DNA from: Acidobacteriota bacterium
GTDB lineage: Bacteria; Acidobacteriota; UBA6911; RPQK01; JAJDTT01
Direction: 5' to 3'
NCBI GenBank assembly: GCA_965263035.1
Contig: OZ253580.1
Span: 64,001 to 128,000, forward strand
Length of the DNA: 64,000 nucleotides
In this document: in pieces, positions 1-64,000 of the stretch
Layout of the letters: every line of letters starts with the position of its first letter
Numbering within the stretch: the first letter of the stretch is position 1
Notes under the pieces: generated by a model
Seen by the model: only the letters and a program-made list of their open reading frames with translations
Database searches by the model: none
Told to the model about the DNA's origin: nothing
Position numbers and translations under genes: made by a program

Positions 1-355
1 TTTCAGCATCAAGCAGATCCTCGTCGTATTCGACAATCACGCATTGCTCTAGTGACGGGATAACGCCCGGTCGAGCCTCCTGATCCCATATGAATCGCCA
101 TAGATTCCGACGGCTGTCCGGCAAGCTGTAGAAAGTCGTAAGATCAAGCCTCATGCGATCTGCCGTTCGAAGACGGCCGCGCGGTCTGTGGCCTGATCTC
201 CTGAGGTCACGTTTGATGTCTTGTTGGTTGGAGATACGCTGTCTATCGGCTCGGGTCCTGATTCCCAAAACCTTGCACAGTCGATCAAAACCTTCTTGAC
301 TAGACGCCAAGCAGGCGGGTAGGCCCTTCGGCACTGGAAATTCCGATTTTGTCAT
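1..355 (-). CDS. Hypothetical protein, runs off the window start
   Basis: Manual translation from ATG at 355 (MTKSEFPVPKGLPACL...EYDEDLLDAE) is open to the window edge; GAGAGGG RBS-like motif upstream. Confidence 0.5.
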   Translation of the reverse strand, partial: MTKSEFPVPKGLPACLASSQEGFDRLCKVLGIRTRADRQRISNQQDIKRDLRRSGHRPRGRLRTADRMRLDLTTFYSLPDSRRNLWRFIWDQEARPGVIPSLEQCVIVEYDEDLLDAE

Positions 356-721
356 CTTGCCCTCTCACGTCGGTTGGGGTACGGGGGCGAAAACTCGCTG
401 ATGAGAGCGTTTCCTGTCATTCTCAGTCAACACCAGCCAGTACGCGACGCCCGATTACGGCTACACCCATCGTGCGTCCGGCAGTTCACTGGCCCATTCC
501 GATGTGCGAGTGAACTGCACATCTTGCAACCCCCGCGCCACCAAGTGACTTAAAGTCAGGTTACCATGAGTACACGTAGATCAAATATAGCTGAGCGGGA
601 AACTACAATCGACACTGATAGACGCATCGACAGCCTAACGAGAGTTGGTCGCCGCGGGGATTGCAGTGTTGGGTGAAATCCCCCCGGTTGTCCAAACGCG
701 ACAATGCGATTGGGTTCCGAT

Positions 722-1608
722 CACTGGAGAAACGAGGGCTCTTTCAGTCCATGAGCCGCACCAGAGCATCGAACTCGATTTCGCCCGAGGCGGCAGCCTG
801 CGAAATCAGGCATTTGGCCGCGGACTGCCAAGACAAACTCAGACGGTCTGAAAGCAGACTACGGAATCCCCGGACGGGCAGACGAATCAGCCGCCGTTCA
901 ACATTCAATCGGCGGTCGATCCGGTCCCACTGGTAGCCGAGCCCCGTCCCCCGCAGCGTCGACGTTCGTATCCTTTCCTGCTCCAGCTTGAAGAAACCAG
1001 GGTGGACTGCCCGCTCCGTCTCGCTGCTGGCGGGAAAGAACTGGCGGCTGTTGGAATCTACGCCCCGAATGGTCTGCAGCCGGCCCGCCAGGCCGGCCGA
1101 CTGGAGCAGAGCGATGCCCGGGTTCGTCAAATCCTGAACTGCGAATGGAGCGCCGGCGGCACCGGCCCGGGGGGCCAGCACAAGCTCGGTCGACTGGCAC
1201 TTGCAGGTCTTCAGGGCCAAGCCGCTGTAGCCCAATTCCAGCGCCAGTTCCAGATCCTCCAGAGAACTCAGGGCATCGTCCAAGATGACCGGCTTGACTT
1301 CCCGCAATTCTGCCATGTCCAGCATTCGTTTTCGCAGGTCCCGTTCGCACGTTTGTTCCACGTAGAGTAACGAGTCGAACGCCGCCCGATTTTCCTCCCG
1401 CAACCGGACCAGCAGCTCCACCATGTACTGGGGCGTGTCGCACATCTCGTTGGTATCCGCCGTGAGCCACAGTTCATCGATGCCTAGGCGGCGTTGCTCT
1501 GCATGGGCCAACCGGTAGACTTCCAGCAGCCGAGCCAGATCCCACTCCAGGTCGGTCCCCACCAACTTGACCTTCAGGCAACCGAGCGCCTCGTACCGAA
1601 TCCATCAG
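722..1608 (-). pseudogene. Decayed partial duplicate: C-terminal half of the enolase-superfamily gene joined to a remnant of the class II aldolase 3' end
   Basis: 902-1608 is closely similar to 9844-10544; tail GEIEFDALVRLMD resembles GQLEFAALVRLMD of 8693..9475; no N-terminal half. Confidence 0.8.
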
Positions 1609-2184
1609 TTGCCGGATTCCGGAATTCAAGGTAGAATTTTTCCAGTTTATTGCCGTTGCAGAACCTATTCTGTTCACGCGAGCCATAGCGGGCAGACTCT
1701 GGAAGGTGTTTTCAGGTGAGCCCCTGTCGACGAGACGCTTCCCACCCCACCTTGCGCAATATCGCGGCCACACTGGGCCTCATATTGCTCACTGGTAGTG
1801 CTCTTCCAGGAGTCCGGTCCATCACCGAACAGACCGAGTTCTTCGAGTCCAAAGTCAGGCCCCTTCTGGCACGAAATTGCTACCAGTGCCACAGCGAACA
1901 GGCCAAGATCCTGTATTCCAACTTGCGGGTGGACGACCGAGCCGCCTTGCTGAATGGAGGCAACCGGGGCCCTGCGATCGTCCCCGGCGCCCCGAGCTCA
2001 AGCCAGCTGATTCAGGCAGTCCGTTACGAGAACCTTGAAATGCCTCCGGCCGGAAGGTTATCGGAGGATCAGATCGAGGCGCTGGTCAAATGGGTCGAGA
2101 TGGGTGCACCCTGGCCGGATCTGGAGGTGGCCGGTGGCGTCAAGACCTCCAAAGGGCAAGGCACCCTGGCCGCCAGTCCTAGCC

Positions 2185-4649
2185 CTGCCCTATACCCACA
2201 AATAGTGCTGGACAAACAAGAATGCCTGTCGTAGTCTTCACGACATGGTAGTTCAGAACCAGATCAAGCGCACCTTGAGCCGAGAGTTGGATCGTTTGCA
2301 CGCCGTGATGAGGCGGGAGAAGTTCGCCCACCGGACGGCGCTGGCGGACCGGGTCTGCTCGGAGTTTGGATTTCACGATGCCCGAGGGCGGGCGCAACGG
2401 AGCGGCTGCCTGAAGGCGCTCCGGGAGCTGGAGGCGGGCGGACGGATTCGTCTGCCGACGCCGCGACGGCGGGTGAACCATTGCGGGCCCCGAGGACTGG
2501 GCCGTGCGGTGCCGGAGCCGGTCGGGGTGCCCGAGACGGTGGACGGCGTGCGGGAGCTGGAGTTGATTCTGGTGGAGACGGGTCCGCAACGAGCGCTCTG
2601 GAACGAGTTGATGGCGCGAGAGCATCCACGGGGCGCGGGGCCGTTGGTGGGTGCTCAACTACGCTATCTGGTGGGCTCGGCCCACGGCTGGCTGGGGGGC
2701 TTGGGGTTCGGGGCGGCGGCGTTGCGGTTGCGGGACCGGGACCGCTGGATCGGATGGGATGAGGAACAACGCCGGGCGCACCTGCACCGGGTGGTGGGGC
2801 TGAGCCGGTTTCTGATCCGTCCGTCAGTGAGGTGTCGTAATCTGGCCTCCCGGGTGCTGGGGGAGGTGTTGCGGCGGCTGGGTCCGGAGTTCCAGGCGCG
2901 CTACGGCTACCGTCCCTGGCTGGTGGAGACCTTCGTGGAGACGGCTCGCCACGATGGGGCCAGTTTGCGCGCCACGAACTGGAGGGTTCTGGGGCAGACG
3001 CAGGGTCGAGGCCGGCAAGATCGGGCGCACCGGGGTGCGGAGACGAGCAAGGCGATCTATGGGTATGAGTTGTGCCGGGATTGGCGTCGGCGGTTGGGGG
3101 TGGGACCGGCGCCGAGGCGGGGAGTGGAACCGATGTCGGAGGGCGAGGGACTGGAGGGAGAGGGCTGGGCTCAGCAGGAGTTGGGCGGGGCGCCGCTGGG
3201 AGACCGGCGCTTGAGTCGGCGACTGGTGGAGAGTGCGCACCGTCAGGCGCAGGAGCCGGGGCGGGCGTTCACGGGAGTGGCGCGGGGCGATCCGGCGGCG
3301 GTCAAGGGATACTACCGGCTGATCGACCAGCCGGAAGCCTCGGCGGTGACGGTGTCCAACATCCTGGCCCCGCACCGGGAGCGGACCCGGCAGCGGATGC
3401 AGGGGCAGCGGACGGTGCTGTGCATCCAGGACGGGAGCGATCTGAACTTCACGCGGCACGGCCGGTGTGAGGGACTGGGGGTGATCGGGCGCAACCAGAC
3501 GGGAGCGACGGCGCGGGGACTGCATCTGCACGCGACGCTGGTGGTGAGTGAGACGGGGCTGCCGCTGGGGGTGTTGCGGGCGAAGCTGGACGCGCCGAAG
3601 CCGGGACCGGTGGCCACGCGGAAAAAGAAGAAGACGTATCGCTGGATCGAGGGACTTCGGGACTGCGCCGAGGTGTCGCGGTCCCTCGACGGGGTGCGGG
3701 TGGTCAGCGTGGTGGACCGGGAGGCGGATTTTTTCGCACTGTTCGCCGAGCAACGAGCGTCTCCGGAGGTGGAGTTGCTGGTGCGTGCGAAGCAGGATCG
3801 GGTGCTGAAGAGGAAGACCCCGGCGAAGGCGGCCGGGAAAAGCGCGGATCCGGACCCGGAGCAGAAGCGGAAGCTGTTCGGGCGCCTGCGATCGGCGCCG
3901 GTGCGGGCCCGGATGCTGCTGGAGGTGAAGCGTCAGAGTGCGCGGATCAAGGCCAGCAAGCAGGCGGCCCGCCCGGGGCGGCTGGCGCGGGTGGCACGGA
4001 TGGAACTGCGCTACGAGACCCTGACGATTCCGGCGCCGCGCGGGAACCCAAGCGGCATCCCGTCGCTGAGACTGTCGGTGGTGCACGCGCGGGAGGTCGC
4101 GCCGCCGGCGCAGGGGAAGCGCCTGGAATGGTTCCTGCTCACCACCCTGCCGGTGACCGATGCCGAGACGGCGCAGCAACTGCTGAGATGGTATGCCCTG
4201 CGCTGGCGGGTGGAGGATTATTTCCGGGTGCTCAAGACCGGATGCCGGGTGCAACAGCTCCAGCACCAAACCGCCGAACGTCTGAAACGGGCCATCGCCA
4301 TGCACGCCGTCATCGCCTGGCGGATCATGCTGATGACGCTGCTGGGGCGAGAGGACCCGGACCTGCCGGCGCAATTGTTGTTCTCGGATCTGGAAATCCG
4401 GGTCCTGGGGGCGTTTGCCGCGTCGCGACGATACCCACCGCCGGAAGACCTGGGGGCGGCCGTGCTCGTGCTGGCCCGCCTGGGAGGATATCTGGCTCGT
4501 AAACACGACCCCCCACCCGGGCATCAACTGATGTGGCAGGGCTACGTCACGCTCTACGGCATGTGTCTGGGCTTCGCTTTACGAGAAGAAACATGAATGA
4601 AACCGGACCCAGGCTAATGTGCCCTGTGCAATATGTGGGTAAAGGGCAG
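2185..4649 (+). mobile_element. IS4-family insertion sequence, 2465 bp
   Basis: 19-bp TIRs CTGCCCTATACCCACAAAT / ATATGTGGGTAAAGGGCAG; TSD TCCTAGCC at 2177-2184 and 4650-4657. Confidence 0.93.
2245..4596 (+). CDS. IS4 (IS50/Tn5-like) DDE transposase with an N-terminal DUF4338/DruA-like domain
   Basis: WAQQELGGAPLGDRRL, LCIQDGS, VVDREADFF, YALRWRVEDYFRVLKTGC, LARLGGYL..PPG; N-terminal GAQLRYLV, SRFLIRP, PWLVETFV, NWRVLGQTQGRGR. Confidence 0.9.
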   Translation: MVVQNQIKRTLSRELDRLHAVMRREKFAHRTALADRVCSEFGFHDARGRAQRSGCLKALRELEAGGRIRLPTPRRRVNHCGPRGLGRAVPEPVGVPETVDGVRELELILVETGPQRALWNELMAREHPRGAGPLVGAQLRYLVGSAHGWLGGLGFGAAALRLRDRDRWIGWDEEQRRAHLHRVVGLSRFLIRPSVRCRNLASRVLGEVLRRLGPEFQARYGYRPWLVETFVETARHDGASLRATNWRVLGQTQGRGRQDRAHRGAETSKAIYGYELCRDWRRRLGVGPAPRRGVEPMSEGEGLEGEGWAQQELGGAPLGDRRLSRRLVESAHRQAQEPGRAFTGVARGDPAAVKGYYRLIDQPEASAVTVSNILAPHRERTRQRMQGQRTVLCIQDGSDLNFTRHGRCEGLGVIGRNQTGATARGLHLHATLVVSETGLPLGVLRAKLDAPKPGPVATRKKKKTYRWIEGLRDCAEVSRSLDGVRVVSVVDREADFFALFAEQRASPEVELLVRAKQDRVLKRKTPAKAAGKSADPDPEQKRKLFGRLRSAPVRARMLLEVKRQSARIKASKQAARPGRLARVARMELRYETLTIPAPRGNPSGIPSLRLSVVHAREVAPPAQGKRLEWFLLTTLPVTDAETAQQLLRWYALRWRVEDYFRVLKTGCRVQQLQHQTAERLKRAIAMHAVIAWRIMLMTLLGREDPDLPAQLLFSDLEIRVLGAFAASRRYPPPEDLGAAVLVLARLGGYLARKHDPPPGHQLMWQGYVTLYGMCLGFALREET

Positions 4650-6765
4650 TCCTAGCCACTGGGCCTGGAAGCCGGTGAAAAAGGGCTCCCCGCCTCCGGT
4701 CCGGGACAATACCTGGCCCGCCCATCCCATAGACAACTTCATTCTGACGAGGCTGGAGGCCGAGGGTCTGAACCCGTCCTCCGAGGCTGACCGTTACACG
4801 CTGTTGCGACGGATTTACTTCGATCTCACCGGTCTTCCCCCGGAGCCCGAAGACATCGAGTCGTTTGTCGGAGACGATTCCGAACTCGCCTTCGAGAAGG
4901 TCGTTGAGCGGATTCTGAGATCTCCAGGATTCGGCGAGCGCTGGGGACGGCACTGGCTCGATTTGACGAGCTATGCCGACAGTCTGGGCCAGGGTCGCCG
5001 CATTCCGGCAAGGGAGGCCTGGAGATATCGCGACTACGTCATCAATGCGTTCAATTCCGACAAGCCCTACGACCGCTTTGTTCAGGAGCAGGTCTCGGGA
5101 GACGTCCTGCCCTGGAAAACCGACGACCAGCGTCGTGAGCAGATCGTGGCCACAGGCTTCCTGGCGATCGGGCCCTGGGCGGTCGTGGATGCCGACAAAG
5201 AGAAGCTCCGCATGGATGTCGTGGATCACCAGCTCGATACCCTGGGCCGGGCCCTTCAGGGACTGACTCTCGGTTGCGCGCGCTGCCACGACCACAAGTT
5301 CGATCCCATCCCCACCCGCGATTACTATGCATTGGCGGGAATATTCCGAAGCACTCGAACGCTCAACGGCCGCATGAGCGGCGGCTTCAGCGACGTCAAC
5401 CGGGTGTTGCTGCCGGAGACCCCATCCGAACTGAGGAAGCGTGCCCTGGCCACGGAGGACTATCAGGAGGCCCTGCACAAGGCCCTGAGTGAGTATGAAG
5501 CCGTCGAATCTGAAAAGAAGCGCTTGACCGACCAGCAGAAGGCGCTCGAAGAGGCCGGAACCGAATCCAAGGAGGATCTCGAGAAGGAAATCAAGGAAAT
5601 CGAGAAGAAGGTCAAGAAAGCGAAGGACCGGATCAGACTGCGGGAGTTCCGCAGACCGGGTCCGGCAATGGCGATCGCCGTCCAGGATCGGGCGGTCCCC
5701 GAAGACTGTCGCGTCAACATCAGCGGGGACCCGCACAATCTCGGTGAAGAAGTTCCGAGGGGATTTCCTTCAGTGGCTTCGCCCTCGCCGGCTGGTCGAA
5801 TCGACAGCCATCGAAATCTGAAAGGGCTGTATGAGGGTTTCCAGAAATCAAGCGGCCGACTGGAGCTGGCCGAGTGGCTCATCGACCCGCAGAATCGCCT
5901 GTTGGCCAGAGTCATGGTCAACCGGATCTGGCATCATCTCTTCGGCGCCGGCCTGGTCCGTACGGTCGACAATTTTGGTGCGGGAGGAGAGCCTCCCAGC
6001 CATCCGGAACTGCTCGACCACCTCGCCTCCCGTTTTGTCGAACTGGGATGGTCCGTCAAGGGGATGATCCGGGAGATCGCTCTCACGCGAACCTACCGCC
6101 AGGCCAGCCGTCACAAGCTGAAAGGGCACGAGGTCGACCCGGACAACCGCCTGCTGTGGCGGACCAATCGCCGCCGCCTGGAGGCGGAATCTTTTCGCGA
6201 TTCCGTGCTGGCCATCAGTGGAGCCCTGGACCGCACCCGGGGAGGCCCCACCCTGCCCCTGGACATCCCCGAGAGCATCGAGTTGGGTTTTCCCACGGCT
6301 CTGAGGCAGGATGCCAAAGTGAACGAACAATTCCTGTATCGGCGAACGGTTTACCTGCCGTCCGTGCGCAAGAATCAGCTCCCGCAGCTCGACATGCTGA
6401 ACCTTTTCGATTTCCCCGATACCGATCAGACGATCGGAGCCCGGTCGGTCACCACTGTCCCCACGCAGAGCCTCTATCTGATGAATTCTTCTTTTCTGCG
6501 CGAGCAGTCTCTGCTGACGGCCCGCACCCTCTTGGAGACCGGGGAGCTGGACGACAAAAGGCGTATCTCTGATTTTCACCTGCAAGCCTTGAACCGGACC
6601 GCCACGAAGCAGGAAGTGAACCGGGCGCTGGATTTCATCGCGAGTTTCGAAGGGAAGCTGGGCCGTTTGTCCGAGGCGTCTGAAAATCCGCGCCTGACAG
6701 CCTGGGCGCGCTACTGTCATTCCGTGTTTGCGTCAAACGAATTCCTTTTCCGAGGATAGTTCCCT

Positions 6766-8193
6766 ATGACCCTCCCGCCTCACCGAGACGTGACGCGCCG
6801 CCGTTTCTTGCGATCCTCCGCTTGCGGCTTCGGTTCCGTGGCGCTGGCCGCCATGTGCACCGAGCAGGCTGCGGTCGCCGCCGGACCCCTGGCGCCGAAG
6901 GTTCCGCATATTCCTCCCCGCGTTAAGCGCGTGATTTTCATGTGGATGGCGGGCGGCCCATCCCAGATCGACATGTTCGACTACAAGCCACGGCTGGCGA
7001 AAGAGAGTGGAGAGGCCATTCCCTACGAGATTCCCGATGGGGTTGGAATGGATTTGAGCCGCCTGTTGGGACCGATCTCTCCGATGCGGCCCCAGGGACA
7101 ATCCGGGTTGATGATGACCGATTGGCTGCCCCACCTGGGGAAGCACGCCGATGAGCTGTGTCTGCTCCGTGCCATGCAGGCGGACAGCGAAGCCCATGCT
7201 CCTGCGGCCAGGCAACTCCACACCGGTGACCCCCGCCTGATTCGTCCGTCAATGGGATCTTGGGTCGGGTACGGGCTGGGAACCGAGAACCAGAACCTGC
7301 CCGGCTTCGTCACCATCTGCCCACTTATTTTTCATGACACGGGCAGCGTCCAGTTTTTCGGGAATTCGTTCCTCCCCGCCATCTACCAGGGAACGGCACT
7401 GGGAAGTCGGTCCACTGGTGCTGAGAAAGCCGTGTTTCACTATCTCGAGGATCCGAGCCTGCCGGCCGAGCTGCAGCGCGATCAGGTGGATTTCATTCAG
7501 CAGATGAATCGAGCACATCTGAGTCAAGTTCGAGCCGACCGCCAGATGGAGGGACTCATCCAATCCTTTGAGCTGGCGTTTCGGATGCAGTCGGAGGCTC
7601 CGGACCTCATCGACCTGTCTTCCGAGTCAAAGGCCACGCTCGATCTCTATGGCATCGGCGAGAAAGAGACCGACGAGTTCGGACGCCAGTGCCTGCTGGC
7701 CCGCCGCTTTGCTGAAGCCGGCGTCCGCTTCATCCAGGTCACCTCAAGTGGCTGGGACCATCACGAAGCGATTGGTAAGGGTCTTCCCAAGAAATGCGTC
7801 TCCATAGACAAGCCGACAGCCGGCCTGATCACGGACCTCAAAGCCAGGGGACTGTTCGACGACACGCTCCTGGTCTGGTCGGGTGAGTTTGGGCGAACCC
7901 CCCACTTCGAGGATTTTTCCTTCGGAGACAAATCCCAATACGGCCGGGGCCACAACCCCGAAGGCTTCTGTGCCTGGATGGCCGGAGGTGGTGTGCGTGG
8001 AGGCATGGTCCACGGCGTCACCGACGAGTACGGCCTCCGGGCCGTCGACCAGAAGGTGCATATCCATGACTTGCACGCCACCATGCTCCATCTGTTGGGC
8101 CTCGACCATGAGAAGTTGACCTATCGCTACAGCGGTCGCGACTTCCGCCTCACGGACGTCTACGGGCGGGTGGTGAAAGAAATCCTGGCTTGA
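6766..8193 (+). CDS. DUF1501 family protein (Tat-exported)
   Basis: TRRRFL leader, [30 protein letters not shown]. Confidence 0.92.
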   Translation: MTLPPHRDVTRRRFLRSSACGFGSVALAAMCTEQAAVAAGPLAPKVPHIPPRVKRVIFMWMAGGPSQIDMFDYKPRLAKESGEAIPYEIPDGVGMDLSRLLGPISPMRPQGQSGLMMTDWLPHLGKHADELCLLRAMQADSEAHAPAARQLHTGDPRLIRPSMGSWVGYGLGTENQNLPGFVTICPLIFHDTGSVQFFGNSFLPAIYQGTALGSRSTGAEKAVFHYLEDPSLPAELQRDQVDFIQQMNRAHLSQVRADRQMEGLIQSFELAFRMQSEAPDLIDLSSESKATLDLYGIGEKETDEFGRQCLLARRFAEAGVRFIQVTSSGWDHHEAIGKGLPKKCVSIDKPTAGLITDLKARGLFDDTLLVWSGEFGRTPHFEDFSFGDKSQYGRGHNPEGFCAWMAGGGVRGGMVHGVTDEYGLRAVDQKVHIHDLHATMLHLLGLDHEKLTYRYSGRDFRLTDVYGRVVKEILA

Positions 8194-8275
8194 CGACAGG
8201 TGGGGGCAGGTCCTGAGGGGCGGGCGGTTGGATCGGTGCCCGGCGAACGCTGGTCCGTTACGAACGCGTCAGGCG

Positions 8276-8629
8276 TCACGCGTCAACTTTCGTCGTCGTT
8301 ATCCACCGGCCAAGGATAAAGACTACCAACGGGATCATATAGATCATGATTCCCCCCAGATGGCTCACCTGATAGGAGAACAGGAACTCGTAGACCCAAA
8401 CTGCGGCCGCGGTGAACGCACTGGCTCCGACAAAGGCCGAGTCCCGCCGGGTCCAGACCCGCTTTTTCTTGGGAAGAAGGACGAGGTAGATGACCACCCC
8501 GGTGACCAAAAAGCCCAGGAAGTGCAGTGGCCGGTACAGTGAAGGACCGACGTACTGATCCAGGGACGCCAATCTTTCATATAGGAAGACTGACAGGACT
8601 ACGGCAATAATGAGCCGCAGGATCCTCAT
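8276..8629 (-). CDS. Small membrane protein, about 4 TM
   Basis: Hydrophobic ORF downstream of the aldolase, same strand. Confidence 0.6.
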   Translation of the reverse strand: MRILRLIIAVVLSVFLYERLASLDQYVGPSLYRPLHFLGFLVTGVVIYLVLLPKKKRVWTRRDSAFVGASAFTAAAVWVYEFLFSYQVSHLGGIMIYMIPLVVFILGRWITTTKVDA

Positions 8630-8692
8630 CGCTCAGCTGCCTTTAGGGAGCCTTCGGACTCGCCCGCTCGAATCGATCCAGAGAAGCCGGAA

Positions 8693-9475
8693 TCAGTTGC
8701 GGAACGAGGGGTCCCTCTGGTCCATGAGCCGAACCAGGGCTGCGAACTCCAGTTGGCCCAGGTCTGCGGCGCACTTGGCAAAATCATCCATCTGGTCCGC
8801 CGAGCGCTTGATGACCGATTCAGGCGGGATCACCAGGTTCTGCCGGCAGGCCATGGCGTCGAGCTGGACCTGGCAGGCCCGCTCCAGGCGGTAGATGTGC
8901 AGGAACGCCTCGGGAACGGTCCGTCCGACGCTCAGCAGACCATGGTTGCGCAGGATCATGGCGTTCGCCGTTCCCAGGTCCTGGGCCAGTTTCTTGCGCT
9001 CCTCCAGAAAGAGCTGAGAGCCTTCGTATTCGTGGTAGGCGACGTTGTTGTAGAAACTGGTGGCGTTCATGCTGATGTTCAGGAGACCGCATTCCAGCGC
9101 CGCCACGGCCATTCCGGCCCGGGTATGGGTGTGGATCACGCAGTGGGCATCGTCCCGGTGTTCGTGGATTGCGCTGTGGATGACGAACCCGGCCGGGTTG
9201 AAGGGATAGTCGGAGGGCTCGACGAGATTCCCGTCCAGGTCGATCTTCACCAGGCTGGAAGCCGTGATCTCGTCGTAACGCAGTCCGTAGGGGTTGATCA
9301 GAAAGTGGTGTTCGGGGCCGGGCACGCGTAGCGAGATATGCCCGTAGATCAGCTCGCACCAGCCGAAGTAGTCCACAATCCGGTAGCAGGCCGCGAGCTG
9401 GACCCGGAGATCCCGTTCGACGGCATCTATTTCCCGAGGAATCTCGGAGACTACGGTTGTCTGTATCGTCGCCAT
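8693..9475 (-). CDS. Class II aldolase/adducin family protein
   Basis: GHISLRVPG, FLINPYG, IHSAIH, HTHT, LRNHGLL; AGGAGG RBS. Confidence 0.92.
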   Translation of the reverse strand: MATIQTTVVSEIPREIDAVERDLRVQLAACYRIVDYFGWCELIYGHISLRVPGPEHHFLINPYGLRYDEITASSLVKIDLDGNLVEPSDYPFNPAGFVIHSAIHEHRDDAHCVIHTHTRAGMAVAALECGLLNISMNATSFYNNVAYHEYEGSQLFLEERKKLAQDLGTANAMILRNHGLLSVGRTVPEAFLHIYRLERACQVQLDAMACRQNLVIPPESVIKRSADQMDDFAKCAADLGQLEFAALVRLMDQRDPSFRN

Positions 9476-9532
9476 GGCTGATCCTCCTTAATCAGTTGAG
9501 AAACATGTCCGGGTGCCCTTGTGGGGGTCTAG

Positions 9533-9691
9533 GAGCCTGCGCCACAGAAATTGATCTACTGCGAAAGCGGTAGAATCGGTCCATATTTCCTCGATTTCTC
9601 GGCGAATAGAACAACTATGCACCTCAAAATCGAGAAAATCTGGCCTCGATTCCCCACTTTCTCGCTACGATCATTTCTACCGCGCAGACTC
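9533..9691. mobile_element. 159-bp MITE, copy 1
   Basis: TIR GAGCCTGCGC / GCGCAGACTC, CTAG on both sides; differs from 40497-40655 at 2 positions. Confidence 0.9.
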
Positions 9692-9759
9692 CTAGGAGGG
9701 GCGATTTCCCAGTCGCCCATTCCTCCATTCGCCCGTTCCCCCCTTGTTACGTAGGAGTT

Positions 9760-9810
9760 CGGCGGCTAGAAACCGCCGTTCCTGTTCGGCGGTTGGAAAC
9801 CGCGGCTCCT
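9760..9810 (+). repeat. Tandem pair of REP-like hairpins (family A)
   Basis: CGGCGGCTAGAAACCGCCGTTCC and CGGCGGTTGGAAACCGCGGCTCC. Confidence 0.75.
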
Positions 9811-9832
9811 TTGAAATCAGATTACCACGACG

Positions 9833-11212
9833 TCAGGACGATTCAAATCGGCGGTCGATCCGGTCCCACTGGTAGCCGAGGCCCGTCCCCCGGAGTGTCG
9901 ACGTGCGGATCCTTCCCTGCTCCAGCTTGAAGAAACCAGGGTGGACCGCCCGCTCCGGCTCGCTGCTGGCGGGAAAGAACTGACGGCTGTTGGACTCGAC
10001 GCCGCGAATAGTCTGCAGCCGGCCCGCCAAGCCGGCCGACTGGAGCAGAGCGATGCCCGGATTCGTCAGATCCTGCACCGCGAATGGAACGCCGGCCGCG
10101 GCGGCCCGGGATGCCAGCACCAGCTCGGCCGACTGGCACTTGCAGGTCTTCAAAGCCAGACCGCTGTACCCCAGTTCCAGCGCCAGCTCCAGATCCTCCA
10201 GCGAACTCAGAGCCTCATCCACGATGACGGGCTTGATCTGCCGCAATTCCGTCATGTCCAGCATTCGTTTTCGTAGGTCCCGTTCGCACGGCTGTTCCAC
10301 GTAGAGCAGAGAGTCGAAGGCGGACCGGTTCTCTTCCTTCAACCGGACCAGCAGCTCCACCATGTACTGGGGTGTGTCGCACATCTCGTTCGTGTCAGCC
10401 GTGAGCCATAGTTCATCGATATTCAGGCGTCGTTGCTCGGTACGAGCCAGCCGGTAGACTTCCAGGAGCCGGTTGAGATCCCACTCCAGGTCGGTGCCCA
10501 GCAGTTTGACCTTGAGACACCGGAGGGCCTCGTAACGGATCCATTGGTCCAGGGAAACGGGCAGGCCGTCGTCGGGATCGTCTTCCGCGACTTCGGCTTC
10601 CGAGAGCTTGTCCATTCCCCCCACCAAGTGGAAGGCATCCACCTGTTCCGGCAGGGGATGGAGAAAATCCGCCACGTAGCGTCCCGTATAGGAAGACCCC
10701 AGCCAGCGGGAGAGGTCGTGATCCATGTGCTCAGGGCCGTAGCCCAGGTAGGTGTCGATGCCTGCCGCGTTCCCGAAGGCGTCGTGAATGGCGGCGTCGG
10801 CGGCGGAGGCGCAGATGAGGGCGTTGAGGCGAGGCATCTCCTCGGCGGCGTCCGCGTCCCGGCAGAGGTTGTGTGTCAGGGACTCCAGTTCCGGCTCCAG
10901 TTCCCAGAAGAGGTCAATGGGATGCGCGAAGGTCCGCACCTCCCCCAGACGTCGGCACCAAGCCGTCACCAGCTGGACCATCAGCTCCTCCCGCTGCGGG
11001 TGGTCCACTAGGCTCGAAGGCCAGCCCCAGACGTCGGAGAGAAAGATGGCGCCCCAACCTTCTCCTCTCTGTCCCTGCCGATTCTCCACTAGCACACGGA
11101 CGTGGCAGAGCCAGGCCGAGTCCATGACCACACCGCCGAACTTCAGGGGCGTCCGGGACTGCTCCCGGGTGAAATACGGCTGAATCTCCAGGATCCGAAC
11201 GTCGGTCTCCAT
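9833..11212 (-). CDS. Enolase superfamily (mandelate racemase/muconate lactonizing enzyme-like) protein
   Basis: KVK, D-TNE, EQP and DE metal/catalytic motifs; N-terminal capping domain with GEGWG. Confidence 0.82.
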   Translation of the reverse strand: METDVRILEIQPYFTREQSRTPLKFGGVVMDSAWLCHVRVLVENRQGQRGEGWGAIFLSDVWGWPSSLVDHPQREELMVQLVTAWCRRLGEVRTFAHPIDLFWELEPELESLTHNLCRDADAAEEMPRLNALICASAADAAIHDAFGNAAGIDTYLGYGPEHMDHDLSRWLGSSYTGRYVADFLHPLPEQVDAFHLVGGMDKLSEAEVAEDDPDDGLPVSLDQWIRYEALRCLKVKLLGTDLEWDLNRLLEVYRLARTEQRRLNIDELWLTADTNEMCDTPQYMVELLVRLKEENRSAFDSLLYVEQPCERDLRKRMLDMTELRQIKPVIVDEALSSLEDLELALELGYSGLALKTCKCQSAELVLASRAAAAGVPFAVQDLTNPGIALLQSAGLAGRLQTIRGVESNSRQFFPASSEPERAVHPGFFKLEQGRIRTSTLRGTGLGYQWDRIDRRFESS

Positions 11213-11222
11213 ATCCGATTCC

Positions 11223-12500
11223 CTACCCTTGCAACAGGCTTTCCACCATCGGCACCACTCTGAGGGCCGTCATGCCGGCGATTCCCAACAGCACCGCCGC
11301 TCCCAGAACGACGAAGGCCCGTTCCGGAGTAGAGAACGGACGCTGTGCCATGGCGTCGCGGTCGAAGAAGGCCAGCAACGTCGCCAGCACCCCCAGGGGC
11401 ACTGCCAACAGGGTCAGGGCCTGGGCCAGGGCGAGAGCCCGGATCTCCAACTGGCTCTTGGCGGCAGCACCCGCCGCGGCCGCGGGATCCGCAGGCGCCT
11501 CGGATTGGAGGATGGCGACGGCGGTGGCCAAGCCGATGAGCAGGATGACCGTGGCGAAGAGCTTGGTGGACGAAGAGTTCACCTTCCCGCCCAATCCCAG
11601 CCCGTCGCTGACCAGGACCCCGCCGATCAGGGCGTTGGTCACGAAGCTGGAGAAGGCGGCGGTACCGAATCCGACGCAGAAGATGATGCGAGCATATGCC
11701 CCGAAGACACCCTCCAGTTGCATCGCCATGCCGGCGGCGCTGTCCACCGACCCGCCGGGATACAGCACGGCGGCCGCCGTCATCATGATCACGCAACCAA
11801 TTGCCGTGTAGAGGATGGACGCCAGCACCGTGTCCGTGACGCCGCTGGAAAAGTCCTCCTCCTTCCAGCCCTTGGCCCGGACCAGATAGGCCTGAAAGAA
11901 GGCTGCCACCATCACGAAGGTGGTGGCGACCAGGCCTCCCAACGTGAGCCAGTCGGCGCCTTCCGGAACCCGCGGGATGAACGCCCCCTTCAGCGCGGCT
12001 GACCAGTCCGGTCCGGCCCACAACAGATTGACCAAGAAAGCCAGGATCATGAAGACGAGGAAGAAGGTCATCAACCGCTCCAGCAGCAAATAGATGTTCC
12101 GGAAGCCCAGGAGGAAGACGATGGAAAGCAGTGTGAAGCCCACGGGCCAGACCAGCTTGGGGACGTCAGCCCAGAGCGTGGTCATGGCGGCGGTGACGCC
12201 CAGATTGTTGCCGAACTGGAAGGTGGCGTTCACCGATGCCAGCGAGAGGCCGCAGACCACGGCGAACCAGGGTCCCAGCTTGCGGGAGGCCACGCCCAGG
12301 AAAGTCTCTTGGGAGTAAAGGCCAAAGCGAAGGAAGAGGGCGAGAAACCCCGCCATAAGGGCGCCGGCGAGAATGGCCAGCCAGAGCATGGAGTAGCCGT
12401 AGGCAGCGCCGGTGCGCGACATCAGGGTGACGCTGCCCGGTCCGATGATGCAGGCCCCCACGATGAAGGCGGGTCCGATTCGTTTCAGTCCAACGGCCAT
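11223..12500 (-). CDS. Nramp/MntH-like transporter (APC superfamily)
   Basis: IGPAFIVGACIIGPGSVT, GAAYGYSMLW, FQFGNNLG, LVATT, FSSF; about 11 TM. Confidence 0.82.
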   Translation of the reverse strand: MAVGLKRIGPAFIVGACIIGPGSVTLMSRTGAAYGYSMLWLAILAGALMAGFLALFLRFGLYSQETFLGVASRKLGPWFAVVCGLSLASVNATFQFGNNLGVTAAMTTLWADVPKLVWPVGFTLLSIVFLLGFRNIYLLLERLMTFFLVFMILAFLVNLLWAGPDWSAALKGAFIPRVPEGADWLTLGGLVATTFVMVAAFFQAYLVRAKGWKEEDFSSGVTDTVLASILYTAIGCVIMMTAAAVLYPGGSVDSAAGMAMQLEGVFGAYARIIFCVGFGTAAFSSFVTNALIGGVLVSDGLGLGGKVNSSSTKLFATVILLIGLATAVAILQSEAPADPAAAAGAAAKSQLEIRALALAQALTLLAVPLGVLATLLAFFDRDAMAQRPFSTPERAFVVLGAAVLLGIAGMTALRVVPMVESLLQG

Positions 12501-12552
12501 GATCGATACCTTCTTGCCGTTCTCTCCGGCACCCAGTGTACAGGGCACCGAA

Positions 12553-12573
12553 AGGAGCGGCGACTTCTAGTCG
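12553..12573 (-). repeat. REP-like hairpin family A; first of a tandem pair whose second copy is split by IS110
   Basis: AGGAGCGGCGACTTCTAGTCGC. Confidence 0.7.
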
Positions 12574-13006
12574 CAGAAGAGGAGTATCCATGTTGCAAGT
12601 GGTGGGTGCTAATCGGTGTTTCCATCCCGTGTCGTTAGTACGTGATCTGTCCGGTCCAAGAGGCACAGGGTTAGGAGGAGCGTTCTTCCGCCGGAGGTGA
12701 GGCGGAGATCGAACTGGATCCGCCGGGCGCCGTGCAGGGGGCGATGAGTGGACCGATCAACTGGATCGAGGGGCCTGAGATCGTCGATGTCGGTCCTCCG
12801 GGAGGTCCGGATACGCCCTGGGGAGCGCCGGGTCAAGCCTCCGGCTCCTCCGCTTCGCTGCGCCCCTTCGGGTGACCCGACGCTCCCCAGGGCGTGAAGA
12901 GCTTTCATGGCCGTAAGCAAGCTTCCGGCCAGACTTGACCGGAAGTTCGACAGACGGCCATCAGGGGTCCACACGCTCCCTTTCCTCACGGGGTCTCTCC
13001 GTGGCC

Positions 13007-13954
13007 TCAGAAGGTCGCTCGGGGCGCTACGGGCAACCAGGTGCGGTCCTGCCGGACGAGGGTGTTGGCCAGGACGATAAGCTTGCGCATGACGGCGACG
13101 AGGGCCACCTTGCCGGGCTTGCCGCGCTCGCTCAGCCTCCGGTACACCTCGGCCAAGTCGGGGTTCCAGCGCAGGGCGGCCACCGCCGGCATGTACAGGA
13201 GCCGTCGCGCCCGCGCCCGTCCGCCCCGGATGAAGGCCCGGCCCTGCCAAGCCCCCGACTCGCGCGGAACGGCGGCCAACCCGGCCAGACTGGCGGCGGC
13301 CTTGCCGCTAAGGGCGCCCAGCTCGGGCATCTCGGCCAGCAGACCGGCGGCGGTGGTGGCCGCGATCCCGGGGATGGAGGTGAGGATCTCCAACTTGCGG
13401 GCCCGCGCCTCGTCGGCCGCAATCAGCTGCTGCATTTTGCGGTCGATGGCGCGCAGGTGGCGCTCGAACATGTTGATCTGGATCTGGTTCTGCTGTTTGA
13501 GCAGGGGTTCGCGGAGCTGTCGGCGGCGGTTGAGCGCGGCCGTGCGCTGGCGCATCAGCGCGTCCCGGGACGTCTGCAGATCCTGGAGCCGGCGTTGCGT
13601 TTTGGACGGCACCTGGGTCCGGCGCGGCTCCAGCGTGGCGGCCAGCTGGGCCAGTTTCCGAGCGTCTACGGCGTCGGTCTTGGCGCGGCTCCCGGTCGCC
13701 TCGGCGAAGCGCCGCGCCTGCCAGGGGTTCACCTTGGCCAGCGGCAGCTTCGCTTTGGACAGCGCCTCCTCGAGGTCCCGGTGGTAGGGGCCGGTGGCCT
13801 CGTAGGCGATGCACTCGACCGGAGTTCCGATCCAATCGATCAGCGCCCGGAAGCCGGCCGGGTCATTGTCGAACTGGGCGGAATGGCCGTCGGCCAGCCG
13901 GTGCGCGTCCAGGTGCGCTTTCGAGATGTCGATGCCTACGGTATGCTGTTTCAT
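13007..13954 (-). CDS. IS110 DEDD recombinase/transposase
   Basis: GIDISK, EATG, KTDAVDA, SIPGI, LAGL..RESG, GGR..RRLLYMPA. Confidence 0.95.
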   Translation of the reverse strand: MKQHTVGIDISKAHLDAHRLADGHSAQFDNDPAGFRALIDWIGTPVECIAYEATGPYHRDLEEALSKAKLPLAKVNPWQARRFAEATGSRAKTDAVDARKLAQLAATLEPRRTQVPSKTQRRLQDLQTSRDALMRQRTAALNRRRQLREPLLKQQNQIQINMFERHLRAIDRKMQQLIAADEARARKLEILTSIPGIAATTAAGLLAEMPELGALSGKAAASLAGLAAVPRESGAWQGRAFIRGGRARARRLLYMPAVAALRWNPDLAEVYRRLSERGKPGKVALVAVMRKLIVLANTLVRQDRTWLPVAPRATF

Positions 13955-13959
13955 CTTTC

Positions 13960-14120
13960 CTGTCTCCTGTGCTTGTCATTCGGGCCTTGATGCCCTCGTA
14001 TCCATTCAGGACATCGGGAAAGACGGTGGCCGACCTGACTCCTTTTCGGTTCGCAAAAGTCCGCGGCGGTACGGTCCAGCCACCGCCGTCCGGGTCGCTC
14101 ATGAGCGACCCGGACGGCCC
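13960..14120 (-). ncRNA. IS110 bridge RNA
   Basis: 5' perfect hairpin (14085-14118), then target loop (ACCGCCGC 14063-70; AGGAG 14039-43) and donor loop (ATGGATAC 13998-14005; GACAAG 13972-77) matching the flanks and ends. Confidence 0.82.
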
Positions 14121-14150
14121 CATTTAAACAGACAAGCGGCGGTTTCCTAG

Positions 14151-16227
14151 CCCGAGTTTACTGTGTTCGCGTCAGCATAGCACTGGCCTAGCGCATGGGC
14201 AGACCGATTTCTCAAATTCAAGTTATTGATAAGGAAGAGTTTATCCACCCAGCCCGACCGAGGCCACTGCGCCCGTGACCTCGACTTTTGTATGACCTAA
14301 TTCCTGTTGGACTGTTCTAGGTTAATCCCGGAAGTATCTATCTGATTTCGCAGGATAAATTTTTGATTTCAGGCGAGGACCTTTGACAATCGACCTCTCG
14401 ATACGCTAGTGTATGACCTAATATATGGCCAGCATCGTCAAGAAGATCATCCGCGGCCGCCCCTACTACTACGCCCGCGTCTGCAAACGCGTCCACGGCA
14501 AGCCCAAGATCGTTTCCCAGACCTATCTCGGCCGCGCCGACAAAATCATCGAGAAGCTTCGGGCCGCCCCCGTGCTGGCCCAACCACTGGAGGCGGTCGT
14601 GCGCGAATTCGGCGCCTCCACCGCCCTGCTCGCCCTCGCCCGCCGCTTGCAGCTCGTCGAGCACATCGACCGCCATGTCCCCAAGCGCGGCTCCGGCCCC
14701 TCCGTCGGCACCTACCTGCTCGCCGCCGTCCTCAACCGCTGCCTCGCCCCCGGCTCCAAGGCCAGCCTCGCCCGCTGGTTCGACTCCACCGCCCTCGGCC
14801 GCCTCCTCCCCCTGCGCTCCAGCCAGCTCACCAGCCAGCGCTTCTGGGACCACATGCACCGCGTCCCCGTCTCAGCCATCCCCGCCATCGAACGCGACAT
14901 CGTGACCGCCATGACCCGTGAGTTCGGCCTCGACCTGCGCCAAGTGCTGTTTGACGCCACCAACGTCTTCACCTACATCGATTCTTTCAACGAGCGCTCC
15001 CAGCTGGCCCAGCGCGGCCACAGCAAGGAGGGCCGCAGGTCGTTGCGCATCATCGGCGTGGCGCTGCTGGTCACGGCCGACTTCCGCCTGCCCCTGCTGC
15101 ATCGCACCTATCCCGGCAACCGGCCCGACGCGCCGCTGTTCCAGAGCCTCTCCGCCGACTTGGCCCGGCGCTACCATGAGATCGCGGCCGGCGCCGAGAC
15201 GGTCACCCTGGTCTTCGACAAGGGCAACAACTCGCGCGAGAACCTGGACTGGGTCGAGCGCGGCCCCTTCCACTTCATCGGCTCGCTGGTGCCGACCCAA
15301 CACCCGGACCTGCTGGCCGTGCCGGCGGACCAGTTGCGCTCGCTGGAGGCCGACGGGTTGCCCGGCGTGCACGCCTACCGCACCCACTACGAAGTGTTCG
15401 GCGTCGAGCGCACGGTGCTGGTGATTTGGAACCAAGCGCTGTTCGACGCCCAGTGCCGGACGCTGCTGCGTGAGATCGCGAAGCGGCGCCAGCACCTGCG
15501 CGCGCTGCAGCGGCAGCTTCGCCGCTGGCGCGACGGCAAGATCCGTGGGGGGCGCAAGCCGGGCGTGGCCACCACGCGCAAGAAGGTTGACGGCTGGCTG
15601 CGGGCCCGGCACATGCGGGACCTGTTCGACGTCCAGGTGCGTGAGGAGGACGGCTTGCCGAAGGTGAATTACCGCTTCCAGCGGCGCGCCTGGGAGCAGC
15701 TGCAGCGCAGGTTGCTGGGCAAGACCCTGCTGTTCACCGACCAAGCGGGCTGGAGCGACGCCGAGTTGGTGCGCGGCTACCGCGCCCAGCATCATGTCGA
15801 GAGCGCCTTCCGGCAACTCAAGGACAGCAACTGCATCGCGATCCGGCCGCAATACCACTGGACGGATCAGAAGATCGCGGTGCATGTGTTCTGCTGCGTG
15901 CTGGCGCTGATGCTGTGCGGACTGCTGCAGCGGGAACTGAGCCGCCACGGCGTGTCGGGCTCGATCCCCGCACTGCTCGACGCACTGGGTGGGATCCGCG
16001 AAGTCGACGTACTCTATCCCGCACAGGAGGAGGGCGGCAATCCCGAACTCAGGACGACGCTCTCGCAGATGACGGACGAACAGCGCAGGATGTACGAAAT
16101 CCTAGACCTACAAAGCCAGACGATCTAACCTCTGATGCGGCTCCGTAGGTCATACGGGAGGGCTGACCTATGTCTCTGCAAAAAAAGAACTTATCTTTAT
16201 CTTTTTGTCCAACACGGTAAACTCGGG
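14151..16227 (+). mobile_element. IS1634-family insertion sequence
   Basis: 17-bp TIR CCCGAGTTTACTGTGTT / AACACGGTAAACTCGGG; CTAG on both sides. Confidence 0.88.
14425..16128 (+). CDS. IS1634-family DDE transposase
   Basis: YYYARVCKRVHGKPK, FDATN, RGHSKEGR, VFDKGNNS, YRAQHHVESAFRQLK, IRPQYHWTD. Confidence 0.92.
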   Translation: MASIVKKIIRGRPYYYARVCKRVHGKPKIVSQTYLGRADKIIEKLRAAPVLAQPLEAVVREFGASTALLALARRLQLVEHIDRHVPKRGSGPSVGTYLLAAVLNRCLAPGSKASLARWFDSTALGRLLPLRSSQLTSQRFWDHMHRVPVSAIPAIERDIVTAMTREFGLDLRQVLFDATNVFTYIDSFNERSQLAQRGHSKEGRRSLRIIGVALLVTADFRLPLLHRTYPGNRPDAPLFQSLSADLARRYHEIAAGAETVTLVFDKGNNSRENLDWVERGPFHFIGSLVPTQHPDLLAVPADQLRSLEADGLPGVHAYRTHYEVFGVERTVLVIWNQALFDAQCRTLLREIAKRRQHLRALQRQLRRWRDGKIRGGRKPGVATTRKKVDGWLRARHMRDLFDVQVREEDGLPKVNYRFQRRAWEQLQRRLLGKTLLFTDQAGWSDAELVRGYRAQHHVESAFRQLKDSNCIAIRPQYHWTDQKIAVHVFCCVLALMLCGLLQRELSRHGVSGSIPALLDALGGIREVDVLYPAQEEGGNPELRTTLSQMTDEQRRMYEILDLQSQTI

Positions 16228-16299
16228 CTAGAGCAAAGCCGTGTCTTTGATTCAGGGCCATGGTGGACGGCACAAGAGAGAAAATCACGCATTGAAACA

Positions 16300-16315
16300 C
16301 GTACCTTTTGGTACG
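16300..16315. promoter_or_regulatory. Possible HicB operator palindrome
   Basis: CGTACC-TTTT-GGTACG next to TTGAAA, just upstream of hicA. Confidence 0.4.
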
Positions 16316-16325
16316 GAGATAGACT

Positions 16326-16532
16326 ATGACTGGAGTCGAGTTCATCCGCCGTGCGAGTCGCTATGCGAAACGGACCGGTCAGGATTTCCGATTGGAGCCC
16401 AGCCGCGGCAAGGGCAGCCACGCACGTTTATGGATCGGCCGGCGATTTACCACAGTAAAGCGGAGTGAGTTGCAGCGGGGGACCTTTTTTGGGATGTTGA
16501 AACAGTTGAACATCAGCACGGAGGACTTCTGA
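16326..16532 (+). CDS. hicA: HicA-family toxin
   Basis: GKGSH motif, 68 aa, upstream of HicB. Confidence 0.8.
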   Translation: MTGVEFIRRASRYAKRTGQDFRLEPSRGKGSHARLWIGRRFTTVKRSELQRGTFFGMLKQLNISTEDF

Positions 16533-16534
16533 CG

Positions 16535-16963
16535 ATGCGATACGTTTACCCCTGCGTCCTGGCACCGGAACAGGAGGGCGGATTCTCTGTCACGTTTCCA
16601 GACGTTCCCGAGGCGCTGACTTGTGGAAACGACAGGGTTGAAGCCTTGGCGATGGCCGAGGACGCACTCGCGACAGCATTGGCTGGATACGTTCAGGAAC
16701 GTTGGGACATCCCAATTCCGGCCATACCTACCAGTGGTCAAGAACTGATCGCCGTTCCGCCTGTCGTTGCCTCCAAGCTGGCCCTCTACAGATGCATGCG
16801 CAAGCAGGGCATCACCAAGGTCGCTCTTGCCAAGCGCTTGGGCCTGAGCGAAGGCGCTGTCCGAAAACTTCTGAAACTGGATCATCGGTCGCATATCAAC
16901 CAGGTCGAGAGAGCGCTTCGGGTGGTAGGGCGCTACTTGGTCGTCGAGGACAGAGTCGCCTGA
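16535..16963 (+). CDS. hicB: HicB-family antitoxin with C-terminal HTH
   Basis: GGFSVTFPDVPEALTCG..EALAMAEDAL; LAKRLGLSEGAVRKL. Confidence 0.88.
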   Translation: MRYVYPCVLAPEQEGGFSVTFPDVPEALTCGNDRVEALAMAEDALATALAGYVQERWDIPIPAIPTSGQELIAVPPVVASKLALYRCMRKQGITKVALAKRLGLSEGAVRKLLKLDHRSHINQVERALRVVGRYLVVEDRVA

Positions 16964-17127
16964 AGTCGAGTTGAAGTCCCGCTTCGGTTCTCGGCCGAGC
17001 CGCAAGCTCAGAGGAAAACCCGTAGACCGTCTCACGTATCGGATGTGAACAGCCAACACCGGTGTGGTACCTTTCGGTCTTCCCGGACGAGAATGTCAAC
17101 CCTTTCAACCCCAGCCGAGAGGAGCCC

Positions 17128-18693
17128 ATGAAATCCCACTTCTGGACACGAACGCTATCCCTGCTCGTACTGTCCACCATCACTGCCGCCGCTTCCGACG
17201 TGCCAAGCCTGGTGGAGATCGGCAATCGCAAGCAGTTGTTCATCGACGACTACATGATCCAGAGCCTCACCGACGCCAAACAGGTGCTCAACACCGCGGT
17301 CAAGGAGCCCAGCAACCCGGTGATCCGCCCGGACCGGCCCTGGGAGGGACATTTCTCTCCTGTGGCCAAGGTCCTCTACGACCCGGAGGAGAAGCTCTTC
17401 AAGATGTGGTACTCCACCAGCGGCGACTGGCGCGCGGAACCGGGAGGGCAGCTCGTGGAATTCCACTGGACCGACACCGGCGCCACTCGGAAAAGAGTCG
17501 ATGCTCCCTACCGATACGTGGGGATCTACGGCAACTACAACTACCGGCTCTGCTACGCCACCTCCAAGGACGGAGTCCATTGGGAAAAACCGAATCTGGG
17601 CAAGGTGGAGTTCAACGGCAGCCGCAACAACAACCTGCTGCCGGCCGGCGGCCGGGCGCCGACCTTCGAGGACCCCAACGAGACCGATCCCGCCAAGCGG
17701 TACAAGTCGATTGCCATGACGCGGACCAAGAATCCGCCCGGCATGCAGTTGCACGTCTACTATTCCCCGGACGGATTCAACTGGACTCCCGAGCCGACCA
17801 ACCCGGTGATGGACACGACGCCGGAGCCCGGTCGCTGGGGCCCCACCCACTACATGGGATGGGACCCGATCCGGAAAGTCTACGCCGCCCACATCGAAAA
17901 CTGCCTTCACCGCGCCTGCCCCACCGGCAAGAGGATCGTGGGGCGGGCCGAGAGCCCCGATTTCAGGAATTGGAGTCTCCCCCAGAACATCCTCCTTCCG
18001 GACGCTGAGGACTACCCGGACGCCGAGTTCTACCTCTTTCCGGTGGTGGCGTACGAGGGCACCTACATTGCCCTGCCCTGGATCTTTCGAACCACCCGGA
18101 CCCTCCACTACCCGACCCTGGCCTTCAGCCGTGACGGAGTGAACTACGAACGGAAGTTCCGGGAGCCCCTGGTCCGACCCGGCGCCGAGGGGAGCTTCGA
18201 TTCGGTCAGCGTCTACGTCCACGCACCCATCATGCAGGGAGGGAAGATCCGGATCTACTACACGGGCGCCAACTGGCGGGGGCCCGAACAGCTCTATCTC
18301 AGGCAGGAGGCCGAGGGAGAATCGCCGCTGAGGGCACCCGGTCTGGCGACCCTGCCGGAGGACGGGTTCGTCTCCATCGACGCGGGCAAGCTCAAGCCCG
18401 GGATCCTGCTCACCCAGACCTTCAGCTTCGATGGCTCGGGCCTTTACGTCAACATGGAGGCCGCCCGGAACAACGACGGCTCCGGGATTCCCCAGATCAA
18501 GGTGGAGATCCTGGATCACCAGACCAAGCCGCTGCCCGGCTTCTCGTTGAAGGAGTCGGATCCTCTGGCTGCCCGGGGATCTGCCCAGGCAAGTTGGCAG
18601 GGCAATAGCGACGTAAGTTCATTGGAGGGGCGCCCTGTCCAGCTTCGCTTCTGGATCCGGAACGCGAGCCTTTTTTCGTTTCAGTTCAAGTAG
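17128..18693 (+). CDS. Secreted beta-propeller glycoside hydrolase-like protein (GH32/GH43-like fold)
   Basis: Signal peptide, KQLFIDD, NPVIRPDRPWEG, CYATSKDGVHWEKPNLG, repeated S.DG..W Asp-boxes; GAGGAG RBS. Confidence 0.7.
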   Translation: MKSHFWTRTLSLLVLSTITAAASDVPSLVEIGNRKQLFIDDYMIQSLTDAKQVLNTAVKEPSNPVIRPDRPWEGHFSPVAKVLYDPEEKLFKMWYSTSGDWRAEPGGQLVEFHWTDTGATRKRVDAPYRYVGIYGNYNYRLCYATSKDGVHWEKPNLGKVEFNGSRNNNLLPAGGRAPTFEDPNETDPAKRYKSIAMTRTKNPPGMQLHVYYSPDGFNWTPEPTNPVMDTTPEPGRWGPTHYMGWDPIRKVYAAHIENCLHRACPTGKRIVGRAESPDFRNWSLPQNILLPDAEDYPDAEFYLFPVVAYEGTYIALPWIFRTTRTLHYPTLAFSRDGVNYERKFREPLVRPGAEGSFDSVSVYVHAPIMQGGKIRIYYTGANWRGPEQLYLRQEAEGESPLRAPGLATLPEDGFVSIDAGKLKPGILLTQTFSFDGSGLYVNMEAARNNDGSGIPQIKVEILDHQTKPLPGFSLKESDPLAARGSAQASWQGNSDVSSLEGRPVQLRFWIRNASLFSFQFK

Positions 18694-18737
18694 ATCGTGA
18701 TGAAGAGGGGGACTGCAAGTCCCCCCTCCCAGGGTGC

Positions 18738-19625
18738 TCAGGCTTCGGGCATCAGTTCATGGAACCGGTTCCAGACGCGGTCTCCCTGCTCCCGAGTCAA
18801 CGGAATGCCGGGTGGGCGCGGGACGCCGCAGTCGATTCCGAGACGCCTGCCCATTAGTTCCTTGAGGACGGCGACGTAGGGACCATATTCCCCATCGAAG
18901 AGGCCGAAGATCTCAGTCGCCTTGTCCTGGGCCTTCCGGGCCCGCGTCCAATCCCCTTCCTGATAGGCGTCCCAGACTCGGAGGAAGGGTTCGGGAGCCA
19001 CGCCGGGCGGTCCGTCCACACACCCCACGGCGCCCTCGACCAGGGCCGGCAGCATCAGGCAGCTGAAACCCTTCAAGCAGGCCAGTCCCATTTGGGCGAA
19101 GATCCAGACGTTCCTGAAGTTGACCGCCGAATGCTTGAGACCGGTCAACTGAGGCACCTCATTCTGGAGCTTCTTCATCAGCTCGGGGGTGAACTCCAGG
19201 CCCGTGGCGTCGGGCAGGTTGTAGACGAACAGGGGCAGCCCGGCGGCCTTGCCGATGGCCTGGTAGTAGCCGATCGCCTCGTCCTCGCCCGCACCGTAGA
19301 AGGAACCGGGCAAGGCGCAGACGGCGTCGACGCCGGCCCGGGCGGCCCGCTCCGCCATCCCGGCGGCAGCCGACGTGGTCGGCGCGCCCACGTGCATGAT
19401 GATCCGGGCCCGGCCCCGGCACTGATCCACGGCGACCTCGGCGACCCGCCGATTCTCCTCCGGCTGGAGCAGCACGCTCTCGCCGCTGCCGCCGGCCACC
19501 CAGAACCCGTGGACTCCGGCCTGGACGTTGAATTCCAAGACCTGCCGAAAGGCCTCCTCGTTGAGCCGATCCTCTCGGTCCATGGGAGTGATGACGGCCG
19601 GATAAAGCCCTCTGAAACTGGTCAT
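18738..19625 (-). CDS. DHDPS/N-acetylneuraminate lyase family class I aldolase
   Basis: GLYPAVITPM, GGSGES, VYNLP, GLKHS Schiff-base lysine. Confidence 0.9.
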   Translation of the reverse strand: MTSFRGLYPAVITPMDREDRLNEEAFRQVLEFNVQAGVHGFWVAGGSGESVLLQPEENRRVAEVAVDQCRGRARIIMHVGAPTTSAAAGMAERAARAGVDAVCALPGSFYGAGEDEAIGYYQAIGKAAGLPLFVYNLPDATGLEFTPELMKKLQNEVPQLTGLKHSAVNFRNVWIFAQMGLACLKGFSCLMLPALVEGAVGCVDGPPGVAPEPFLRVWDAYQEGDWTRARKAQDKATEIFGLFDGEYGPYVAVLKELMGRRLGIDCGVPRPPGIPLTREQGDRVWNRFHELMPEA

Positions 19626-19692
19626 TGGGGTCCTTTCGTTGTTCGAAGAGTGTTCGGTGACGATCGGCGCGGCGGGCTGCACCGCTGGAGAT

Positions 19693-21123
19693 TCAGGCCA
19701 TGATGTCCATGATCACGTTGCCGTGGATATCGGTGAGGCGAAAATCCCTTCCCGCGTAGCGATAGGTGAGCTGGGTATGGTCCAGGCCCATGAGGTGCAG
19801 AATGGTGGCGTGCAGATCGTGGATGTGCACCTTGTTCTCCGTGGAGTAGTAGCCGTAGTCGTCGGTGGCGCCGTAGGAAAAGCCGGGCTTCACTCCGCCG
19901 CCGGCCATCCACATGGTGAATCCCTGGGGATTGTGGTCCCGTCCGTCGGACCCCTGTGCCACCGGGGTGCGTCCGAACTCGCCCCCCCAAAGGACCAGCG
20001 TGTCCTGCAACAGGCCCCTCCCCTTGAGGTCCCGGAGCAGACCGGCGATGGGCCTGTCCACTTCCCGGGCGTTCTGGGTGTGATCGCGGCGCAGCCGCCG
20101 GTGCTGATCCCACTTGTAGCTGTGACTCACCTGCACGAAGCGGACCCCCGCCTCGGCCAGACGCCTCGCCATCAGGCACTGGCGGCCGAAATCCTCGGTC
20201 ATCCGGTCGTCCAGGCCGTAGAGCTTCCGGGTGGCGTCGGACTCCAGGGAGAGGTCCTGCAAGCCGGGAGCCTGAGCCTGCATCCGGAAGGCCAGTTCGA
20301 AGGCTTGGATTCGCCCTTCCAGACTTCGGTCGGGTCCGGTCCGGGTCAGTTGCTGCTGGTTCATCTCCCGAATGAAGTCCAAGTGCTTACGCTGGATGTC
20401 TCGCGGGACCTGGTCGTTGGTGATGAACGGGATCCTGGCGTCCTTCGCCTGGATTCGGCTGGTGCCGATGGCGGTGCCGGCGTAGGGAGCGGGGAGGAAC
20501 GCCGAACCGTAGTTGTTGGCTCCACCGTGCCCCTGAGTGGGACAGACGGTGATAAATCCCGGCATGTCCTGATTCTCGCTTCCCAGACCATAGGTGAGCC
20601 AGGAACCGATGCTGGGCCGGACGAAGGTGTCACTGCCGGTGTGCAGTTCCAGCAGGGCCGCTCCGTGACGGGAGTTGGAGGCATGCATGGACTTGATGAA
20701 GCAGAGGTCATCCACGAATTCGGCCACGTGGGGGAAAAGCTCGCTGACCCATTGCCCGCTCTCGCCATACTGCTTGAATGCCCAGGGGGATTTGAGCAGG
20801 TTGAAGGTCTCGCTGGAGACCACCCGTGGACGCTCGTAGGGGAACGGCTTGCCGTGGTCCCGCTGGAGCAGCGGTTTGTAGTCGAAGGTATCGACCTGTG
20901 AGGGACCGCCGTGCATGAAGAGAAAGATGATCCGCTTGGCCCGGGACGGAAAATGGGGCGCTTTCTGGGCCAGAGGGTTGTCGAAATCCCCGGGAACCCG
21001 TGCCTTGGCCTCGTCTGCCAACAGGCCCGCCAGCGCCAGAGAACCGAACCCGCAGCTGCTGGCCTGAAGCATCTCCCGGCGTGAGATCCGGGTCCCCGAC
21101 AGGCTGTTCCAATGTGAGTCCAT
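19693..21123 (-). CDS. DUF1501 family protein
   Basis: SRREML, GGPSQVDTFDYKP, GGEFGRTP. Confidence 0.92.
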   Translation of the reverse strand: MDSHWNSLSGTRISRREMLQASSCGFGSLALAGLLADEAKARVPGDFDNPLAQKAPHFPSRAKRIIFLFMHGGPSQVDTFDYKPLLQRDHGKPFPYERPRVVSSETFNLLKSPWAFKQYGESGQWVSELFPHVAEFVDDLCFIKSMHASNSRHGAALLELHTGSDTFVRPSIGSWLTYGLGSENQDMPGFITVCPTQGHGGANNYGSAFLPAPYAGTAIGTSRIQAKDARIPFITNDQVPRDIQRKHLDFIREMNQQQLTRTGPDRSLEGRIQAFELAFRMQAQAPGLQDLSLESDATRKLYGLDDRMTEDFGRQCLMARRLAEAGVRFVQVSHSYKWDQHRRLRRDHTQNAREVDRPIAGLLRDLKGRGLLQDTLVLWGGEFGRTPVAQGSDGRDHNPQGFTMWMAGGGVKPGFSYGATDDYGYYSTENKVHIHDLHATILHLMGLDHTQLTYRYAGRDFRLTDIHGNVIMDIMA

Positions 21124-21134
21124 GATTCGAACCT

Positions 21135-24100
21135 CTAATTCAGATACACGAATTCACTCGAGGCCATCAATGCCTGGCAGAATCCCTGCCAGGATCGGAG
21201 GCGGCGTTCGCCGGGCTCTTCCACCCGTTCCCCCCAGCTTGCATCGATGCGGGCCACGAACTCCAGGGCCTGCCGGGATTCCTTCTCGTCGGGCAATCGG
21301 CCCAGGGCGCGTTCGTAGGCCACGCGGATCCGCCCGGTTTCGTCCAGGTCTTCCCGGGCCAGGAGCTGCGACGCCATCCGGCGCGAGTTCTGCAGCACGA
21401 GAGTATCGTTCATGATGAACAGGGCCTGGGGAGCCACCACGCTGGCGCCACGATCCCCATCCGTCACCGACGGGTCGGCAAAATCGAACGCCCGCAGGAA
21501 ATCGTACATGGAACTGCGTACCACCGGAAGATAGACCGACCGTCGATTCCAGTCGTAACGGATCCCGGGACGGATGTAAGACCGGCCGTTTTGGCCCAAC
21601 AACGATCCTCCCGGCTCCAGGTCCAGGTTGGCGGAAACGGCCAGGATGGAGTCGCGAAGCGCCTCGGCTTCCAACCGGCGCCGGTTCATCCGCCAAAGCA
21701 AGCGATTCTCAGGATCCTTTCCGGATCCCTCCGGGGAATAGCGGCTGCTCATCCGATACGTGGCCGAAAGCATGATCAGACGGTGCATCCGCTTCAGGGA
21801 CCAGTTCCCCTCCACGAACCGGATCGCCAGCCAGTCGAGCAAATCGGAGTGAGTGGGTGTGTCGCCCAATCGGCCGAAGTTGTCGGTGGAGGCGACGAGG
21901 CCCCGTCCCATGTGCCAGCGCCAGATCCGGTTGACCATGACCCGAGAAGCCAGGGGGTTGTCCTCGCGGGTCATCCAATCCGCCAACTCCAGACGTCCGC
22001 TGAGTGCCGGATCCCGCAGCTGTTCCGCCGATTTGCGACCCAGACCCGGAAAGCCGCGGGGCACCTTCTCTCCCAGGTCCCAGTGGCTGCCGCGCAGATG
22101 GATGGCCAGATCGTCGATCTGCTTGCCCTCGGTGACTCCCATGGCGCTGGGAAGCTCGGGCAGGCCCTCCTCCAACTTCGTCCGCCCCTCTTCCAGGGCC
22201 TCCAGGTCCCGTCGAGCGGCCTCGGGAAAGTACTCGGTGGTCTCCTGGGGCGGCCGAAAGGGCCCCCACTTCTCGTAGAGGATCGCCCTCATGGCTTCCA
22301 GAGCCGGATCCTCCAGCTTGGTCTCTTCGGTCTCGTCGTCGGTCCGAACCGTGCTGAATTTCCTGCCGACGATTTCCCGTTCTCCCACCAACGCCTGCCA
22401 GGCCTCCTCGGCCCGCCGGAACTGCTCCTGGTAGTGGCCGGCCAGCTCCGTCAGGCCGGCCGCCTCAAGATCCTCGAAGAGTCTGGCCGCCGGCGACTGC
22501 CACCCCTCCCACGATTTCTCCTGGGCCAGAGCGTGCCAGGCGTACAGCACCGAATAGGGCGCCCCGTGGCTCCGGCGCAGGCGGTCGATCCACTGCTGCA
22601 GGAAGACCGGATTCAGATCGTCCCGATGGGCCACCTGGATCAGGGTTCTGGGGATGGGAGCTCCGTCCGGAAAGGGATTGGGGGCGAACAGCAGCTTCTC
22701 GAAATAGGGATAGCGGTTCTGGTGCTCCAGTCGGAGTGTGTTGTGTCCGGCGTTCAGGTCGAAGATCCCGGCCACCAGCCAACCGCCCGCATCGGGCGAG
22801 GCCGTCCGGTTTTCGATGGCCTCGATCCCGCGCTTGACCAGGGTGCCGTTGAGGTGGATATCGGCGGTTCCGGCACCCGTCTCGGCTTCCAGAAACTCCA
22901 ACTGGTAGGGGCCGGCGGCGGGGACCTGGACGTCATATTCGGCGAAATAGGCGTCGGGAGGCGCGTCGGAACTCCCGGCGTCGGGGACATTCGTCTTTCC
23001 CTTCTTCAGCTGCCGCTCGACGTTTCCCCGGTCCCAGCTCCCCGCCTCCCGTACGGTGAGGGATTCGGGTTCGGGATTCCGTCCTTCGAACACGCTCCTG
23101 AGCCGGATCTTTTCGTAACCGGCCAACTCCTGCGCGGCCAGCAGATAGGCCCCCACCCGGGTGCGGCCCTCCTGCGCCAGCTTCCGGTTCTCCCGCTTGG
23201 TGATGGCTTCGATGGCCTTGGTCTTGGCCTCGATCTTCTCCCGCTGCTGCTGCAACCGGAGGCGGTCGTCCGCCGGAGCCAGGACGTGCTCATGCCACTC
23301 GGCCACCACCGTGTGGTGTTCCATGGTCTTGGAGCTCCTGAAGATTCCAGCCAGGGAGTAGTAGTCCCGAATCGAGATGGGATCGAACTTGTGGTCGTGA
23401 CAACGGGCGCAGCCCATGGTCAGCCCCAGGAAAGCCCGAAAGCTGGTGTCCAGCTGTTCGTCGATGATGTCCATCCGCATCTTCACGGGGTCGTCTTCCG
23501 CCAGCATCTTGGGACCCAGGGAGAGGAATCCGGTGGCCGTCCAGTGCTCCAGCGTGGTCTCCAGATCACCCGAATCGGGCAGGAGATCTCCCGCCAGTTG
23601 CTCCCGCACGAACAGATCGTAGGGCTTGTCCCGGTTGAAGGCCTGGACCACGTAATCCCGATAGCGGAAGGCAGTCGTATACGCCATGTTCTCGTCCAGC
23701 CCGTTGGAATCGGCGTAGCGGGCCACGTCCAACCAGTGGCGGCCCCAGCGCTCTCCATAGCGGGGCGAGGCCAGGAGACGTTCGATCAGCCGGGAGTAGG
23801 CTCCCGGCGACCGGTCCTGGAGGAAGTCCCGGATCTCTTCGATGGTGGGGGGAAGACCGGTCAAATCGAAGGTGGCCCGCCGAATCAGGGTCCGCCGGTC
23901 GGCGGCCGGGGCCGGCTCCAGCCCCTCGGCTTCCAAGCGGGCCAGTATGAATCGGTCGATGGGAGAACGAACCCAGTCGGCTCGACGGACCGTCGGCCGG
24001 GTGGGTTCCACCGGAGGCTCGAACGCCCAGAAGCTTTCCGTCCCGGAGGTCGTTGGGTCCGGATCGGCAGCCACGCCCCAGGGGGCGCCCATCCGGACCC

Positions 24101-24452
24101 AATCGGTGAGCAGGGCGATTTCCTCATCCGGAAGCCGGCCCGCAAGGGGCATGCGCAGCTTCTCGTCCCGATGGGTGACGGCACGAATCAGCAGACTCGA
24201 CTCGGGGTCGCCGGCGACGACGGGGGACCCGCGGCTGCCTCCCTTCCGGAAGCTCTCTTCCTGGTCCAGGATCAGCCCGCCCATGACCGGCTGGCTGGAG
24301 CTGGAGTGACACGCATAGCAGTGCCGGGCCAGGAGCGGACGGATCTTTTTCTCGAAATACTCGCCGGCGTCCGCCGGACCGGCAATGAGCGGCTGGGAAA
24401 GCAGCACCGCAAGCAGCCACAGCGCAGGAAATCTCCGGTTTCCCAAATCCAT
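21135..24452 (-). CDS. PSD1/DUF1549/DUF1553 cytochrome c protein with a central beta-sandwich (CBM-like) insert
   Basis: [35 protein letters not shown] insert, NRIWRWHMGRG. Confidence 0.9.
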   Translation of the reverse strand: MDLGNRRFPALWLLAVLLSQPLIAGPADAGEYFEKKIRPLLARHCYACHSSSSQPVMGGLILDQEESFRKGGSRGSPVVAGDPESSLLIRAVTHRDEKLRMPLAGRLPDEEIALLTDWVRMGAPWGVAADPDPTTSGTESFWAFEPPVEPTRPTVRRADWVRSPIDRFILARLEAEGLEPAPAADRRTLIRRATFDLTGLPPTIEEIRDFLQDRSPGAYSRLIERLLASPRYGERWGRHWLDVARYADSNGLDENMAYTTAFRYRDYVVQAFNRDKPYDLFVREQLAGDLLPDSGDLETTLEHWTATGFLSLGPKMLAEDDPVKMRMDIIDEQLDTSFRAFLGLTMGCARCHDHKFDPISIRDYYSLAGIFRSSKTMEHHTVVAEWHEHVLAPADDRLRLQQQREKIEAKTKAIEAITKRENRKLAQEGRTRVGAYLLAAQELAGYEKIRLRSVFEGRNPEPESLTVREAGSWDRGNVERQLKKGKTNVPDAGSSDAPPDAYFAEYDVQVPAAGPYQLEFLEAETGAGTADIHLNGTLVKRGIEAIENRTASPDAGGWLVAGIFDLNAGHNTLRLEHQNRYPYFEKLLFAPNPFPDGAPIPRTLIQVAHRDDLNPVFLQQWIDRLRRSHGAPYSVLYAWHALAQEKSWEGWQSPAARLFEDLEAAGLTELAGHYQEQFRRAEEAWQALVGEREIVGRKFSTVRTDDETEETKLEDPALEAMRAILYEKWGPFRPPQETTEYFPEAARRDLEALEEGRTKLEEGLPELPSAMGVTEGKQIDDLAIHLRGSHWDLGEKVPRGFPGLGRKSAEQLRDPALSGRLELADWMTREDNPLASRVMVNRIWRWHMGRGLVASTDNFGRLGDTPTHSDLLDWLAIRFVEGNWSLKRMHRLIMLSATYRMSSRYSPEGSGKDPENRLLWRMNRRRLEAEALRDSILAVSANLDLEPGGSLLGQNGRSYIRPGIRYDWNRRSVYLPVVRSSMYDFLRAFDFADPSVTDGDRGASVVAPQALFIMNDTLVLQNSRRMASQLLAREDLDETGRIRVAYERALGRLPDEKESRQALEFVARIDASWGERVEEPGERRLRSWQGFCQALMASSEFVYLN

Positions 24453-24694
24453 CGAGTCCTCCCCGGACGTGAGGGTATACGCTACCTGATTTTAACATTG
24501 AGAGTCTGAGAAATTCAGCCGCCAAGCCAAGTCCGGACTTTCCCCACAGGAGGGGGGACATCCCTGTCCCCCATTGGCGACTTTCTTGTCGCCTGTTCTT
24601 CTAAGTTCCCATGCGATTCGGTGGCCGGAAAGTGTAGAGTGGGGACTCCGTCCCCCCTAGACCCCCCTAATCGGCGGCAAGAAAGCCGCCGCTC

Positions 24695-25324
24695 GTGCGC
24701 CCGACATGGGCTGTATCTAAGGGATGAAAGATCCCAAGGGAGGTGATGGGACCAACCCTAGCCGAACCGCAAGGCGTAGCCGCGAGGTGAAGCTGAAGGA
24801 AGCGGAAGGCAAACCCACGACCGCAGGAACACGAACCGGCAGTGAGGCCGGGTGCGGGCGGTGATCTGGCGAGCAACAGCGAAACCCGAACCCCATCCAG
24901 ACGTACCAGGTAGAGCCGGGCAGCCCGGGGGGAAAGATGCAGCACCTTACTCGGGGAGATCTCAAGGGTGAGAGCCTTTGAGAAGTCAGCAGAGGTCATA
25001 GTAGCGAAGAAGCCGGATAATGCCGGTGGAGCGAAGGACCGAAGGAGTCGGACTGGCCCTATGGTGGACTCGTCAGCGGGATCGCAACTACCTCCGGAAA
25101 CGGGGCGGGGGGAGGCCCCTCGGACCCGGCACGGAAGGCCCAAGGGTGGAACCCGTCAAGCCGGAAGGGCGGAGATCAAGTCCCAGCGGCGGCGAAAACC
25201 GGAAAGAAAGGCCCTTTACGAGGCTCGAAAGAGCCTCGAGTGACTCCAACCGCCGGATACTGAAAACGGTACGTCCGGTGGTGTGGGAGGGTGCAGGGGC
25301 GCAATCCCCTGCACTCGACCCGAT
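24695..25324 (+). ncRNA. ORF-less group IIC intron, 630 nt
   Basis: 5' GTGCGCCCG; GAGAAGTCAGCAGAGGTCATAGTA (DII/III); DIV stem GGAGTC/GACTCC; short DV AACCGCCGGATAC..GTACGTCCGGTGGT with CGC triad; DVI ending ACCCGAT; inserted just after a hairpin. Confidence 0.9.
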
Positions 25325-25336
25325 CTTTAGAGACCT

Positions 25337-26016
25337 TTTATTATCAATGGCAAAAAATGGGGTCACAATTTGCTATTGATAGCAAAATTTGCATGAAGGA
25401 AGAGTGGGGGACAAGAATGTCCCCCACTTCTGAGAGGTCCTTTTCTGGAAAAGGAGGGGACCGTATTAGGAGGGGACTGTCCCCACTTTACGTGTCCCGT
25501 GTCCATCCATCCGACCGCCGCGCGAGCGGTCAGCGCCCAGGAATCCGGAGCCGGAAGGAGGGAGGCATGAGGGGACCAGGTCCGGCCGCGGGAGCCCCCG
25601 TGGCGGTCGCTCCGCTCCCTTCACGGGGGCTCCCGCGATGTGTGCAATTTTCAGTGGCCATTGACATGTCCTTTATTACGGACTGTCCCCAATTTAGAAG
25701 GAGCACCCACTTTAGGAGGAGTAAGAGCGTATGTAGGAGGGGACTGTCCCTACCTCTATGCGCCCGGGAGGGGACAGTCTGGATCGCGACGAAGCAGTCC
25801 CATTCCCGTGCTCCGGCCTAACCGGAGCGACGTAGGGGCACCCCTTGTGGGTGCCCGCTGTCGTCCCTTACTGAGCGGCCCGGGGACGGCGACCACACGT
25901 AAGGAGGGGACTGTCCCCACTTTAGTAGAGAGTTGGGGGTTAAAAACGCTCGCTCCTAGGGACTATTTTTGCTATCAATAGCAAAAACTCGTTCATTTTT
26001 CGCCATTAATAGCAAA
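25337..26016. repeat. Segment bounded by ~50-bp imperfect inverted repeats, containing GGGGACTGTCCCC repeats and a GTAG-type REP
   Basis: TTGCTATTGATAGCAAAA (25370) vs TTTTGCTATCAATAGCAAAA (25967); AGGAGGGGACTGTCCC at ~25468, 25735, 25902; GTAGGGGCACCCCTTGTGGGTGCCC at 25832. Confidence 0.65.
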
Positions 26017-26209
26017 TTCTGGCGAACACGCTGAGGTTGGACCGGCAGTGGTGGCTTCCCTGCCACCGAATTTTCAATGGAGCTTGGGGGAATGGGCGAC
26101 TGGAAAGTCGCCCCTACTGAGAGGGCCCTTCCTGGAAAAGCGTCTCCGAATCGGGTAAGAATGAAGCCGCTTCCCGGGGACGCGCGCCGTCTCCCCCTCC
26201 GGACTCTCT

Positions 26210-27967
26210 ATGCGATCACGAAAGAGCAGGAAGAAGCCCTCTCTCACCACCGTCCGCTACGCCTTCAAGAAGATCATCTGGCCGCGCCGCAAGCTGCTCC
26301 TGTTGGGATTGGCCCTGATCCTTCTGAACCGCATGGCGGGACTCGCCCTGCCCGCCGCCAGCAAATTCCTCGTCGACGACGTGATCGGAGAGGGGAATAT
26401 CGAGCTGCTCCGGACTCTGCTGGCCGGCGTGACGGTGGCCATCGCGATTCAGTCTTTCAGCTCCTTCTTTCTGACCAAGCTGCTGAGCGTAGAGGCGCAG
26501 CACCTGATTTCCATGCTCCGGGCGCAGGTCCAGCGCCACATCATCAATCTGCCCATCCGGTTCTTCGACAACACCAAGTCGGGCGAGTTGGTCTCCCGGA
26601 TCATGACCGACGTGGAGGGCGTCCGGAACCTGGTCGGCACGGGCCTCGTCCACCTCTGCGGCGGAGTCCTGACCGCCATCGGCTCCCTCTTTTTCCTCTT
26701 CAGAATCAGCGTTCTGATGACGCTCTACACCCTGGTTCCCCTCACCGTCCTCGGGCTGATCTCGCTCAAGGCCTTCGGCCACATCCGGCCCATCTTCCGC
26801 GAAAGGGGCAAGATCACCGCCGACGTCACCGGACGCCTCGCCGAATCCCTGGGCGGCATCCGGGTCATCAAGGGGTTCAGCGCCGAGCGGCAGGAGATCA
26901 GCGTCTTCGAAAAGGGGGTGGCGAGAATCTTCGACAACGTCCGGAAGTCCCTCACCGCCACCAGCCTGGTCACCAGCGCGTCGACCCTGCTTCTGGGCCT
27001 GGCCAGCGTGGGGATCATGGGTCTGGGGAGCTCCATGATCCTGGAAGGCGAGATGACGGTGGGAGACTTCGTCTCCTTCACCCTCTTCCTGGGATTCCTC
27101 ATCACTCCCATCGTGCAGATGGGCAACATCGGCAGCCAGATCACCGAGGCGTTCGCCGGCCTCGACCGGAGCGAAGAGATCCTGACGACGGCTCGGGAGG
27201 ACGACGACCCGGGCCGGACCGTGGTCCTGCCGGACGTGGAAGGCCACATCGTCTTCCAAGACGTGACCTTCTCCTACGAGCCGGGAAACCCGGTGTTGAC
27301 GGAGGTGAGCTTCGACGCTCCGGCCGGGAGCGTGACGGCCCTTGTGGGAAGCTCCGGATCCGGAAAGACCACCCTGGCCGGCCTGGCGGCCTCCTTCCTG
27401 AAGCCGGACCGGGGCCGGGTCCTGGTCGACGGCCGCGACCTGTCCACCGTGACCCTGGAATCGTACCGCTCGCGGCTGGGGGTCGTGCTGCAGGACGACT
27501 TCCTGTACGAGGGGACCATCCGCGAGAACATCCTCTTCGGCCGTCCCCAGGCCAGCGACGAGGAGCTTCTGGAAGCGGTGCGGGCTTCCCACGTCAAGGA
27601 GTTCACCGACCACTTCGACGCGGGACTCGAGACCCTCATCGGAGAGCGGGGCGTGAAGCTCTCGGGAGGCCAGCGCCAGCGGGTCTCCATCGCCCGCGCC
27701 CTGTTGGCCGATCCCAGGATCCTGATCCTGGACGAGGCCACCTCCAACCTGGACACGGAGAGCGAGCTCTACATCCAGCAGAGCCTGACCGGGCTGATGC
27801 AGGGACGCACCACCTTCGTCATCGCCCATCGACTCAGCACCATTCGCCAGGCTCATCAGATCCTGGTGGTGGAGGCGGGCGAGATCGTGGAACGGGGAGA
27901 TCACGAGGAACTGATCCGGCGACAGGGACGCTACTACCAGCTTTACACTTACCAGGCGCGAATCTGA
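26210..27967 (+). CDS. ABC exporter, fused permease/ATPase (MsbA/MdlB-like)
   Basis: GSSGSGKT, LSGGQRQR, ILDEATS. Confidence 0.95.
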   Translation: MRSRKSRKKPSLTTVRYAFKKIIWPRRKLLLLGLALILLNRMAGLALPAASKFLVDDVIGEGNIELLRTLLAGVTVAIAIQSFSSFFLTKLLSVEAQHLISMLRAQVQRHIINLPIRFFDNTKSGELVSRIMTDVEGVRNLVGTGLVHLCGGVLTAIGSLFFLFRISVLMTLYTLVPLTVLGLISLKAFGHIRPIFRERGKITADVTGRLAESLGGIRVIKGFSAERQEISVFEKGVARIFDNVRKSLTATSLVTSASTLLLGLASVGIMGLGSSMILEGEMTVGDFVSFTLFLGFLITPIVQMGNIGSQITEAFAGLDRSEEILTTAREDDDPGRTVVLPDVEGHIVFQDVTFSYEPGNPVLTEVSFDAPAGSVTALVGSSGSGKTTLAGLAASFLKPDRGRVLVDGRDLSTVTLESYRSRLGVVLQDDFLYEGTIRENILFGRPQASDEELLEAVRASHVKEFTDHFDAGLETLIGERGVKLSGGQRQRVSIARALLADPRILILDEATSNLDTESELYIQQSLTGLMQGRTTFVIAHRLSTIRQAHQILVVEAGEIVERGDHEELIRRQGRYYQLYTYQARI

Positions 27968-27985
27968 TGGGTACTATGGGCGTTC

Positions 27986-28357
27986 ATGCCTGCAATCGTG
28001 GCACTTTCAGGCACCCTCATGGCCGTACTGGGAGTCCTGGGACTGGTGCGCCCCGCCGTCCTGATCGAGGTGACGGACCCTTTCCGAAAGGCTCACTCAA
28101 GCCTCTACCTGGCCGCCGGGATCCGGCTGCTGGTCGGCATCGCCTTGATCCAGGCCGCTCCCGAATCCCGCTTTCCCCAGGCACTCCGGATCTTGGGTTG
28201 GCTGCTGCTGGGGATCGCCGTCCTCATCCTTCTCTTGGGGTCGGGGCGTCTCAGTCGTCTCGCCGACTGGTGGATGGCGGCCTCGGAGCGGATCATCCGG
28301 GTCTGGTCGCTGGTGACCGCGCTCCTGGGAGTACTGCTCCTCTACTCGGTTTCGTGA
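27986..28357 (+). CDS. Small membrane protein
   Basis: 4 hydrophobic segments, in operon context. Confidence 0.7.
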   Translation: MPAIVALSGTLMAVLGVLGLVRPAVLIEVTDPFRKAHSSLYLAAGIRLLVGIALIQAAPESRFPQALRILGWLLLGIAVLILLLGSGRLSRLADWWMAASERIIRVWSLVTALLGVLLLYSVS

Positions 28358-28365
28358 GCTGAGCG

Positions 28366-29613
28366 ATGCAGTTGGGCGATGCCAGAGCAGGCACTCCGCG
28401 AATCGGTCTGGTCTTCGGCGTCGCCTTGGCCAACTACCTGGCCCACGCGCTCATTCGCTACAGCACTCCCTTGTACTTCAGCGCCCTCGACTATCCGAAG
28501 GACGCTTACGAAACGTTCAGCTTCTATTGGCTGGTCGCCTTCATCGTAGGCTCGACCTTCTCGGGACTGCTGGCGTCCCGATTCGACGAGCGCAACGTCT
28601 GGTCCGGCGGGGTCGCCGGGTTCGCCGGGCTGGGTCTGCTGCTGATCTTCATTCCCGGCTACTGGGTGGTTCCTTTTGCGGGGCTGCTCTACGGGATCAC
28701 GGCCGCCGCACAATGGGTCGGGGCCATGGCCCTGGTCCAGACCGCGGCGCCGGGCAAACGAGGACGGGCCAACGCCCTGCTGATGATCGCACTCGGAGGC
28801 GGCAGCTTCATAGGAGCTCCACTGGGCGCGGCGCTTCTGAACTGGACCTCCAGCGGGGATCCAACACCCGGCGACTTCGTGCTCCTGTTATGGTTCCACA
28901 CCGCCCTCTGCCTTGCGGCAGCCCTGCTGATCCGGACCGTGGCGAGACACCGGGGGCCGGTTCGCCGCCAGCGGGTCAAGGAGAGCTGGAAGACCAACTT
29001 CTCGCTGTTGCGAATGCCCCGTTACCTGGCCATGGTGATCCCGTTGAGCCTGATGGGCGGTCCGGTCTTCCAGACCGTCAACATCTACCTGCCGTACCGG
29101 GCGGAGGCTCCGGAGATCGCACTGAAGGTGGGCGCCATGGACCAGGGGTGGTCCATGCTCCTCACCGCCGGCTACGGCATGCAGTTCCTGGGCGGTCTCT
29201 TCATCATGCTCATCGCCGGGAAGAGGGCCGGCGCCCTCATGGCAGCGGCGGTGCTGGGAGGTTACGCCGTCTGTAGTCTGGGCATCGGACTGTCAGACTA
29301 CGTCTACGGCGTGGTGATTTTCACCGCGTTGTTCGAATTCCTGAGGCAACTCATGCGCTGGTCCCAGACCGGCTACATCACCGAGCACATGCCCATCGGG
29401 TTGCGAGGTCCCGCCATCGGGTTCTCCACCACTCTGAGCGGCCTCAGTTCCACTCTGTTCGCCATCTTGATGAGGAATCTGCAGTCACCGGACAGCCCCG
29501 ACTTCTCCTCTTCCCTGCCCTTCCTTGTGGGCGGGTCCATTGGCCTGACCGGGGCCGTGCTGCTGTTGCTTGCTCACTACACCATATTGAAGCCAAAGGA
29601 GAACCATCGCTGA
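28366..29613 (+). CDS. MFS transporter
   Basis: About 12 TM; GLLASRFDER, RGRANAL. Confidence 0.8.
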   Translation: MQLGDARAGTPRIGLVFGVALANYLAHALIRYSTPLYFSALDYPKDAYETFSFYWLVAFIVGSTFSGLLASRFDERNVWSGGVAGFAGLGLLLIFIPGYWVVPFAGLLYGITAAAQWVGAMALVQTAAPGKRGRANALLMIALGGGSFIGAPLGAALLNWTSSGDPTPGDFVLLLWFHTALCLAAALLIRTVARHRGPVRRQRVKESWKTNFSLLRMPRYLAMVIPLSLMGGPVFQTVNIYLPYRAEAPEIALKVGAMDQGWSMLLTAGYGMQFLGGLFIMLIAGKRAGALMAAAVLGGYAVCSLGIGLSDYVYGVVIFTALFEFLRQLMRWSQTGYITEHMPIGLRGPAIGFSTTLSGLSSTLFAILMRNLQSPDSPDFSSSLPFLVGGSIGLTGAVLLLLAHYTILKPKENHR

Positions 29614-30926
29614 TGTCCATGGCCGACAGCCGCTGGCAACGTATCGCAACCTTGTGCGGCCTCTACGCCGCCCAGGGACTTCCCTGGGGCTTCATGACCA
29701 TCGCTCTGATTTCGTACCTCACGGCCAAAGGCGTCAACGAGAGTCAGGCCGGTGAACTGGCCGCCATCGTCCTGGTCCCCTGGACCTTCAAGCTGGTCTG
29801 GGCGCCCCTGATCGACACCATGACCATCCGCTCCATGGGCCGGCGGCGGCCCTGGATCATCGGGGCGGAACTGATGATGGGCATCACCCTGCTGGGGCTT
29901 CTCCTCATGGGCAACCTGGAGGGCGATCTGAAGTTCCTGGGTTGGATGTTCTTTCTGCACAACTGCTTCGCCTCGCTGCAGGACGTCTCCACCGACGCCT
30001 TGGCGGTGGATATCCTGCCCCGTAGCGAATACGGGCAGGTCAACGGCTTGATGTGGGGCTCCAAGCTGGTCGGCAAGGGGATCGGCGCCGGTCTCATGGC
30101 CGTGGTGATGAACCACTGGGGGATCCCGGCTGCGGTTCTGGTGCAGTTCGCCATCATGGTGTTAATCATGCTGATTCCTCTGCTGCTGCTGGAGAGGTCC
30201 GGGGAGAAGCGCTTTCCCTGGAGCCGGGGCCGGGCATCCGACGAGGTGAAGGCCCCCAGCGTCCGCAGTCCCTGGGAGGTGCTGCGGGACATGCGTCGCG
30301 GCTTCGCCCTGAGCTCCATGTACATCTTCGCCATTGTCGGAACCATCAAGACCATCGGCTACGGCGTGACGGAGATCGTTAACAAGACCCTCTACACCCA
30401 ACGCCTGGGTTGGAGTTCCGTAGACTACTCTGTCGTGTCGGCTTACGCCGTGGTTCCCGAGCTCGTGGGAGCCATCGGGGCCGGGTTCCTGGCCGACCGC
30501 TTCGGCCGCCGCCGGGTCATGGGCGTCAGCCTGGGAGCATCGGCCCTCCTGGCTCTGCTCTTCGGCGCATTGCCCGAACTCTGGTCCGCCACTTGGTTCA
30601 CCACGCTCTACCTGGTGCTGGCGCCGGCCCTGTGGGCCGTCGTTGGCGTCAGTTTCCTTTCGTTCTCCATGCGAATCACCTGGACGCGTTCCGCGGCCAC
30701 CATCTTCACTACCTACATGACCCTCTCCAACGTGGGTCATGTCATCGGGAACTGGATGGCCGGACCCGTCCGCGAGGCCTTCTCCTTTGAGCACTCGTTC
30801 ATGGTCTCGGGTCTGATGATCATCGTGCCCATCCTGCTGCTCCCGCTGGTTCGGCCCGCCCAGGTCGACCGGGCCCGGAAGCTGGACACAACGACCGCGC
30901 AGACTTCCTATGAACCTGGGAAATAG
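29613..30926 (+). CDS. MFS transporter, AmpG-like family
   Basis: LYAAQGLPWGF, PWTFKLVWAPLID, GRRRPWI, QDVSTDALAVD. Confidence 0.87.
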   Translation: MSMADSRWQRIATLCGLYAAQGLPWGFMTIALISYLTAKGVNESQAGELAAIVLVPWTFKLVWAPLIDTMTIRSMGRRRPWIIGAELMMGITLLGLLLMGNLEGDLKFLGWMFFLHNCFASLQDVSTDALAVDILPRSEYGQVNGLMWGSKLVGKGIGAGLMAVVMNHWGIPAAVLVQFAIMVLIMLIPLLLLERSGEKRFPWSRGRASDEVKAPSVRSPWEVLRDMRRGFALSSMYIFAIVGTIKTIGYGVTEIVNKTLYTQRLGWSSVDYSVVSAYAVVPELVGAIGAGFLADRFGRRRVMGVSLGASALLALLFGALPELWSATWFTTLYLVLAPALWAVVGVSFLSFSMRITWTRSAATIFTTYMTLSNVGHVIGNWMAGPVREAFSFEHSFMVSGLMIIVPILLLPLVRPAQVDRARKLDTTTAQTSYEPGK

Positions 30927-31174
30927 AGCCGAAGTCTGAGAAGAATTCCAGAATTTCGCAGGAGAGTATTGTGGTTCAAAGACACCAGCGATGCGCACGA
31001 CGGACGCGGTGCGGAGGCTTGCGGGCACTTTGGGCTCGAATGACTCGCCGGGTCGCCTAGTGCGTGACGAAAGAGATTTTATCTTCCGTCACTTTCTGAC
31101 CGTATGGCGACATCTCCCGCGTACAAGCTGCGCTCGGCGAATCCGCTTTGCATGAAAACTTTCAACGTTTCCAG

Positions 31175-31281
31175 GAGGCTGTCCGAGAACTCGAAAAATC
31201 ACAGTCCAAAAAAAATATCCCCTTATAATTCAATAACTTAAAGATATCGATTTGGAAAAAACCGAATTCTCGGACAGCCTC
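31175..31281. mobile_element. 107-bp AT-rich MITE
   Basis: Perfect 15-bp TIR GAGGCTGTCCGAGAA / TTCTCGGACAGCCTC; flanks CCAG / CTAG. Confidence 0.75.
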
Positions 31282-31350
31282 CTAGTGTAGTGTCCCGTTA
31301 GTTCGTGTATAATAATAGGCGGTTCCTCATTCAGAAAGGAGACTGCCTAT

Positions 31351-33115
31351 CCTGCATTTCTCATCAGTAGAACAATAAACGGAAGTTGAACCGTCGTCTG
31401 GGTGATTCTTTATCCATACGAGTTCAAGAGGCAGTTTTCGTGCTCGAACGTGCCGACCAACGGCCAGATGCAGCGCTTCTCCAGAGCCTTTTGACGCCCA
31501 TCCTGCGCTTCTGAGCGACGACTCTCGACCCGGTGCCCACTCCGGGGCGCAGTCCATCCTGGGGACTCCCAAGTCGCCATCGTCCAAAGAGTTCTTTCCA
31601 TCCGTTGCTAACAGCGAAGCGGGAGGGCTTGCACTTGCGTCAGAGCCGTCCTCAACAGCGCCGCATACGGATAGCTCTCGGAAAAGGACAACCAGACCTT
31701 GCGGCTGGTGATCCGGACCTGTGCCCCGATCTTCAGCAATCTCACCCGCAGGGTCCAGCTCTGCGCCCGCGCCAGCTTCGTCCCCGCCAGCCCCACCCGT
31801 CGCAACGTCTCCATCATCACGTAGGCGAATGCCGAGAAATACAACCGCAGTTGATTCCCCGCCAGCTTCCGGGTCGACGTGCGGTCCGCAAACAGACCCA
31901 TCTGCTGTTCCTTTATCCGATTCTCCATGTCTCCCCGCGCGCAGTAGACCTCCTCGTACAATCTTCGCCCATCGCATTCCTGGACCGGGACCGAAGTCAC
32001 GATGAATCGCGGGTTCTTTCCCCGGGGCAGGTGCTCCACCTTCGCCACCACCCGGCGCTCGCACGACCAACTCTTGTGCGTCTGATAGCGCAGTTCCTGG
32101 AACTGCCTCACGGCCTTCCCGATCGCCCGCTGCAACTGCCGGACGGTCTCCATCCGGGTCGCGATCCTCCGCTTCAGCCGATCGTTCTGCGCCAACCCCA
32201 GGACGTAATCGATCCCTTCCTTCTCGCACCAGACCATCAACTCGTCGTTGGAGAAGGCACTGTCCCCTCGAACCGTGATCCGCACCTGGGGCCACGCTTC
32301 ACGCAGCCGCCTCACGATTGGTTCCAACTCCGCCACCACCCCGTGGGCCGCGCCTCGATCCGCCGTGCGCAGCCGCGCACACAACAGATGTTCCCCACAG
32401 AAGACGTACAGCGGCAGGTAGCAGTAGCGTTTGTAATAGCCGTGGAAGAACCGTCCCTCCTGCTTCCCATGCAGCGGATCGTCCGTGGCGTCTACATCCA
32501 GGATCACCTCCTCCGGGGGCTCCGGATGCGCTTCCACAAACACCTCCAGCAGCAGCTCGTCCATCCCCGCCGGGTCGGCCACGATCTTCTTGTACGCGCC
32601 CTCCGGTCCCTCCAACGGAGTCCGCTCCAGTCGGTTCAGGGTGCTCTTGCCTGCCAGCGGCTTGCCTCGATCCGACTCCACGCGCCGGAACTCCCCCGTC
32701 AGATCATCTCGATCACACAACAGCGCCAAGAGCCGGTCCCGGCACAACTCGTCGTGGTCGTTGAGGTCCTCGTAGCCCAGGCACAGCCCCAGCACCCGCT
32801 GTTTGATCAACGCCTCCACCGGGTGTTCGACTCGATCCGAGTCTCGATAGTCGGTGAAGCATTCGCTCAGACGACCCAGAATCCGGGTCCGCTGCTCCAC
32901 TTCGCGCAGGAGCACGCCACCGGCGTCGGAGGTGATCTCGCCGCCGTCGAACCGGCCCACGACATCCCGTCCGTCCAGGCCCTGAAATCTGAGCTTTATT
33001 CTGGTACACTCTGCGGTCATAAGGTCGCGTCCCTTCTGCTTTGTAAGTTATTGATTACACAACACTTATAGCAGAAAACGCGGCCTTTATCAATCTTTCT
33101 GATGAGATATCCGGG
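31351..33115 (-). mobile_element. IS1380-family insertion sequence
   Basis: TIR CCTGCATTTCTCATCAG / CTGATGAGATATCCGGG; TSD CTAT at 31347-50 and 33116-19. Confidence 0.9.
31608..33020 (-). CDS. IS1380-family transposase
   Basis: FDGGEITSDAG, GYEDLNDH, LDVDATDDPLHGKQEG, RGDSAF, YCARGDMENRIKE. Confidence 0.95.
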   Translation of the reverse strand: MTAECTRIKLRFQGLDGRDVVGRFDGGEITSDAGGVLLREVEQRTRILGRLSECFTDYRDSDRVEHPVEALIKQRVLGLCLGYEDLNDHDELCRDRLLALLCDRDDLTGEFRRVESDRGKPLAGKSTLNRLERTPLEGPEGAYKKIVADPAGMDELLLEVFVEAHPEPPEEVILDVDATDDPLHGKQEGRFFHGYYKRYCYLPLYVFCGEHLLCARLRTADRGAAHGVVAELEPIVRRLREAWPQVRITVRGDSAFSNDELMVWCEKEGIDYVLGLAQNDRLKRRIATRMETVRQLQRAIGKAVRQFQELRYQTHKSWSCERRVVAKVEHLPRGKNPRFIVTSVPVQECDGRRLYEEVYCARGDMENRIKEQQMGLFADRTSTRKLAGNQLRLYFSAFAYVMMETLRRVGLAGTKLARAQSWTLRVRLLKIGAQVRITSRKVWLSFSESYPYAALLRTALTQVQALPLRC

Positions 33116-33117
33116 CT

Positions 33118-34206
33118 ATGCCCCGCGGACGCAAACTTCCCCCCTTGGTACTCAGCGACGAGCAGCGACATCAACTCCAGGGAGTCGCCCGTTCCACCAG
33201 TCTGCCTCACGGCTTGGTCCTGCGAGCCCGCATGATCCTGGCCAGTGCCGAGGGCCTCACCAACCGGGCAGTGGCCGAACGGGTCGGGGCTTCGCCCCAA
33301 GCCGTCGGCAAGTGGCGTCGACGCTTCCTCGAACTCGGCGTTCAGGGCTTGCATGACGAGCTTCGTCCCGGTCGTCCCCGCAGCTACGACGACGAGAAGG
33401 TCGCCCAGGTGATCAGCCGCGCTCTGCAGCAGAAGCCGGCCAACGCCGAGAACTGGAGCGTGCGCTTGATGGGCGCCGCCGAGGGCGTCTCCAAGACCAC
33501 CGTGCAGCGCTGGTTCTCGCTTTTTGGCATCAAGCCTCATCTGGCCCAGACCTTCAAGCTCTCCAACGACCCCTTCTTCATCGAGAAGGTCCGAGATATC
33601 GTGGGACTTTACCTCCATCCCCCCGACCACGCCATGGTGCTGTGCGTCGACGAGAAGTCTCAAATCCAGGCCCTGGACCGGACCCAACGGGCCCTGCCCC
33701 TGGGTCTCGGGTACGTTCAAGGATATACGCACGATTACATCCGCCACGGCACCACCACCCTTTTCGCGGCCCTGGATGCCGCCACGGGTCGCGTGATCGC
33801 TCAATGCAAGAAGCGCCACCGCCACCAGGACTTCCTGGCCTTTCTGAGGTTGATCGACCGGGAAGTGCCGCCCGATCTGGACCTCCACTTGGTCGTCGAC
33901 AACTATGCCACGCACAAGCATCCACGGGTCCGGGCCTGGATTGCCAAGCGGCCACGCTACCACTTACACTTCACCCCCACCTACGCCTCCTGGCTCAACC
34001 AAGTGGAGCGCTGGTTCGGTTTGATCACACAGCGAGCGATCAAGCGCACCTCGTTCCGCAACGTGAGACACTTGGTGAAGACGATTGAGGAATTCACCCA
34101 TCGATACAACCAAGAGGCGAAACCCTTCGTGTGGGCCGCCACAGCCCAATCCATCCTGGACAAGCTAGCACGATTATCTACTCGTATTTCCAGGACACCA
34201 CACTAG
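33118..34206 (+). CDS. IS630-family transposase, separated from its native RBS
   Basis: VDEKSQIQALDR, HDYIRHGTTTLFAAL, DNYATHK, PTYASWLNQVERWF. Confidence 0.93.
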   Translation: MPRGRKLPPLVLSDEQRHQLQGVARSTSLPHGLVLRARMILASAEGLTNRAVAERVGASPQAVGKWRRRFLELGVQGLHDELRPGRPRSYDDEKVAQVISRALQQKPANAENWSVRLMGAAEGVSKTTVQRWFSLFGIKPHLAQTFKLSNDPFFIEKVRDIVGLYLHPPDHAMVLCVDEKSQIQALDRTQRALPLGLGYVQGYTHDYIRHGTTTLFAALDAATGRVIAQCKKRHRHQDFLAFLRLIDREVPPDLDLHLVVDNYATHKHPRVRAWIAKRPRYHLHFTPTYASWLNQVERWFGLITQRAIKRTSFRNVRHLVKTIEEFTHRYNQEAKPFVWAATAQSILDKLARLSTRISRTPH

Positions 34207-34628
34207 TACTCCTTAAACGTTACTCTTCTTATTCCCCTCCTACGGTACCTGCGGGCACGGATGCCAGGGGTCAGGCTCCCGCACTGGTGCGAGCCCTTCC
34301 AGCTAACGCATCCAACCTGGCCGAGGTGCGGAAGCGCTTCTTCAGGGAGTACGACCGCTCCGCCAAGAAAATGAACGATCTACGCAAAGAGTGGTTTCGG
34401 TACCAACACCCCCGCTCACACACGAAACGCGAGAGGCGGCCCAAAGTGAAGGTGCGAAGGTGGAACCCGCCATTTTTTGGCGGATTTCGGGGAGCGAGCG
34501 TTGTATCAGGTGAAGAAACCCTATGAGAGTTGAGCGAATCAGCCACGTAGATCAGGACTGCACTTTGGATCCGGCAATGCGAAGTTGGGCGGAGGCTGAA
34601 ATGGAGAGATCGGTCCTGCCACCCAACG

Positions 34629-34832
34629 ATGCCTAAAGTTCGAGACGCGATCCGTCTCCTGAAACGGGATGGTTGGCTATGGGTACGAACTCGGGGCAGC
34701 CATCGCCACTGCAAACATCCCGAAAAGCTTGGAACCGTTACGATTGCGGGGAGAATGAGCAACGACTTGGCCCCGGGCACTTGGAATAGTATTTTGAAGC
34801 AGGCTGGACTCGATCAGGGGGAATCGTCATGA
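34629..34832 (+). CDS. hicA: HicA-family toxin
   Basis: DGW..RTRGSHRHCKHP..GTWNSILKQAG. Confidence 0.88.
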   Translation: MPKVRDAIRLLKRDGWLWVRTRGSHRHCKHPEKLGTVTIAGRMSNDLAPGTWNSILKQAGLDQGESS

Positions 34833-35080
34833 AGTACACCGTTGTCATCGAGAAATCCGACAACGGTTACTCAGCATATCTGCCGGACATGCCGGGCTGT
34901 GTAGCTGCTGGAGACACTCTTGCCGAAACGGCAGATCTGATTCGTAAAGGCATCGTCTACCACTTGGAAATGCTCCGAGACAATGGCGACCCGACTCCCG
35001 AACCCCGGGCCATGACCCTCCAGGTCACGGTAGAGGAAGCGACACCGGACCTCCGCCGGTCGCAAGCCAGAAATCGGTGA
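34829..35080 (+). CDS. hicB: Short HicB-family antitoxin
   Basis: YSAYLPDMPGCVAAGDT; ATGA overlap with hicA. Confidence 0.88.
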   Translation: MKYTVVIEKSDNGYSAYLPDMPGCVAAGDTLAETADLIRKGIVYHLEMLRDNGDPTPEPRAMTLQVTVEEATPDLRRSQARNR

Positions 35081-35397
35081 TGCGACGTTCATCCCTTCTG
35101 AGACAGGGATCAGAGTGGGCGAGACGGTGATGCGTACCTGGAGCGAACTGAAGCGTGAACATTCTCAGGGCCGGGGTTGTTGCCCTGGGTGCCGAAACGT
35201 GGGCCGATAGGCCGAGCGTGGCACCGGAATTGTAGTCGTCAAGTAATGTCTATAAGCCCCCTTTGTTTAGACGGCCATCTAATCGGTCGCGAGAATGATG
35301 AAGGCTGCGACTTCATCATCCAGTTGTTCGAAATGAATCCATTCGAATCCGACGAGATGTGGCCACCTCCACTTCTGTCAAGAATTCAGGAGGACGC

Positions 35398-35601
35398 ATG
35401 AGGTCAAACATCGCAGAAATTCAGCAGGCGATACTAGAACTTCCTGAATCCAATTTCGTTCGATTGAGACATTGGTTCAACGAGTTGGACTGGGCAGAAT
35501 GGGACCGGGAAATCGAAACGGATTCAGGTTTAGGCAAGTTGGATTTCTTAGTTACGGAAGCCAAGGAAGCGAAAGAGCGGGGCAAGCTTGAAGCACTCTA
35601 G
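35398..35601 (+). CDS. Small antitoxin-like protein, partner apparently truncated
   Basis: GGAGGA RBS; WDREIETDSGLGKLDFL pattern; followed by an MHRTTP stub. Confidence 0.55.
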   Translation: MRSNIAEIQQAILELPESNFVRLRHWFNELDWAEWDREIETDSGLGKLDFLVTEAKEAKERGKLEAL

Positions 35602-35863
35602 ATGCATCGGACAACCCCCGGAAGCACTCCAGCCGGCGGTTCCGGGTCGGCGATGAAGAGGGGGACAAGACTGTCCCCCCTCCCAGGGTGCCCCCATGTT
35701 TTTCTATGGAGAATTTATCCATAAGGGGAAACCACCCTGCCGAACCGAATTTCAAACTTCGATTCACTCGCCACGCCATGAGGACACGGTTCCACCGTTT
35801 GACAGTCGTCTGAGTTGGATGCGAGACTTTAGTAAGACTCGGTAATACTCAGCTAGGGGAAAC

Positions 35864-36121
35864 ATGGGAAGAACCAGCAAGACCATCACATTTTCACTGC
35901 CTCCTGAGTTGGCGGACAGGGTGGAAGAAATCTTGAAACAGGAGGGCCGCACCAGGAGCGCACTTCTGCGAACGGCATTGATCCGGTACATCGAGGAGTG
36001 TGAGTGGAGGCAGTTGCTCCAGTATGGAGAACGGCGGACGAGAGAGAAGGGCATCGGACCGGAGGATGTGGGGCTCCTGGTTGAGGAGTATCGGGCCGAG
36101 GCAGACGCTTCTCACTCATGA
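35864..36121 (+). CDS. Ribbon-helix-helix (CopG) antitoxin
   Basis: KTITFSLPPELA..RTRSALLRTAL. Confidence 0.8.
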   Translation: MGRTSKTITFSLPPELADRVEEILKQEGRTRSALLRTALIRYIEECEWRQLLQYGERRTREKGIGPEDVGLLVEEYRAEADASHS

Positions 36122-36522
36122 GGGTCGTTCTGGACACAAACGTCATCGTCTCCGGCCTTAACTTTCCTGGAAACGAGCGGCTGGTTCTGAATCTGGCCCG
36201 CCGGGGGCGCTTTACACTGTATCTCTCCCCGTTTGTGCTGCTTGAGGTTCGGGGTGTATTGGTGTGCAAGTTTGGTTGGAAGGTGGGGATTTCCGACCGG
36301 GCCATTCGAATGCTGCGCGTCTCGGCAACCATCATTGAACCCCAACAGTTGCCGGACGTGATCGAGAATAACGAAGCCGACAACCGGATCCTTGCGTGCG
36401 CGATGGAGTCCGCTGCCGACTATCTGGTAACGGGCGACCGGCGGCATCTGCTGCCCCTCGGAGAACACCTTGGCACCAAGATCGTCAACGCTCCCCGTTT
36501 TCTGTCTGCCCTCGGGATGTAG
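36118..36522 (+). CDS. PIN-domain toxin
   Basis: VVLDTNVIVS, DNRILACA, YLVTGDRRHLL. Confidence 0.88.
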   Translation: MRVVLDTNVIVSGLNFPGNERLVLNLARRGRFTLYLSPFVLLEVRGVLVCKFGWKVGISDRAIRMLRVSATIIEPQQLPDVIENNEADNRILACAMESAADYLVTGDRRHLLPLGEHLGTKIVNAPRFLSALGM

Positions 36523-36614
36523 TCTCCTCTGGTCCGGCTTCAGAGAATTGTGGTTGCGGGTTAAGGATCCCGGCTCCGGAATCGGGATCGGCGGGCACCC
36601 GCCAATCGAGTAGT

Positions 36615-37352
36615 ATGACGCGCATGCACACCCAGAAACCGCAACACCGGATCGACGTCCTGGAACATGGCCGGGACCGGGACGGGAACGAGCATTCGAC
36701 CGACCGGCGTCTCTTCATGCAACTTCACGTCTTCAGCGGCTGCCGCGACACCGGGCCGCTGATCCAACAGGTCGAGGCCAGCGGGCTGAAGCCGGCCGTG
36801 CTCTATCTGGACCTGAATCATCCGCGAGGAGTCGGGCTCCTGACCATGTCCGAGGACCCGGCAGATTTCGTCACCCTGGTGCGACCGTTCCTGAACGGTG
36901 GGTCCTTCGCCTCCCTCACGCTGCGGCCCGAGTTCACCATGCTGGGAAGGAGCTACGCCAGCGGTTACGAACCCGACGTCGAGGACTGGCTCATCGAACG
37001 TCCCCAGCGAACGGCCCTGAATCCGGATTGGCCCTGGGCCGTCTGGTACCCACTGCGCCGCACCGGCGCCTTCAACGCCCAACCGCAGAACGTGCAGCAG
37101 AGCATTCTGAGGGAACACGGCGGCGTCGGCCGGCTCTACGGACAGCAGGATCTGGCCCACGACATCCGGCTGGCCTGCCACGGAATCGACACCAACGACA
37201 ACGAGTTCGTCATCGGCCTCGTGGGCAAGGATCTCCATCCGCTCTCCCACCTGGTCCAGAGGATGCGTCGGACCCGGCAGACCTCCGAGTTCATGCAGCA
37301 GATGGGACCGTTCTTCGTGGGACGGACCCTGTGGCAGAGCCCGCTGGTCTAA
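36615..37352 (+). CDS. Chlorite dismutase/HemQ-like heme protein
   Basis: WYPLRR, EHG, DIRLACHGID.NDNEFVIGL, PFFVGR. Confidence 0.82.
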   Translation: MTRMHTQKPQHRIDVLEHGRDRDGNEHSTDRRLFMQLHVFSGCRDTGPLIQQVEASGLKPAVLYLDLNHPRGVGLLTMSEDPADFVTLVRPFLNGGSFASLTLRPEFTMLGRSYASGYEPDVEDWLIERPQRTALNPDWPWAVWYPLRRTGAFNAQPQNVQQSILREHGGVGRLYGQQDLAHDIRLACHGIDTNDNEFVIGLVGKDLHPLSHLVQRMRRTRQTSEFMQQMGPFFVGRTLWQSPLV

Positions 37353-37477
37353 GAGAACCAACCGCGACCACACCCCGGTACGCCAGCTCGCAGAAACAGG
37401 TAAGGGCGATTCGGGAGGCGTGGCTATGCGTTCCGGCGAATTCCATGCATTGATGCCTCGTTTGTCACTTGGGAGTG

Positions 37478-37530
37478 CGGCGGCAAGAAAGTCGCCGCTC
37501 CCATTCGGCGGCAAGAAAGCCGCCGCTCCC
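37478..37530 (+). repeat. Tandem pair of intact REP-like hairpins (family A)
   Basis: CGGCGGCAAGAAAGTCGCCGCTCCC and CGGCGGCAAGAAAGCCGCCGCTCCC. Confidence 0.8.
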
Positions 37531-37570
37531 ATTGGCATTTGTTATCCTGATTGGAAAAAGGGGGAAACCC

Positions 37571-38179
37571 ATGAGTTTCTTCAACCGGTACTTCTTCGTT
37601 GGTCTGGCTGCAGGTGTGGGGCTCACGGTCGCACTGATCCTGGTCGCCGGCCTTTTGATCACGCTCCAGGTCCGGCAGCAGATGGACGACCTGGGCGATC
37701 TGGGCGGAGGCCTGCCACCCCCGCCATTTCCCCAGCAGGAATCGCTTACCGACGTGGAGTGGAAGCTCCAGAGTCTGGACGGGGAGGAGACTTCGCTGTC
37801 CGCGTTCGAGGGGAAGGTGCTCTTCGTCAATCTCTGGGCCACGTGGTGCGGCCCGTGCGTGGTCGAAATGCCCGGCATTCAGCGGCTCTACGAACAGTTT
37901 CCCCAAGAGGACATGGCGTTCCTGCTGGTCTCCGACGAACCGCCGGACGTGGTCGAGACGTTCGTCCAGGAGAAGGGGTGGGAACTACCCTTGTACGTCT
38001 CGGACGACGAGAAACCCTCCGCCTTCGAGAGCCGGGGGATCCCGGCGACCTTCATACTGGACCGGATGGGCCGGATCGTGTTCCGGCACGTGGGGAGCGC
38101 CCGCTGGGACGACGAATCGTCCGTCCGCTTTTTGAACGAACTGCTGGAGAAGGGGGCCATGGAAGGAGACAGCACATGA
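37571..38179 (+). CDS. TlpA-family thiol-disulfide oxidoreductase
   Basis: N-terminal TM; NLWATWCGPC, IPATFILD. Confidence 0.92.
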   Translation: MSFFNRYFFVGLAAGVGLTVALILVAGLLITLQVRQQMDDLGDLGGGLPPPPFPQQESLTDVEWKLQSLDGEETSLSAFEGKVLFVNLWATWCGPCVVEMPGIQRLYEQFPQEDMAFLLVSDEPPDVVETFVQEKGWELPLYVSDDEKPSAFESRGIPATFILDRMGRIVFRHVGSARWDDESSVRFLNELLEKGAMEGDST

Positions 38180-39189
38180 GCGGGGAACGACAGGGACCGC
38201 GCGTCCTGGTCACGGACTATGCCTGGCCGACCCTCGACCCGGAGAAGGAGATCCTGGGGCGGATCGGAGCCTCCCTGATGGTGGCTTCTACGGGCGAAGA
38301 GGACGAGCTGGTGGAGATGGCGGCCCAAGCCGACGCCATCCTGACCTGCTGGAAGGCGGTGTCGACGCGGACGATCCGGGAGGCCCCGCGCTGCCAGATC
38401 ATCTCCCGCTACGGGATCGGCCTGGACAACATCGACATCCCGTTCGCCACCGAACAGGGCGTCATCGTGGCCAACGTTCCCGCCTATTGCCTGGAAGAGG
38501 TCACCGACCAGGCCCTGGCGTTGCTTCTGGCCTCGGCCCGCAAGGTCGTCCTCTTCGACCGGGAGGCCAAGGCAGGCCGCTATGGAATGGCGCCGGGCCG
38601 GCCCATCTTCCGGATCCGGGGACGGACTCTGGGCATCGTGGGATTCGGAAAGATCGGCCGCACCCTGGGCCGCAAGGCCCGGGCCTTGGGCCTCAAGGTC
38701 GCCGCCTTCGACCCCTATCTCGACGATTCGTCCGTGCGGGAGCACGACGCGGAGCCGATGGATCTGGATCGCTTAATGGAGGTCAGCGACTACATTTCCA
38801 TCCACGTTCCTCTCAACGCCGAGACCCATCACCTCTTCAGCCGGGAGGCCTTTCGGCGGATGCGGCCCGAGGCCTTCCTCATCAACACTTCCAGGGGGGC
38901 CGTGGTGGACACGGCCGCGCTGGTGGAGGCGCTCGATGCGGGCGAGATCGCGGGCGCGGGATTGGACGTGCTTCCCCAGGAGCCGCCGGAGCCGGGCGAT
39001 CCGGTGGTGCTCCACCCCAAGATCATCATCACTCCCCACGCCTCCTTCTACTCCCAGGAGTCGCTCCTGGAACTGCAAACCACGGCAGCTCAGCAAGTTG
39101 CCGATGTTCTGTCAGGCAGGGTCCCGGACTGGGTCGTGAATCCCGACGTCCTCCGGCGGCCCAATCTTCGTGCCTCCATCGATCGCTGA
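38176..39189 (+). CDS. D-2-hydroxyacid dehydrogenase (CtBP/SerA-like)
   Basis: RYGIGLDNID, GIVGFGKIG, INTSRG, AGLDVLPQEP, TPHASFY. Confidence 0.92.
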   Translation: MSGERQGPRVLVTDYAWPTLDPEKEILGRIGASLMVASTGEEDELVEMAAQADAILTCWKAVSTRTIREAPRCQIISRYGIGLDNIDIPFATEQGVIVANVPAYCLEEVTDQALALLLASARKVVLFDREAKAGRYGMAPGRPIFRIRGRTLGIVGFGKIGRTLGRKARALGLKVAAFDPYLDDSSVREHDAEPMDLDRLMEVSDYISIHVPLNAETHHLFSREAFRRMRPEAFLINTSRGAVVDTAALVEALDAGEIAGAGLDVLPQEPPEPGDPVVLHPKIIITPHASFYSQESLLELQTTAAQQVADVLSGRVPDWVVNPDVLRRPNLRASIDR

Positions 39190-39210
39190 AACAGGAGGAG
39201 TTCAAGCACC

Positions 39211-40473
39211 ATGGAGAGAACGATCTGGGACGTGGCGCGCCAGCAATTCTTCGAAGCGGCAGAGCTGACCGATCTGGACGACGATCTGAAGGAGGTCCTG
39301 AGCCAGTGCAACCGCGACCTGACCGTCCGGTTTCCGGTCTGCATGGACGACGGTTCCATCCGGGTCTTCGAAGGCTACCGGGTTCAGCACAATCAGGCCC
39401 GCGGACCCACCAAGGGTGGAATTCGTTACTCGCCTGAGGTGACCCTCGACGAGGTGAGAGCGCTGGCCATGTGGATGACGTGGAAGACGGCCGTGGTGCG
39501 GATTCCATACGGTGGGGCCAAGGGCGGGGTGATTTGCGACCCGCAAAGCATGAGCCTGGGCGAGCTGGAGAACCTGACCCGCCGGTACGCCTCCGAGATC
39601 TCCATCATCGTGGGCCGCGAGAAGGACATTCCGGCTCCCGACGTCAACACCAATCCCCAGATCATGGCCTGGTTCATGGACACGCTGTCCATGCGCAGCG
39701 GTTTTTCGGACGCTGGCGTGGTCACGGGCAAACCTATCGAGATCGGCGGCTCTCTGGGGCGTCTGGACGCCACCTCGCGGGGATGCCTCTACGTCGCCGA
39801 AGAAGCCCTCAAGGAGCGCGGGGAGACGCTGGAGGGCAAGACCGTTGCCATTCAGGGTTTCGGAAATGCCGGCAGCTTCGCCGCTTCTCTCTTCGCCCAG
39901 GCCGGAGCCCGGGTCGTGGCCGTCTGCGACTCCCGCGGAGGCGTCTACAACTCGGCCGGGCTGGATATGGACCGGCTGCTCCGGCTCAAGAAGGAAAATA
40001 CGACGGTGGCCGAATATCCGGACGGGGACCGGGTGGATCCGAAGCAACTCCTGGAACGGCCCTGCGACATCCTGATTCCGGCGGCCGTCGAGGACCAGAT
40101 CACCGAGGCCAATGCCGATCGGATTCAGGCCGGCATCGTGGTGGAAGCCGCCAACGGCCCCACCACACCGGAGGCGGACCGGATTCTGAACGAACGGGGG
40201 GTGACGGTGCTCCCCGACGTGCTGGCCAACGCCGGTGGCGTGACGGTGTCGTACTTCGAATGGGTTCAGGACCTGGGCTCCTTCTTCTGGGACGAGGACC
40301 GGGTCTACCGGGAGCTGAAGCGGGTCATGACGGCCGCGTACCGCGACGTTTCGGCCGAACTGGGCCGGCTCCAGAGTCTCCATGGCCCGCAGATCAACCA
40401 TCGACAGGCCGCGTATGTTCTGGCCATCCAGCGGGTCGCCCGGGCCACCCAGCTTCGGGGCATCTATCCCTGA
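39211..40473 (+). CDS. gdhA: Glu/Leu/Phe/Val dehydrogenase (glutamate dehydrogenase)
   Basis: RGPTKGGIRY, GGAKGG, DIPAPD, QGFGNAG, EAANGP, NAGGVTVSYFEWVQ. Confidence 0.9.
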   Translation: MERTIWDVARQQFFEAAELTDLDDDLKEVLSQCNRDLTVRFPVCMDDGSIRVFEGYRVQHNQARGPTKGGIRYSPEVTLDEVRALAMWMTWKTAVVRIPYGGAKGGVICDPQSMSLGELENLTRRYASEISIIVGREKDIPAPDVNTNPQIMAWFMDTLSMRSGFSDAGVVTGKPIEIGGSLGRLDATSRGCLYVAEEALKERGETLEGKTVAIQGFGNAGSFAASLFAQAGARVVAVCDSRGGVYNSAGLDMDRLLRLKKENTTVAEYPDGDRVDPKQLLERPCDILIPAAVEDQITEANADRIQAGIVVEAANGPTTPEADRILNERGVTVLPDVLANAGGVTVSYFEWVQDLGSFFWDEDRVYRELKRVMTAAYRDVSAELGRLQSLHGPQINHRQAAYVLAIQRVARATQLRGIYP

Positions 40474-40496
40474 AGGCGAGGAGCGGCGGCTTCTAG

Positions 40497-40655
40497 GAGC
40501 CTGCGCCGCAGAAATTGATCTACTGCGAAAGCGGTAGAATCGGTCCATATTTCCTCGATTTCTCGGCGAATAGAACAACTATGCACCTCCAAATCGAGAA
40601 AATCTGGCCTCGATTCCCCACTTTCTCGCTACGATCATTTCTACCGCGCAGACTC
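40497..40655. mobile_element. 159-bp MITE, copy 2, inserted in the loop of a family-A REP
   Basis: CTAG TSD; excision restores GGAGCGGCGGCTTCTAGCCGCCGAA. Confidence 0.9.
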
Positions 40656-40875
40656 CTAGCCGCCGAACTCGGGTGGAGCAATGAACATAGAGGGAACGGG
40701 CGATTGGGAACTCGCCCCTCCGGGCGAGTGAAAAGGGTGAATCACAGCGGCTCTTTCGGAGGAGTGGGTTAAGATAGCGGCCTTGCGGGAAAAGCCCCGG
40801 CGGGCGTATTCTTGATCGTAATTCGTCCACCGGGATGTGGCGAATCCGCGGGGCTTCCCAGCGCGGGCACATGAG

Positions 40876-43800
40876 ATGATGGTGTTTTCCAGATCTGCAC
40901 TTCCGCTCGTCATAATCTTGGCGGTCGCTTCGGCTACAGGGACGGAGGGCTCGACCGCGAGGCGTCCGGACCCGACCGTCGAGTTCAACCGGGACATTCG
41001 GCCGATCCTGTCGGACAAGTGCTTCGCCTGTCACGGGCCGGACGAAAACAAGCGCATGAGTCCCTTGCGCCTGGACACGCCGGATGGCGCTCTGGCCGAT
41101 CTGGGCGGCCGCTTCGCCATCGTTCCGGGAGACGCGGAGGGGAGCGGCCTCATCAACCGGGTGAACTCGGGGGACAGCCTGGCCCGAATGCCTCCGAGCT
41201 ACTCGGGGAAGAGCCTCTCGGATCATGAGAAGGATCTCCTCCGGAGCTGGATCGATCAGGGCGCCCACTGGCAGAGCCACTGGTCGTTCCGTCCCCCCGT
41301 ACGGCCGGAACCGCCGACCGTCAGCGATCCGGAGTGGGTCCGGAATCCCATTGACCGATTCGTTCTGGCCCGTCTGGAAGGGGCCGGGCTGAAGCCGTCT
41401 TCCGAGGCCGATCCGGCCGCGCTCATCCGCCGGGCCTCGCTGGACCTGACCGGCTTTCCTCCCGAGCCGGAGGACATGGACCGCTTTCTGGAGGACCCGA
41501 CCGACGAAGCGTATGGGTGGGCCGTCGACCGGTTGCTCAACTCGCCCCGCTACGGGGAGCGCATGGCCATTCGTTGGCTGGACGCCGCCCGCTATGCCGA
41601 CACCAACGGCTACCAGACCGACGCCGAGCGCAGCATGTGGCGCTGGCGCGACTGGGTGATCGACGCCTTCAACCGGAACCTCCCCTTCGACGACTTCACC
41701 GTCGAGCAGGTCGCAGGCGACATGCTGCCGGACGCCACGCTGGATCAGCGGATCGCCAGCGCCTTCAATCGCAACCACCGCGGAAACGGGGAAGGCGGGA
41801 TCATTCCCGAGGAATACCGGGTGGAATACGTGGTGGATCGGGTCGAGACCACCTCCACGGTCTGGTTGGGCCTGACCATGGGCTGCGCCCGCTGTCACGA
41901 TCACAAGTACGACCCCCTCACCCAGCGCGAGTTCTACGAGATGTTCGCCTACTTCAACAACGTCCCGGAGAAGGGACGAGCGTTCAAGTACGGGAACTCT
42001 CCCCCCTTCATCCCGGCGCCGACGGACGCTCAGCAGCGCCGGTTGAAGGAGTTGGAGGCGGAGCTGGCCGGGGCGAAACGGAAATTCGAAGAGCACGGAC
42101 CCGAACTGGACCGGCTCCAGAGATCGTGGGAAGAGGCGCTCACGAACTCGAACCTGGTCAACTGGTCCCTGCGCGACGACCTGGAAGTCGCCTACTCCCT
42201 GGACGGGCACCTGACGGCCGACACTCCGGGTGTGCATCCTCCCAAGGCCCGGCTCCTGGACGGAGTGCCTCACTTCGTTCCGGGTCCCGTCGGAACGGCG
42301 GCCAGCTTCGACAACAAGAGATACGTGGACGCCGGCACGGTCGCCGCATTCGAAGTCACCGACCGCTTCACGTTGGCGGCATGGGTCCGGCCCGAGACTT
42401 CCGAGGGGGCCATTCTCTCCAAGACCCAGAGTGAGTTCGAGGGAGAGGGTCAGGGCTCTCGCGGGTACGGCCTCTTTCTGCGAGACGGGAAGCTCCAGCT
42501 GAATCTGGTCGTGCGCTGGTTGGACGACTCGCTCCGGGTCGAGACGGTCGAGGCGCTGAAGCCCGGCGAGTGGCGCCATGTGGCCGCGACCTACGACGCC
42601 TCGTTCCAGGCCAAGGGCATCCGGATCTACATCGACGGCAAGCCGGCGCCGGTCCGGGTCCTGCTGGACTTCATGAACCAGAACTTCTACGTCAAGGATC
42701 CGTTGCGGATCGGCGCGGCCGGTCCCAAGGAGCGGTTTCGAGGTCAGATCGACGACATCCGCATCTACCGCGGCGTCGTTCCCCCGGAGCGCATCGCCGT
42801 CCTCGCCACCAGCCAGAGCCTGGACCGGATCGCCCGGATCCCACAGGCCGAGAGGACCCCGGGACAGACTGAAAAGCTGAGCCTCGGCTTCGTGGATCAG
42901 TACGCGCCCGAGGAAATCCAGGACAGCTGGCGGCGGGTCCTGGAACTGGCGGCCGAGCGGAAGCGCTTGGTCCAGAGCTTTCCCACCGTCATGGTGATGC
43001 AGGAGCGAACGACTCCCCGGGAGACCTTCATCCTGGACCGGGGAGCCTACGACAGCCCGACGGAGAGGGTCGAGCCCGGCGTCCCCGCCCTGTTCCCGGG
43101 ACTCCGGAACGGCGCGCCTGCGAATCGGCTGGAATTCGCCCGCTGGCTGGTGGACCCGTCCAACCCCCTCACGGCGCGGGTCACCGTCAACCGTTTCTGG
43201 CAGATGTATTTTGGGCAGGGCCTGGTCCGGACGGCCGAGAATTTCGGCTCTCAGGGAGAGTGGCCCACCCATCCCCTCCTGCTTGACTGGCTGGCCACCG
43301 AGTTCATGGATTCGGGCTGGGATGTGAAGGCGCTCCAACGGGCCATCGTCTTGAGCGCAACGTATCGACAGTCCTCCCAATCGACTCCCGAAATCCGTTC
43401 CCGGGACCCGCAGAACCGGCTCTTGGCCCGGGGGCCCCGCTTCCGGCTTCCGGCCGAAGTGATTCGGGACCAGGCTATGTTCCTGGCTGGTCTGATGGTG
43501 GAGAAACAAGGGGGACCGTCCGTGAAGCCCTATCAGCCGGACGGGCTGTGGGAAGAGCTCACCAGCGGGCAGTTCTACAATCAGAGTGAGGGAGAAGATC
43601 TCTATCGGCGAAGTCTCTACACCTACTGGAAGCGGACGATAGCTCCGCCCTTCATGCTCACCTTCGACGCTTCGGGGAGGGAGGCCTGCGCGGTGCTGGA
43701 AACACGGACCAACACGCCGTTGCAGGCCTTGAACCTGATGAACGACGTGACCTACGTGGAGGCCGCCCGTTTTCTGGCTCAGCGGATGATGCTGGAAGGG

Positions 43801-44061
43801 GGCGCCTCACCCGGGGAACGGATCGGATTCGCCTACCGGTTGGCCACGGGCCGGCGGCCCGACGCCCGGAGAGAGGCGATCCTCCTGGAGAGCTACCACC
43901 ACCATCGGGCCAACTACGAAGAGGATCGAAAGGCGGCGCTCCAACTGGTGAGCCAGGGAGAGAGACCCCGAAACCCGGAGTTGGACTTGGCGGAGCTGGC
44001 CTCATACACAACGGTGGCCAGCCTGATCCTGAACCTGGACGAGACCATCTCCAAGGAATAA
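40876..44061 (+). CDS. PSD1/DUF1549/DUF1553 cytochrome c protein with a LamG/ConA insert (start uncertain)
   Basis: [60 protein letters not shown]. Confidence 0.9.
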
Positions 44062-44065
44062 GACG

Positions 44066-45541
44066 ATGGATCCACGACCTGAAATGGGCCTGCTCCAGAC
44101 CCGGCGTCATTTCTTCGGGCTCGGCAGCACAGGGATCGGGACGGCGGCTCTGGCGACGCTCCTGAATCGGGACCTGGGCGCTGCGGTGTTCGGACGGTTG
44201 CCGTCCGGCGCCGACACTTTGCGCGGGTTACCCGGCTTTCCGCATTTCGCTCCCACCGCCAAGCGGGTCATCTACCTGTTCCAGTCGGGAGCCCCCTCGC
44301 AGATGGAGCTTTTCGACTACAAGCCGGGACTGCAGGAGCTGCGAGGAACGGAGCTTCCCGACTCCATCCGCAAGGGGCAGCGCCTGACCGGCATGACGGC
44401 CACCCAGTCCAGCTTCCCGGTGGCTCCCACGCTGTTCAAGTTCAGCCAGCATGGCCAGTCGGGGGCCTGGGTCAGCGAACTCATGCCGCATACCGCCGGA
44501 ATCGCCGACGACATCAGTTTCGTGAAATCCATGCATACGGAGGCCATCAATCACGACCCGGCGGTCACCTTCTTCCAGACCGGAGCCCAGTTGGCCGGCC
44601 GGCCCAGCATCGGCTCCTGGATCTCCTACGGCCTGGGCAGCGACACCGAGGACCTGCCGTCGTTCGTGGTCATGGTCTCCATGGGAACGGGGGCGCCCGG
44701 CGGTCAGCCGCTTTACGACCGGCTCTGGGGCAGCGGCTTCCTTCCGACGCGCTACCAGGGAGTGAAATTCCGGTCCGTGGGAGACCCGGTCCTGTTCCTC
44801 TCCAATCCACCCGGCCTGAATCGGGCCGGCCGCCGGCGATTTCTGGACGATCTGGGCCGCCTCAACCAGCTCAAGGCCAAGGAATACCAGGACCCGGAGA
44901 TCACCACACGGATCTCTCAGTACGAGATGGCCTATCGAATGCAGGCGTCGGTTCCGGACCTGACCGATCTCTCGGACGAGCCGGAGCGGATTTTCGAACT
45001 GTACGGTCCGGAGTCCCGGAAACCGGGCACCTTCGCGGCCAACTGCCTGCTGGCCCGGCGTCTGGCCGAGCGAGGCGTACGGTTCATCCAGCTCTTTCAC
45101 CGGGGCTGGGATCAGCACACCCGCCTTCCCAAGCAGATCCGGGGACAGTGCTACGATACGGACCAGCCGTCGGCCGCCCTGGTTCAGGACCTCAAGGAGC
45201 GAGGGCTACTGGAGGACACCCTGGTCATCTGGGGAGGAGAGTTCGGACGAACCGTCTATTCCCAGGGGCGTCTCACGGAGGACGACTACGGACGGGACCA
45301 CCATCCCCGCTGCTTCACCATCTGGTTGGCCGGAGGCGGCGTCCGGCCGGGAATCGTCCATGGAGAGACCGACGACTTCTGCTACAACATCACTCGGGAC
45401 CCCGTCCACGTCCACGATCTTCAGGCCACCATCCTCCACTGCCTGGGAATCGACCACACGCGCTTGACCTACAAGTACCAGGGCCGGGACTTCAGGCTCA
45501 CCGACGTTCATGGAAACCCGGTGAAACCGATCCTCTCCTGA
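44066..45541 (+). CDS. DUF1501 family protein
   Basis: [34 protein letters not shown]. Confidence 0.92.
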
Positions 45542-45575
45542 CCCGTTTTTCATCTCCCCAGAAAGGAGTCATGGC

Positions 45576-46814
45576 ATGGGCACCTTGCTCACGGTGGCCG
45601 CGCTCACGCTGATCATCTCGGGAATGTGCTCGCTCTTCGAGGCGACCCTCTACTCGACGACGGTTCCGACTCTGGAGGCGGCCCAGACCAAGGGTCGGAG
45701 ACGCCACTTGGCGCGTCGCTTCCTGGCCATGAAGACGGACATCGCCCGCCCCACTTCGGCCATTCTGATCCTGAACACCCTCGCCAATACCGGAGGCGCC
45801 ACCCTCGCCGGCATGTACGCCGCCCAGGTCCTGGGCGTGTCCTGGGTTCCGGTTTTCTCAGGGGGGCTGACCCTGAGCATTCTGCTGCTGTCGGAAATCC
45901 TCCCCAAGACCTACGGCGCCGTTCATTGGCGACGTCTCTGGCCCTTCATCGTCTGGCCGCTGGCGAGCATGGAGAAACTCTTCTACCCGATCATTCGCTC
46001 TTTGGAGGGGCTGACCCGGCTCCTGACCCGGGGGACCCCGGTGGGCCAACCGACCGAAGGGGAGATTCTCTCCATGATCCGGTCGGGGGCCCGCTCGGGC
46101 GAGTTGAGCGCCACCGAGCTGCAGCTGCTGAACTCCGTCTTCCGCTTCGACGAGATGGTCTGCCGCCAAGCAATGGTGCCGCGCCGCGAGGTCGCCTTCC
46201 TGAAGCTGGATGACAGCTTGGACGAGGCCCTGGCGCTGGCCCGGCAGACGAGTCACTCGCGCTATCCCCTTTGCCGGACCTCCCTGGACGATGCCATGGG
46301 CCTGATCCATATCAAGGACCTCCTCAACGTCTCCCGGGATCAGAACGCGGATCTGGTCTCTCTGGCCAGATCCTTCCCGGCGATCCCGGAAACCCTCCCC
46401 CTGAGCCGGCTGCTCCGGCGCATGCAGGCGGACCATCTGCACATGGCTCTGGTGTTGGACGAGCACGGAACCGCGGTGGGGGTCATCACCCTGGAGAACG
46501 TGCTGGAGGAACTCGTGGGAGCGGTTCAGGACGAGTTCGACCGGGAGACCCCGGACATCGTGGCCGACGGGGAGGATCGATTCCGGGTCAAGGGGCAGAT
46601 CTCACTGGGCCGGCTCAATCAGGAGCTGGAACTGGAACTGGAAGCCCCGCACGTGGACACCCTCTCCGGCCTGATCGTGAGCCACCTGGGCCGCCTGCCC
46701 ACCAGAGGCGACCTGTTGGAGCTGGAACAGGTCACCGCCCGGGTGCTGGAGGTCAAACAGGGGCTGGCGTCCCAGGTCCGGCTTCAGATCAAGCCGAAGC
46801 CCCCGGACCTGTGA
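45576..46814 (+). CDS. CNNM/hemolysin family CBS-CorC protein
   Basis: SLFEATL, EILPKTYG, MVPRREV, HSRYPL, VLDEHG..TLENVLEELVG. Confidence 0.9.
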   Translation: MGTLLTVAALTLIISGMCSLFEATLYSTTVPTLEAAQTKGRRRHLARRFLAMKTDIARPTSAILILNTLANTGGATLAGMYAAQVLGVSWVPVFSGGLTLSILLLSEILPKTYGAVHWRRLWPFIVWPLASMEKLFYPIIRSLEGLTRLLTRGTPVGQPTEGEILSMIRSGARSGELSATELQLLNSVFRFDEMVCRQAMVPRREVAFLKLDDSLDEALALARQTSHSRYPLCRTSLDDAMGLIHIKDLLNVSRDQNADLVSLARSFPAIPETLPLSRLLRRMQADHLHMALVLDEHGTAVGVITLENVLEELVGAVQDEFDRETPDIVADGEDRFRVKGQISLGRLNQELELELEAPHVDTLSGLIVSHLGRLPTRGDLLELEQVTARVLEVKQGLASQVRLQIKPKPPDL

Positions 46815-47569
46815 TGGCAGGCGTGGCCCAACCCGTTCATTCCCGGCTCTTTCTGATCCTGTTTTTCGTTGCCGCCACCACGGCAACATCCTGCATCCTG
46901 CGCTCCGGGCAACAGTATCGCCATTTCTCCACACCCACTCCCATCGCACAGGACGACACGTTGATTCTGGGCTTCATGGGCGGCCGCGACGCTTGGAACA
47001 ACACCGCAGTCGGCGTGGGCCGTCTGGCCGGGAAACTCCGTAATCTCGCTCTTGCGGGAGTGCACGTCGAGACGGTCGAGAACCGGAAGCGGGATCTGGC
47101 TCTTCGTTTCGTCCGCTCGGCTCTGGACGCGAACCGTGACGGAAGGCTTCAGTCCGCCGAACGCCTTCAGGCGCGCATCGTGGTTTATGGCCAGAGTTTC
47201 GGGGGGGCCGCCGTCGTGAAATTTGCCCACCAGCTCTATACACTGGATATCCCGATCCTTCTGACCATCCAAGTGGACAGCGTCGGCCGTGGGGACGGCA
47301 TGATTCCCCCCAACGTCCGCGCCGCGGCCAATATCTACCAAGACAACGGACGCCTGATCCGGGGGGAGGCGCCGATCCGGGCCGCCGATCCGAGCCGCAC
47401 CGAGATTCTCGGCAACTTCCGCTTCGATTACCAGAACAGCCCCATCGATGTATCCGATCTCCCCTGGTACAAGACCCTCGCCCGCGTGGCCCACGCCAAA
47501 ATGGACCGCGACCCCGAGGTTTGGAACAAAGTAGAGACGCTGATACTGGAGGTCCTGGGAGAGCCCTAA
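46814..47569 (+). CDS. Hypothetical exported alpha/beta-hydrolase-like protein
   Basis: Hydrophobic leader, YGQSFGG nucleophile-elbow motif; TGATG overlap. Confidence 0.65.
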   Translation: MAGVAQPVHSRLFLILFFVAATTATSCILRSGQQYRHFSTPTPIAQDDTLILGFMGGRDAWNNTAVGVGRLAGKLRNLALAGVHVETVENRKRDLALRFVRSALDANRDGRLQSAERLQARIVVYGQSFGGAAVVKFAHQLYTLDIPILLTIQVDSVGRGDGMIPPNVRAAANIYQDNGRLIRGEAPIRAADPSRTEILGNFRFDYQNSPIDVSDLPWYKTLARVAHAKMDRDPEVWNKVETLILEVLGEP

Positions 47570-47714
47570 AGGAGAGGAGCATCCACAGCGGCCGGAGTCC
47601 CACGTTGTCATAACGGAACCCTTCTTTGTCTCCGCCGACAGGTGGTTATGAAATCGCCGCCCATTTCCCATCTTCCGTTTGGAATTTGGAATCTGGAATC
47701 TGTCCGAGTTGGGG

Positions 47715-47787
47715 TGGGCCGTGCTGGGATCGAACCAGCGACCCTCTGCTTAAAAGGCAGATGCTCTACCGACTGAGCTAACGGCCC
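47715..47787 (-). tRNA. tRNA-Lys(TTT)
   Basis: GGGCCGTTAGCTCAGTCGGTAGAGCATCTGCCTTTTAAGCAGAGGGTCGCTGGTTCGATCCCAGCACGGCCCA; CCA not encoded. Confidence 0.97.
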
Positions 47788-48190
47788 ACGGTTGGACGCC
47801 GGAAGAACGCCCTCCGCCCAGGCTGGGGTTTCCGGCGAACGTCAGTCTAGCAAATCCCCTTGAGTCGGGCTATGGATTCCGGGTTTGCACCGCCTGCCTC
47901 TTCCCCGCCTCCGACGTGGACACTTGGTCCGCATGATCGCAAATATCTGACTCAGTTGGTGTCAGTGTGCCTCTTCCCAATACCGGCCGCTCCCAAAAGC
48001 GAATCGGTTGCTGAGAGTCGATCTGCTCCCGCATGATCGACGCATAAGTGCGCAGACGAGGAACAAGGGACAAAATATCAGCGGCCGAGGGTGAACCCCG
48101 ACGCCCTTTCGTTGATCGAATCAATCGAGAGCAGCGTACTCCCGGGCTTGGACACCAACCGTGCAAATCGGAATCCGACCCTGCAGCTCC

Positions 48191-49699
48191 ATGAGTTCTC
48201 TCTGCCGCAATCTCGCCGGGTGCCTGCTGGCGCTCTGCATAGGATCGTCTTGGACGATCCAGGCGCAGGATCAGATCCCCAGCTTCCGGGCCGAATCGGA
48301 CGTCGTGCTCGTGGACCTCATCGTCACCGACCGGAACGGGAACTTCGTGGCCGATCTGAAGCCGGAAGAGGTCCAAGTTTTCGACGACGGAACACGTCAG
48401 GACCTCCGATTCTTTCGACTTGAACGTGGGGACTCGCTTCCCGGCAAGTTAACCCAGGACGAAAATTCCCTTTCTACGGGCTCCTACTATGCATTTCTCG
48501 TCGATCTACAGACGCTGACCCTGGAAACGGTGGAGAGAAGCAAGGAAGCGATTCGAGAGTTCCTACGGTCCGAGATCGAACCCAGCGACTATTTCATGTT
48601 GGCTGCAATCGGTCCCAAACTTCGCGTCATTCAATCATTTACACGTAATCTCTTAGCGCTGGAACAGGCCTTGGATCAGATTTCCTACTATCCATGGTTG
48701 CCGCCGGGTATCACTCCTCATGAAGTACTCTACTTGGTCGGCAGACAGGGGGATCTGTCATGCCACGCGCTATCAGCTATTTCCCGTCATCTCGGCTCTT
48801 TGCCAAACAGAAAGCATGTTCTTTACTTCTCAAGAGGGTACCCGCTGAACATGTCGACACGTGTGCGTTTCGATCCCAGACGCCCCAGGACCTCACCCAG
48901 GGCCACTTACTCTCTGACGAGCAAATTACTTTCCACGGTAGATCAGGCGAATCGTAATCAGGTGACCCTGCACGGTATCGACCCTCGAGGATTGATGACG
49001 AGCCTGAGTCCCTCCGTGAGTGGTTCGGCCGTTGAGGCTACCCGCGAATTTCTGGCGATGCTCTCGACGAAGACCGGGGGGCTTCTCGCAACCAACGAAA
49101 ACGAACTGCTCGCTCCCGTTCGAGAGGCGTATCTCGACGGCCGGGCGTACTATCTCCTGGGATATGTGCCGCATACGAAGAGGAAGGTCGGCAAGTTTCA
49201 CGAAATCACCGTCCGCGTGGATCGCGAGGATCTCCGCCTCCGGTACCGCAGGGGATACGAGGATCGGGACCCGCTGGTCGCCGCACAATCGGAGCTGGCG
49301 AATGCATTCAAGTTTCCAGATCTGTACAGCGACTTTCCATTCGAACTTGATGTCGTTCCCAAGGGCGGAAGGCTTGCCGTGCGTGCCCGGATTCCTACGA
49401 AAGTGCTTCGCTTTAATTCGGAAGGTGAGAAGTACCGTTGCGTTCTTGAGATCTTCGGAGTCGTTTTCGACGAGTTCGACGAGCCCACGGAGAAGGGATT
49501 TTTCCTGACTAAGAGCATCGACCTCGACTTCGATACCAAAGGGCTGGAGACCTTCCTTGGTTACGAGACCCTCGGGCCCTGGATGGAGAAGGATTTGCCG
49601 GAAAAGGGCAACTATCTCGTGGTTGTGCTCCGGCAGAACCTATCGGGAGAACTGGCTGCTGCCAAGGCTGGTCTCGAGATGATGAAGATCGTAGATTAA
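48191..49699 (+). CDS. VWA-domain protein, acidobacterial VWFA-related type
   Basis: VVLVDLIVTDRNGNFVADL, RKHVLYFSRG, TGG..N, YYLLGYVP, FHEITVRV..RYRRGY. Confidence 0.85.
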   Translation: MSSLCRNLAGCLLALCIGSSWTIQAQDQIPSFRAESDVVLVDLIVTDRNGNFVADLKPEEVQVFDDGTRQDLRFFRLERGDSLPGKLTQDENSLSTGSYYAFLVDLQTLTLETVERSKEAIREFLRSEIEPSDYFMLAAIGPKLRVIQSFTRNLLALEQALDQISYYPWLPPGITPHEVLYLVGRQGDLSCHALSAISRHLGSLPNRKHVLYFSRGYPLNMSTRVRFDPRRPRTSPRATYSLTSKLLSTVDQANRNQVTLHGIDPRGLMTSLSPSVSGSAVEATREFLAMLSTKTGGLLATNENELLAPVREAYLDGRAYYLLGYVPHTKRKVGKFHEITVRVDREDLRLRYRRGYEDRDPLVAAQSELANAFKFPDLYSDFPFELDVVPKGGRLAVRARIPTKVLRFNSEGEKYRCVLEIFGVVFDEFDEPTEKGFFLTKSIDLDFDTKGLETFLGYETLGPWMEKDLPEKGNYLVVVLRQNLSGELAAAKAGLEMMKIVD

Positions 49700-49868
49700 G
49701 CGTCCCACAGAAAACGAATCAGTTGATCAAGCTGACCGGAGTTACCTGAGCGGGCGGTGTCGGAGCAGCATATCGACGAAATCGGAGCAACGGTACGAAA
49801 TCACTTCCTCATTAGACAACGTGGTACGACTGGTCGAACAATCTTTTCAATTTGGATGGAGGCGTACC

Positions 49869-50093
49869 ATGAAGACGATTGGATCCGCAAAATTCACAGA
49901 GCAGTCCTTGACTCTGATGGATCGGCCGGATGCAGAGGGCTTGATCGTCACCAAGCACGGCAAACCGATCGCACGCGTCCTTCCCTACAATCAGGATTGC
50001 GCAGACCTGATCAGCAGCTTGAAACACAAGATTGAGATTCGGGGCGATATCTTGACGGCCGGTCGCCGCTGGAACGCAGATGCTCAATCTTGA
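49869..50093 (+). CDS. Phd/YefM antitoxin
   Basis: VTKHGKPIARVLP. Confidence 0.82.
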   Translation: MKTIGSAKFTEQSLTLMDRPDAEGLIVTKHGKPIARVLPYNQDCADLISSLKHKIEIRGDILTAGRRWNADAQS

Positions 50094-50442
50094 TACTCAC
50101 ATTCTTGTCCGTGCTCTGAATGGTGAACTCCGCCCGTCCGAGCGGTCCCTTCTGGCCCGGGACAAATGGTCCGTTTCCGCCATTGTGCTTTGGGAGCTGG
50201 CCCAACTGGTTCAACTCGGCCGGATGGATATCGACCTAATCGACCGCGAAGTGATGCGCACAATGATCCGCGTGCAGGTCTGGCCGATCGATCTCGCCGT
50301 CGCCATCGCGTCTAACCGTCTCGACTTCCAGGGCGATCCGGCGGACGAACTCATTGCCGCGACCAGTATCGTGCACAACGTGCCGCTCCTCACCCGCGAC
50401 CGCGCCATCCGGGGTTCGAGTATCGTCCCGTTGGACGGGTAG
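50080..50442 (+). CDS. vapC: VapC PIN toxin
   Basis: LDTHIL, SAIVLWE, DPADELIAAT, LLTRD. Confidence 0.88.
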   Translation: MLNLDTHILVRALNGELRPSERSLLARDKWSVSAIVLWELAQLVQLGRMDIDLIDREVMRTMIRVQVWPIDLAVAIASNRLDFQGDPADELIAATSIVHNVPLLTRDRAIRGSSIVPLDG

Positions 50443-50636
50443 CCCGGATATCTCGTGTGCTCTCGAACGACTAGCCGTAAACGACTGAAAACAGGATCAA
50501 TGCAGGAAACGGCGGAGAGGGCGAGAATCTAAAGTACGCTTTAAATGATTGATTTTAAAAGGATTGAGGTCATTGTTTTTGAGGTGCCCCCACAGTTGCC
50601 CCCTGATTTTGAAATGTCGTTACTGGCCTCGGCCCG

Positions 50637-51430
50637 TCAGGCAGCCCACTGGGCCGACAGCACCTCGGCCTGCACCAACACCGTCCGCGGCCCTTTTCCC
50701 TGTCGATCCGGCGGGTAGCCATGTTTGTGCAGGACGCGCTTGACGAGCACGCGCAGATGCGCTCGCACGTTTTCGCGCAGCATCCAGTCGATGGTGTCGG
50801 TGTTGCGGATGGTCTTGACCAGCTTCCGGGCGATGGTCCGCAGCGTCTCGTCCCCCAACACCTGCACGGCGCTGTCGTTCGTTTCCAGCGCATCGTAGAA
50901 CGCCAACTCGTCCTCGGACCGTCCCAGTTTCTCCCCGCGAACGTTGGCGTCGCGCAGTTCCTGAGCCAGTTGAACTAACTCCTCGATCACCTACGCGGCT
51001 TCGACGGCACCGAATTGATAGCGACGGAGAGTTCGTTCCAACATCTGGGCAAAGGAACGCGCCTGGACCAGGTTCTTGCGCCGGTGAGTGGAGACCTTGC
51101 CCTTCAGGGCTGGATTGTCCCGTTCGATGCCGGCCATGGCATCATCCACCGAGCGGCCGATGGTGGGTGGCTTGGCTTGCGCCTTCAGCTTCGCCCAGCG
51201 CGCTTCGGTCGGCACCCAGAAAATGTTCTGGGCGCGGTATTCGTCCGGGCCCACCGGGTCGGCTCCTTGGCCCGTTCAGCCGCCAGCCGGGTCTGGGCTT
51301 CTTGGAAGACACCGGAGATGGACTTGAGGAAGATCATCGCCAGAACCACGTGTTGGTACTCAGCTGGATCCATACTGCCGCGCAAGGCGTAGGCCATCTG
51401 CCAGAGCTGGACTTCGTAGCCCACCTTGGT
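50637..51430 (-). pseudogene. Type I R-M relic: hsdM 5' fragment fused to hsdR 3' fragment (DUF3387)
   Basis: [40 protein letters not shown] joined to [25 protein letters not shown]; frameshift and in-frame TAG at 50991. Confidence 0.88.
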
Positions 51431-52409
51431 GGCGCTTTGCTCGGTTGTCTTGGGGTGAGCTCTAGTTTTACCCAGTGGTCTCTTGTCCAACCCAGCGCCT
51501 CTTTCGCACTTCAGACGATGATCTCTGGCAGGGGGGACATCAAGGAACCGCTCGGCACCATCCTGTAGAGTGCCGGAAAGCCTCCAATCGTTGCCACTCC
51601 ATCGGGGTCTTCCACGCCTTCCCGCAGGGATTGTTGGGACGGGAGCGACCCTCCCAGGCGATGGCACGCCAGTGCACATCAGTCTGCCCCGCCGTGCCGA
51701 TCCGGGAGGCAAAAAGGGGGGGTCGCTCCCGTCCACCTCCAAATTCCCCGAGCGGCACGGCGGACCCGAGATTCGAGCCGTAACCGAAACGGGGACAGCA
51801 GGTTAGAGAGAAGTGTCCGTGCCCATCGAAAGGCCTCTTTTGTGCACATACCCCCCTTTGTCCCATGTGCACTCCCCGATCGGCACGAGACGCCACTGAT
51901 CAGCGGTCAAAATCATCCTCCAGCAAACCTGTTACCCACCAAGTGGAATAGCTGTCGATGACCACGCCGACGGAGCGACTGTGGGCCAGCGGTTACAACT
52001 CGATAGCCCGCTTTCGGGCCGCTGAAAGCCGTTCTTGGAGTGTCCTACTGACGATCTGGACGGAGATTCACTCACAAGCACCTAAGATTCAGGGGGTTCT
52101 GCCAGGGCGAAGGGCAATCTCACCGAAGCAATCCGCAATCCGGATCATGACCCGCCTGGCCATTTCTCGGGCCTCAAACAATCGTCTCCTTTGGACATCT
52201 TTCTTGAATTCGATTCCGTGCACCAAGTTGCTACGGAGACCAAGTTGCTACGGAGATTGTAGAACTCCTTGAACTGCTCACGCAGCCTGTTCCTTTCCTT
52301 AATCCTTCAACCCCAGTCCAGCCTTCCGAGGGCGGGGGGTCGGTCTCTTTTCCCAACTCGTTTTCGGTCGAAAAACCGGATCCTGGTTCCCTCGCGCGCG
52401 CGTGTACAC

Positions 52410-52691
52410 CTACCACCGGGAACCGGGTTCAAGAGACTCCTGACGGCTCCGACCTCGCCCTGGTATCTCATCTTTGACCAAGCTCCAGAACACGGTCTGT
52501 TTGCCCTTCATGCGCCGTCTCAATCGCCCTGGTCCGGCCAGTTCGTTCAACACACTGGTGATGGTGTCGTTTTTGCCCTCGATGTCTTCTCGCAACTCTC
52601 TAGTGGAGATCTTCTCCGCCTCGTTCGCCTCCAAGTAAGTTCGGATTTCCTTTTTGATTCGTGCATGGATTCTGCGGCTGACGCCCTCCAT
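52410..52691 (-). pseudogene. Possible C-terminal winged-helix remnant of a phage or satellite replication gene
   Basis: STRELREDIEGKNDTITSVLNEL helix pattern, followed by GGGAACC motifs. Confidence 0.35.
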
Positions 52692-55600
52692 CTATTCTCG
52701 GGAAGTCATGTCTTGCACCGGCACGACCGGCAGGGTGGTGAAGATCCGGTTTCCCGTGTCCAGCTCCACCGCGACTCCGGTGAACATTTCCTCCCCGAGA
52801 GCCGTGCACCGGACCGAGCCCACGAAGTCCCTCGTCTCCGTCCTCGCGAACACCTCTTCGATGAACCGGGCATCCTGGGCGCGTCCGTTGAGGGGGATGT
52901 CGACCCATTCCAACTCCTCGCCTCCCCTCATCAACCAGCAGCGTACGGTCGTCCGTTCCGCTCCCAGGTTCCGGATTGCCGCCGCCGTCCGAATGCCTCC
53001 CGCCTGCCGGCGCGCCGGGAACAAAGCGTCCGACGTCGGTTGACTCACGCCCACTCCAGCGACTCCCACACCCGGAATGTCGAAGCGCAACACTCCACCG
53101 AGGGGTCCGTTCGCTACCACCCGCACCGATCCCGTCACCACCTCGCCCCGCCCATGGGTCGAGATCGTCCGCTCGCCCAGACGAGCCATCGCGGTTCGTA
53201 GGGTCAGACTTCCGTCCTCTCGCACCACCAGATCCTCTCCCACCTCCACCATCGATTCCGGTTCCAGAAGTTCTCCCGTCCGATCGTAGAAGTAGATGGC
53301 GGGGCGGGCCGTTGACGCCGCCACGTTCACCAGCACCAAGTCGGACCTGATCAAGGTCCCGTCGCCGGAAGTGCCATTGGCGAAGTGCGCGAACGTCAGG
53401 GTCGTTTCTTCCTCTTCTCCGCCCTCCGGACCCACCGGCACCACCGGCAGCGTGGTGAAGATCCGGTTGCCCGAGTCCAGCTCCACCGCCACTCCGGTGA
53501 ACGACTCCCCGGCCGGGACCGTACAACGCACCGACCCCACGAAGTCCGTCGTGTCCGTCTCCGTGAACAGCTCCTCGATGAACCGGGCGTCCTGCCCGTT
53601 GGCGCTGAGTTTGATCTCCCTCTCTTCCAGCACTCTGCCGTTCTTCATCAACCGGCACTGCACGCCGACGTCCTCCGTTCCCAGGTTGTGGATGGCCGCC
53701 GCCGTGCGGATCCCTCCCGCTTGGCGCCGGGCCGGAAACAGAGCGTCCCCGGTAGCTTCGCTGGCGCCCACGCCGGCCACCCCGATCCCCGGGATGTCGA
53801 ACCGGACCACTCCTCCGATGGGGCCGTCCGAGACCACCCGCACCGATCCCGTCACCACCTCGCCCCGGCCGTGGGTCGAGATCGTCAACTCGCCCAAGGG
53901 CGCCACCTCGGTTCCGGGCGACACTCCGCCGTCTGCTTCCACCTCCAGATCCTCCCCCACGTCCACCACCGATTCGGCCTCCAGCAGATCTCCCGCCCGG
54001 TCGAAGAAGTAGATGACGGGCCGGATCTCGTGCTCGGCCACGTTCACCAACACCAGGTCGGAGGTGATGAGCACGTCGTTGCCCGAGACTCCGTTTCCGA
54101 AATGGGCGAACTCCAGGACCACCTCCTCGGCCAGGGGCGTGGCCTCGACGGCGTTGGACGGCGGACTGGGGCCGACCTCGTTCACCGCCCGAACTTCGAA
54201 GACGTAGGTCTGCCCGTTTCGCAGATCCGTGACGATGACGGTGAGATCCGTGGAGCCGATGGAGATCCATTCCCCGGTGCGGTCGATCCGGACTTCGTAG
54301 TCGGTGAGGTCGGAGCGGCCGTCGCTCTCGGGGGCCTCCCAGGAGAGGGTCACCTCGCCGTCGCCGGCTTCCGCCTGCAGTTTCAAGGGCGCCGTGGGCG
54401 CGGTTGGAGGAGGCGCGGGCGGCGGAGCCGGTCCTGGGCCGGGCCCCGGCGGCGGCGGCGGTGGAGGCGGCGGAGGCGGCGGAGGTGGTGGCGGAGGCGG
54501 GGCCGAGACTTCGTTGTCCTCGACCGTCACCCGGGCGCTCTGGGTCGAAGTGGGTCCCAGCCGGTACTCGTCTCCCGGCTGCAGCCGGGCGGTGACCCGG
54601 CTGGTGGATTCGGCGACATCGTCATCGTCGGTCAACACCTCCAACGTCGCCGTGTCCTGTCCGGTCCGGAACTCCACCTCGTCCGGCGGTTCGTACCCGC
54701 CCGAGGTCTCGATCATCGATCCCGTCTCCGTGACCTCCAGGCGCACCGTCAGCGCGGCCTCCGTCGGAGGCCCCCGCGTCAGGGTGAACTCCACGGGGCC
54801 AACTTCCGTGACCGTCTCGGATCCCTGCTTGGCTTCGATGGTGACCAGTGGCGGGTCCGCCCGTTGATCGGTCAACGCCTCCACCGCGTTACCCACCTCG
54901 TCCTGGATCGGGTCGAACCCGGGTGTATAGCTCACCCTTACCGTCTCGCCCGCCGCCACCGGTGAGATCAGCGTCAAGGTGACGCTGTTTCCTCTCACCC
55001 GGACCTGGATGACCGTCCGGTCATTCCCCTCCACCGTCACCGCGAAGTCGTCCCTGGCCGGCCTCGAGTCCTCATCCAACGCCTCGTCGTAGGTCAGCGC
55101 CACCCGCGAGCCATGCACCGTCACGCTCTGCAGTCCCGGCACGCTCGCGTCCACCTTGTGGTCCGCCTGCATCTCCACCTCGTCGTAACTCCGCGCAGCC
55201 GGGTTGTCCGACAGATCCAGGATCTTTCCCCCGTTGAGCGCGATACTCCCTCGCGGGACGCTCACGCCGTCCTCGTCTTCGTCCCCCTTCTCCACCGTGT
55301 AGACGAATACCACTGCGGTCCGCGCCGACCCCACACTGGCGCTGGCCCGCTTCCTCTGGTTCCCCACCAGCAGGTCCAGCGTCGGCGTCCCCCGCACCGT
55401 GTCAACCGTCACCGTCTCGTCGTAGCGCACCGTCACGGAGATCATGTCGTCGACCGCGTAGGTCTCGTCCGTCCCCGGGTCCGAGCTGATCTCGATCCCT
55501 TCGATCGATGGGGCCGTCGTGTCCGGCGTCCGGTTGTCTACGAACTCGTCCCGGAAGGCCTCGGCATCGTTGCCGATCGCGTCCTGGATCGGATTCGACC

Positions 55601-58600
55601 GCGACTCGTAGCCCACCCGGATCCCTGTCTCTCCGTACTCCGCCGCTGGACTCACCGTCAGCCGAACCTCACTCCCGGTCACCTGAACCCGGGTCACGGT
55701 GCGCGTCTCGTTGCCTCCCGCCACGGTGAAGTCGCTGGTCGCCGGCCGCGAAGAGGTGTTGAGCCGTTCGTTGTAGGTCAGCGTCAGCGTCGCGCCGTTG
55801 ACCACCGCCGGATCGGTCAGTGCCAGGACCGGGGCGACCGCGTCCACCTTGTGGCTTGAGCTGGCCGCCACCGCATTGTGGTCCAAGGTGGCGTCATTCT
55901 GTGCACCGTCGCGGATCATCCCGCCGCTTCGCGACAGCCCGTTCGCCTCGATGCTCACGCCGTCCTCGTCGTTGTCCCCAGTGACCACCCGGTAGGTGAA
56001 CTTCACCGCCCGGTTCGTGACGCTCTGGTACTCTGCCGTCTGGTCCCGGCTGCCCACGTTCAGGGTCAGTTCGGGCGTTCCCGTGATCACCAGCGTCTCG
56101 TCGAACGTCACCGTCACTTCGATGGTCTCGTCCACGCCGTAGGTCCGGTCCGACCCCGCACTCGAGGTGATCGCCACGGTGCTCACCGTCGGCCCCGTCG
56201 TGTCTCCCGTCTGGTTCGCGACGCTCCTGTTGCTCAACCGGTCCGCATCGTTGCCCGCCGTGTCCTGAATCGGATTCAATCCCGGCTGGTAGTTCACCCG
56301 GAGGCCGCTCTCTCCGTCCGTTACTGCCGAGCTCAGCGTCAGGAAAACGGCACTCCCGTCGACCCGAACTGCCCTGACCGTCCGCGTCTCGCTCCCTCCC
56401 GTCACGGTGAAGTCGTCCGTCGACGGTCTCGAAGAGGAATCCAGCGGCTCGCCGTAGGCCAGCGTCAGCGTCGTCCCGTTCACGACTGTCCCGTCGGACG
56501 TCGCCAGCACCGGCTTGACCCCATCCACCTTGTGGCTCGAATCGGCCGCCACCGGCGCGTGGTTCAGCACGGCGTTATTCTGGGCGCCGTCGCGGATCGT
56601 GCCGCTGGACAGGCGGTTCGCCTCGATCCTCACCCCGTAAGCAGCACTGTCCCCAGAAACCACTTTGTATTCGAACCTCACGTCGGCACCCGTGACGTCC
56701 TGGTAGTTGGCCGTCCGGCTCCGGCCGCCCACGTTCAGCGTCAACCGCGGCGTCCCCGTCACTAACACCGTCTCGTCAAACGTCACCGTCACTTCGATGG
56801 TCTCGCCGGCTGCATAAGTCTGATCCGACCCTGCGTTCGAGGTGATCCTCACCGTCTGCACCGTCGGCCCCGTCGTGTCTCCCGTCCGGTTCGTGACACT
56901 CTGATTGCTCAAAGCGACTGCGGCGTTGCCCACCACGTCCCGGATCGGGTTCGTTCCCGGCTGGTAGCTCAGCCGGAAGCCGAACTCTCCGTCTTGCACC
57001 GCCGGACTCAGCGTCAGGAGTACCGCGTTTCCGTTCACCTGCACCCGGGTGACCGTGCGCGTCTCATTCCCTCCCGTCACGGTGAAGGCGCTCGCCGCCG
57101 GTCTCGAGGACGAGTTCAGCGGCTCGCTGTAGGCCAGCGTCAGCGTCGTTCCGTTCACCACCGCCCCGTCCGTCGTCGCCAGGCTGGGCTTGACCCCATC
57201 CACCTTGTGCCGCGAATCGGGCGCCACTGCTGCATGGGTCAACGTCGCGTCATTCCGGGCCCCGTCGCGGATCGTCCCGCTTCCTCGCGACAGGCTGTTT
57301 GCGTCGATGCTCACGCCGTCCCGGTCCCGGTCGCTCAAGACGACCTTGTACTCGAACTTGACGGTGGAGCCCGAGACGCTCAGGTATTCCGCCGTTCGAT
57401 TCTGTCCGCCTACGCTCAGCGTCAACCGCGGGGTCCCCGTCACCACCACCGTCTCGTTGAACGTCACGGCCACCTCGATGGAATCATCCACGGCGTAAGT
57501 TGAATCCGACCCCGTGCTCGAAGTGATCCTCACCATCTCGACCGTCGGTCCCGTCGTGTCTCCCGTGACGTTGGTGACCGAGCGGTTGCTCAACCGGTCC
57601 GCATCGTTGCCCGCCGTGTCCTGAATCGGATTCGATCCCGGCTCGTAGTTCACCCGGAGGCCGCTCTCTCCGTCCGTGACTGCCGAGCTCAGCGTCAGGA
57701 ATACGGCACTCCCGTCGACTCGGACTACCGTGACCGTCCGTGTCTCACTCCCTCCCGTCACGGTGAAGTCGTCCGTCGAAGGCACCGAAGACGAATCCAT
57801 AGGCTCGCCGTAGACCAGCGTCAGAGTCGTCCCGTTCACGACCGCTCCGTCGCTGCTCGCCAGCGTCGGCTTGACCCCGTCCACCTGGTGTTGAGAATCG
57901 GCCGCCACCGGCGCGTGGTTCAGCACGGCGTTATTCTGTGCGCCGTCCCGGATCGTGCCGCCGGACAGGCGATTCGCGTCGATCCTCACCCCATAAGCAG
58001 CACTGTCCCCAGAAACCACTTTGTATTCGAACCTCACGTCGGCACCCGTGACGTCCTGGTAGTTGGCCGTCCGGCTCCGGCCGCCCACGTTCAGCGTCAA
58101 CCGCGGCGGCGCCGTCACCACCACCGTCTCGTCAAACGTCACCGTGACCTCAATGAGATCATCCATCGCGTAGGTCTGATCCGACCCCGCATTGGAGGTG
58201 ATCCTCACCGTCTGCACGGTCGGCCCCGTCGTGTCTCCCGTGTTGTTGGTGACCGGTTCGTTGTTCAACTCCTCCGCGGCGTTGCCCACCGTGTCCTCGA
58301 TCGGGTTGTCCCCCGGCTGGTAGCGCAACCGGAGGCCGCTCTCTGTGTCCGTTACGGCCGGGTTCAACGTCAACAAGACCGAGTTTCCGCTCACCTGGAC
58401 CCGGGTCACCGTCCGCGTCTGACTGCCCCCGGTCACCGAGAAAGCGCTCGCCGCCGGTCTCGAGGAAGAGTTCAGTGGCTCGCTGTAAGCCAGCGTCAGC
58501 GTCGTCCCGTTCGCCACTGCTCCGTCGATAAGGGCCAGCATCGGGGGCACCCCGTCCACCTGATGCCGCGAATCGGCTGCCACCGCCGCGTGCTCCAACA

Positions 58601-61600
58601 CCGCGTCATTCTGGGCCCCGTCCCGGATCGTCCCTCCGCCTCGCGACAGGCGGTTCGCTTCGATGCTCACCCCGTCCCGGTCGCTGTCGCCCCGGACCAC
58701 CTGGTGCTCGAACTTGACGGTCGCACCCGTGACGCTCATGTAGCTCGCCGTTCGATTCCGGCCCCCCACGTTCAACGTCAACTGCGGCGTCCCCGTCACC
58801 ACCACCGTCTCGTTGAACGTCACCGTCACCTCGATCGCATCTTCAATCGCGTAGGTCCCATCCGACCCGGCATTCGAGGTGATCCTCACCATCTCCACCA
58901 CCGGTCCCGTGGTGTCTCCCGTCTGGTTGGTGACCGGCCGGTTGCTCAGGCCAGGCGCGGCATTGCCCCCCGTGTCCTGAATCGGATTCGCTCCCGTCCC
59001 CGTCGGCACCGTGTAGCTCACCCGGATCCCGGTCTCTCCGTGCTCCATCGGCGGATCCAGCGTCAACTCCACCGCGCTCCCACTCACCCGCACCCCGGTG
59101 ACCGTGCGCGTCTGGTTGCCCCCCGTCACCGTGAAGGCGCCCGTCGGCGGCACTGAGAACCGGTCCAGCTCCTCGCTGTAGGCCAGCGTCAGCGTCGCCC
59201 CGTTCACCACCGCAGAAGAAAACGCCGGCGCCGTATCGTCCACATCCTGAAGCCGGACGATGAAGTCCGCCTCCACGGGATTGAACCCGTCGGTGACCTG
59301 CACCCTGATTTCGTAGTCCCCGTCCCGATTGGCGTCGTCCGGACTCTCGTAGTCCTTCGCCGTCTTGAACGCGAGTTCGCCGTCGGACGTCAGCGTGAAC
59401 TTGCTCCGGTCCGCGCCTCCCGCCAGCTCCCACTCCAGATCTTCTACCCGGCCATCCGCGTCCGTGGCCGCCAGCGTCTCCACCTCCGTCTCGTTCTCCG
59501 CCACCAGAAGCGGAGGGGTCGTCGTAATTTCCGGTGCGAAGTCGTCATCGGTAATGGTGACCGTCTGCTGCGTGCCCACGGCCTCACGATTGTGAGTCGC
59601 CGTGATCAGGATCTCTTCATCGTTTTCGACGAGTTCGTCCTCCACCGCGGTGAGGGTGGTCGTCACCGAACTTCCACCCAGCGTGAGGGTGAGCCGCTCC
59701 GTTCCCACCGTGTAGTCCGTATCCTTCGCCGCAGTCCCTGCCCAGGACAGTCGGATCTCCTGATCCGCTGCGAAGGTGACACCGTTGGTGATTCTCACCG
59801 TCACCGTCGAGGTCCCCGCCGCCTCCACCATCGTCGACGGACCGACCTCCAGGGTCATCACCGGCTCATCGTCATCGTCGGTGACTGTCAGCGTCTTCTC
59901 GGACGGACCCGTCACCCCATGGTCGTTGCTGGCCCTCCCCGATACCCGAACCGTCCGGTCCGGCGCGTCCACATCGTTATCGTTGGCGCTGATCGTCACC
60001 GTCCCGATGCTGTCCGTCTCTCCCGCCAGAATGATCAGGTCCCGGTTCGTGCTCAGCCTGAAATCCTCCTCTGCCGCCGGACTCACCGGCGTCGCCGAGA
60101 CCGTCACCGTCGTCCTCTCACCCGAGGCCCGGCTCAGACTTGCCGTCACCGTGCTCGACTCCCCGTTCTCACCGATCGAGTCTGGCGACAACTCCAGCGT
60201 CACCGCGGGCGTTCCATCGTCATCCCTGATCGTCAGCGTCACGCCGGACGGACCCGTCACGCCCTGGTCGTTGGTCGACGTCCCGGACACCTGCACCGTC
60301 TTGTCGGGGGCGTCCACATCGTTGTTGTTGGCGCTGATCGTCACCGTCCCGGTGCTGCGTGTCTGACCTGCCTCGATCGTCAGCATCTGGTTGGTGCTGA
60401 CCGTGAAGTCCTCCGCCACCGCCGGACTCACCGGCGTCGCCGAGACCGTCACCGTCGTCGGCTCACTCGACACCCGGTCCAACCGCGCCGTCACCGTGCT
60501 CGACCCTCCGTTTTCACTGATCGAATACGATGTCAGCAACCAGGTCACCGTCGGGGCCGGCTCCGCCGGCTCCTCCATGAACGCCGCCGCCGCATTGCCC
60601 ACCTTGTCCTGAATCGGATTGAACCCCGGCGTATAGGTCACCGTCACCGCTTCGCCCGCCGCCACCGGCGAGGCCAGCCGCAGCGTGACCTTCTTTCCAC
60701 TCACTTGGACCTGGATCACCGCACGATCATTCCCCGCCACCGCCACCGTGAAGTCGGACCCCAAAGGCACCGAGCCCTCATCCAGCGCCTCGTCGTAGGT
60801 CAACGTCACCCGCGACTCATGCACCGTCACGCTCTCCCGCTCCGGCTCCACGCCGTCCACCCGGTGGCCCGCCTGCGCCGGCAATGCTTCATAACTCCGC
60901 GCCGCCAGATTGCCCGCCGAGTCCTCGATCCTGCCCCCGTTCAAGTCGATCCGGTCGGCAGCAATGCTCACCCCGTCCGGGTCCAGGTCCCCTTTCTCCA
61001 CCGTGTAGACGAACACCACCGTCGCCGATTCCGGACCGGCGCCGGCCCGGGCCGCCTTCCGCCGATTGCCCACCGTCAGATCCAGCGTCGGCGTCCCCTG
61101 CGTGGTGACCACCCTCACCGGCTCGTCGTAGCGCACCGTCACCTCGATCGCGTCCCCGGCCGCGTAGGTCTGGTCGGTCCCCGGGTTCGAGCTGAGCTCG
61201 ATCTCTTCCAACGCCGGCGCGGTCGTGTCCGGCGTCCGGTTGTCCACCCCCTGGTCCGTGAACGCCCCGGCGTCGTTGCCTGCCACGTCCTGGATCGGAT
61301 TCGACCCCGGCTGGTAGCTCACCCGGATCCCCGTCTCTTCGTGCTCCGCCGCCGGATTCACCGTCAGCTCCACCGCGCTCCCGCTCACCTGCACCCCGGT
61401 CACCGTTCGCGTCGCATTCCCGCCCGTCACCGTGTAGGCGCTCGTCGCCGGCCTCAACGACCCGTTCAACGGCTCGTCATAGGTCAGCGTCAGCGTCGAT
61501 CCGTTCATCGTCGCCCTGTCCATAGGGGCCAGACCCGGAGCCACGCCGTCCACCTTGTGCTCCGAATCGTCCCCGACCGCCGCGTGGTCCAGGATCGCGT

Positions 61601-64000
61601 TATTGCTGGCCCCGTCCCGGATCGACCCGGTGCCCCGCGACAGGCGGTTCGCCTCGATGCTCACTCCGTCCGGGTCGTTGTCGCCGACCCCCACTGCGTA
61701 TCCGAACCTTACGGCGGCCCCGGTGACGCTTTGGTACTCCGCCGTTCGATCCCCGCCGCCGACGTTCAAGATCAACTGCGGCATCCCCGTCACCACCACC
61801 GTCTCGTCGAAGGTTACGGTCACCTCGATGGTCTCGTCCACGCCGTAGGTTCGATCCGACCCGGCCCTGGAGGTGATCGCCACCGTCTCCACCGTCGGCC
61901 CCGTCGTGTCGCCCGTGCGGTTGGTGACCGACCGGTTGCTCAGGCCGGCCGCATCATTGCCCGCCCGGTCCTGAATCGGATTCGCTCCCGTCCCCGTCGG
62001 CACCGTGTAGCTCACCCGGATCCCCGTCTCTCCATCCTCTGCCGCCGGACTCACCGTCAGCGTTACCGCGCTCCCGTTCACCTGCACCCCGGTGACCGTC
62101 CGCGTCTGGCTGCCCCCGGTCACCATGAAGGCAGCGTTCGCCGGCACCGAAGACTCGTCCAGCACCTCGCTGTAAGCCAGCGACAGCATCGCTCCGTTCG
62201 CCACCGCCCCGTCAGTGGCGGCCAAGCTGGGCCCGACCCCGTCCACCTTCTGCTCCGCATCCGCCTCTACCGCCGGGTGGGTCCGGACGGCGCCGTTCCG
62301 CGCGGTGTCCCGGATCATTCCGCCGGATACGCTGTCCGCCTCGATGCTCACGCCGTCGGTGTCGCTGTCATTGACGACCACCGTGTAGGCGAACAGCACC
62401 TCCGCCCCGGTGACGCTTTCGTAGTTCGCCGATCGATCCCGCTCTCCCACCTTCAGCGTCACCCGGGGCGTCCCGGTCACCGTGACGGTCTCGCTGAAGG
62501 TCACCGTCACCTCGATCTCCTCGCCGATGCCGTAGACGTCCCGGCCGTCCGGGGGATCCGACGTGATCTCCACCGAGGTGACCGTCGGCGGGACCCGGTC
62601 CGGCGTCGCGTTCGTCACCGGCACGCCGCTCAATCCGTCCGCGTCGCTGCCCGCCGGGTCCTGAATCGGAGTCGCTCCCGGTCCCGCCGGGACCGCATAG
62701 ATCAGCCGGATCCCCGTCTCCCAGTGCTGCACTGCGGGAGTCACGGTCAATTCCACCGCACGCCCTCGAATCACGACACCGGAAACCGTGCGCGACCCGG
62801 CACCTCCGAACACGATGAAAGCGCTCGTCGTCGGCACCGAAGACGAGTCCAAAGTCTCGGTATAGGTCAGCGTCAGCGTCGCCGCGTCTACCACCGCCCC
62901 ATTGGTGGCCGCCAACTCCGGCCGGATCCCGTCCACCCTGTGCTGCGACTGGTTCCCCAGCGCCCGATGATCCAGATCGGCCTCGTTGTCCGAGCCGTCG
63001 TTGACCTCTCCTCCGTTGAGCGACAGGCTGTCCGCCGCGATGCTCACTCCGTTGGTGTCGAGGTCACCGGTCCCCACCTGGTAGCGGAACAACACCTCGG
63101 CATCCGTAACGCTCTGGTACTCCGCCGTTCGGTCCTGGTCCCCCACCCTCAGTGTCAACTGCGGCGTCCCCGTCACCACCACCGTCTCATCGAACGTCAC
63201 CGTCACCTCGATCGCCTCGCCGATCGCGTAGGTCCCGTCCGGCCCAGGATCCGAGGTGATCTCGATCATGCTGACCTCCGGCGCCGTCGTGTTTTCGGCG
63301 ATCCTGAGGATCCGGTCCTCGCCACCGCCGTTCGAAGTGGTCACATACAGGGCTCCGTCAGGGCCCATCATCGGGGTCCGCAGGCGACCGAAATCGCCGT
63401 CTAGTTCGGGTACGATGACCTGACTCACGAAGCCGCCGTCCGGAGTGAACTCGAAGAGGCGCAGCTTGCTGTCCCTCAGCGTGGCCACCGCCAGTCGTCC
63501 CTCCCAGACGCCCCAGTGTTCGCCCTCCAGGAAGATGCCCCCGCTGGTGGCCAGGGTCGGTAACCCCGAGGACCACTTGGCCTCGAAAGCGTCGGGGAAC
63601 TTTACTAGATCGGTCATGGGAACCTGTTCGTTGTAGCCGGGCACCGGATCCCAGCCGTAGTTGCGGCCGGCGACCAGCAGGTTGATCTCGTCGTCCTTCG
63701 ACGGTCCGTGCTCCACCGACCACATCTCGCTCGTGCCGGGGCGTAGCGCCAAGCCCTGCACGTTCCTGTGGCCATAGGTGTAGATCCGTGGCGATGAAGC
63801 GAACGGGTTTGTCGTCGCCCCGGCGCCCGTGGATGCGTCGACTCGAAGGACCTTCCCTCCGAGCGAGGTCAGATCCTGCGGAACCGTCCCCGCGGCCGCG
63901 TCGCCAGTCGCGATCCACAGATAGCCCTGCGGTCCGAAACGCAGCCGGCAGCCGCCGTGCCGGCCGCTGCCGGCGGGCAGACCCCCGACCAGGGGATCGG
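52692..64000 (-). CDS. Giant repetitive surface protein (>3760 aa, 5' end outside the window): PQQ sugar dehydrogenase domain, alternating Ig-like/SwmB-like repeats, Calx-beta, cadherin, poly-Pro, FN3, duplicated C-terminal domain
   Basis: Frame stays open from 63761 to the edge (RHGGCRLRFGP..ATGDA..GGKVLRV..YGHRNVQG..DEINL..GRNYGW); DYESPDDANRDGDYEI cadherin; VTLSWEAP..YVFEVRAVN FN3. Confidence 0.92.
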   Translation of the reverse strand, partial: DPLVGGLPAGSGRHGGCRLRFGPQGYLWIATGDAAAGTVPQDLTSLGGKVLRVDASTGAGATTNPFASSPRIYTYGHRNVQGLALRPGTSEMWSVEHGPSKDDEINLLVAGRNYGWDPVPGYNEQVPMTDLVKFPDAFEAKWSSGLPTLATSGGIFLEGEHWGVWEGRLAVATLRDSKLRLFEFTPDGGFVSQVIVPELDGDFGRLRTPMMGPDGALYVTTSNGGGEDRILRIAENTTAPEVSMIEITSDPGPDGTYAIGEAIEVTVTFDETVVVTGTPQLTLRVGDQDRTAEYQSVTDAEVLFRYQVGTGDLDTNGVSIAADSLSLNGGEVNDGSDNEADLDHRALGNQSQHRVDGIRPELAATNGAVVDAATLTLTYTETLDSSSVPTTSAFIVFGGAGSRTVSGVVIRGRAVELTVTPAVQHWETGIRLIYAVPAGPGATPIQDPAGSDADGLSGVPVTNATPDRVPPTVTSVEITSDPPDGRDVYGIGEEIEVTVTFSETVTVTGTPRVTLKVGERDRSANYESVTGAEVLFAYTVVVNDSDTDGVSIEADSVSGGMIRDTARNGAVRTHPAVEADAEQKVDGVGPSLAATDGAVANGAMLSLAYSEVLDESSVPANAAFMVTGGSQTRTVTGVQVNGSAVTLTVSPAAEDGETGIRVSYTVPTGTGANPIQDRAGNDAAGLSNRSVTNRTGDTTGPTVETVAITSRAGSDRTYGVDETIEVTVTFDETVVVTGMPQLILNVGGGDRTAEYQSVTGAAVRFGYAVGVGDNDPDGVSIEANRLSRGTGSIRDGASNNAILDHAAVGDDSEHKVDGVAPGLAPMDRATMNGSTLTLTYDEPLNGSLRPATSAYTVTGGNATRTVTGVQVSGSAVELTVNPAAEHEETGIRVSYQPGSNPIQDVAGNDAGAFTDQGVDNRTPDTTAPALEEIELSSNPGTDQTYAAGDAIEVTVRYDEPVRVVTTQGTPTLDLTVGNRRKAARAGAGPESATVVFVYTVEKGDLDPDGVSIAADRIDLNGGRIEDSAGNLAARSYEALPAQAGHRVDGVEPERESVTVHESRVTLTYDEALDEGSVPLGSDFTVAVAGNDRAVIQVQVSGKKVTLRLASPVAAGEAVTVTYTPGFNPIQDKVGNAAAAFMEEPAEPAPTVTWLLTSYSISENGGSSTVTARLDRVSSEPTTVTVSATPVSPAVAEDFTVSTNQMLTIEAGQTRSTGTVTISANNNDVDAPDKTVQVSGTSTNDQGVTGPSGVTLTIRDDDGTPAVTLELSPDSIGENGESSTVTASLSRASGERTTVTVSATPVSPAAEEDFRLSTNRDLIILAGETDSIGTVTISANDNDVDAPDRTVRVSGRASNDHGVTGPSEKTLTVTDDDDEPVMTLEVGPSTMVEAAGTSTVTVRITNGVTFAADQEIRLSWAGTAAKDTDYTVGTERLTLTLGGSSVTTTLTAVEDELVENDEEILITATHNREAVGTQQTVTITDDDFAPEITTTPPLLVAENETEVETLAATDADGRVEDLEWELAGGADRSKFTLTSDGELAFKTAKDYESPDDANRDGDYEIRVQVTDGFNPVEADFIVRLQDVDDTAPAFSSAVVNGATLTLAYSEELDRFSVPPTGAFTVTGGNQTRTVTGVRVSGSAVELTLDPPMEHGETGIRVSYTVPTGTGANPIQDTGGNAAPGLSNRPVTNQTGDTTGPVVEMVRITSNAGSDGTYAIEDAIEVTVTFNETVVVTGTPQLTLNVGGRNRTASYMSVTGATVKFEHQVVRGDSDRDGVSIEANRLSRGGGTIRDGAQNDAVLEHAAVAADSRHQVDGVPPMLALIDGAVANGTTLTLAYSEPLNSSSRPAASAFSVTGGSQTRTVTRVQVSGNSVLLTLNPAVTDTESGLRLRYQPGDNPIEDTVGNAAEELNNEPVTNNTGDTTGPTVQTVRITSNAGSDQTYAMDDLIEVTVTFDETVVVTAPPRLTLNVGGRSRTANYQDVTGADVRFEYKVVSGDSAAYGVRIDANRLSGGTIRDGAQNNAVLNHAPVAADSQHQVDGVKPTLASSDGAVVNGTTLTLVYGEPMDSSSVPSTDDFTVTGGSETRTVTVVRVDGSAVFLTLSSAVTDGESGLRVNYEPGSNPIQDTAGNDADRLSNRSVTNVTGDTTGPTVEMVRITSSTGSDSTYAVDDSIEVAVTFNETVVVTGTPRLTLSVGGQNRTAEYLSVSGSTVKFEYKVVLSDRDRDGVSIDANSLSRGSGTIRDGARNDATLTHAAVAPDSRHKVDGVKPSLATTDGAVVNGTTLTLAYSEPLNSSSRPAASAFTVTGGNETRTVTRVQVNGNAVLLTLSPAVQDGEFGFRLSYQPGTNPIRDVVGNAAVALSNQSVTNRTGDTTGPTVQTVRITSNAGSDQTYAAGETIEVTVTFDETVLVTGTPRLTLNVGGRSRTANYQDVTGADVRFEYKVVSGDSAAYGVRIEANRLSSGTIRDGAQNNAVLNHAPVAADSSHKVDGVKPVLATSDGTVVNGTTLTLAYGEPLDSSSRPSTDDFTVTGGSETRTVRAVRVDGSAVFLTLSSAVTDGESGLRVNYQPGLNPIQDTAGNDADRLSNRSVANQTGDTTGPTVSTVAITSSAGSDRTYGVDETIEVTVTFDETLVITGTPELTLNVGSRDQTAEYQSVTNRAVKFTYRVVTGDNDEDGVSIEANGLSRSGGMIRDGAQNDATLDHNAVAASSSHKVDAVAPVLALTDPAVVNGATLTLTYNERLNTSSRPATSDFTVAGGNETRTVTRVQVTGSEVRLTVSPAAEYGETGIRVGYESRSNPIQDAIGNDAEAFRDEFVDNRTPDTTAPSIEGIEISSDPGTDETYAVDDMISVTVRYDETVTVDTVRGTPTLDLLVGNQRKRASASVGSARTAVVFVYTVEKGDEDEDGVSVPRGSIALNGGKILDLSDNPAARSYDEVEMQADHKVDASVPGLQSVTVHGSRVALTYDEALDEDSRPARDDFAVTVEGNDRTVIQVRVRGNSVTLTLISPVAAGETVRVSYTPGFDPIQDEVGNAVEALTDQRADPPLVTIEAKQGSETVTEVGPVEFTLTRGPPTEAALTVRLEVTETGSMIETSGGYEPPDEVEFRTGQDTATLEVLTDDDDVAESTSRVTARLQPGDEYRLGPTSTQSARVTVEDNEVSAPPPPPPPPPPPPPPPPPPGPGPGPAPPPAPPPTAPTAPLKLQAEAGDGEVTLSWEAPESDGRSDLTDYEVRIDRTGEWISIGSTDLTVIVTDLRNGQTYVFEVRAVNEVGPSPPSNAVEATPLAEEVVLEFAHFGNGVSGNDVLITSDLVLVNVAEHEIRPVIYFFDRAGDLLEAESVVDVGEDLEVEADGGVSPGTEVAPLGELTISTHGRGEVVTGSVRVVSDGPIGGVVRFDIPGIGVAGVGASEATGDALFPARRQAGGIRTAAAIHNLGTEDVGVQCRLMKNGRVLEEREIKLSANGQDARFIEELFTETDTTDFVGSVRCTVPAGESFTGVAVELDSGNRIFTTLPVVPVGPEGGEEEETTLTFAHFANGTSGDGTLIRSDLVLVNVAASTARPAIYFYDRTGELLEPESMVEVGEDLVVREDGSLTLRTAMARLGERTISTHGRGEVVTGSVRVVANGPLGGVLRFDIPGVGVAGVGVSQPTSDALFPARRQAGGIRTAAAIRNLGAERTTVRCWLMRGGEELEWVDIPLNGRAQDARFIEEVFARTETRDFVGSVRCTALGEEMFTGVAVELDTGNRIFTTLPVVPVQDMTSRE

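Follow-up and report, generated by a model that had tools for sequence, protein, structure and literature searches.

Is one family of short palindromic repeats the common landing site of four unrelated mobile elements? The question arises in a 64,000-nucleotide stretch of DNA (the window), where an IS110-family element, a group IIC intron, an IS1634-family IS and a MITE all sit within or against copies of a REP-like hairpin. The first-pass annotation had proposed that the four share this one target, and every feature it listed was found where it had been placed, the repeat unit at 12553 being degenerate and in reverse orientation. We present a census of the repeat copies, the insertion sites, the covariation of guides with targets, the protein families and the empty sites in relatives. 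In our reading, to which we assign a probability of about 85%, the REP tail is the sequence recognized by two RNA-guided elements, the MITE and IS1634 are hits at CTAG, and the REPs themselves are maintained with a RAYT-type transposase.

The repeat is a genuine, genus-specific REP family. Its consensus takes two forms, TCGGCGGCAAGAAAGCCGCCGCTCC and TCGGCGGTTGGAAACCGCCGCTCC, with ends TCGG... and ...GCTCC and a 3' stem and tail reading …ACCGCCG-CT-CC. An ungapped Hamming scan that accepted up to 5 mismatches to the consensus, and so misses any copy that has an indel or exceeds this limit, found 469 copies genome-wide against 4 in a simulated second-order Markov genome. Together they make up 0.19% of the genome. 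At least two units are present in 100 of the 318 clusters, and inverted doublets occur in the '-+' arrangement (19 cases) and never as '+-'. All eight genomes of the same genus carry the family, while none of the 22 genomes from outside it does. A strict REP pattern has three matches in the window, where 0.22 would be expected. The only intact units of the window within 5 mismatches are those starting at 9759, 9786, 24671, 37477 and 37505; the one at 12553 falls outside the census because it has more than 5 mismatches. The units and the interrupted copies are as follows.

9759-9782 and 9786-9809, plus strand: two tandem intact REP units with 3 and 1 mismatches, respectively, to consensus B
12553-12583, minus strand: degenerate REP unit (GGAGCGGCGACTTCTAGTCGC...), identified by reading the sequence, adjoining the REP hit by IS110
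14137-14150, minus strand: left half of the REP into which IS110 and IS1634 inserted, up to the loop CTAG
24671-24694, plus strand: REP unit acting as 5' exon for the intron, a hairpin followed by IBS1 GCTC, from the REP scan
37477-37501 and 37505-37529, plus strand: two tandem intact REP units, from the REP scan
40480-40666, minus strand: REP unit with a 159-bp MITE (40497-40655) in its loop CTAG, identified by reading the sequence

We looked first at the IS110-family element, which consists of the following.

12585-14136, minus strand: IS110-family element, 1552 bp including one copy of the CT core, in the REP tail ACCGCCG-CT-CC
13007-13954, minus strand: gene for the IS110 DEDD transposase, 315 amino acids (Pfam, NCBIfam)

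The transposase matches PF01548 (DEDD_Tnp_IS110) with 81 bits, PF02371 (Transposase_20) with 68 bits and NCBIfam NF033542 with 208 bits (cut-off 140). In the window the site reads ...GGAG, then the element (12585-14136), then CGGCGGTTTCCTAG (14137-14150), with CT at both junctions. The same holds genome-wide: the element lacks terminal inverted repeats, all 12 copies with two ends have CT at both junctions, and the reconstructed sites read ...CG-CT-CC.... Nine of these 12 copies lie in a REP tail ACCGCCG-CT-CC (P ~6e-23 against random bases), and the point of insertion does not vary by a single base between copies. The remaining three are at ACCGACG, inside the ends of an IS1182-family element. 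Some of these may owe their spread to a composite and not to separate IS110 insertions; one of them has IS1182 ends with several differing bases, making at least two events likely. Fragments at 5835261 and 4205114 stand outside the 12, the first entering solely the following count. The 11-mer ACCGCCGCTCC is REP-borne in 68 of its 91 genomic occurrences (75%), a share that already accounts for nine of ten IS110 insertions, with or without the extra structural gating by the REP hairpin suggested in the accessible part of the ISPpu10 preprint.

The right end of the IS110 element forms a long hairpin whose arms resemble the REP tail (GGGGAGCG.../...CGCTCCCC). As an IS1111-type guide this hairpin (12812-12896) was rejected, since its variant form is found in copies with either target and the guides are in the left end. 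There the following parts are predicted.

13955-14134, minus strand: predicted bridge RNA in the IS110 left end, from guide matches, covariation and fold
14070-14063, minus strand: predicted left target guide (LTG), ACCGCCGC
14043-14039, minus strand: predicted right target guide (RTG), AGGAG
14005-13998, minus strand: predicted left donor guide (LDG), ATGGATAC
13977-13972, minus strand: predicted right donor guide (RDG), GACAAG

The left end would encode a bridge RNA. Its region has a fold z-score of -4.66, with none of 200 shuffles folding as well, and in the predicted fold a long stem closes a loop that has the target guides on its two sides. Guide 8-mers matching target and donor are both found in the IS110 5' UTR, a combination present in only one of 20,000 shuffles. 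The GGAG guide would pair with top-strand CTCC, the donor guides (ATGGATAC, GACAAG) fit the ends of the element itself, and, as in IS621, the CT core would be the place of recombination. Both LTG and LDG match only the first base of that core. The LDG equals the right-end terminus in four of the six loci checked in relatives; at locus L009 the guide region diverges (GGAATGGAGAC), and the sequence of L024 stops short of the right end. An Rfam search over the IS110 element returned no bridge-RNA family, only two chance miRNA-like matches.

Natural variants support guidance. Across five genomes there are five variants of the LTG, and each fits its own target. ACCGCCGC accompanies ACCGCCG-CT nine times in the present genome (G000) and twice in G007, and ACCGACGC accompanies ACCGACG-CT three times in G000. 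The pair of GTCGCCGC with GTCGCCG-CT occurs once in G007 and twice in G004, that of GACGCCGC with GACGCCG-CT once in G003 and that of CACGCCGC with CACGCCG-CT twice in G001. Relatives of the element in G006 (67% identity) were left out of the covariation count; their guide TGTGTATGC fits the apparent target ...CCCGGTATG-CT only partly, and the element boundary is uncertain there because all three loci have the same upstream sequence. The RTG assignment is weaker, as three G000 copies (4765113, 2494774 and 5835261) read GCAG where GGAG is proposed, with no matching change of target. The guide/target covariation shows the IS110 element as programmed to the REP tail by a predicted RNA guide; from the sequences we infer that such guidance operates in vivo and that the element is currently active. 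Public sequencing runs were covered as contigs, which would not be expected to reveal a circle junction, and none appeared in them.

The second element at the REP tail is the intron.

24695-25324, plus strand: group II intron of 630 nt without an ORF, showing class C features (Rfam RF02001, RF01998)
24871-24874, plus strand: intron EBS1, GAGC, from covariation
25248-25324, plus strand: intron domains D5-D6 (Rfam RF00029)

Its scores against RF02001 (76 bits) and RF01998 (47 bits) are both above the cut-offs, and D5-D6 match RF00029 with 39 bits against a cut-off of 40. This last match ends at 25324, fixing the 3' boundary of the intron. The site reads ...GCCGCCGCTC at the end of the REP (24671-24694), then GTGCG...CCGAT (24695-25324), then C. 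As the first-pass annotation had observed, the IS110 and intron insertion points are 1 nt apart, and the intron would reverse-splice one base downstream of the IS110 point. Genome-wide, all 24 copies of the intron follow a hairpin plus CGCTC, and 22 of these hairpins are REPs, the other two being unrelated. Insertion past a stem-loop, as in class C, was found for 24 of 24 copies in G000 and 13 of 13 in relatives.

As with IS110, guide and target change together. In an alignment of 12 introns a single column, position 180 (C/G), separates the four copies with a GCTC exon from the eight with a CCTC exon. This position belongs to GAGC/GAGG, which is complementary to the exon; GAGG is found in relatives after CCTC. 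The EBS1-IBS1 pairing is thus 4 bp, GAGC with GCTC and, in compensation, GAGG with CCTC, and through it the intron would recognize any stem-loop followed by GCTC. Most copies are ORF-less (19 intact copies of 630 nt and three interrupted ones) versus two that encode a protein; the ORF-less form is presumably mobilized in trans by the reverse transcriptase of these two 1848-nt sister copies. The intron-encoded protein, a reverse transcriptase of 497 amino acids, has only the RVT_1 and GIIM domains, without an endonuclease domain, and its best PDB relatives are the GsI-IIC RT (451 bits) and 7uim (346 bits), with LtrA at 124 bits. The intron has an AGGAA motif. Its copies are in the leading-strand sense in 20 cases and opposite in four, compared with a REP background of 193 of 469 (P = 2.8e-5), and the intron would prefer the lagging-strand template. 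Covariation of EBS1 with the exon again shows RNA guidance to the REP tail, with in vivo guidance, mobilization in trans and current activity being probable extensions.

The other two elements are of the DDE type and use the palindrome CTAG as their insertion site, duplicating it.

14151-16227, plus strand: IS1634-family IS with transposase at 14425-16128 (NF033559, 283 bits, cut-off 100)
40497-40655: the 159-bp MITE inside the REP listed above

The MITE has terminal inverted repeats and CTAG flanks. Its site reads GGAGCGGCGGCTTCTAG (40480-40496), MITE, CTAGCCGCCGA (40656-40666), with CTAG duplicated at 40493-40496 and 40656-40659, and the empty site, when reconstructed, gives a REP that has 3 mismatches. 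There are 163 full-length copies in the genome, a count that omits the 24 partial rows among 187 BLAST rows; only two are inside a REP and two more abut one. The commonest pair of flanks is CTAG/CTAG (59 of 163), and most others are one base off CTAG. CTAG itself is rare, occurring 2024 times in the genome where about 7043 would be expected, 13 of them inside REPs. As 27 of the 2024 sites are in or beside REPs, CTAG targeting alone predicts about 1.3-2.6 MITE hits. A search with the 20-nt end of the MITE found no autonomous partner, and a looser search gave a 1779-bp IS1182-family IS (NF033551, 423 bits) that has only the 8 terminal bases GGAGCCTG and the CTAG flanks in common with it.

IS1634 has terminal inverted repeats (CCCGAGTTTAC...) and, in the window, is inserted in the REP also hit by IS110, inside the loop, with CTAG duplicated at 14147-14150 and 16228-16231. 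All six genomic copies are at CTAG with a duplication, and one of the six is in a REP loop. The MITE and IS1634 target CTAG, not the REP; they enter REPs only where a loop or tail happens to contain this tetranucleotide. The window copy of IS1634 also marks one end of an IS-mediated inversion, which synteny confirms in five of five relatives. Downstream of it is CTAGAGCAAAGCC instead of the other half of the REP; that half, CTAGCCGCCGAACTCCC, is at genome position 5,521,5xx (5.52 Mb) beside another IS1634 copy, recombination between the two IS1634 copies having separated the halves.

The first-pass annotation had named insertions unrelated to the repeat as the outcome that would count against a shared landing site. 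The census found just this for the MITE and IS1634, and the opposite for IS110 and the intron, so the claim of one site for four elements stands for the latter two alone. It is very improbable that the REP is a shared safe harbour which all four target specifically and for which they compete. The window does suggest this at first sight, since three REPs hold four elements and one REP holds two of them, but the MITE count is close to that expected from the CTAG share and IS1634 has a single REP insertion among six copies. Competition is unlikely as well, because usable sites abound: nine REPs occupied by IS110 and 22 by the intron (31 in all) compare with 68 intact REP sites with ACCGCCGCTCC that are free for IS110 and 271 of 469 with a GCTC tail that are free for the intron. 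Nor is convergence on a safe harbour a new proposal, having been published in 2006 (Tobes and Pareja, PMC1525189, in its accessible text).

Purifying selection offers another account of the IS110 and intron associations, in which both elements insert widely and survive only in neutral REPs, with no programmed targeting. REPs are intergenic and presumably neutral, and Tobes and Pareja argued, in the part of their paper available, that they are safe sites. Selection of this kind would leave unexplained a fixed insertion base, the covariation of guide with target in five IS110 variants and one intron variant, and introns after two non-REP hairpins that have only GCTC in common with the REPs, and we give it very little chance. 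That the REP-like flanks are carried or made by the elements, the 'target' being part of the mobile DNA, is scarcely credible: the REP-tail-like arms at the IS110 right end fit this idea, but the 469 REPs far outnumber the elements, REP subtypes at the flanks vary between copies, and the orthologous junction in five of five relatives has uninterrupted REP-like hairpins without the elements.

The first-pass annotation had advised looking for a RAYT tyrosine transposase flanked by the repeat, and a RAYT-like gene with REPs on both sides is present at genome positions 2482816-2483529. The best NCBIfam model for the RAYT-like genes is REP_Tyr_transpos (NF047646), with 73.6 and 76.5 bits just under its cut-off of 80, so that by score they are borderline members of the family; PF01797 is above its cut-off, and both genes are REP-flanked. 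RAYT-like homologues are encoded in all eight members of the genus. The REP family would be maintained together with this RAYT-type transposase.

The whole case is a clean example of known biology and not a new kind of system. Like REP/RAYT (REPIN) systems, it has a short palindrome that occurs hundreds of times, also as tandem and inverted doublets, and is restricted to a genus, and a RAYT-like HUH-Y1 transposase gene bordered by its own repeat; one difference is a RAYT score just under the NCBIfam cut-off. The REP ends here lack GTAG and CGTC, unlike those of the tagged superfamilies as described in the accessible part of Di Nocera 2013 (PMC3733652). According to the available text of Tobes and Pareja 2006 (PMC1525189), members of five IS families reside in REPs, as does a group II intron of P. 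putida in 2 of its 9 copies, and REPs were described as multi-element hot spots and proposed to be harmless landing sites. Several unrelated elements share the REPs of one genome here too, whereas the mechanism is now resolved for each element, two being RNA-guided and two incidental via CTAG.

The accessible portions of the reports on IS621, ISPpu9, ISPpu10 and ISPa11 (PMC11208160, PMC1525189, PMC12288879 and a 2026 ISPpu10 preprint) describe REP-targeting IS110-family elements with bridge (seek) RNAs. The present element resembles them in its DEDD and Transposase_20 domains, absence of terminal inverted repeats, CT core at both junctions and REP target, as well as in a left-end non-coding RNA with 8-nt 5'-side guides equal to the top strand and shorter antisense 3'-side guides. 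In IS621 (PMC11208160, same limit) the target guides face each other across a loop, as in our predicted fold, but its guides cover both core bases where the present ones cover the first only. Host lineage and REP family also differ, and here natural guide variants track REP stem variants across one genus. The intron shares with the class C introns B.h.I1 and GsI-IIC (PMC1702495 and PMC7306698, each as far as accessible) insertion a few nucleotides past a stem-loop, a 4-bp EBS1-IBS1 pairing, the AGGAA motif and an RT without an endonuclease domain, closest to that of GsI-IIC. It differs in that the stem-loops are REPs and not terminators with U-runs, and in that most copies are 630-nt deletion derivatives without an ORF.

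More tentatively, and with less than even odds, REPs renewed by the RAYT may act as self-replenishing targets that two independent RNA-guided parasites track through single-nucleotide guide changes. The RAYT would be domesticated, and in five genomes the IS110 LTGs would track the REP stem particular to each species. A single change of C to A would have moved an IS110 lineage onto the IS1182 end, and one C/G switch in EBS1 would redirect the intron from GCTC-tailed REPs to CCTC-tailed hairpins or back. If true, selfish elements would here co-evolve in layers, as hyperparasites of REPINs, and the REP tail could be selected to escape or tolerate them.

The locus provides natural, internally controlled evidence of RNA-guided target choice by two very different elements, with compensatory guide/target changes in IS110 and the intron at the same 11-bp REP stretch, and does so in a host phylum, taken in our analysis as Planctomycetota, where such elements are little studied. 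It also illustrates how a local pattern of four elements in one repeat can mislead, a rare tetranucleotide explaining two of them. The guide variants and the rule of a hairpin plus 4 bp are usable as test cases for the specificity of bridge RNAs and IIC introns.

The window covers positions 64,001-128,000 of one contig of 6.198 Mb. Every REP site listed in the first-pass annotation was read in the window, where a strict REP pattern has 3 matches against 0.22 expected, and the observation is borne out. The sites and the elements beside them are as follows.

9759-9782 and 9786-9809, intact REP units, read from the sequence
~12553-12583, reverse, degenerate REP unit, read from the sequence
12585-14136, minus strand, IS110 element encoding a 315-aa DEDD/Transposase_20 protein
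14137-14150, half REP unit between the IS110-type and IS1634-type elements
24671-24694, REP unit directly followed by GTGCG, the intron start
24695-25324, ORF-less intron of 630 nt, matching Rfam group II models
37477-37501 and 37505-37529, intact REP units, read from the sequence
40496/40656, REP unit split at its own loop CTAG by the MITE

The repeats form a genuine REP family. Two exact cores, type A (...GGCGGCAAGAAAGCCGCC...) and type B (...GGCGGTTGGAAACCGCC...), occur 69 and 55 times in the genome (G000), and conserved flanks around them extend the units to ~25 nt, ending in GCTCC. Scanned without gaps at no more than 5 mismatches, the genome has 469 units, compared with 4 for a second-order Markov genome. 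The 469 units fall into 318 clusters, of which 100 have at least two units, and inverted doublets are '-+' in all 19 cases and '+-' in none. At no more than 2 mismatches the family is present in all eight other genomes of the genus (9-141 copies per genome) and in none of 22 genomes that belong to other genera in the same family and order. The first-pass annotation had also suggested looking for a RAYT flanked by the repeat, and G000 has two Y1_Tnp matches, both with REP units on their flanks.

2482816-2483529 (genome), RAYT-like gene, intact 238-codon frame with an HUH motif
3477742-3478419 (genome, within locus L001, 3,477,716-3,478,477), second RAYT-like gene, broken by a stop or frameshift

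For both genes the top NCBIfam model is REP_Tyr_transpos (73.6 and 76.5 bits, just under the cut-off of 80), and homologues with 62-90% identity are encoded in all eight genus members. The L001 gene has a GGGGG-stem REP variant (TCGGGGGTTRAAAACCCCCGCTCC) on both sides; two intron copies also use this variant. An IS110 copy lies in a REP immediately upstream of the intact gene (genome 2,482,816-2,485,078; L002/L066), and in the relative G007 an IS110 copy likewise adjoins a RAYT homologue.

The claim that four unrelated elements share the REP as a landing site holds for two of them: IS110 and the intron appear, from their guide and exon pairings, to be genuine RNA-guided users of the REP, whereas the MITE and IS1634 are there incidentally. 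REP sites account for 9 of 12 IS110 copies and 22 of 24 introns, but for only 2 of 163 MITEs (with 2 more abutting) and 1 of 6 IS1634 copies. That the elements compete for REPs is unsupported, as the majority of REP sites are unoccupied.

The intron scores above the cut-offs of the Rfam group II D1-D4 models and reaches 39 bits with the D5-D6 model (cut-off 40), the match ending exactly at 25324. Of its 24 copies, 19 are 630 nt, ORF-less and 95-100% identical to one another. Two are 1848 nt, with 91% identity across the shared RNA; each has an open 497-codon frame whose product contains RVT_1 and GIIM domains but lacks an endonuclease domain. The remaining three (genome 3,067,626-3,070,028, L005; 3,923,177-3,925,593; 5,180,456-5,185,639) are ORF-less and broken up by other insertions, one of which carries an IS3-like transposase gene of the rve type. 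Shortly before the window begins, a 51-nt piece of the intron is present (genome 56,917-56,967). The top solved relative of the intron protein is the GsI-IIC reverse transcriptase (451 bits; LtrA, 124 bits). All 24 copies are preceded by a hairpin and then CGCTC|C; apart from two unrelated hairpins, these are REPs at no more than 4 mismatches. Hairpins likewise precede all 13 intron copies in the relatives, with the exon ending in CCTC rather than GCTC in G001, G003 and G008, where the targets are hairpins of the GGGGAC...GTCCCC-CCTC type. In an alignment of four GCTC-type and eight CCTC-type introns a single column separates the two, position 180, with C or G in GAGC/GAGG, which is complementary to the last four exon bases. 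This column places EBS1 at 24871-24874 of the window with a 4-bp pairing of the kind described for IIC introns (PMC1702495). By GC skew, replication starts near 2.9 Mb and ends near 5.85 Mb. Leading-strand sense is seen for 20 of 24 introns, compared with 193 of 469 REPs (P = 2.8e-5); an intron in this sense is inserted into the lagging-strand template. The intergenic stretch 3' of the window intron (25325-26076) is dense in GGGGAC(N)GTCCCC and TTGCTATTGATAGCAA-type palindromes.

BLAST found 12 two-ended IS110 copies plus fragments in G000. The nine REP-borne empty sites reconstruct to the tail ...ACCGCCG-CT-CC..., with CT at both junctions; the other three read GTCACCGACG-CT-CCCTA, inside one end of an IS1182-family element of 1779 bp (L086; NF033551, 423 bits). 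The sequence ACCGCCGCT occurs 207 times in G000, 81 of them inside REPs, and since 68 of the 91 occurrences of the 11-mer ACCGCCGCTCC are REP-borne, most of the REP specificity of IS110 is explained by sequence alone. The 182-nt 5' untranslated left end holds four segments matching target or donor, arranged as reported for IS621.

ACCGCCGC, same as the left target top strand extended by the first core base
AGGAG or GGGAG, antisense to CTCC(T/C)
ATGGATAC, same as the right-end terminus plus C
GACAAG, antisense to CT+TGTC, the left-end start

Both 8-mer guides occurred together in 1 of 20,000 shuffles of the left end. Its predicted RNA folds far better than shuffles (z = -4.66), with the target guides on either side of a loop that a long stem closes. 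Guides also change with targets. The three G000 copies at ACCGACG carry ACCGACGC. Among the relatives, ACCGCCGC is found with ACCGCCG|CT (G007 L024 and L032), GTCGCCGC with GTCGCCG|CT (G007 L007; G004 L008 and L017), GACGCCGC with GACGCCG|CT (G003 L009) and CACGCCGC with CACGCCG|CT (G001 L010 and L018), these targets all being local REP variants. One more copy in the GTCGCCGC group, L016, has the target GCCGCCG, a would-be U·G pair. The weak points are that the guides span the first core base only and that the proposed right target guide reads GCAG in three copies. The ACCGACGC sub-lineage (L078) is nested in IS1182-family element ends at genome 653,130, 1,125,869 and 3,695,501; its guide suggests a one-base retargeting from the REP to another mobile element, and some of the three copies may not have arisen independently.

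The 159-bp MITE has 163 full-length copies, a count that leaves out 24 partial BLAST rows. CTAG/CTAG is the commonest flank pair (59 copies) and most others are one-base variants. CTAG is strongly under-represented genome-wide (2024 against ~7043 expected, ~29%), with 13 inside and 14 abutting REPs, so that CTAG targeting alone predicts ~1.3-2.6 MITE hits in REPs. The MITE has no REP preference. The IS1634 copies (three identical, three at 88%) are all at CTAG, one of them in a REP loop. Elements that duplicate CTAG remake their own target, which explains stacked insertions such as MITE-IS1634-IS1182 at 2.235-2.239 Mb; a large share of the CTAGs in the genome are duplications at the ends of MITE, IS1634 and IS1182 elements. 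The window has another MITE copy at 9533-9691, its CTAG abutting a REP-like hairpin (GGAGGGGCGATTTCCCAGTCGCCC), and at 31174-31282 a 109-bp element with inverted GGAGGCTGTCCGAGAA ends that looks like a miniature IS1182-family derivative.

The window IS1634 (14151-16227, plus strand) has the half REP on its left, but the sequence to its right is not the missing half. The complementary half lies on the right side of an identical copy at 5,521,587-5,523,663 (minus strand). In each of the five complete relatives, the left block of the window copy (with enolase-like and Nramp genes) is next to the left block of the 5.52-Mb copy, in inverted orientation with 80-177 bp between them, and the two right blocks adjoin. 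The complementary halves and this synteny show that the two identical IS1634 copies, which lie in opposite orientations, have recombined in G000 and inverted a ~754-kb segment spanning the replication terminus, which accounts for the displaced REP half. The orthologous junctions in the relatives contain uninterrupted REP-like hairpins and serve as empty sites for IS110 as well as IS1634. Right of the window IS1634 is a small gene pair (16326-16960) with a HicB-like antitoxin (29.5 bits, above cut-off) and an upstream 68-aa ORF with a weak HicA match (17.5 bits; cut-off 27).

Much of this has precedent. A 2006 study reported REPs as hot spots for IS3, IS110, IS4, IS256 and IS5 elements, already proposed them as harmless landing points, and includes in the same table a group II intron of P. 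putida with 2 of its 9 copies in REPs (PMC1525189). REP targeting via bridge or seek RNAs is established for IS621 and ISPpu9/10 (PMC11208160, PMC11187229, PMC12288879, ISPpu10 preprint), and insertion behind stem-loops is known for IIC introns (PMC1702495, PMC7306698). The planctomycete reading of the host is based on several PSCyt1/PSCyt2/PSD1 and DUF1501 genes. In the openly accessible article literature searched, we found no report of a IIC intron family almost wholly REP-borne or of IS110 or intron elements of this kind in planctomycetes. The REP-borne IS110 and introns described here add a genuine and well-resolved new case to mechanisms already known.

Follow-up and report, generated by a model that had tools for sequence, protein, structure and literature searches.

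The question raised by this locus is whether an IS110-group element in an acidobacterial genome carries its own RNA guides, and to which DNA these guides are directed. The window, i.e. the whole stretch of 64,000 nucleotides that was analysed (contig OZ253580.1), contains on its minus strand, between positions 14136 and 12583, what we consider with a probability of about 0.93 to be an intact IS110-group insertion sequence moving by bridge-RNA-guided recombination as in IS621. Bridge recombinases of the IS110 group have been described since 2024, and bridge RNAs are predicted in 85.7% of the catalogued IS110-group elements (PMC11208160); hence the element does not represent a new mechanism. The evidence comprises its anatomy, the domains and catalytic residues of its recombinase, the complementarity and covariation of guides and DNA, the insertion of many copies at the predicted sites and the conservation of promoter hexamers. 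Judged from sequence, the element is a real and probably active bridge-RNA insertion sequence. Its features are collected in Table 1.

Table 1 Features of the IS110-group element, with positions in the window
Feature	Position	Strand	Basis or remark
Whole IS110-group element	12583..14136	-	1,554 bp with both junctional CT cores; 1,552 bp unique
Left target half (LT) ACCGCCG, 3' arm of REP	14137..14143	-	Same as guide nucleotides 14070-14064
CT core, left junction	14135..14136	-	CT at both junctions in 12/12 copies keeping both ends
Right donor half (RD) TGTC, at the start of the element	14131..14134	-	Complementary to RDG 13977-13974
-10-like hexamer TTAAAT behind TGt, as in an extended -10	14122..14127	-	Relatives have TTAAAT, TTGAAT or TGTAAT
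Left end (180 nt) that encodes the predicted bridge RNA: 5' hairpin, loop for target binding, loop for donor binding	13955..14134	-	Fold and 15-sequence consensus structure
5' stem-loop of the bridge RNA, perfect arms of 17 nt	14085..14118	-	Fold, repeat search, compensatory pairs
Left target guide (LTG) ACCGCCGC	14063..14070	-	Covaries with left flank, 8 guide classes
Right target guide (RTG) AGGAG, reverse complement of CT-CCT	14039..14043	-	Following UC (14038-14037) is the handshake position
Left donor guide (LDG) ATGGATAC	13998..14005	-	Same as the final 7 nt of the right end followed by C of the core
Right donor guide (RDG) GACAAG, reverse complement of CT-TGTC	13972..13977	-	Following CA (13971-13970) is the handshake position
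Gene for the 315-aa recombinase, with RuvC-like DEDD domain, coiled coil and a Tnp domain that holds the catalytic Ser233	13007..13954	-	ORF, Pfam, NCBIfam, alignment
Right end, 422 nt	12585..13006	-	Longer than usual in the IS110 group; similar in parts to other small repeats of the genome
Palindromic insert of 76 nt inside the right end	12817..12892	-	Present in c1-c9, absent from c10-c12; indel among copies
-35-like hexamer TTGCAA, tip of the right end	12593..12598	-	TTGCAA, TTGCAT or TTGACA at the same place in 15/15 relatives with right end found
Left donor half (LD) ATGGATA, at the end of the element	12585..12591	-	Copies and relatives
CT core at the right junction (12584-12583) and right target half CCT (12582-12580)	12580..12584	-	

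The original prediction had named an intact bridge recombinase, and the open reading frame bears this out. The protein affiliates with PF01548 (8.1e-23, residues 6-147) and PF02371 (9.5e-19, residues 189-272) as well as with the NCBIfam model NF033542, 'IS110 family RNA-guided transposase', with a score of 208 bits against a cut-off of 140. Among solved structures, phmmer aligned it with the transposase of ISCro4 (9t56, E = 1.3e-35, residues 3-299) and with IS621 (8wt6, E = 2.4e-32). All five catalytic residues of IS621 (D11, E60, D102, D105 and S241), whose roles are described in PMC11208158, are kept as D9, E52, D94, D97 and S233, the latter followed by G234, in the alignment with chain 8wt6_A, the numbering of which is offset by 2. 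The closest relatives in a plasmid collection shared at most 54% identity and were labelled merely 'IS110 family transposase'.

The boundaries of the element were set by 13 genomic copies (c1 to c13), which align over their full length and lose similarity exactly beyond CT...CT. The upper end at position 14150 in the original prediction has to be moved to 14136 (14134 without the core); positions 14137-14150 are flanking target DNA. Every string quoted there for the target, ACCGCCG-CT-CCT, and the donor, ATGGATA-CT-TGTC, was found on the minus strand. The CT shared by both junctions wherever a copy keeps both ends (12 copies) is not a target-site duplication, and of 37 inverted pairs none of the 25 longest joins the two ends as a terminal inverted repeat. 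The left end is shorter than the right end, the reverse of the tendency reported for the IS110 group (PMC11208160). The right end carries secondary inserts and holds REP-like remnants; the right ends of relatives measure approximately 150 nt, in elements of 1,179-1,281 bp.

The RNA encoded by the left end folds with a predicted energy of -79.8 kcal/mol (z = -4.58), a stability reached by none of 200 shuffled sequences. In this fold ACCGCCGC faces AGGAG across one internal loop and ATGGATAC faces GACAAG across the next, so that fold and coordinates agree with the predicted placement of the guides in two loops in the order LTG, RTG, LDG and RDG of IS621. The strand sense also follows the published rule (PMC11208160): for the left halves the guides (LTG and LDG) are identical to the top strand, for the right halves (RTG and RDG) they are its reverse complement, in each case with the core included. 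The handshake described for IS621 (PMC11208158) is readable as well, the U after RTG being complementary to donor A7 and the C after RDG to target G7. A consensus fold of 15 sequences from three phyla comprises 31 pairs, 10 of them with compensatory changes. All four guide strings in order did not occur in any of 100,000 dinucleotide-preserving shuffles of the left end, and both 8-mers (ACCGCCGC and ATGGATAC) occurred together in two of 100,000 such shuffles. An Rfam 15 search of positions 12300-14450 with E-values up to 10 retrieved no bridge-RNA family, only chance microRNA-like matches on hairpins.

The claim of a natural target specificity of its own is supported by covariation of guides and flanks, both inside the genome and across relatives. 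Relatives in other genomes contributed seven further LTG variants, five of which match their own flanks at 7/7 positions. Counted per relative, LTG and flank agree at 7/7 positions in 13 of 16 cases, at 6/7 in two and at 5/7 in one; the classes with full agreement are GTCGCCG, GACGCCG, CACGCCG, GCCCTCG and ACCGCCG. None of the 56 non-cognate pairs of LTG and flank classes reached 7/7, the mean being 3.9. In an alphaproteobacterial relative with 43% identity both target guides differ, and both match TTCGTGT-CT-CACG. On the donor side RDG tracks RD, with TACAAG accompanying CTTGTA and ATAAG accompanying CTTAT (CTTGTC in our case), and LDG is invariant among the relatives and hence uninformative on covariation. 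In total, eight LTG, two RTG and three RDG classes covary. Across the three phyla the donor loop and the donor are nearly fixed, the target loop follows each host's own repeat, and the stems stay constant while the guides shift with the flanks in the eight classes.

The 13 copies in the 6.2-Mb genome are all flanked by xCCG[C/A]CG|CT...CT|C[C/T]. The left flank of seven nucleotides equals the copy's own LTG in 12 of them and matches at 6/7 positions in c4. Nine copies lie in the 3' arm of a palindromic REP, with a CGGCGG-N-CCGCCG hairpin that directly adjoins the left target on its 5' side and overlaps it; c1, c9, c11 and c12 have no REP hairpin at the left flank. The REP, with the consensus GGAGtTCGGCGGyTGGAAACCGCCGCTCC, is a short imperfect palindrome that occurs many times in the genome: 183 loci match CGGCG[GA]-N5-8-[TC]CGCCGCTCC, and several sites form tandem clusters between ORF-like regions, as judged by eye. 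Unoccupied ACCGCCGCTCC sites number 91 against 11 expected, and 63 of the 91 lie within a CGGCGG-N4-8-CCGCCG palindrome. The description 'programmed against the REP' is accordingly correct genome-wide; the REP of the window copy itself is degenerate and cut by a neighbouring element of the IS1634 family, before which the left flank keeps only 9 nt of the REP.

Joining the ends through a single CT places TTGCAA 17 bp from TTAAAT, as predicted, and both hexamers are conserved in relatives; the -35-like hexamer of the Ca. Foliamicus relative is TTGACA. The predicted junction promoter agrees with the consensus at only 8/12 positions (4/6 and 4/6), the threshold of the scanner itself being 9/12, and a scan of the integrated element with its ends unjoined yielded neither promoters nor terminators. 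By analogy with the family, from which transcription start, circle formation and catalysis are taken over, the element would circularise on leaving its site, its right-end tip (…TTGCAA-C-ATGGATA) and its left-end tip (TGTC-TGT-TTAAAT…) being linked by one CT. This joint would create both the donor site ATGGATA-CT-TGTC and a sigma-70-like promoter, which would drive an RNA of approximately 160 nt from the left end. One loop of this RNA would pair with both strands of the target ACCGCCG-CT-CC, the 3' arm of the genomic REP hairpin, and the second loop with both donor strands, and a tetramer of the 315-aa DEDD/Ser recombinase would swap strands beside the CT cores.

Logan contigs of four RNA-library runs contained no joint of right end to left end. 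The sole joint found, in two runs, skips 76 nt (12816 to 12893) and corresponds to the form without the palindrome in the right end. Contigs from RNA libraries span the left end; they say nothing on transcription or on the ends and the level of transcripts. In two size-fractionated metatranscriptome runs of one study, the k-mer depth of left-end contigs exceeded that of contigs from the neighbouring ORF (e.g. 872 for record 14 of X17, positions 13998-14115, against 55 for record 13, as depths of contigs from RNA libraries that may hold DNA), and in a run of a second study the depths were 21 and 9. Since contig depth cannot rank the parts of a gene and DNA is possible in RNA libraries, these values were not counted as expression. 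The sequencing runs containing the element are labelled as sponge metagenome.

A genuine architecture does not by itself imply a living element, and the lineage or the copy could be a dead relic whose guide matches record past insertions only. The frameshifts after 30 codons in c8 and c13, the stop of c9 at 274 aa, the loss of the right end of c13, the missing circle joint in the contigs of the four RNA-library runs and the integrated state without a consensus promoter would all fit such a decay. Nonetheless, ten of the 13 copies retain an ORF of 314 or 315 aa, c2 to c7 differ from c1 by one to five residues, and the copies are 96-99% identical. Repeated use of a site within an IS1182-family element, treated below, also speaks against decay, as do the patchy distribution of the element (five of eight genomes of the same genus) and its absence from the orthologous region upstream of an Nramp gene in all five congeners inspected. 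Instead of the element these regions have another REP variant, which indicates an insertion polymorphism and not a base-exact empty site. On balance we regard a relic as unlikely.

The guides themselves might be captured fragments of REPs or ends, or chance matches, with the protein selecting the target. The target is GC-rich and simple, and the REP-like remnants of the right end imply that the element can carry REP-derived sequence. Capture or chance is, however, difficult to reconcile with the shuffling results, with strings that are reverse complement for RTG and RDG and same-sense for LTG and LDG, exactly as the IS621 rule demands, with their position in internal loops of a structure backed by compensatory changes, and with guides that shift along with the flanks between constant stems; it is very improbable. 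Equally improbable is an element of the IS1111 type, with a seekRNA in the long right end and a left-end structure that acts as leader or attenuator of the transposase. A right end longer than the left is known from the IS1111 group (PMC11208160), and the distal stem of the left-end fold has the Shine-Dalgarno AGGAG in its 3' strand. Yet all four guides lie in the left end, no subterminal inverted repeats join the ends among the 25 longest inverted pairs, and the right end is largely dispensable or secondary, given the missing insert in c10 to c12 and the short right ends of the relatives. The closest solved relatives, ISCro4 and IS621, are moreover bridge recombinases of the IS110 family. The bridge-RNA-guided insertion sequence thus remains the preferred reading.

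The most interesting part is the natural retargeting within one genome. Four variants of the target loop accompany one identical donor loop and donor. The LTG is ACCGCCGC in ten copies and, with a change of one base, ACCGACGC in c9, c11 and c12, whose flank reads ACCGACG. These three copies are inserted at ACCGACG-CT-CCC within the left end of an IS1182-family element, 37 nt inward and just upstream of the IS1182 transposase start. The IS110 copies at this site are 98.6-99.1% alike and their host elements 90%, so the site was hit at least twice; c11 and c12 may represent one event. A sister IS1182 subfamily with ACCGAAG-CT-CCT is occupied in none of its four copies. That a single C-to-A change in the LTG moved a sublineage from the REP to this IS1182-family left end, which it entered at least twice independently, appears slightly more plausible than not; the within-genome covariation of the LTG is that single base. 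Because the donor is common to all variants, the RNA of any copy could deliver the circle of any other copy. Such sharing would explain c8, c10 and c13, whose RTG GCAG is mismatched to their own CT-CC or CT-CT flanks. If true, the retargeting would document how a bridge RNA was reprogrammed in nature by a single base, and how one insertion sequence lives as a parasite of another.

Similar to IS621 of Escherichia coli, as described in PMC11208160 and PMC11208158, the element combines PF01548 and PF02371, the five catalytic residues and a CT core with a left-end bridge RNA in which a 5' hairpin is followed first by the target loop and then by the donor loop. LTG and LDG of seven nucleotides plus core, an RTG of core plus two (extendable) and the complementarity of the first handshake nucleotide to position 7 in the non-cognate DNA are further likenesses. 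IS621 has a sigma-70-like promoter split over the circle joint; its counterpart in our case is a candidate, with the 8/12 agreement given above. REPs are also the natural target of IS621, accounting for 144 of 173 insertion sites (PMC11208160). In contrast to IS621, the present element is known from sequence alone, its protein is distant and has 315 instead of 326 aa (PMC11208158), target (ACCGCCG-CT-CC) and donor are different, the LTG pairs with the first core base only, the right end exceeds the left end, and the donor loop is shorter, with 30 nt from LDG to RDG against approximately 39 in IS621 numbering. The transposase of ISCro4 is the best match among solved structures and has the same domain order, but is a distant sequence relative only. 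ISPpu9 and ISPpu10 of Pseudomonas putida are likewise multi-copy IS110 elements in REPs or conserved intergenic stem-loops (PMC12288879; bioRxiv 10.64898/2026.03.19.712850), and for ISPpu10 the hairpin is reported to matter; four copies in our case (c1, c9, c11 and c12) lie without a hairpin. An IS110-family element specific for the end of another transposable element is already known and resembles the ACCGACGC-guided sublineage in this respect. It belongs to another group; here the guide RNA lies in the left end, long subterminal repeats are lacking, and a single base separates the retargeted guide from the REP-directed one of the same genome.

As a natural case the element is clean: its compact orthologue of 315 aa is only distantly related to IS621, every guide is readable, and its 13 copies document its real target spectrum along with one-base retargeting inside a single genome. 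It is useful in the search for orthologues suited to genome engineering, and as material for work on the evolution of guides and on the attack of one insertion sequence by another.

The minus-strand element is, by every defining feature that can be read from sequence, an IS110-group bridge-RNA insertion sequence; the system belongs to an already known kind, of which this particular member is new. All strings quoted for it in the original prediction were found at their positions on the minus strand, and its outer limit, proposed at 14150, lies at 14136, since 14137-14150 is flank. The recombinase ORF carries the Pfam domains DEDD_Tnp_IS110 (8.1e-23) and Transposase_20 (9.5e-19) and scored 208 bits with the NCBIfam model "IS110 family RNA-guided transposase" (cut-off 140). 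The best matches among solved structures were ISCro4 (9t56, 1.3e-35) and IS621 (8wt6, 2.4e-32). In a sequence alignment, residues D9, E52, D94, D97 and S233-G234 correspond to D11, E60, D102, D105 and S241-G242 of IS621, which make up the composite active site according to Hiraizumi et al. (PMC11208158). The reading frame is intact, as had been claimed, and the element is probably active. Four more PF01548-positive genes in the genome affiliate with another IS110-family type.

Features of the IS110-group element and associated loci (window positions; C1, own-genome coordinates)
Feature	Position	Strand	Basis or detail
CT core after left flank ...AAACCGCCG	14136-14135	minus	sequence reading
Non-coding left end, 180 nt	14134-13955	minus	sequence reading
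Perfect 5' hairpin	14118-14085	minus	predicted fold
Stem around large internal loop; ACCGCCGC on 5' side, AGGAG on 3' side			predicted fold
Second stem and loop; AUGGAUAC on 5' side, 4-bp inner stem, GACAAG on 3' side			predicted fold
Region with Shine-Dalgarno AGGAG of recombinase	13955-13975		
Recombinase ORF, ATG start, 315 aa	13954-13007	minus	ORF call
Right end, 422 nt, terminating ...CACTTGCAACATGGATA	13006-12585	minus	sequence reading
Near-perfect palindrome, 76 nt, nested in right end	12817-12892	minus (element)	
Second CT, then flank CCTCTTC...	12584-12583	minus	sequence reading
Nramp-family transporter gene	11223-12500	minus	PF01566, 3.3e-49
IS1634-family element	14146-16231		only AAACCGCCG between it and IS110 left junction
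IS1634-family ORF, 567 aa	14425-16128		NCBIfam NF033559, 4e-84
IS1182-family element, ~10 copies	L091 (own-genome locus) 641-2161; C1:3693300-3695560		506-aa transposase, NF033551, 2e-118
PF01548-positive genes, different IS110-family type	C1:3360524, 2038245, 4848500, 2456933		open frames 505-558 aa

The predicted fold of the left end reaches -79.8 kcal/mol (z = -4.58), a stability equalled by 0 of 200 shuffles. Its left and right target guides (LTG, RTG) and left and right donor guides (LDG, RDG) sit in two successive internal loops, and the predicted target ACCGCCG-CT-CCT, donor ATGGATA-CT-TGTC and loop order had been decoded correctly from the sequence. The four strings are exactly what is demanded by the guide rule for IS110-group bridge RNAs, core included, as given by Durrant et al. 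(PMC11208160); none of 100,000 dinucleotide-preserving shuffles of this end contained the ordered set. Complementarity exists between the U that follows the RTG and the A at donor position 7, and between the C that follows the RDG and the G at target position 7, which is the "handshake" arrangement of PMC11208158; the second handshake nucleotide matches in neither the target nor the donor loop. A consensus fold from a 15-sequence alignment contains 31 pairs, 10 of them with compensatory double changes, and leaves the guides unpaired. The 3' strand of the donor-binding loop's outer stem contains the recombinase Shine-Dalgarno; bridge-RNA folding should therefore compete with translation from a read-through transcript.

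The 6.2-Mb, single-contig genome contains 13 copies: the window copy c1, c2-c9 at full length, c10-c12 without the 76-nt palindrome, which is also missing from contigs of two sequencing runs, and the truncated c13. ORFs of 315 aa (c1-c7, c10, c11) or 314 aa (c12) are retained in most; a frameshift follows codon 30 in c8 and c13, and c9 ends at 274. All left flanks terminate in [A/G]CCG[C/A]CG, and the 12 right flanks start with CC, c10 (CT) being the exception. Insertion is usually into the 3' arm of the palindromic repeat GGAGtTCGGCGGyTGGAAACCGCCGCTCC. This agrees with the proposed programming against a repetitive extragenic palindrome (REP): the CGGCGG...CCGCCG hairpin stands at the left flank of nine copies, and unoccupied ACCGCCGCTCC occurs 91 times versus 11 expected, 63 times inside the hairpin. 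A looser REP pattern gave 183 loci. The REP of the window copy itself is reduced to AAACCGCCG and directly adjoined by the IS1634-family element, which has terminal inverted repeats CCCGAGTTTAC[C/T]GTGTT, CTAG on both sides and six genomic copies (three at 100% identity, three at 88%); its ORF had no Pfam match at E <= 0.001.

The right end exceeds the left, a departure from the IS110-group tendency towards a longer left end. The extra length is due to the palindrome and other repeat-like patches, 70-88% like ~15 unrelated genomic loci; with a REP-like remnant also present, the right end has the appearance of a small-repeat mosaic. The Nramp gene starts ~80 nt downstream in the same orientation. 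DNA-level searching located the left end in five of eight other genomes of the genus, and in none of the four genomes from a different genus of this family or the eight from other families; the orthologous Nramp upstream region lacks the element in the five congeners inspected.

Joined via one CT, the ends give TTGCAA, the 17 bp C-ATGGATA-CT-TGTCTGT, and TTAAAT, with TG one base upstream of this -10. The two hexamers of the putative circle-junction promoter are present, although each matches the consensus at only 4/6 positions; support for the promoter comes from hexamer conservation and published precedent. TTGCAA, TTGCAT or TTGACA stands at the same distance in the right-end tip of all 15 relatives in which a right end could be located, and those with a short left end carry TTAAAT, TTGAAT or TGTAAT. 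A scan of the integrated element yielded no consensus promoter or terminator. Contigs from RNA libraries cover the left end and no circle joint was seen in the contigs searched, neither being decisive at contig level. In c2 (L002 ~1480-1516) and c8, both inserted in the most frequent REP variant, the left-end TTAAAT is preceded, 16 nt upstream, by TTGGAA from the REP loop. This hybrid -35/-10 (8/12, equal to the circle junction) is a possible RNA source for integrated copies; the arrangement occurs in only these two of the 13.

Relatives retrieved by searching genome contigs came from Acidobacteriota MAGs (84-94% protein identity), Candidatus Foliamicus (65-69%) and an alphaproteobacterial MAG (36-43%). 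In 16 relatives with both LTG and left flank readable (L037, with a truncated left end, was left out) the LTG matched the left flank at 7/7 positions in 13, 6/7 in two and 5/7 in one. The LTG classes were GTCGCCG, GACGCCG, CACGCCG, GCCCTCG, GTCCTCG and ACCGCCG; none of 56 non-cognate class pairs reached 7/7 (mean 3.9). In the alphaproteobacterial element the LTG is TTCGTGTCT and the RTG CGUGAG, with the site TTCGTGT-CT-CACG in most of the ~40 loci listed. The RDG tracks the first bases of the element (GACAAG/CTTGTC, UACAAG/CTTGTA, AUAAG/CTTAT); neither the LDG nor the right-end tip ATGGATA varies. In three acidobacterial relatives the left end is ~830 nt long (L038 ~677-1500, L039 ~1111-1941, L089 ~1181-1941), with the junction CT-TGTCTGTTAG... 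far upstream of the bridge-RNA hairpin, extra sequence between donor end and RNA, and the tip -10 lost. Loci in two related genomes (G006, G007) match only the donor-loop half (query 107-182 or 88-182) at 85-87% identity, which points to sister elements that share the donor module and have an entirely different target module.

Differences among the 13 left ends are almost confined to the target loop. The LTG is ACCGACGC, with flank ACCGACG, in c9, c11 and c12 and ACCGCCGC in the other ten; it matches its own flank at 7/7 positions in 12 copies and 6/7 in c4. The left end (CTAGGAGGCTGTCCGAGAA...) of the IS1182-family element carries the alternative target ACCGACG-CT-CCC, with the ACCGACG site 37 nt into this end and ~40 nt upstream of the transposase ATG. 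Copy c9 is 98.6-99.1% identical to c11/c12 and their IS1182 hosts are ~90% identical to each other; therefore at least two independent insertions into this site are implied by sequence comparison, c11 and c12 being inseparable. A fourth IS1182 copy holds an IS110 right-end fragment at the same site, and a subfamily with ACCGAAG-CT-CCT is empty in all four copies. The RTG region likewise differs between sublineages: AAAAGGAG in c1, TATGGGAG in c2-c7, TTTGGGAG in c9, c11 and c12, and AAAAGCAG in c8, c10 and c13. In the first three, complementarity continues beyond GGAG into the flanks (7-10 of 10), resembling the "extended RTG" of PMC11208160. The GCAG variant of c8, c10 and c13 mismatches its own flanks, which counts against strict cis-correspondence and is compatible with RNA acting in trans from other copies, possible because all copies share the donor. 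The part most worth following up is the one-base natural retargeting, in c9, c11 and c12, onto another insertion sequence.

Follow-up and report, generated by a model that had tools for sequence, protein, structure and literature searches.

An ORF-less group IIC intron family, probably mobilised in trans, at REP-like hairpins of an Acidobacteriota genome

The DNA stem-loops that group IIC introns are known to recognise are terminators or attC sites. How, then, should one read a group II ribozyme that carries no ORF and stands behind a hairpin with no T-run, and how might it have come to be there? The question is posed by one intergenic locus of a 6.2 Mb Acidobacteriota genome, in the window analysed here (the 64,000-nucleotide stretch of contig OZ253580.1). 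An initial annotation had taken the locus for an ORF-less group IIC intron homing to REP hairpins rather than terminators, and left a choice between a non-autonomous retroelement mobilised in trans and a minimal self-splicing ribozyme. On the sequence evidence set out below, we consider the element probably to be a non-autonomous group IIC intron retroelement, mobilised in trans and located at REP-like hairpins.

By sequence reading, the element is, as annotated, a complete group II ribozyme of 630 nt without an ORF, occupying positions 24695–25324 of the window (+ strand). The span originally given, 24672–25330, contains the element but resolves into target hairpin, intron and 6 nt, so that only 24695–25324 is intron proper. 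The ribozyme ends had been judged intact, and the sequence bears this out: the intron begins with GTGCG at 24695 and ends with GAT at 25324, carrying the conserved 5′ GUGYG and 3′ AY ends of group II introns. Two Rfam models match over their full length and above their gathering scores of 32 (RF02001) and 35 (RF01998), with E-values of 2e-13 and 2e-5 respectively at gathering thresholds (Table 1). Since these values apply to a search of the whole window, and there are 23 further genomic copies, the match is beyond chance. Domains V and VI (DV and DVI), together spanning 25248–25324, match RF00029 over model positions 1–77 of 77 (39 bits, E 6e-6); this match was obtained with E-value thresholds and lies 1 bit below the gathering score of 40, and the DV hairpin and the bulged A of DVI are recognisable by eye. 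The candidate branch point would be this bulged A, which lies at 25318 and thus 7 nt before the intron end.

Table 1. Features of the intron and its surroundings (window coordinates)
Feature	Position	Strand	Basis or remark
REP-type hairpin GGGGGACA-N4-TGTCCCCC	24553-24572	.	same intergenic region
REP-type hairpin GGCGAC-TTTCTT-GTCGCC	24576-24593	.	target family, reverse orientation
REP-type hairpin GGGGAC-TCC-GTCCCC, precedes target hairpin	24638-24658	.	sequence
Target hairpin CGGCGGC-AAGAAA-GCCGCCG, 7-bp stem, 5′ exon	24672-24691	+	sequence
IBS1 GCTC, last stem base plus CTC, 5′ exon end	24691-24694	+	24/24 copies
Distal domain I	24776-24943	+	Rfam RF02001 group-II-D1D4-3, 76 bits, model 1-170 of 170
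EBS1 GAGC, loop GCGAGCAA, closed by CTG/CAG	24871-24874	+	sequence and covariation
Domains II-III	24946-25039	+	Rfam RF01998 group-II-D1D4-1, 47.2 bits, model 1-84 of 84
Domain IV, ORF-free	25040-25246 (about)	+	207 nt
Deletion scar, stem CGAGGCTC/GAGCCTCG with GAAA cap	25219-25238	+	replaces 1.24 kb RT ORF
Domain V	25250-25281	+	alignment to RF00029; CGC at catalytic-triad position 25251-25253
Domain VI	25285-25321	+	RF00029 alignment and predicted stem
First 3′-exon base C, candidate IBS3	25325	+	C in 18/19 intact copies
REP-type hairpin AGTGGGGGACA-N4-TGTCCCCCACT, downstream of intron	25403-25428	.	hairpin scan

Domain IV (DIV), annotated as about 200 nt long and free of an RT ORF, is indeed of that length, and none of the four mechanically called ORFs that overlap the element has a Pfam match at E ≤ 0.1. 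A clean closing stem had been described; the sequence shows eight uninterrupted base pairs capped by GAAA at 25219–25238, followed by the former RT stop codon, TGA. The 5′ part of DIV (~180 nt) is common to ORF-less and ORF-bearing copies, and its segment at ~25131–25175 is nearly invariant between species. Folded as a single sequence, DIV has no extra stability over shuffled sequences (z = −0.77). A fold of a six-sequence alignment predicts 47 pairs, 10 of them with compensatory changes (covariation term −0.72 kcal/mol), which suggests, not decisively, a structured arm in 5′ DIV.

The locus belongs to a family, the remaining members of which were located with blastn. Nineteen copies are ORF-less and intact, with 95–100% identity, three are ORF-less and interrupted by other insertions (IS), two bear an ORF, and one is a fragment of 77 nt. 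ORF-less copies thus outnumber ORF-bearing ones by 22:2, or 11 to 1. All 22 of the former carry the deletion-scar motif, that is, one shared junction, and the lost segment starts ~8 nt upstream of the ATG and stops ~9 nt short of the stop codon. The boundaries GTGCG/GAT are exact in all copies except for one GTACG start (1/19 intact copies, the other 18/19 having GTGCG). DV is nearly invariant among the intact copies, with 1 variable column out of 38 as against 22 out of 207 in DIV. Within 0–1 change of the consensus are 10 of the 19, two of them identical to it, and the other nine are 6–33 bases away. A single degenerate relic, the outcome that would have deflated the initial annotation, is therefore not what the genome contains: there are 22 ORF-less copies with a common deletion junction, and the intact set of 19 includes 10 that are near the consensus.

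The search also yielded an RT gene of the kind expected for a helper, in two intact cognate copies. Both ORF-bearing introns have an open frame of 497 codons with YADD present, in which the probable start is MEQVV, giving a protein of 408 aa. This RT matches Pfam RVT_1 (3.7e-38) and GIIM and has no endonuclease domain; it scores 362 bits against TIGR04416 (cut-off 300), and its best PDB relative is the GsI-IIC RT (448 bits, residues 1–393). The group IIC assignment made from the window alone is upheld by this sister-copy protein, the class C assignment of the RT resting on its domain content and best solved relative. ORF-bearing and ORF-less copies are ~92% identical over the first 540 nt, and the differences cluster in 5′ DIV, where they might alter RT binding.

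The genome holds a second group II intron family with four GIIM ORFs (three open frames of 438–471 aa and one of 231 aa), and one could ask whether an RT of that family is the helper instead. The same-genus genome G001 (one contig, 99% complete) gives this idea some purchase: one ORF-less copy is all that it holds, a cognate RT is missing, and the nearest RT there (36% identical) is of the distant second-family type. However, the second-family RT shares no more than 34% identity with the cognate IIC RT, its ribozyme is of a different structural type (Rfam D1D4-4), and G001, with only such an RT, holds just the one copy. We give this alternative next to no weight and regard the cognate IIC RT as the probable helper.

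How sites are chosen can be read from the exon junctions. EBS1 GAGC can pair along its whole length with the exon end, GCTC, as had been noticed, and hairpin plus GCTC precedes every one of the 24 copies. Stems at these copies are of several types (CGGCGGC, CGGCGAC, CGGGGG, GGGGGAC and GGCCATC) whose changes compensate, and the sequence 5′ of IBS1 is the hairpin itself, differing from site to site. Twenty-three of the 24 hairpins are of REP type. The remaining copy, at genome position 436206–436835, is ectopic; it follows a non-REP hairpin plus GCTC and lies antisense within a 365-codon open frame with a GC3 of 0.81. Empty extragenic hairpin+CTC sites number 334, with 170 stems ending in G and 148 in C, against which the location of 24/24 introns at G-ending stems is highly skewed (Fisher 3e-7). 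A C follows GCTC at 149 of the 170 empty GCTC sites, as it does at the candidate IBS3.

The pairing covaries within the genus and among 26 related introns. Within the genus, EBS1 GAGG accompanies CCTC exons in G001 (1 copy), G003 (6) and G008 (1), and EBS1 GAGC accompanies GCTC exons in G000 (24 copies) and G004 (2). A one-base change in EBS1 (GAGC versus GAGG) thus appears to switch the REP subfamily that is used, between stems ending in G and in C. In a cross-species test of 26 distinct EBS1/exon combinations, drawn from 40 related loci, 4/4 positions pair in 14, 3/4 in 10 and 2/4 in 2; the 90 paired positions out of 104 compare with 34 on average, and 54 at most, among 5000 shuffles. Distant relatives (in records titled Alicyclobacillus, Burkholderia, Paraburkholderia and others) have a hairpin with a T-run and an A-rich EBS1. 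Related introns in Bryobacterales genomes, as in the present one, follow GC-rich hairpins without T-runs.

What kind of element is the target hairpin? No T-run follows it, in agreement with the earlier report of a missing U-tract; between it and the intron lies CTC (24692–24694), and the hairpin followed by CTC has 42 perfect copies in the genome. In a census of 8553 perfect hairpins, CTC is the commonest 3-nt tail (498; next 278), CTCC follows 355 hairpins, and GGCGRC-type hairpins occur at 351 loci. By a crude gene call made with our own script, from which all statements on gene context here derive, 352 of the 498 hairpin+CTC sites are extragenic. The targets are therefore, as proposed, a repeated extragenic family without T-runs, and they have the characters of REPs: short palindromes, present by the hundred and largely outside genes, whose stem adjoins a conserved head, CTC(C). 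Other hairpins around the locus are also of REP type (Table 1). The stem class of the one at 24553–24572 is found among the hairpin+CTC stems genome-wide, the next has 87 exact genomic copies, and the motif of the third, at 24638–24658, lies upstream at most other intron copies too.

The contrast drawn in the initial annotation, REP rather than terminator, is harder to maintain in full. On one side, the hairpin plus U-run of an intrinsic terminator is missing from these sites, TTTT being found within 8 nt 3′ of the stem at 1 of the 170 empty GCTC sites, and the hairpins are REP-like. On the other, the two categories are not fully separable: in the crude gene call, 227 of the 352 extragenic hairpin+CTC sites lie ≤150 nt from a gene 3′ end, so that the REP hairpins could serve as U-less terminators. 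REPs may thus additionally act as terminators.

REPs are associated with RAYT (Y1) transposases, and the genome has two Y1_Tnp loci. The one at 3.478 Mb has the same REP doublet on both sides but is split into two ORFs (94 and 127 aa); the other encodes an intact 224-aa protein that scores 73.9 bits against NF047646 (cut-off 80), with REPs on one side only and ~670 nt off. The presence of a RAYT-like gene, and the fact that each copy abuts a repeated element, raise the prospect that the introns were spread at the DNA level, through recombination or gene conversion between REPs or by the REP transposase, rather than by retrohoming. Several observations speak against this. The boundaries are exact and the REP is on the 5′ side only; the 3′ flanks of the copies are unrelated, as are the flanks past the REP, and comparison of flanks shows no larger duplicated blocks around the copies. 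Stems vary by site, whereas the last 4 nt of the exon agree with EBS1 at every copy and change in step with it between species, and one copy lies at a non-REP hairpin. Moreover, the introns show a replication-orientation bias that the REPs themselves lack. With dnaA at 2.872 Mb and the cumulative GC-skew minimum at 2.874 Mb, 19–20 of 24 copies, the exact count varying with the assumed terminus, have their sense strand running in the direction of the fork, as compared with 80–84 of the 170 empty GCTC sites (Fisher 0.008 to 0.0009), although the bias could come from selection after insertion. DNA-level spread is accordingly a reading in which we place hardly any credence, and retrohoming is preferred.

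The same comparison with empty sites bears on whether the intron serves its host, for example through self-splicing or RNA processing at the ends of genes, its copy number then having been raised by selection and not by selfish spread. Most sites adjoin gene 3′ ends, and ORF-less forms with differing DIV closing stems persist in at least four species of the genus, which would fit such a function. However, occupied sites resemble empty REPs both in their gene context and in their orientation. In our gene call the upstream gene is on the other strand at 12 of 24 copies, and at 17 of 24 the downstream gene is one of opposite strand. Nor are the occupied loci conserved as a set, copy numbers across species being 24, 1, 6 and about 2. 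The earlier alternative of a minimal self-splicing ribozyme, in so far as it implies a host role, finds no support here, and we regard host function as very improbable relative to selfish retromobility.

Individual copies need not be active. The window copy has three private changes, at 24843, 24865 and 24922, the second of which abolishes a G-C pair at the foot of the EBS1 stem. Because of this change, its position between divergent genes (crude gene call) and its place among the 4–5 copies with the minority replication orientation, this particular copy may be inert. In the interval 24300–26300 we found two promoter-like sites (shuffle mean 0.4), at the intron 3′ edge or downstream, and five terminator-like sites (shuffle mean 2.7), none of which explains transcription of the window copy.

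Assembled contigs from two metatranscriptomes (X15 and X17) and from two libraries read as DNA, their type being unrecorded (X12 and X14), were compared with 24200–25900. Contigs of the intron occur in both RNA libraries, and word depth in X15 is ~160–500 over the intron and 0–4 in the flanks; in X12 it is ~90–130 over the intron and 4–9 in the flanks, roughly as ~24 copies predict. As contig depth cannot rank expression and RNA libraries may contain DNA, we draw no conclusion on transcription. The joint 24694→25325, expected of a spliced RNA or an empty site, was not seen in the contigs of the four libraries, which cannot show absence, and the loose ends of contigs past 24694 all enter other loci, namely empty REP sites elsewhere. 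One joint in X12, 24694→25401, was rejected as a REP-to-REP artefact, its shorter side being 24 nt and ending in another REP.

These data leave room for a view in which the spread is past, intron and helper are now inactive, and the copies are fossils decaying beside REPs. The unseen joint is compatible with it, as are the nine intact copies that have drifted from the consensus, the three broken by insertions, and the lone copy kept by G001 without a cognate RT. The ten copies at or next to the consensus, the two open RT frames with intact YADD and the near-invariance of DV all point the other way, and we judge the fossil view unlikely. Our preferred reading, mobilisation in trans, draws on the single deletion junction in 22/22 ORF-less copies, the two open RT frames and the 24/24 sites matching EBS1.

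The sequence of events that we envisage is as follows. An RT-encoding IIC intron of an Acidobacteriota lineage would have lost almost exactly its ORF, with a short stem closing the gap, and the compact ribozyme would then have reached at least 22 sites as against two for its ORF-bearing parent. By analogy with the known IIC pathway, the RT/maturase encoded by the two intact copies would bind the transcribed intron RNA and splice it, and the resulting RNP would reverse-splice into single-stranded DNA immediately downstream of a hairpin. Recognition would combine the shape of the hairpin with the 4-nt IBS1 GCTC, read by EBS1 GAGC, and cDNA synthesis would be primed by the nascent strand at the replication fork. 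Available targets would be the several hundred REP-like extragenic palindromes that carry a CTC(C) head and lack a following T-run.

Several features of this system have precedents. Like the class C introns B.h.I1 and GsI-IIC, it combines a small ribozyme with an RT that lacks an endonuclease domain, and it inserts just 3′ of a stem-loop using an IBS1 of 3–4 nt. In contrast to those terminator-targeting introns, its stem-loops are REP-like with a CTC(C) tail, its IBS1 is GCTC or CCTC and not T-rich, and the copy studied is ORF-less. Miura (2022) describes the class and also reports insertions at U-less ‘I-shaped’ terminators; together with the attC-targeting introns, these make the U-run terminator a common but not a general target of class C. 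Group IIC-attC introns, which target integron attC stem-loops (PMC3001079), resemble the present case by type of target, having likewise moved from terminators to another repeated DNA stem-loop, but the present target is a REP family of the chromosome, and its surroundings showed no integron.

The ORF-less state is best compared with TeI3 of Thermosynechococcus elongatus, for which Mohr et al. (2010, PMC2882425) give 17 ORF-less copies with identical deletion break-points, mobilised in trans by a related IEP. The two systems share a single ORF deletion (17 copies there, 22 here), an excess of ORF-less over ORF-bearing copies, and good EBS/IBS pairing. Unlike the present intron, TeI3 is not of class C, and that account describes diverged families at different EBS/IBS-matched sites and no hairpin target; trans mobility was shown experimentally for TeI3, and we infer it for the present intron. 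Bacterial ORF-less introns are, according to reviews, rare and nearly always accompanied by a related IEP-encoding intron (survey of Simon et al. 2008, summarised in PMC4424553). In B. cereus E33L, B.c.I7 is recorded as three near-identical ORF-less copies and one complete copy; the present copy number (22 to 2) is much higher, and ORF-less introns whose DIV stems are closed in different ways are found in several species of the genus.

REPs are known insertion targets of ISPpu9, ISPpu10 and IS1397, and a table in Tobes & Pareja (2006, PMC1525189) lists a group II intron of P. putida KT2440 as REP-associated in 2/9 copies. Against that table entry, 23 of 24 copies are at REPs here, and the pairing of EBS1 with the REP head is directly legible. 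Among the papers examined on group II introns and repetitive extragenic palindromic sequences, this table was the one relevant item. Our literature search returned no paper joining group IIC introns with REP sequences; earlier mention in subscription journals is possible.

A broader proposal, for and against which we hold the balance to be even, is that a class C lineage of Acidobacteriota has specialised on REPs or REPINs, using the conserved head (GGAG/CTCC) as IBS1 and the palindrome as hairpin, and hopping between REP subfamilies by single-base changes of EBS1 (GAGC/GAGG). If true, this would constitute a three-tier chain of parasites, composed of the RAYT/REP system, an IIC intron that lands on REPs, and an ORF-less intron that uses the RT of the latter, and all three tiers would exploit single-stranded hairpins on the lagging-strand template. 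Loss of the ORF at the DIV base could, on this view, have recurred in the genus or have persisted there for long.

The element seems to be a natural case of a parasite on a parasite, with an RT apparently borrowed from two sister copies, and not a new type of element. The case unites the stem-loop targeting of IIC introns with the trans-mobilised ORF-less introns known from a cyanobacterium; an ORF-less IIC derivative has outgrown its parent, and its REP target rule is legible from the genome. The natural one-base EBS1 switch between species, determining which REP subfamily is used, would offer a testable system that bears on how IIC RNPs read DNA hairpins, on the origin of non-autonomous retroelements and their competition with helpers, and on the interplay of two classes of mobile DNA that use single-stranded hairpins. 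It also implies that group II introns are undercounted by RT-based surveys in phyla such as Acidobacteriota.

The window intron is a member of a copy family and not a relic. A blastn search of hairpin plus intron against the whole genome, a single contig of 6.198 Mb and 62% G+C (G000:C1), gave 30 segments, which sort into 19 intact ORF-less copies of 95–100% identity, three split ORF-less copies (in two the insert is a 1.78-kb IS encoding an rve-type transposase, in one it is 4.7 kb long), two ORF-bearing copies with 1.24 kb in place of positions 540–563, and one 77-nt fragment (56917–56993, just outside the window; 88% identity) comprising the hairpin and the first ~55 nt of the intron. Of the 19 intact copies, ten are 0–1 change from consensus and the remainder 3–33 changes; the single degenerate copy that the initial annotation had named as the mark of a relic is thus not what the genome holds. 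Variable columns per 100 nt among the intact copies number 2.6 in DV, 4.3 in DII–DIII, 6.4 in DI, 10.6 in DIV and 15 in DVI. The window copy has three private changes, one of which, at 24865, abolishes the basal G-C pair of the EBS1 stem.

The two 1.78-kb insertions (in copies at 3067604–3070031, locus L025, and 3923177–3925615) encode a 342-aa transposase (rve, HTH_21 and rve_3 domains; IS3-like by domain content) and lie in opposite orientations at different intron positions (~287/299 and 368–373), the 6-nt overlap at 368–373 resembling a target duplication. In the third split copy (5180434–5185639), intron positions 144–287 are replaced by the ~4.7 kb, in which there are an ORF of 694 aa and a further ORF bearing a P-loop motif, with a weak DnaA-family AAA+ match at 5180883–5181170.

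The proposal that the window element is a group II intron lacking an RT gene stands: two Rfam ribozyme models are matched over their whole length (see the table), and none of the four mechanical ORFs overlapping the intron has a Pfam match. DV/DVI align end to end with RF00029 under E-value thresholds (E 6e-6), scoring 39 bits where the gathering score is 40, and in this alignment the position of the AGC triad reads CGC. A CGC triad is typical of class C. The element resembles a class C intron in the features compared, DV/DVI being borderline by score, and departs from one in the 'terminator' target, which is not universal in the class, as an attC-targeting lineage is described (PMC3001079). 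The intron lies in an unusually long spacer between divergent genes, crowded with REP-type hairpins and also holding AT-rich palindromes; gene context throughout comes from a crude gene-calling script made for this analysis.

Features of the intron, its surroundings and the wider window (window positions)
Feature	Position	Strand	Basis
Divergent gene	21135–24452	-	crude gene call
Spacer, 1.7 kb	24453–26209		crude gene call
REP-type hairpins in spacer	24553, 24576, 24638, 24672, 25403, 25472, 25900, 26094		
Target hairpin CGGCGGC-AAGAAA-GCCGCCG, then CTC	24672–24691	+	read from sequence
ORF-less intron, 630 nt, 5' GTGCG, 3' GAT	24695–25324	+	read from sequence
group-II-D1D4-3, whole model	24776–24943		Rfam, gathering thresholds, 76 bits
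EBS1 loop GAGC	24871–24874		
group-II-D1D4-1, whole model	24946–25039		Rfam, gathering thresholds, 47.2 bits
DIV	~25040–25246	+	
Nearly invariant ~45-nt block within DIV	~25131–25175		alignment of the two intron forms
DV/DVI	25248–25324		RF00029
AT-rich palindromes in spacer	25364–25391, 25966–25987		
Divergent gene	26210–27967	+	crude gene call
tRNA gene	47715–47787	-	Rfam tRNA, 75.6 bits

Both 1.87-kb ORF-bearing copies contain a 497-codon open frame; a GGGAGAGG motif precedes the ATG of MEQVV, the probable start of a 408-aa protein. This protein has RVT_1 and GIIM domains and YADD, scores 362 bits with TIGR04416 (cut-off 300), and has the GsI-IIC RT as its closest solved relative (448 bits, residues 1–393); the domain search found no endonuclease domain in it. 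The two intron forms are nearly identical in DI–DIII and diverged in early DIV. The deletion extends from ~8 nt 5' of the ATG to ~9 nt 5' of the stop, the TGA being kept, and all 22 ORF-less copies share the scar GAGGCTC-GAAA-GAGCCTC. The genome has four additional GIIM ORFs (L031–L034, at 983763, 5056630, 5538413 and 5842998), which form another group II intron family, unrelated to the first; the member examined is a 426-aa RT only 34% identical to the IIC RT, with a ribozyme matching Rfam D1D4-4, and one of the four ORFs is open over only 231 aa.

A hairpin followed by CTC precedes all 24 copies, and the last stem base is G in each, so that the exon ends in GCTC. From site to site the stems differ by compensatory changes; the 3' flanks share a first C and are otherwise unrelated. 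In a genome scan for perfect hairpins (stem ≥7 bp, loop 3–9 nt; 8553 found), CTC led the other tails by a wide margin (498, the runner-up having 278), with CTCC after 355, and the hairpin+CTC stems fall into few classes (CGGCGRC, GGGCGRC, GGGGGAC, CGGGGG). The stem ends in G at 170 and in C at 148 of the 334 empty extragenic hairpin+CTC sites, as against 24 of 24 introns at G (Fisher 3e-7), a preference that fits four-base pairing of GCTC with GAGC. One copy (436206–436835) follows a non-REP hairpin, GGCCATC...GATGGCC, and GCTC; it lies antisense within a 365-codon open frame (GC3 0.81 after in-silico intron removal), probably disrupting a gene, and its position would support retromobility.

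At the sequence level, the congeners settle the identification of EBS1 as the GAGC loop, which the initial annotation had matched to the exon end. ORF-less copies of three congener genomes (G001, G003 and G008), and five ORF-bearing copies of G003, combine GAGG in that loop with CCTC, and two copies of G004 combine GAGC with GCTC. From 596 confirmed RT candidates we kept 79 loci, of which 40 were non-identical and had a mapped 5' end. These yielded 26 distinct EBS1/exon combinations: 14 pair at all four positions, ten at three and two at two, a total of 90/104; over 5000 shuffles the total averaged 34 and never exceeded 54.

That the targets are REP hairpins rather than terminators, as first proposed, holds in part. 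The hairpins occur in hundreds of copies, in both orientations and frequently as doublets, with a common head (CTCC or GGAG depending on strand), and TTTT lies within 8 nt past the stem at only 1/170 empty GCTC sites and 59/8553 hairpins. Two Y1-transposase loci, both RAYT-like, were found in the genome. The intact 224-aa protein of L129 (2482813-3487 region) best matches the REP-associated tyrosine transposase model (73.9 bits, cut-off 80); L128 (3477688–3478478) is split into two ORFs (94 and 127 aa), suggesting a frameshift, and the REP doublet [GGAG-GGGGGAC hairpin][CGGGGG hairpin-CTCC] lies on either side of it. Against a sharp distinction, the crude gene call places 227 of 352 extragenic hairpin+CTC sites ≤150 nt from a gene 3' end, and Miura et al. 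(2022) report that class C introns insert after both U-less 'I-shaped' and U-tailed terminators; the REPs may act as terminators as well. The gene context of occupied sites (upstream/downstream strand relative to the intron: same/opposite 9, opposite/opposite 8, opposite/same 4, same/same 3) resembles that of empty sites; thus the intron follows REPs, not genes.

Distant relatives (records titled Alicyclobacillus, Burkholderia and others) have classic hairpin and T-run sites with an A-rich EBS1, whereas sites of the Acidobacteriota intron clade are GC-rich hairpins without T-runs. Related ORF-bearing IIC introns of Bryobacterales (L052–L068, L120–L125) occur many times per genome, with at least ten loci in one 7.4-Mb record (ten among the loci kept). 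Their sites, too, are GC-rich hairpins lacking a T-run, often in doublets, with GCCA, TCCA or GCTA at the end, so REP-type targeting could be a general trait of this clade.

G003 has one ORF-less copy beside its five ORF-bearing ones. G001, a single contig 99% complete, carries one ORF-less copy and lacks a cognate RT; the best RT match there is 36% identical. DIV is closed by GAGGTCC-ATC-GGACCTC in G008 and by the first four codons joined in frame to the last eight in G003, with G001 intermediate. Since these closures, and that of G000, are unlike, loss of the ORF at the DIV base would be either recurrent or old and subsequently remodelled. Intron sequence is present in RNA-library contigs, whose depth is no measure of expression; among them, neither a spliced nor an empty-site joint was detected.

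With dnaA at 2,872,067, close to the cumulative GC-skew minimum (2,873,574), the sense strand is co-oriented with the fork in 19, 19 and 20 of 24 introns against 84, 81 and 80 of 170 empty GCTC sites, for termini at the skew maximum (5.54 Mb), 5.7 Mb and opposite the origin (5.97 Mb), respectively (Fisher 0.008 for 19/5 versus 84/86; 0.0009 for 20/4 versus 80/90). The window copy is among the exceptions. Insertion into the lagging-strand template, primed by the nascent lagging strand, would predict this geometry. Such priming has been reported for endonuclease-less introns. For class C, a strong strand bias is described by Miura et al. (2022), in a strand naming that may differ from ours.

The element is like class C introns in following a DNA stem-loop, and departs from the usual pattern in that the hairpins are REP-like and lack a T-run. 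According to reviews, bacterial ORF-less introns are rare and nearly always found alongside a related IEP; the TeI3 introns of T. elongatus, which are mobilised in trans, all carry one deletion and exceed their parents in number (PMC2882425), the deletion and the excess being paralleled here; B.c.I7 is another non-autonomous derivative that parallels the window element; and in P. putida 2/9 group II intron copies are associated with REPs (Tobes & Pareja 2006, PMC1525189). Among the papers searched, this is the only printed REP association of a group II intron. We read the case as an apparent IIC lineage specialised on REPs, together with its ORF-less form and a natural one-base retargeting switch. 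The ORF-less form outnumbers its putative helper 11 to 1, and the one-base EBS1 difference between species (GAGC/GAGG) would constitute that switch.
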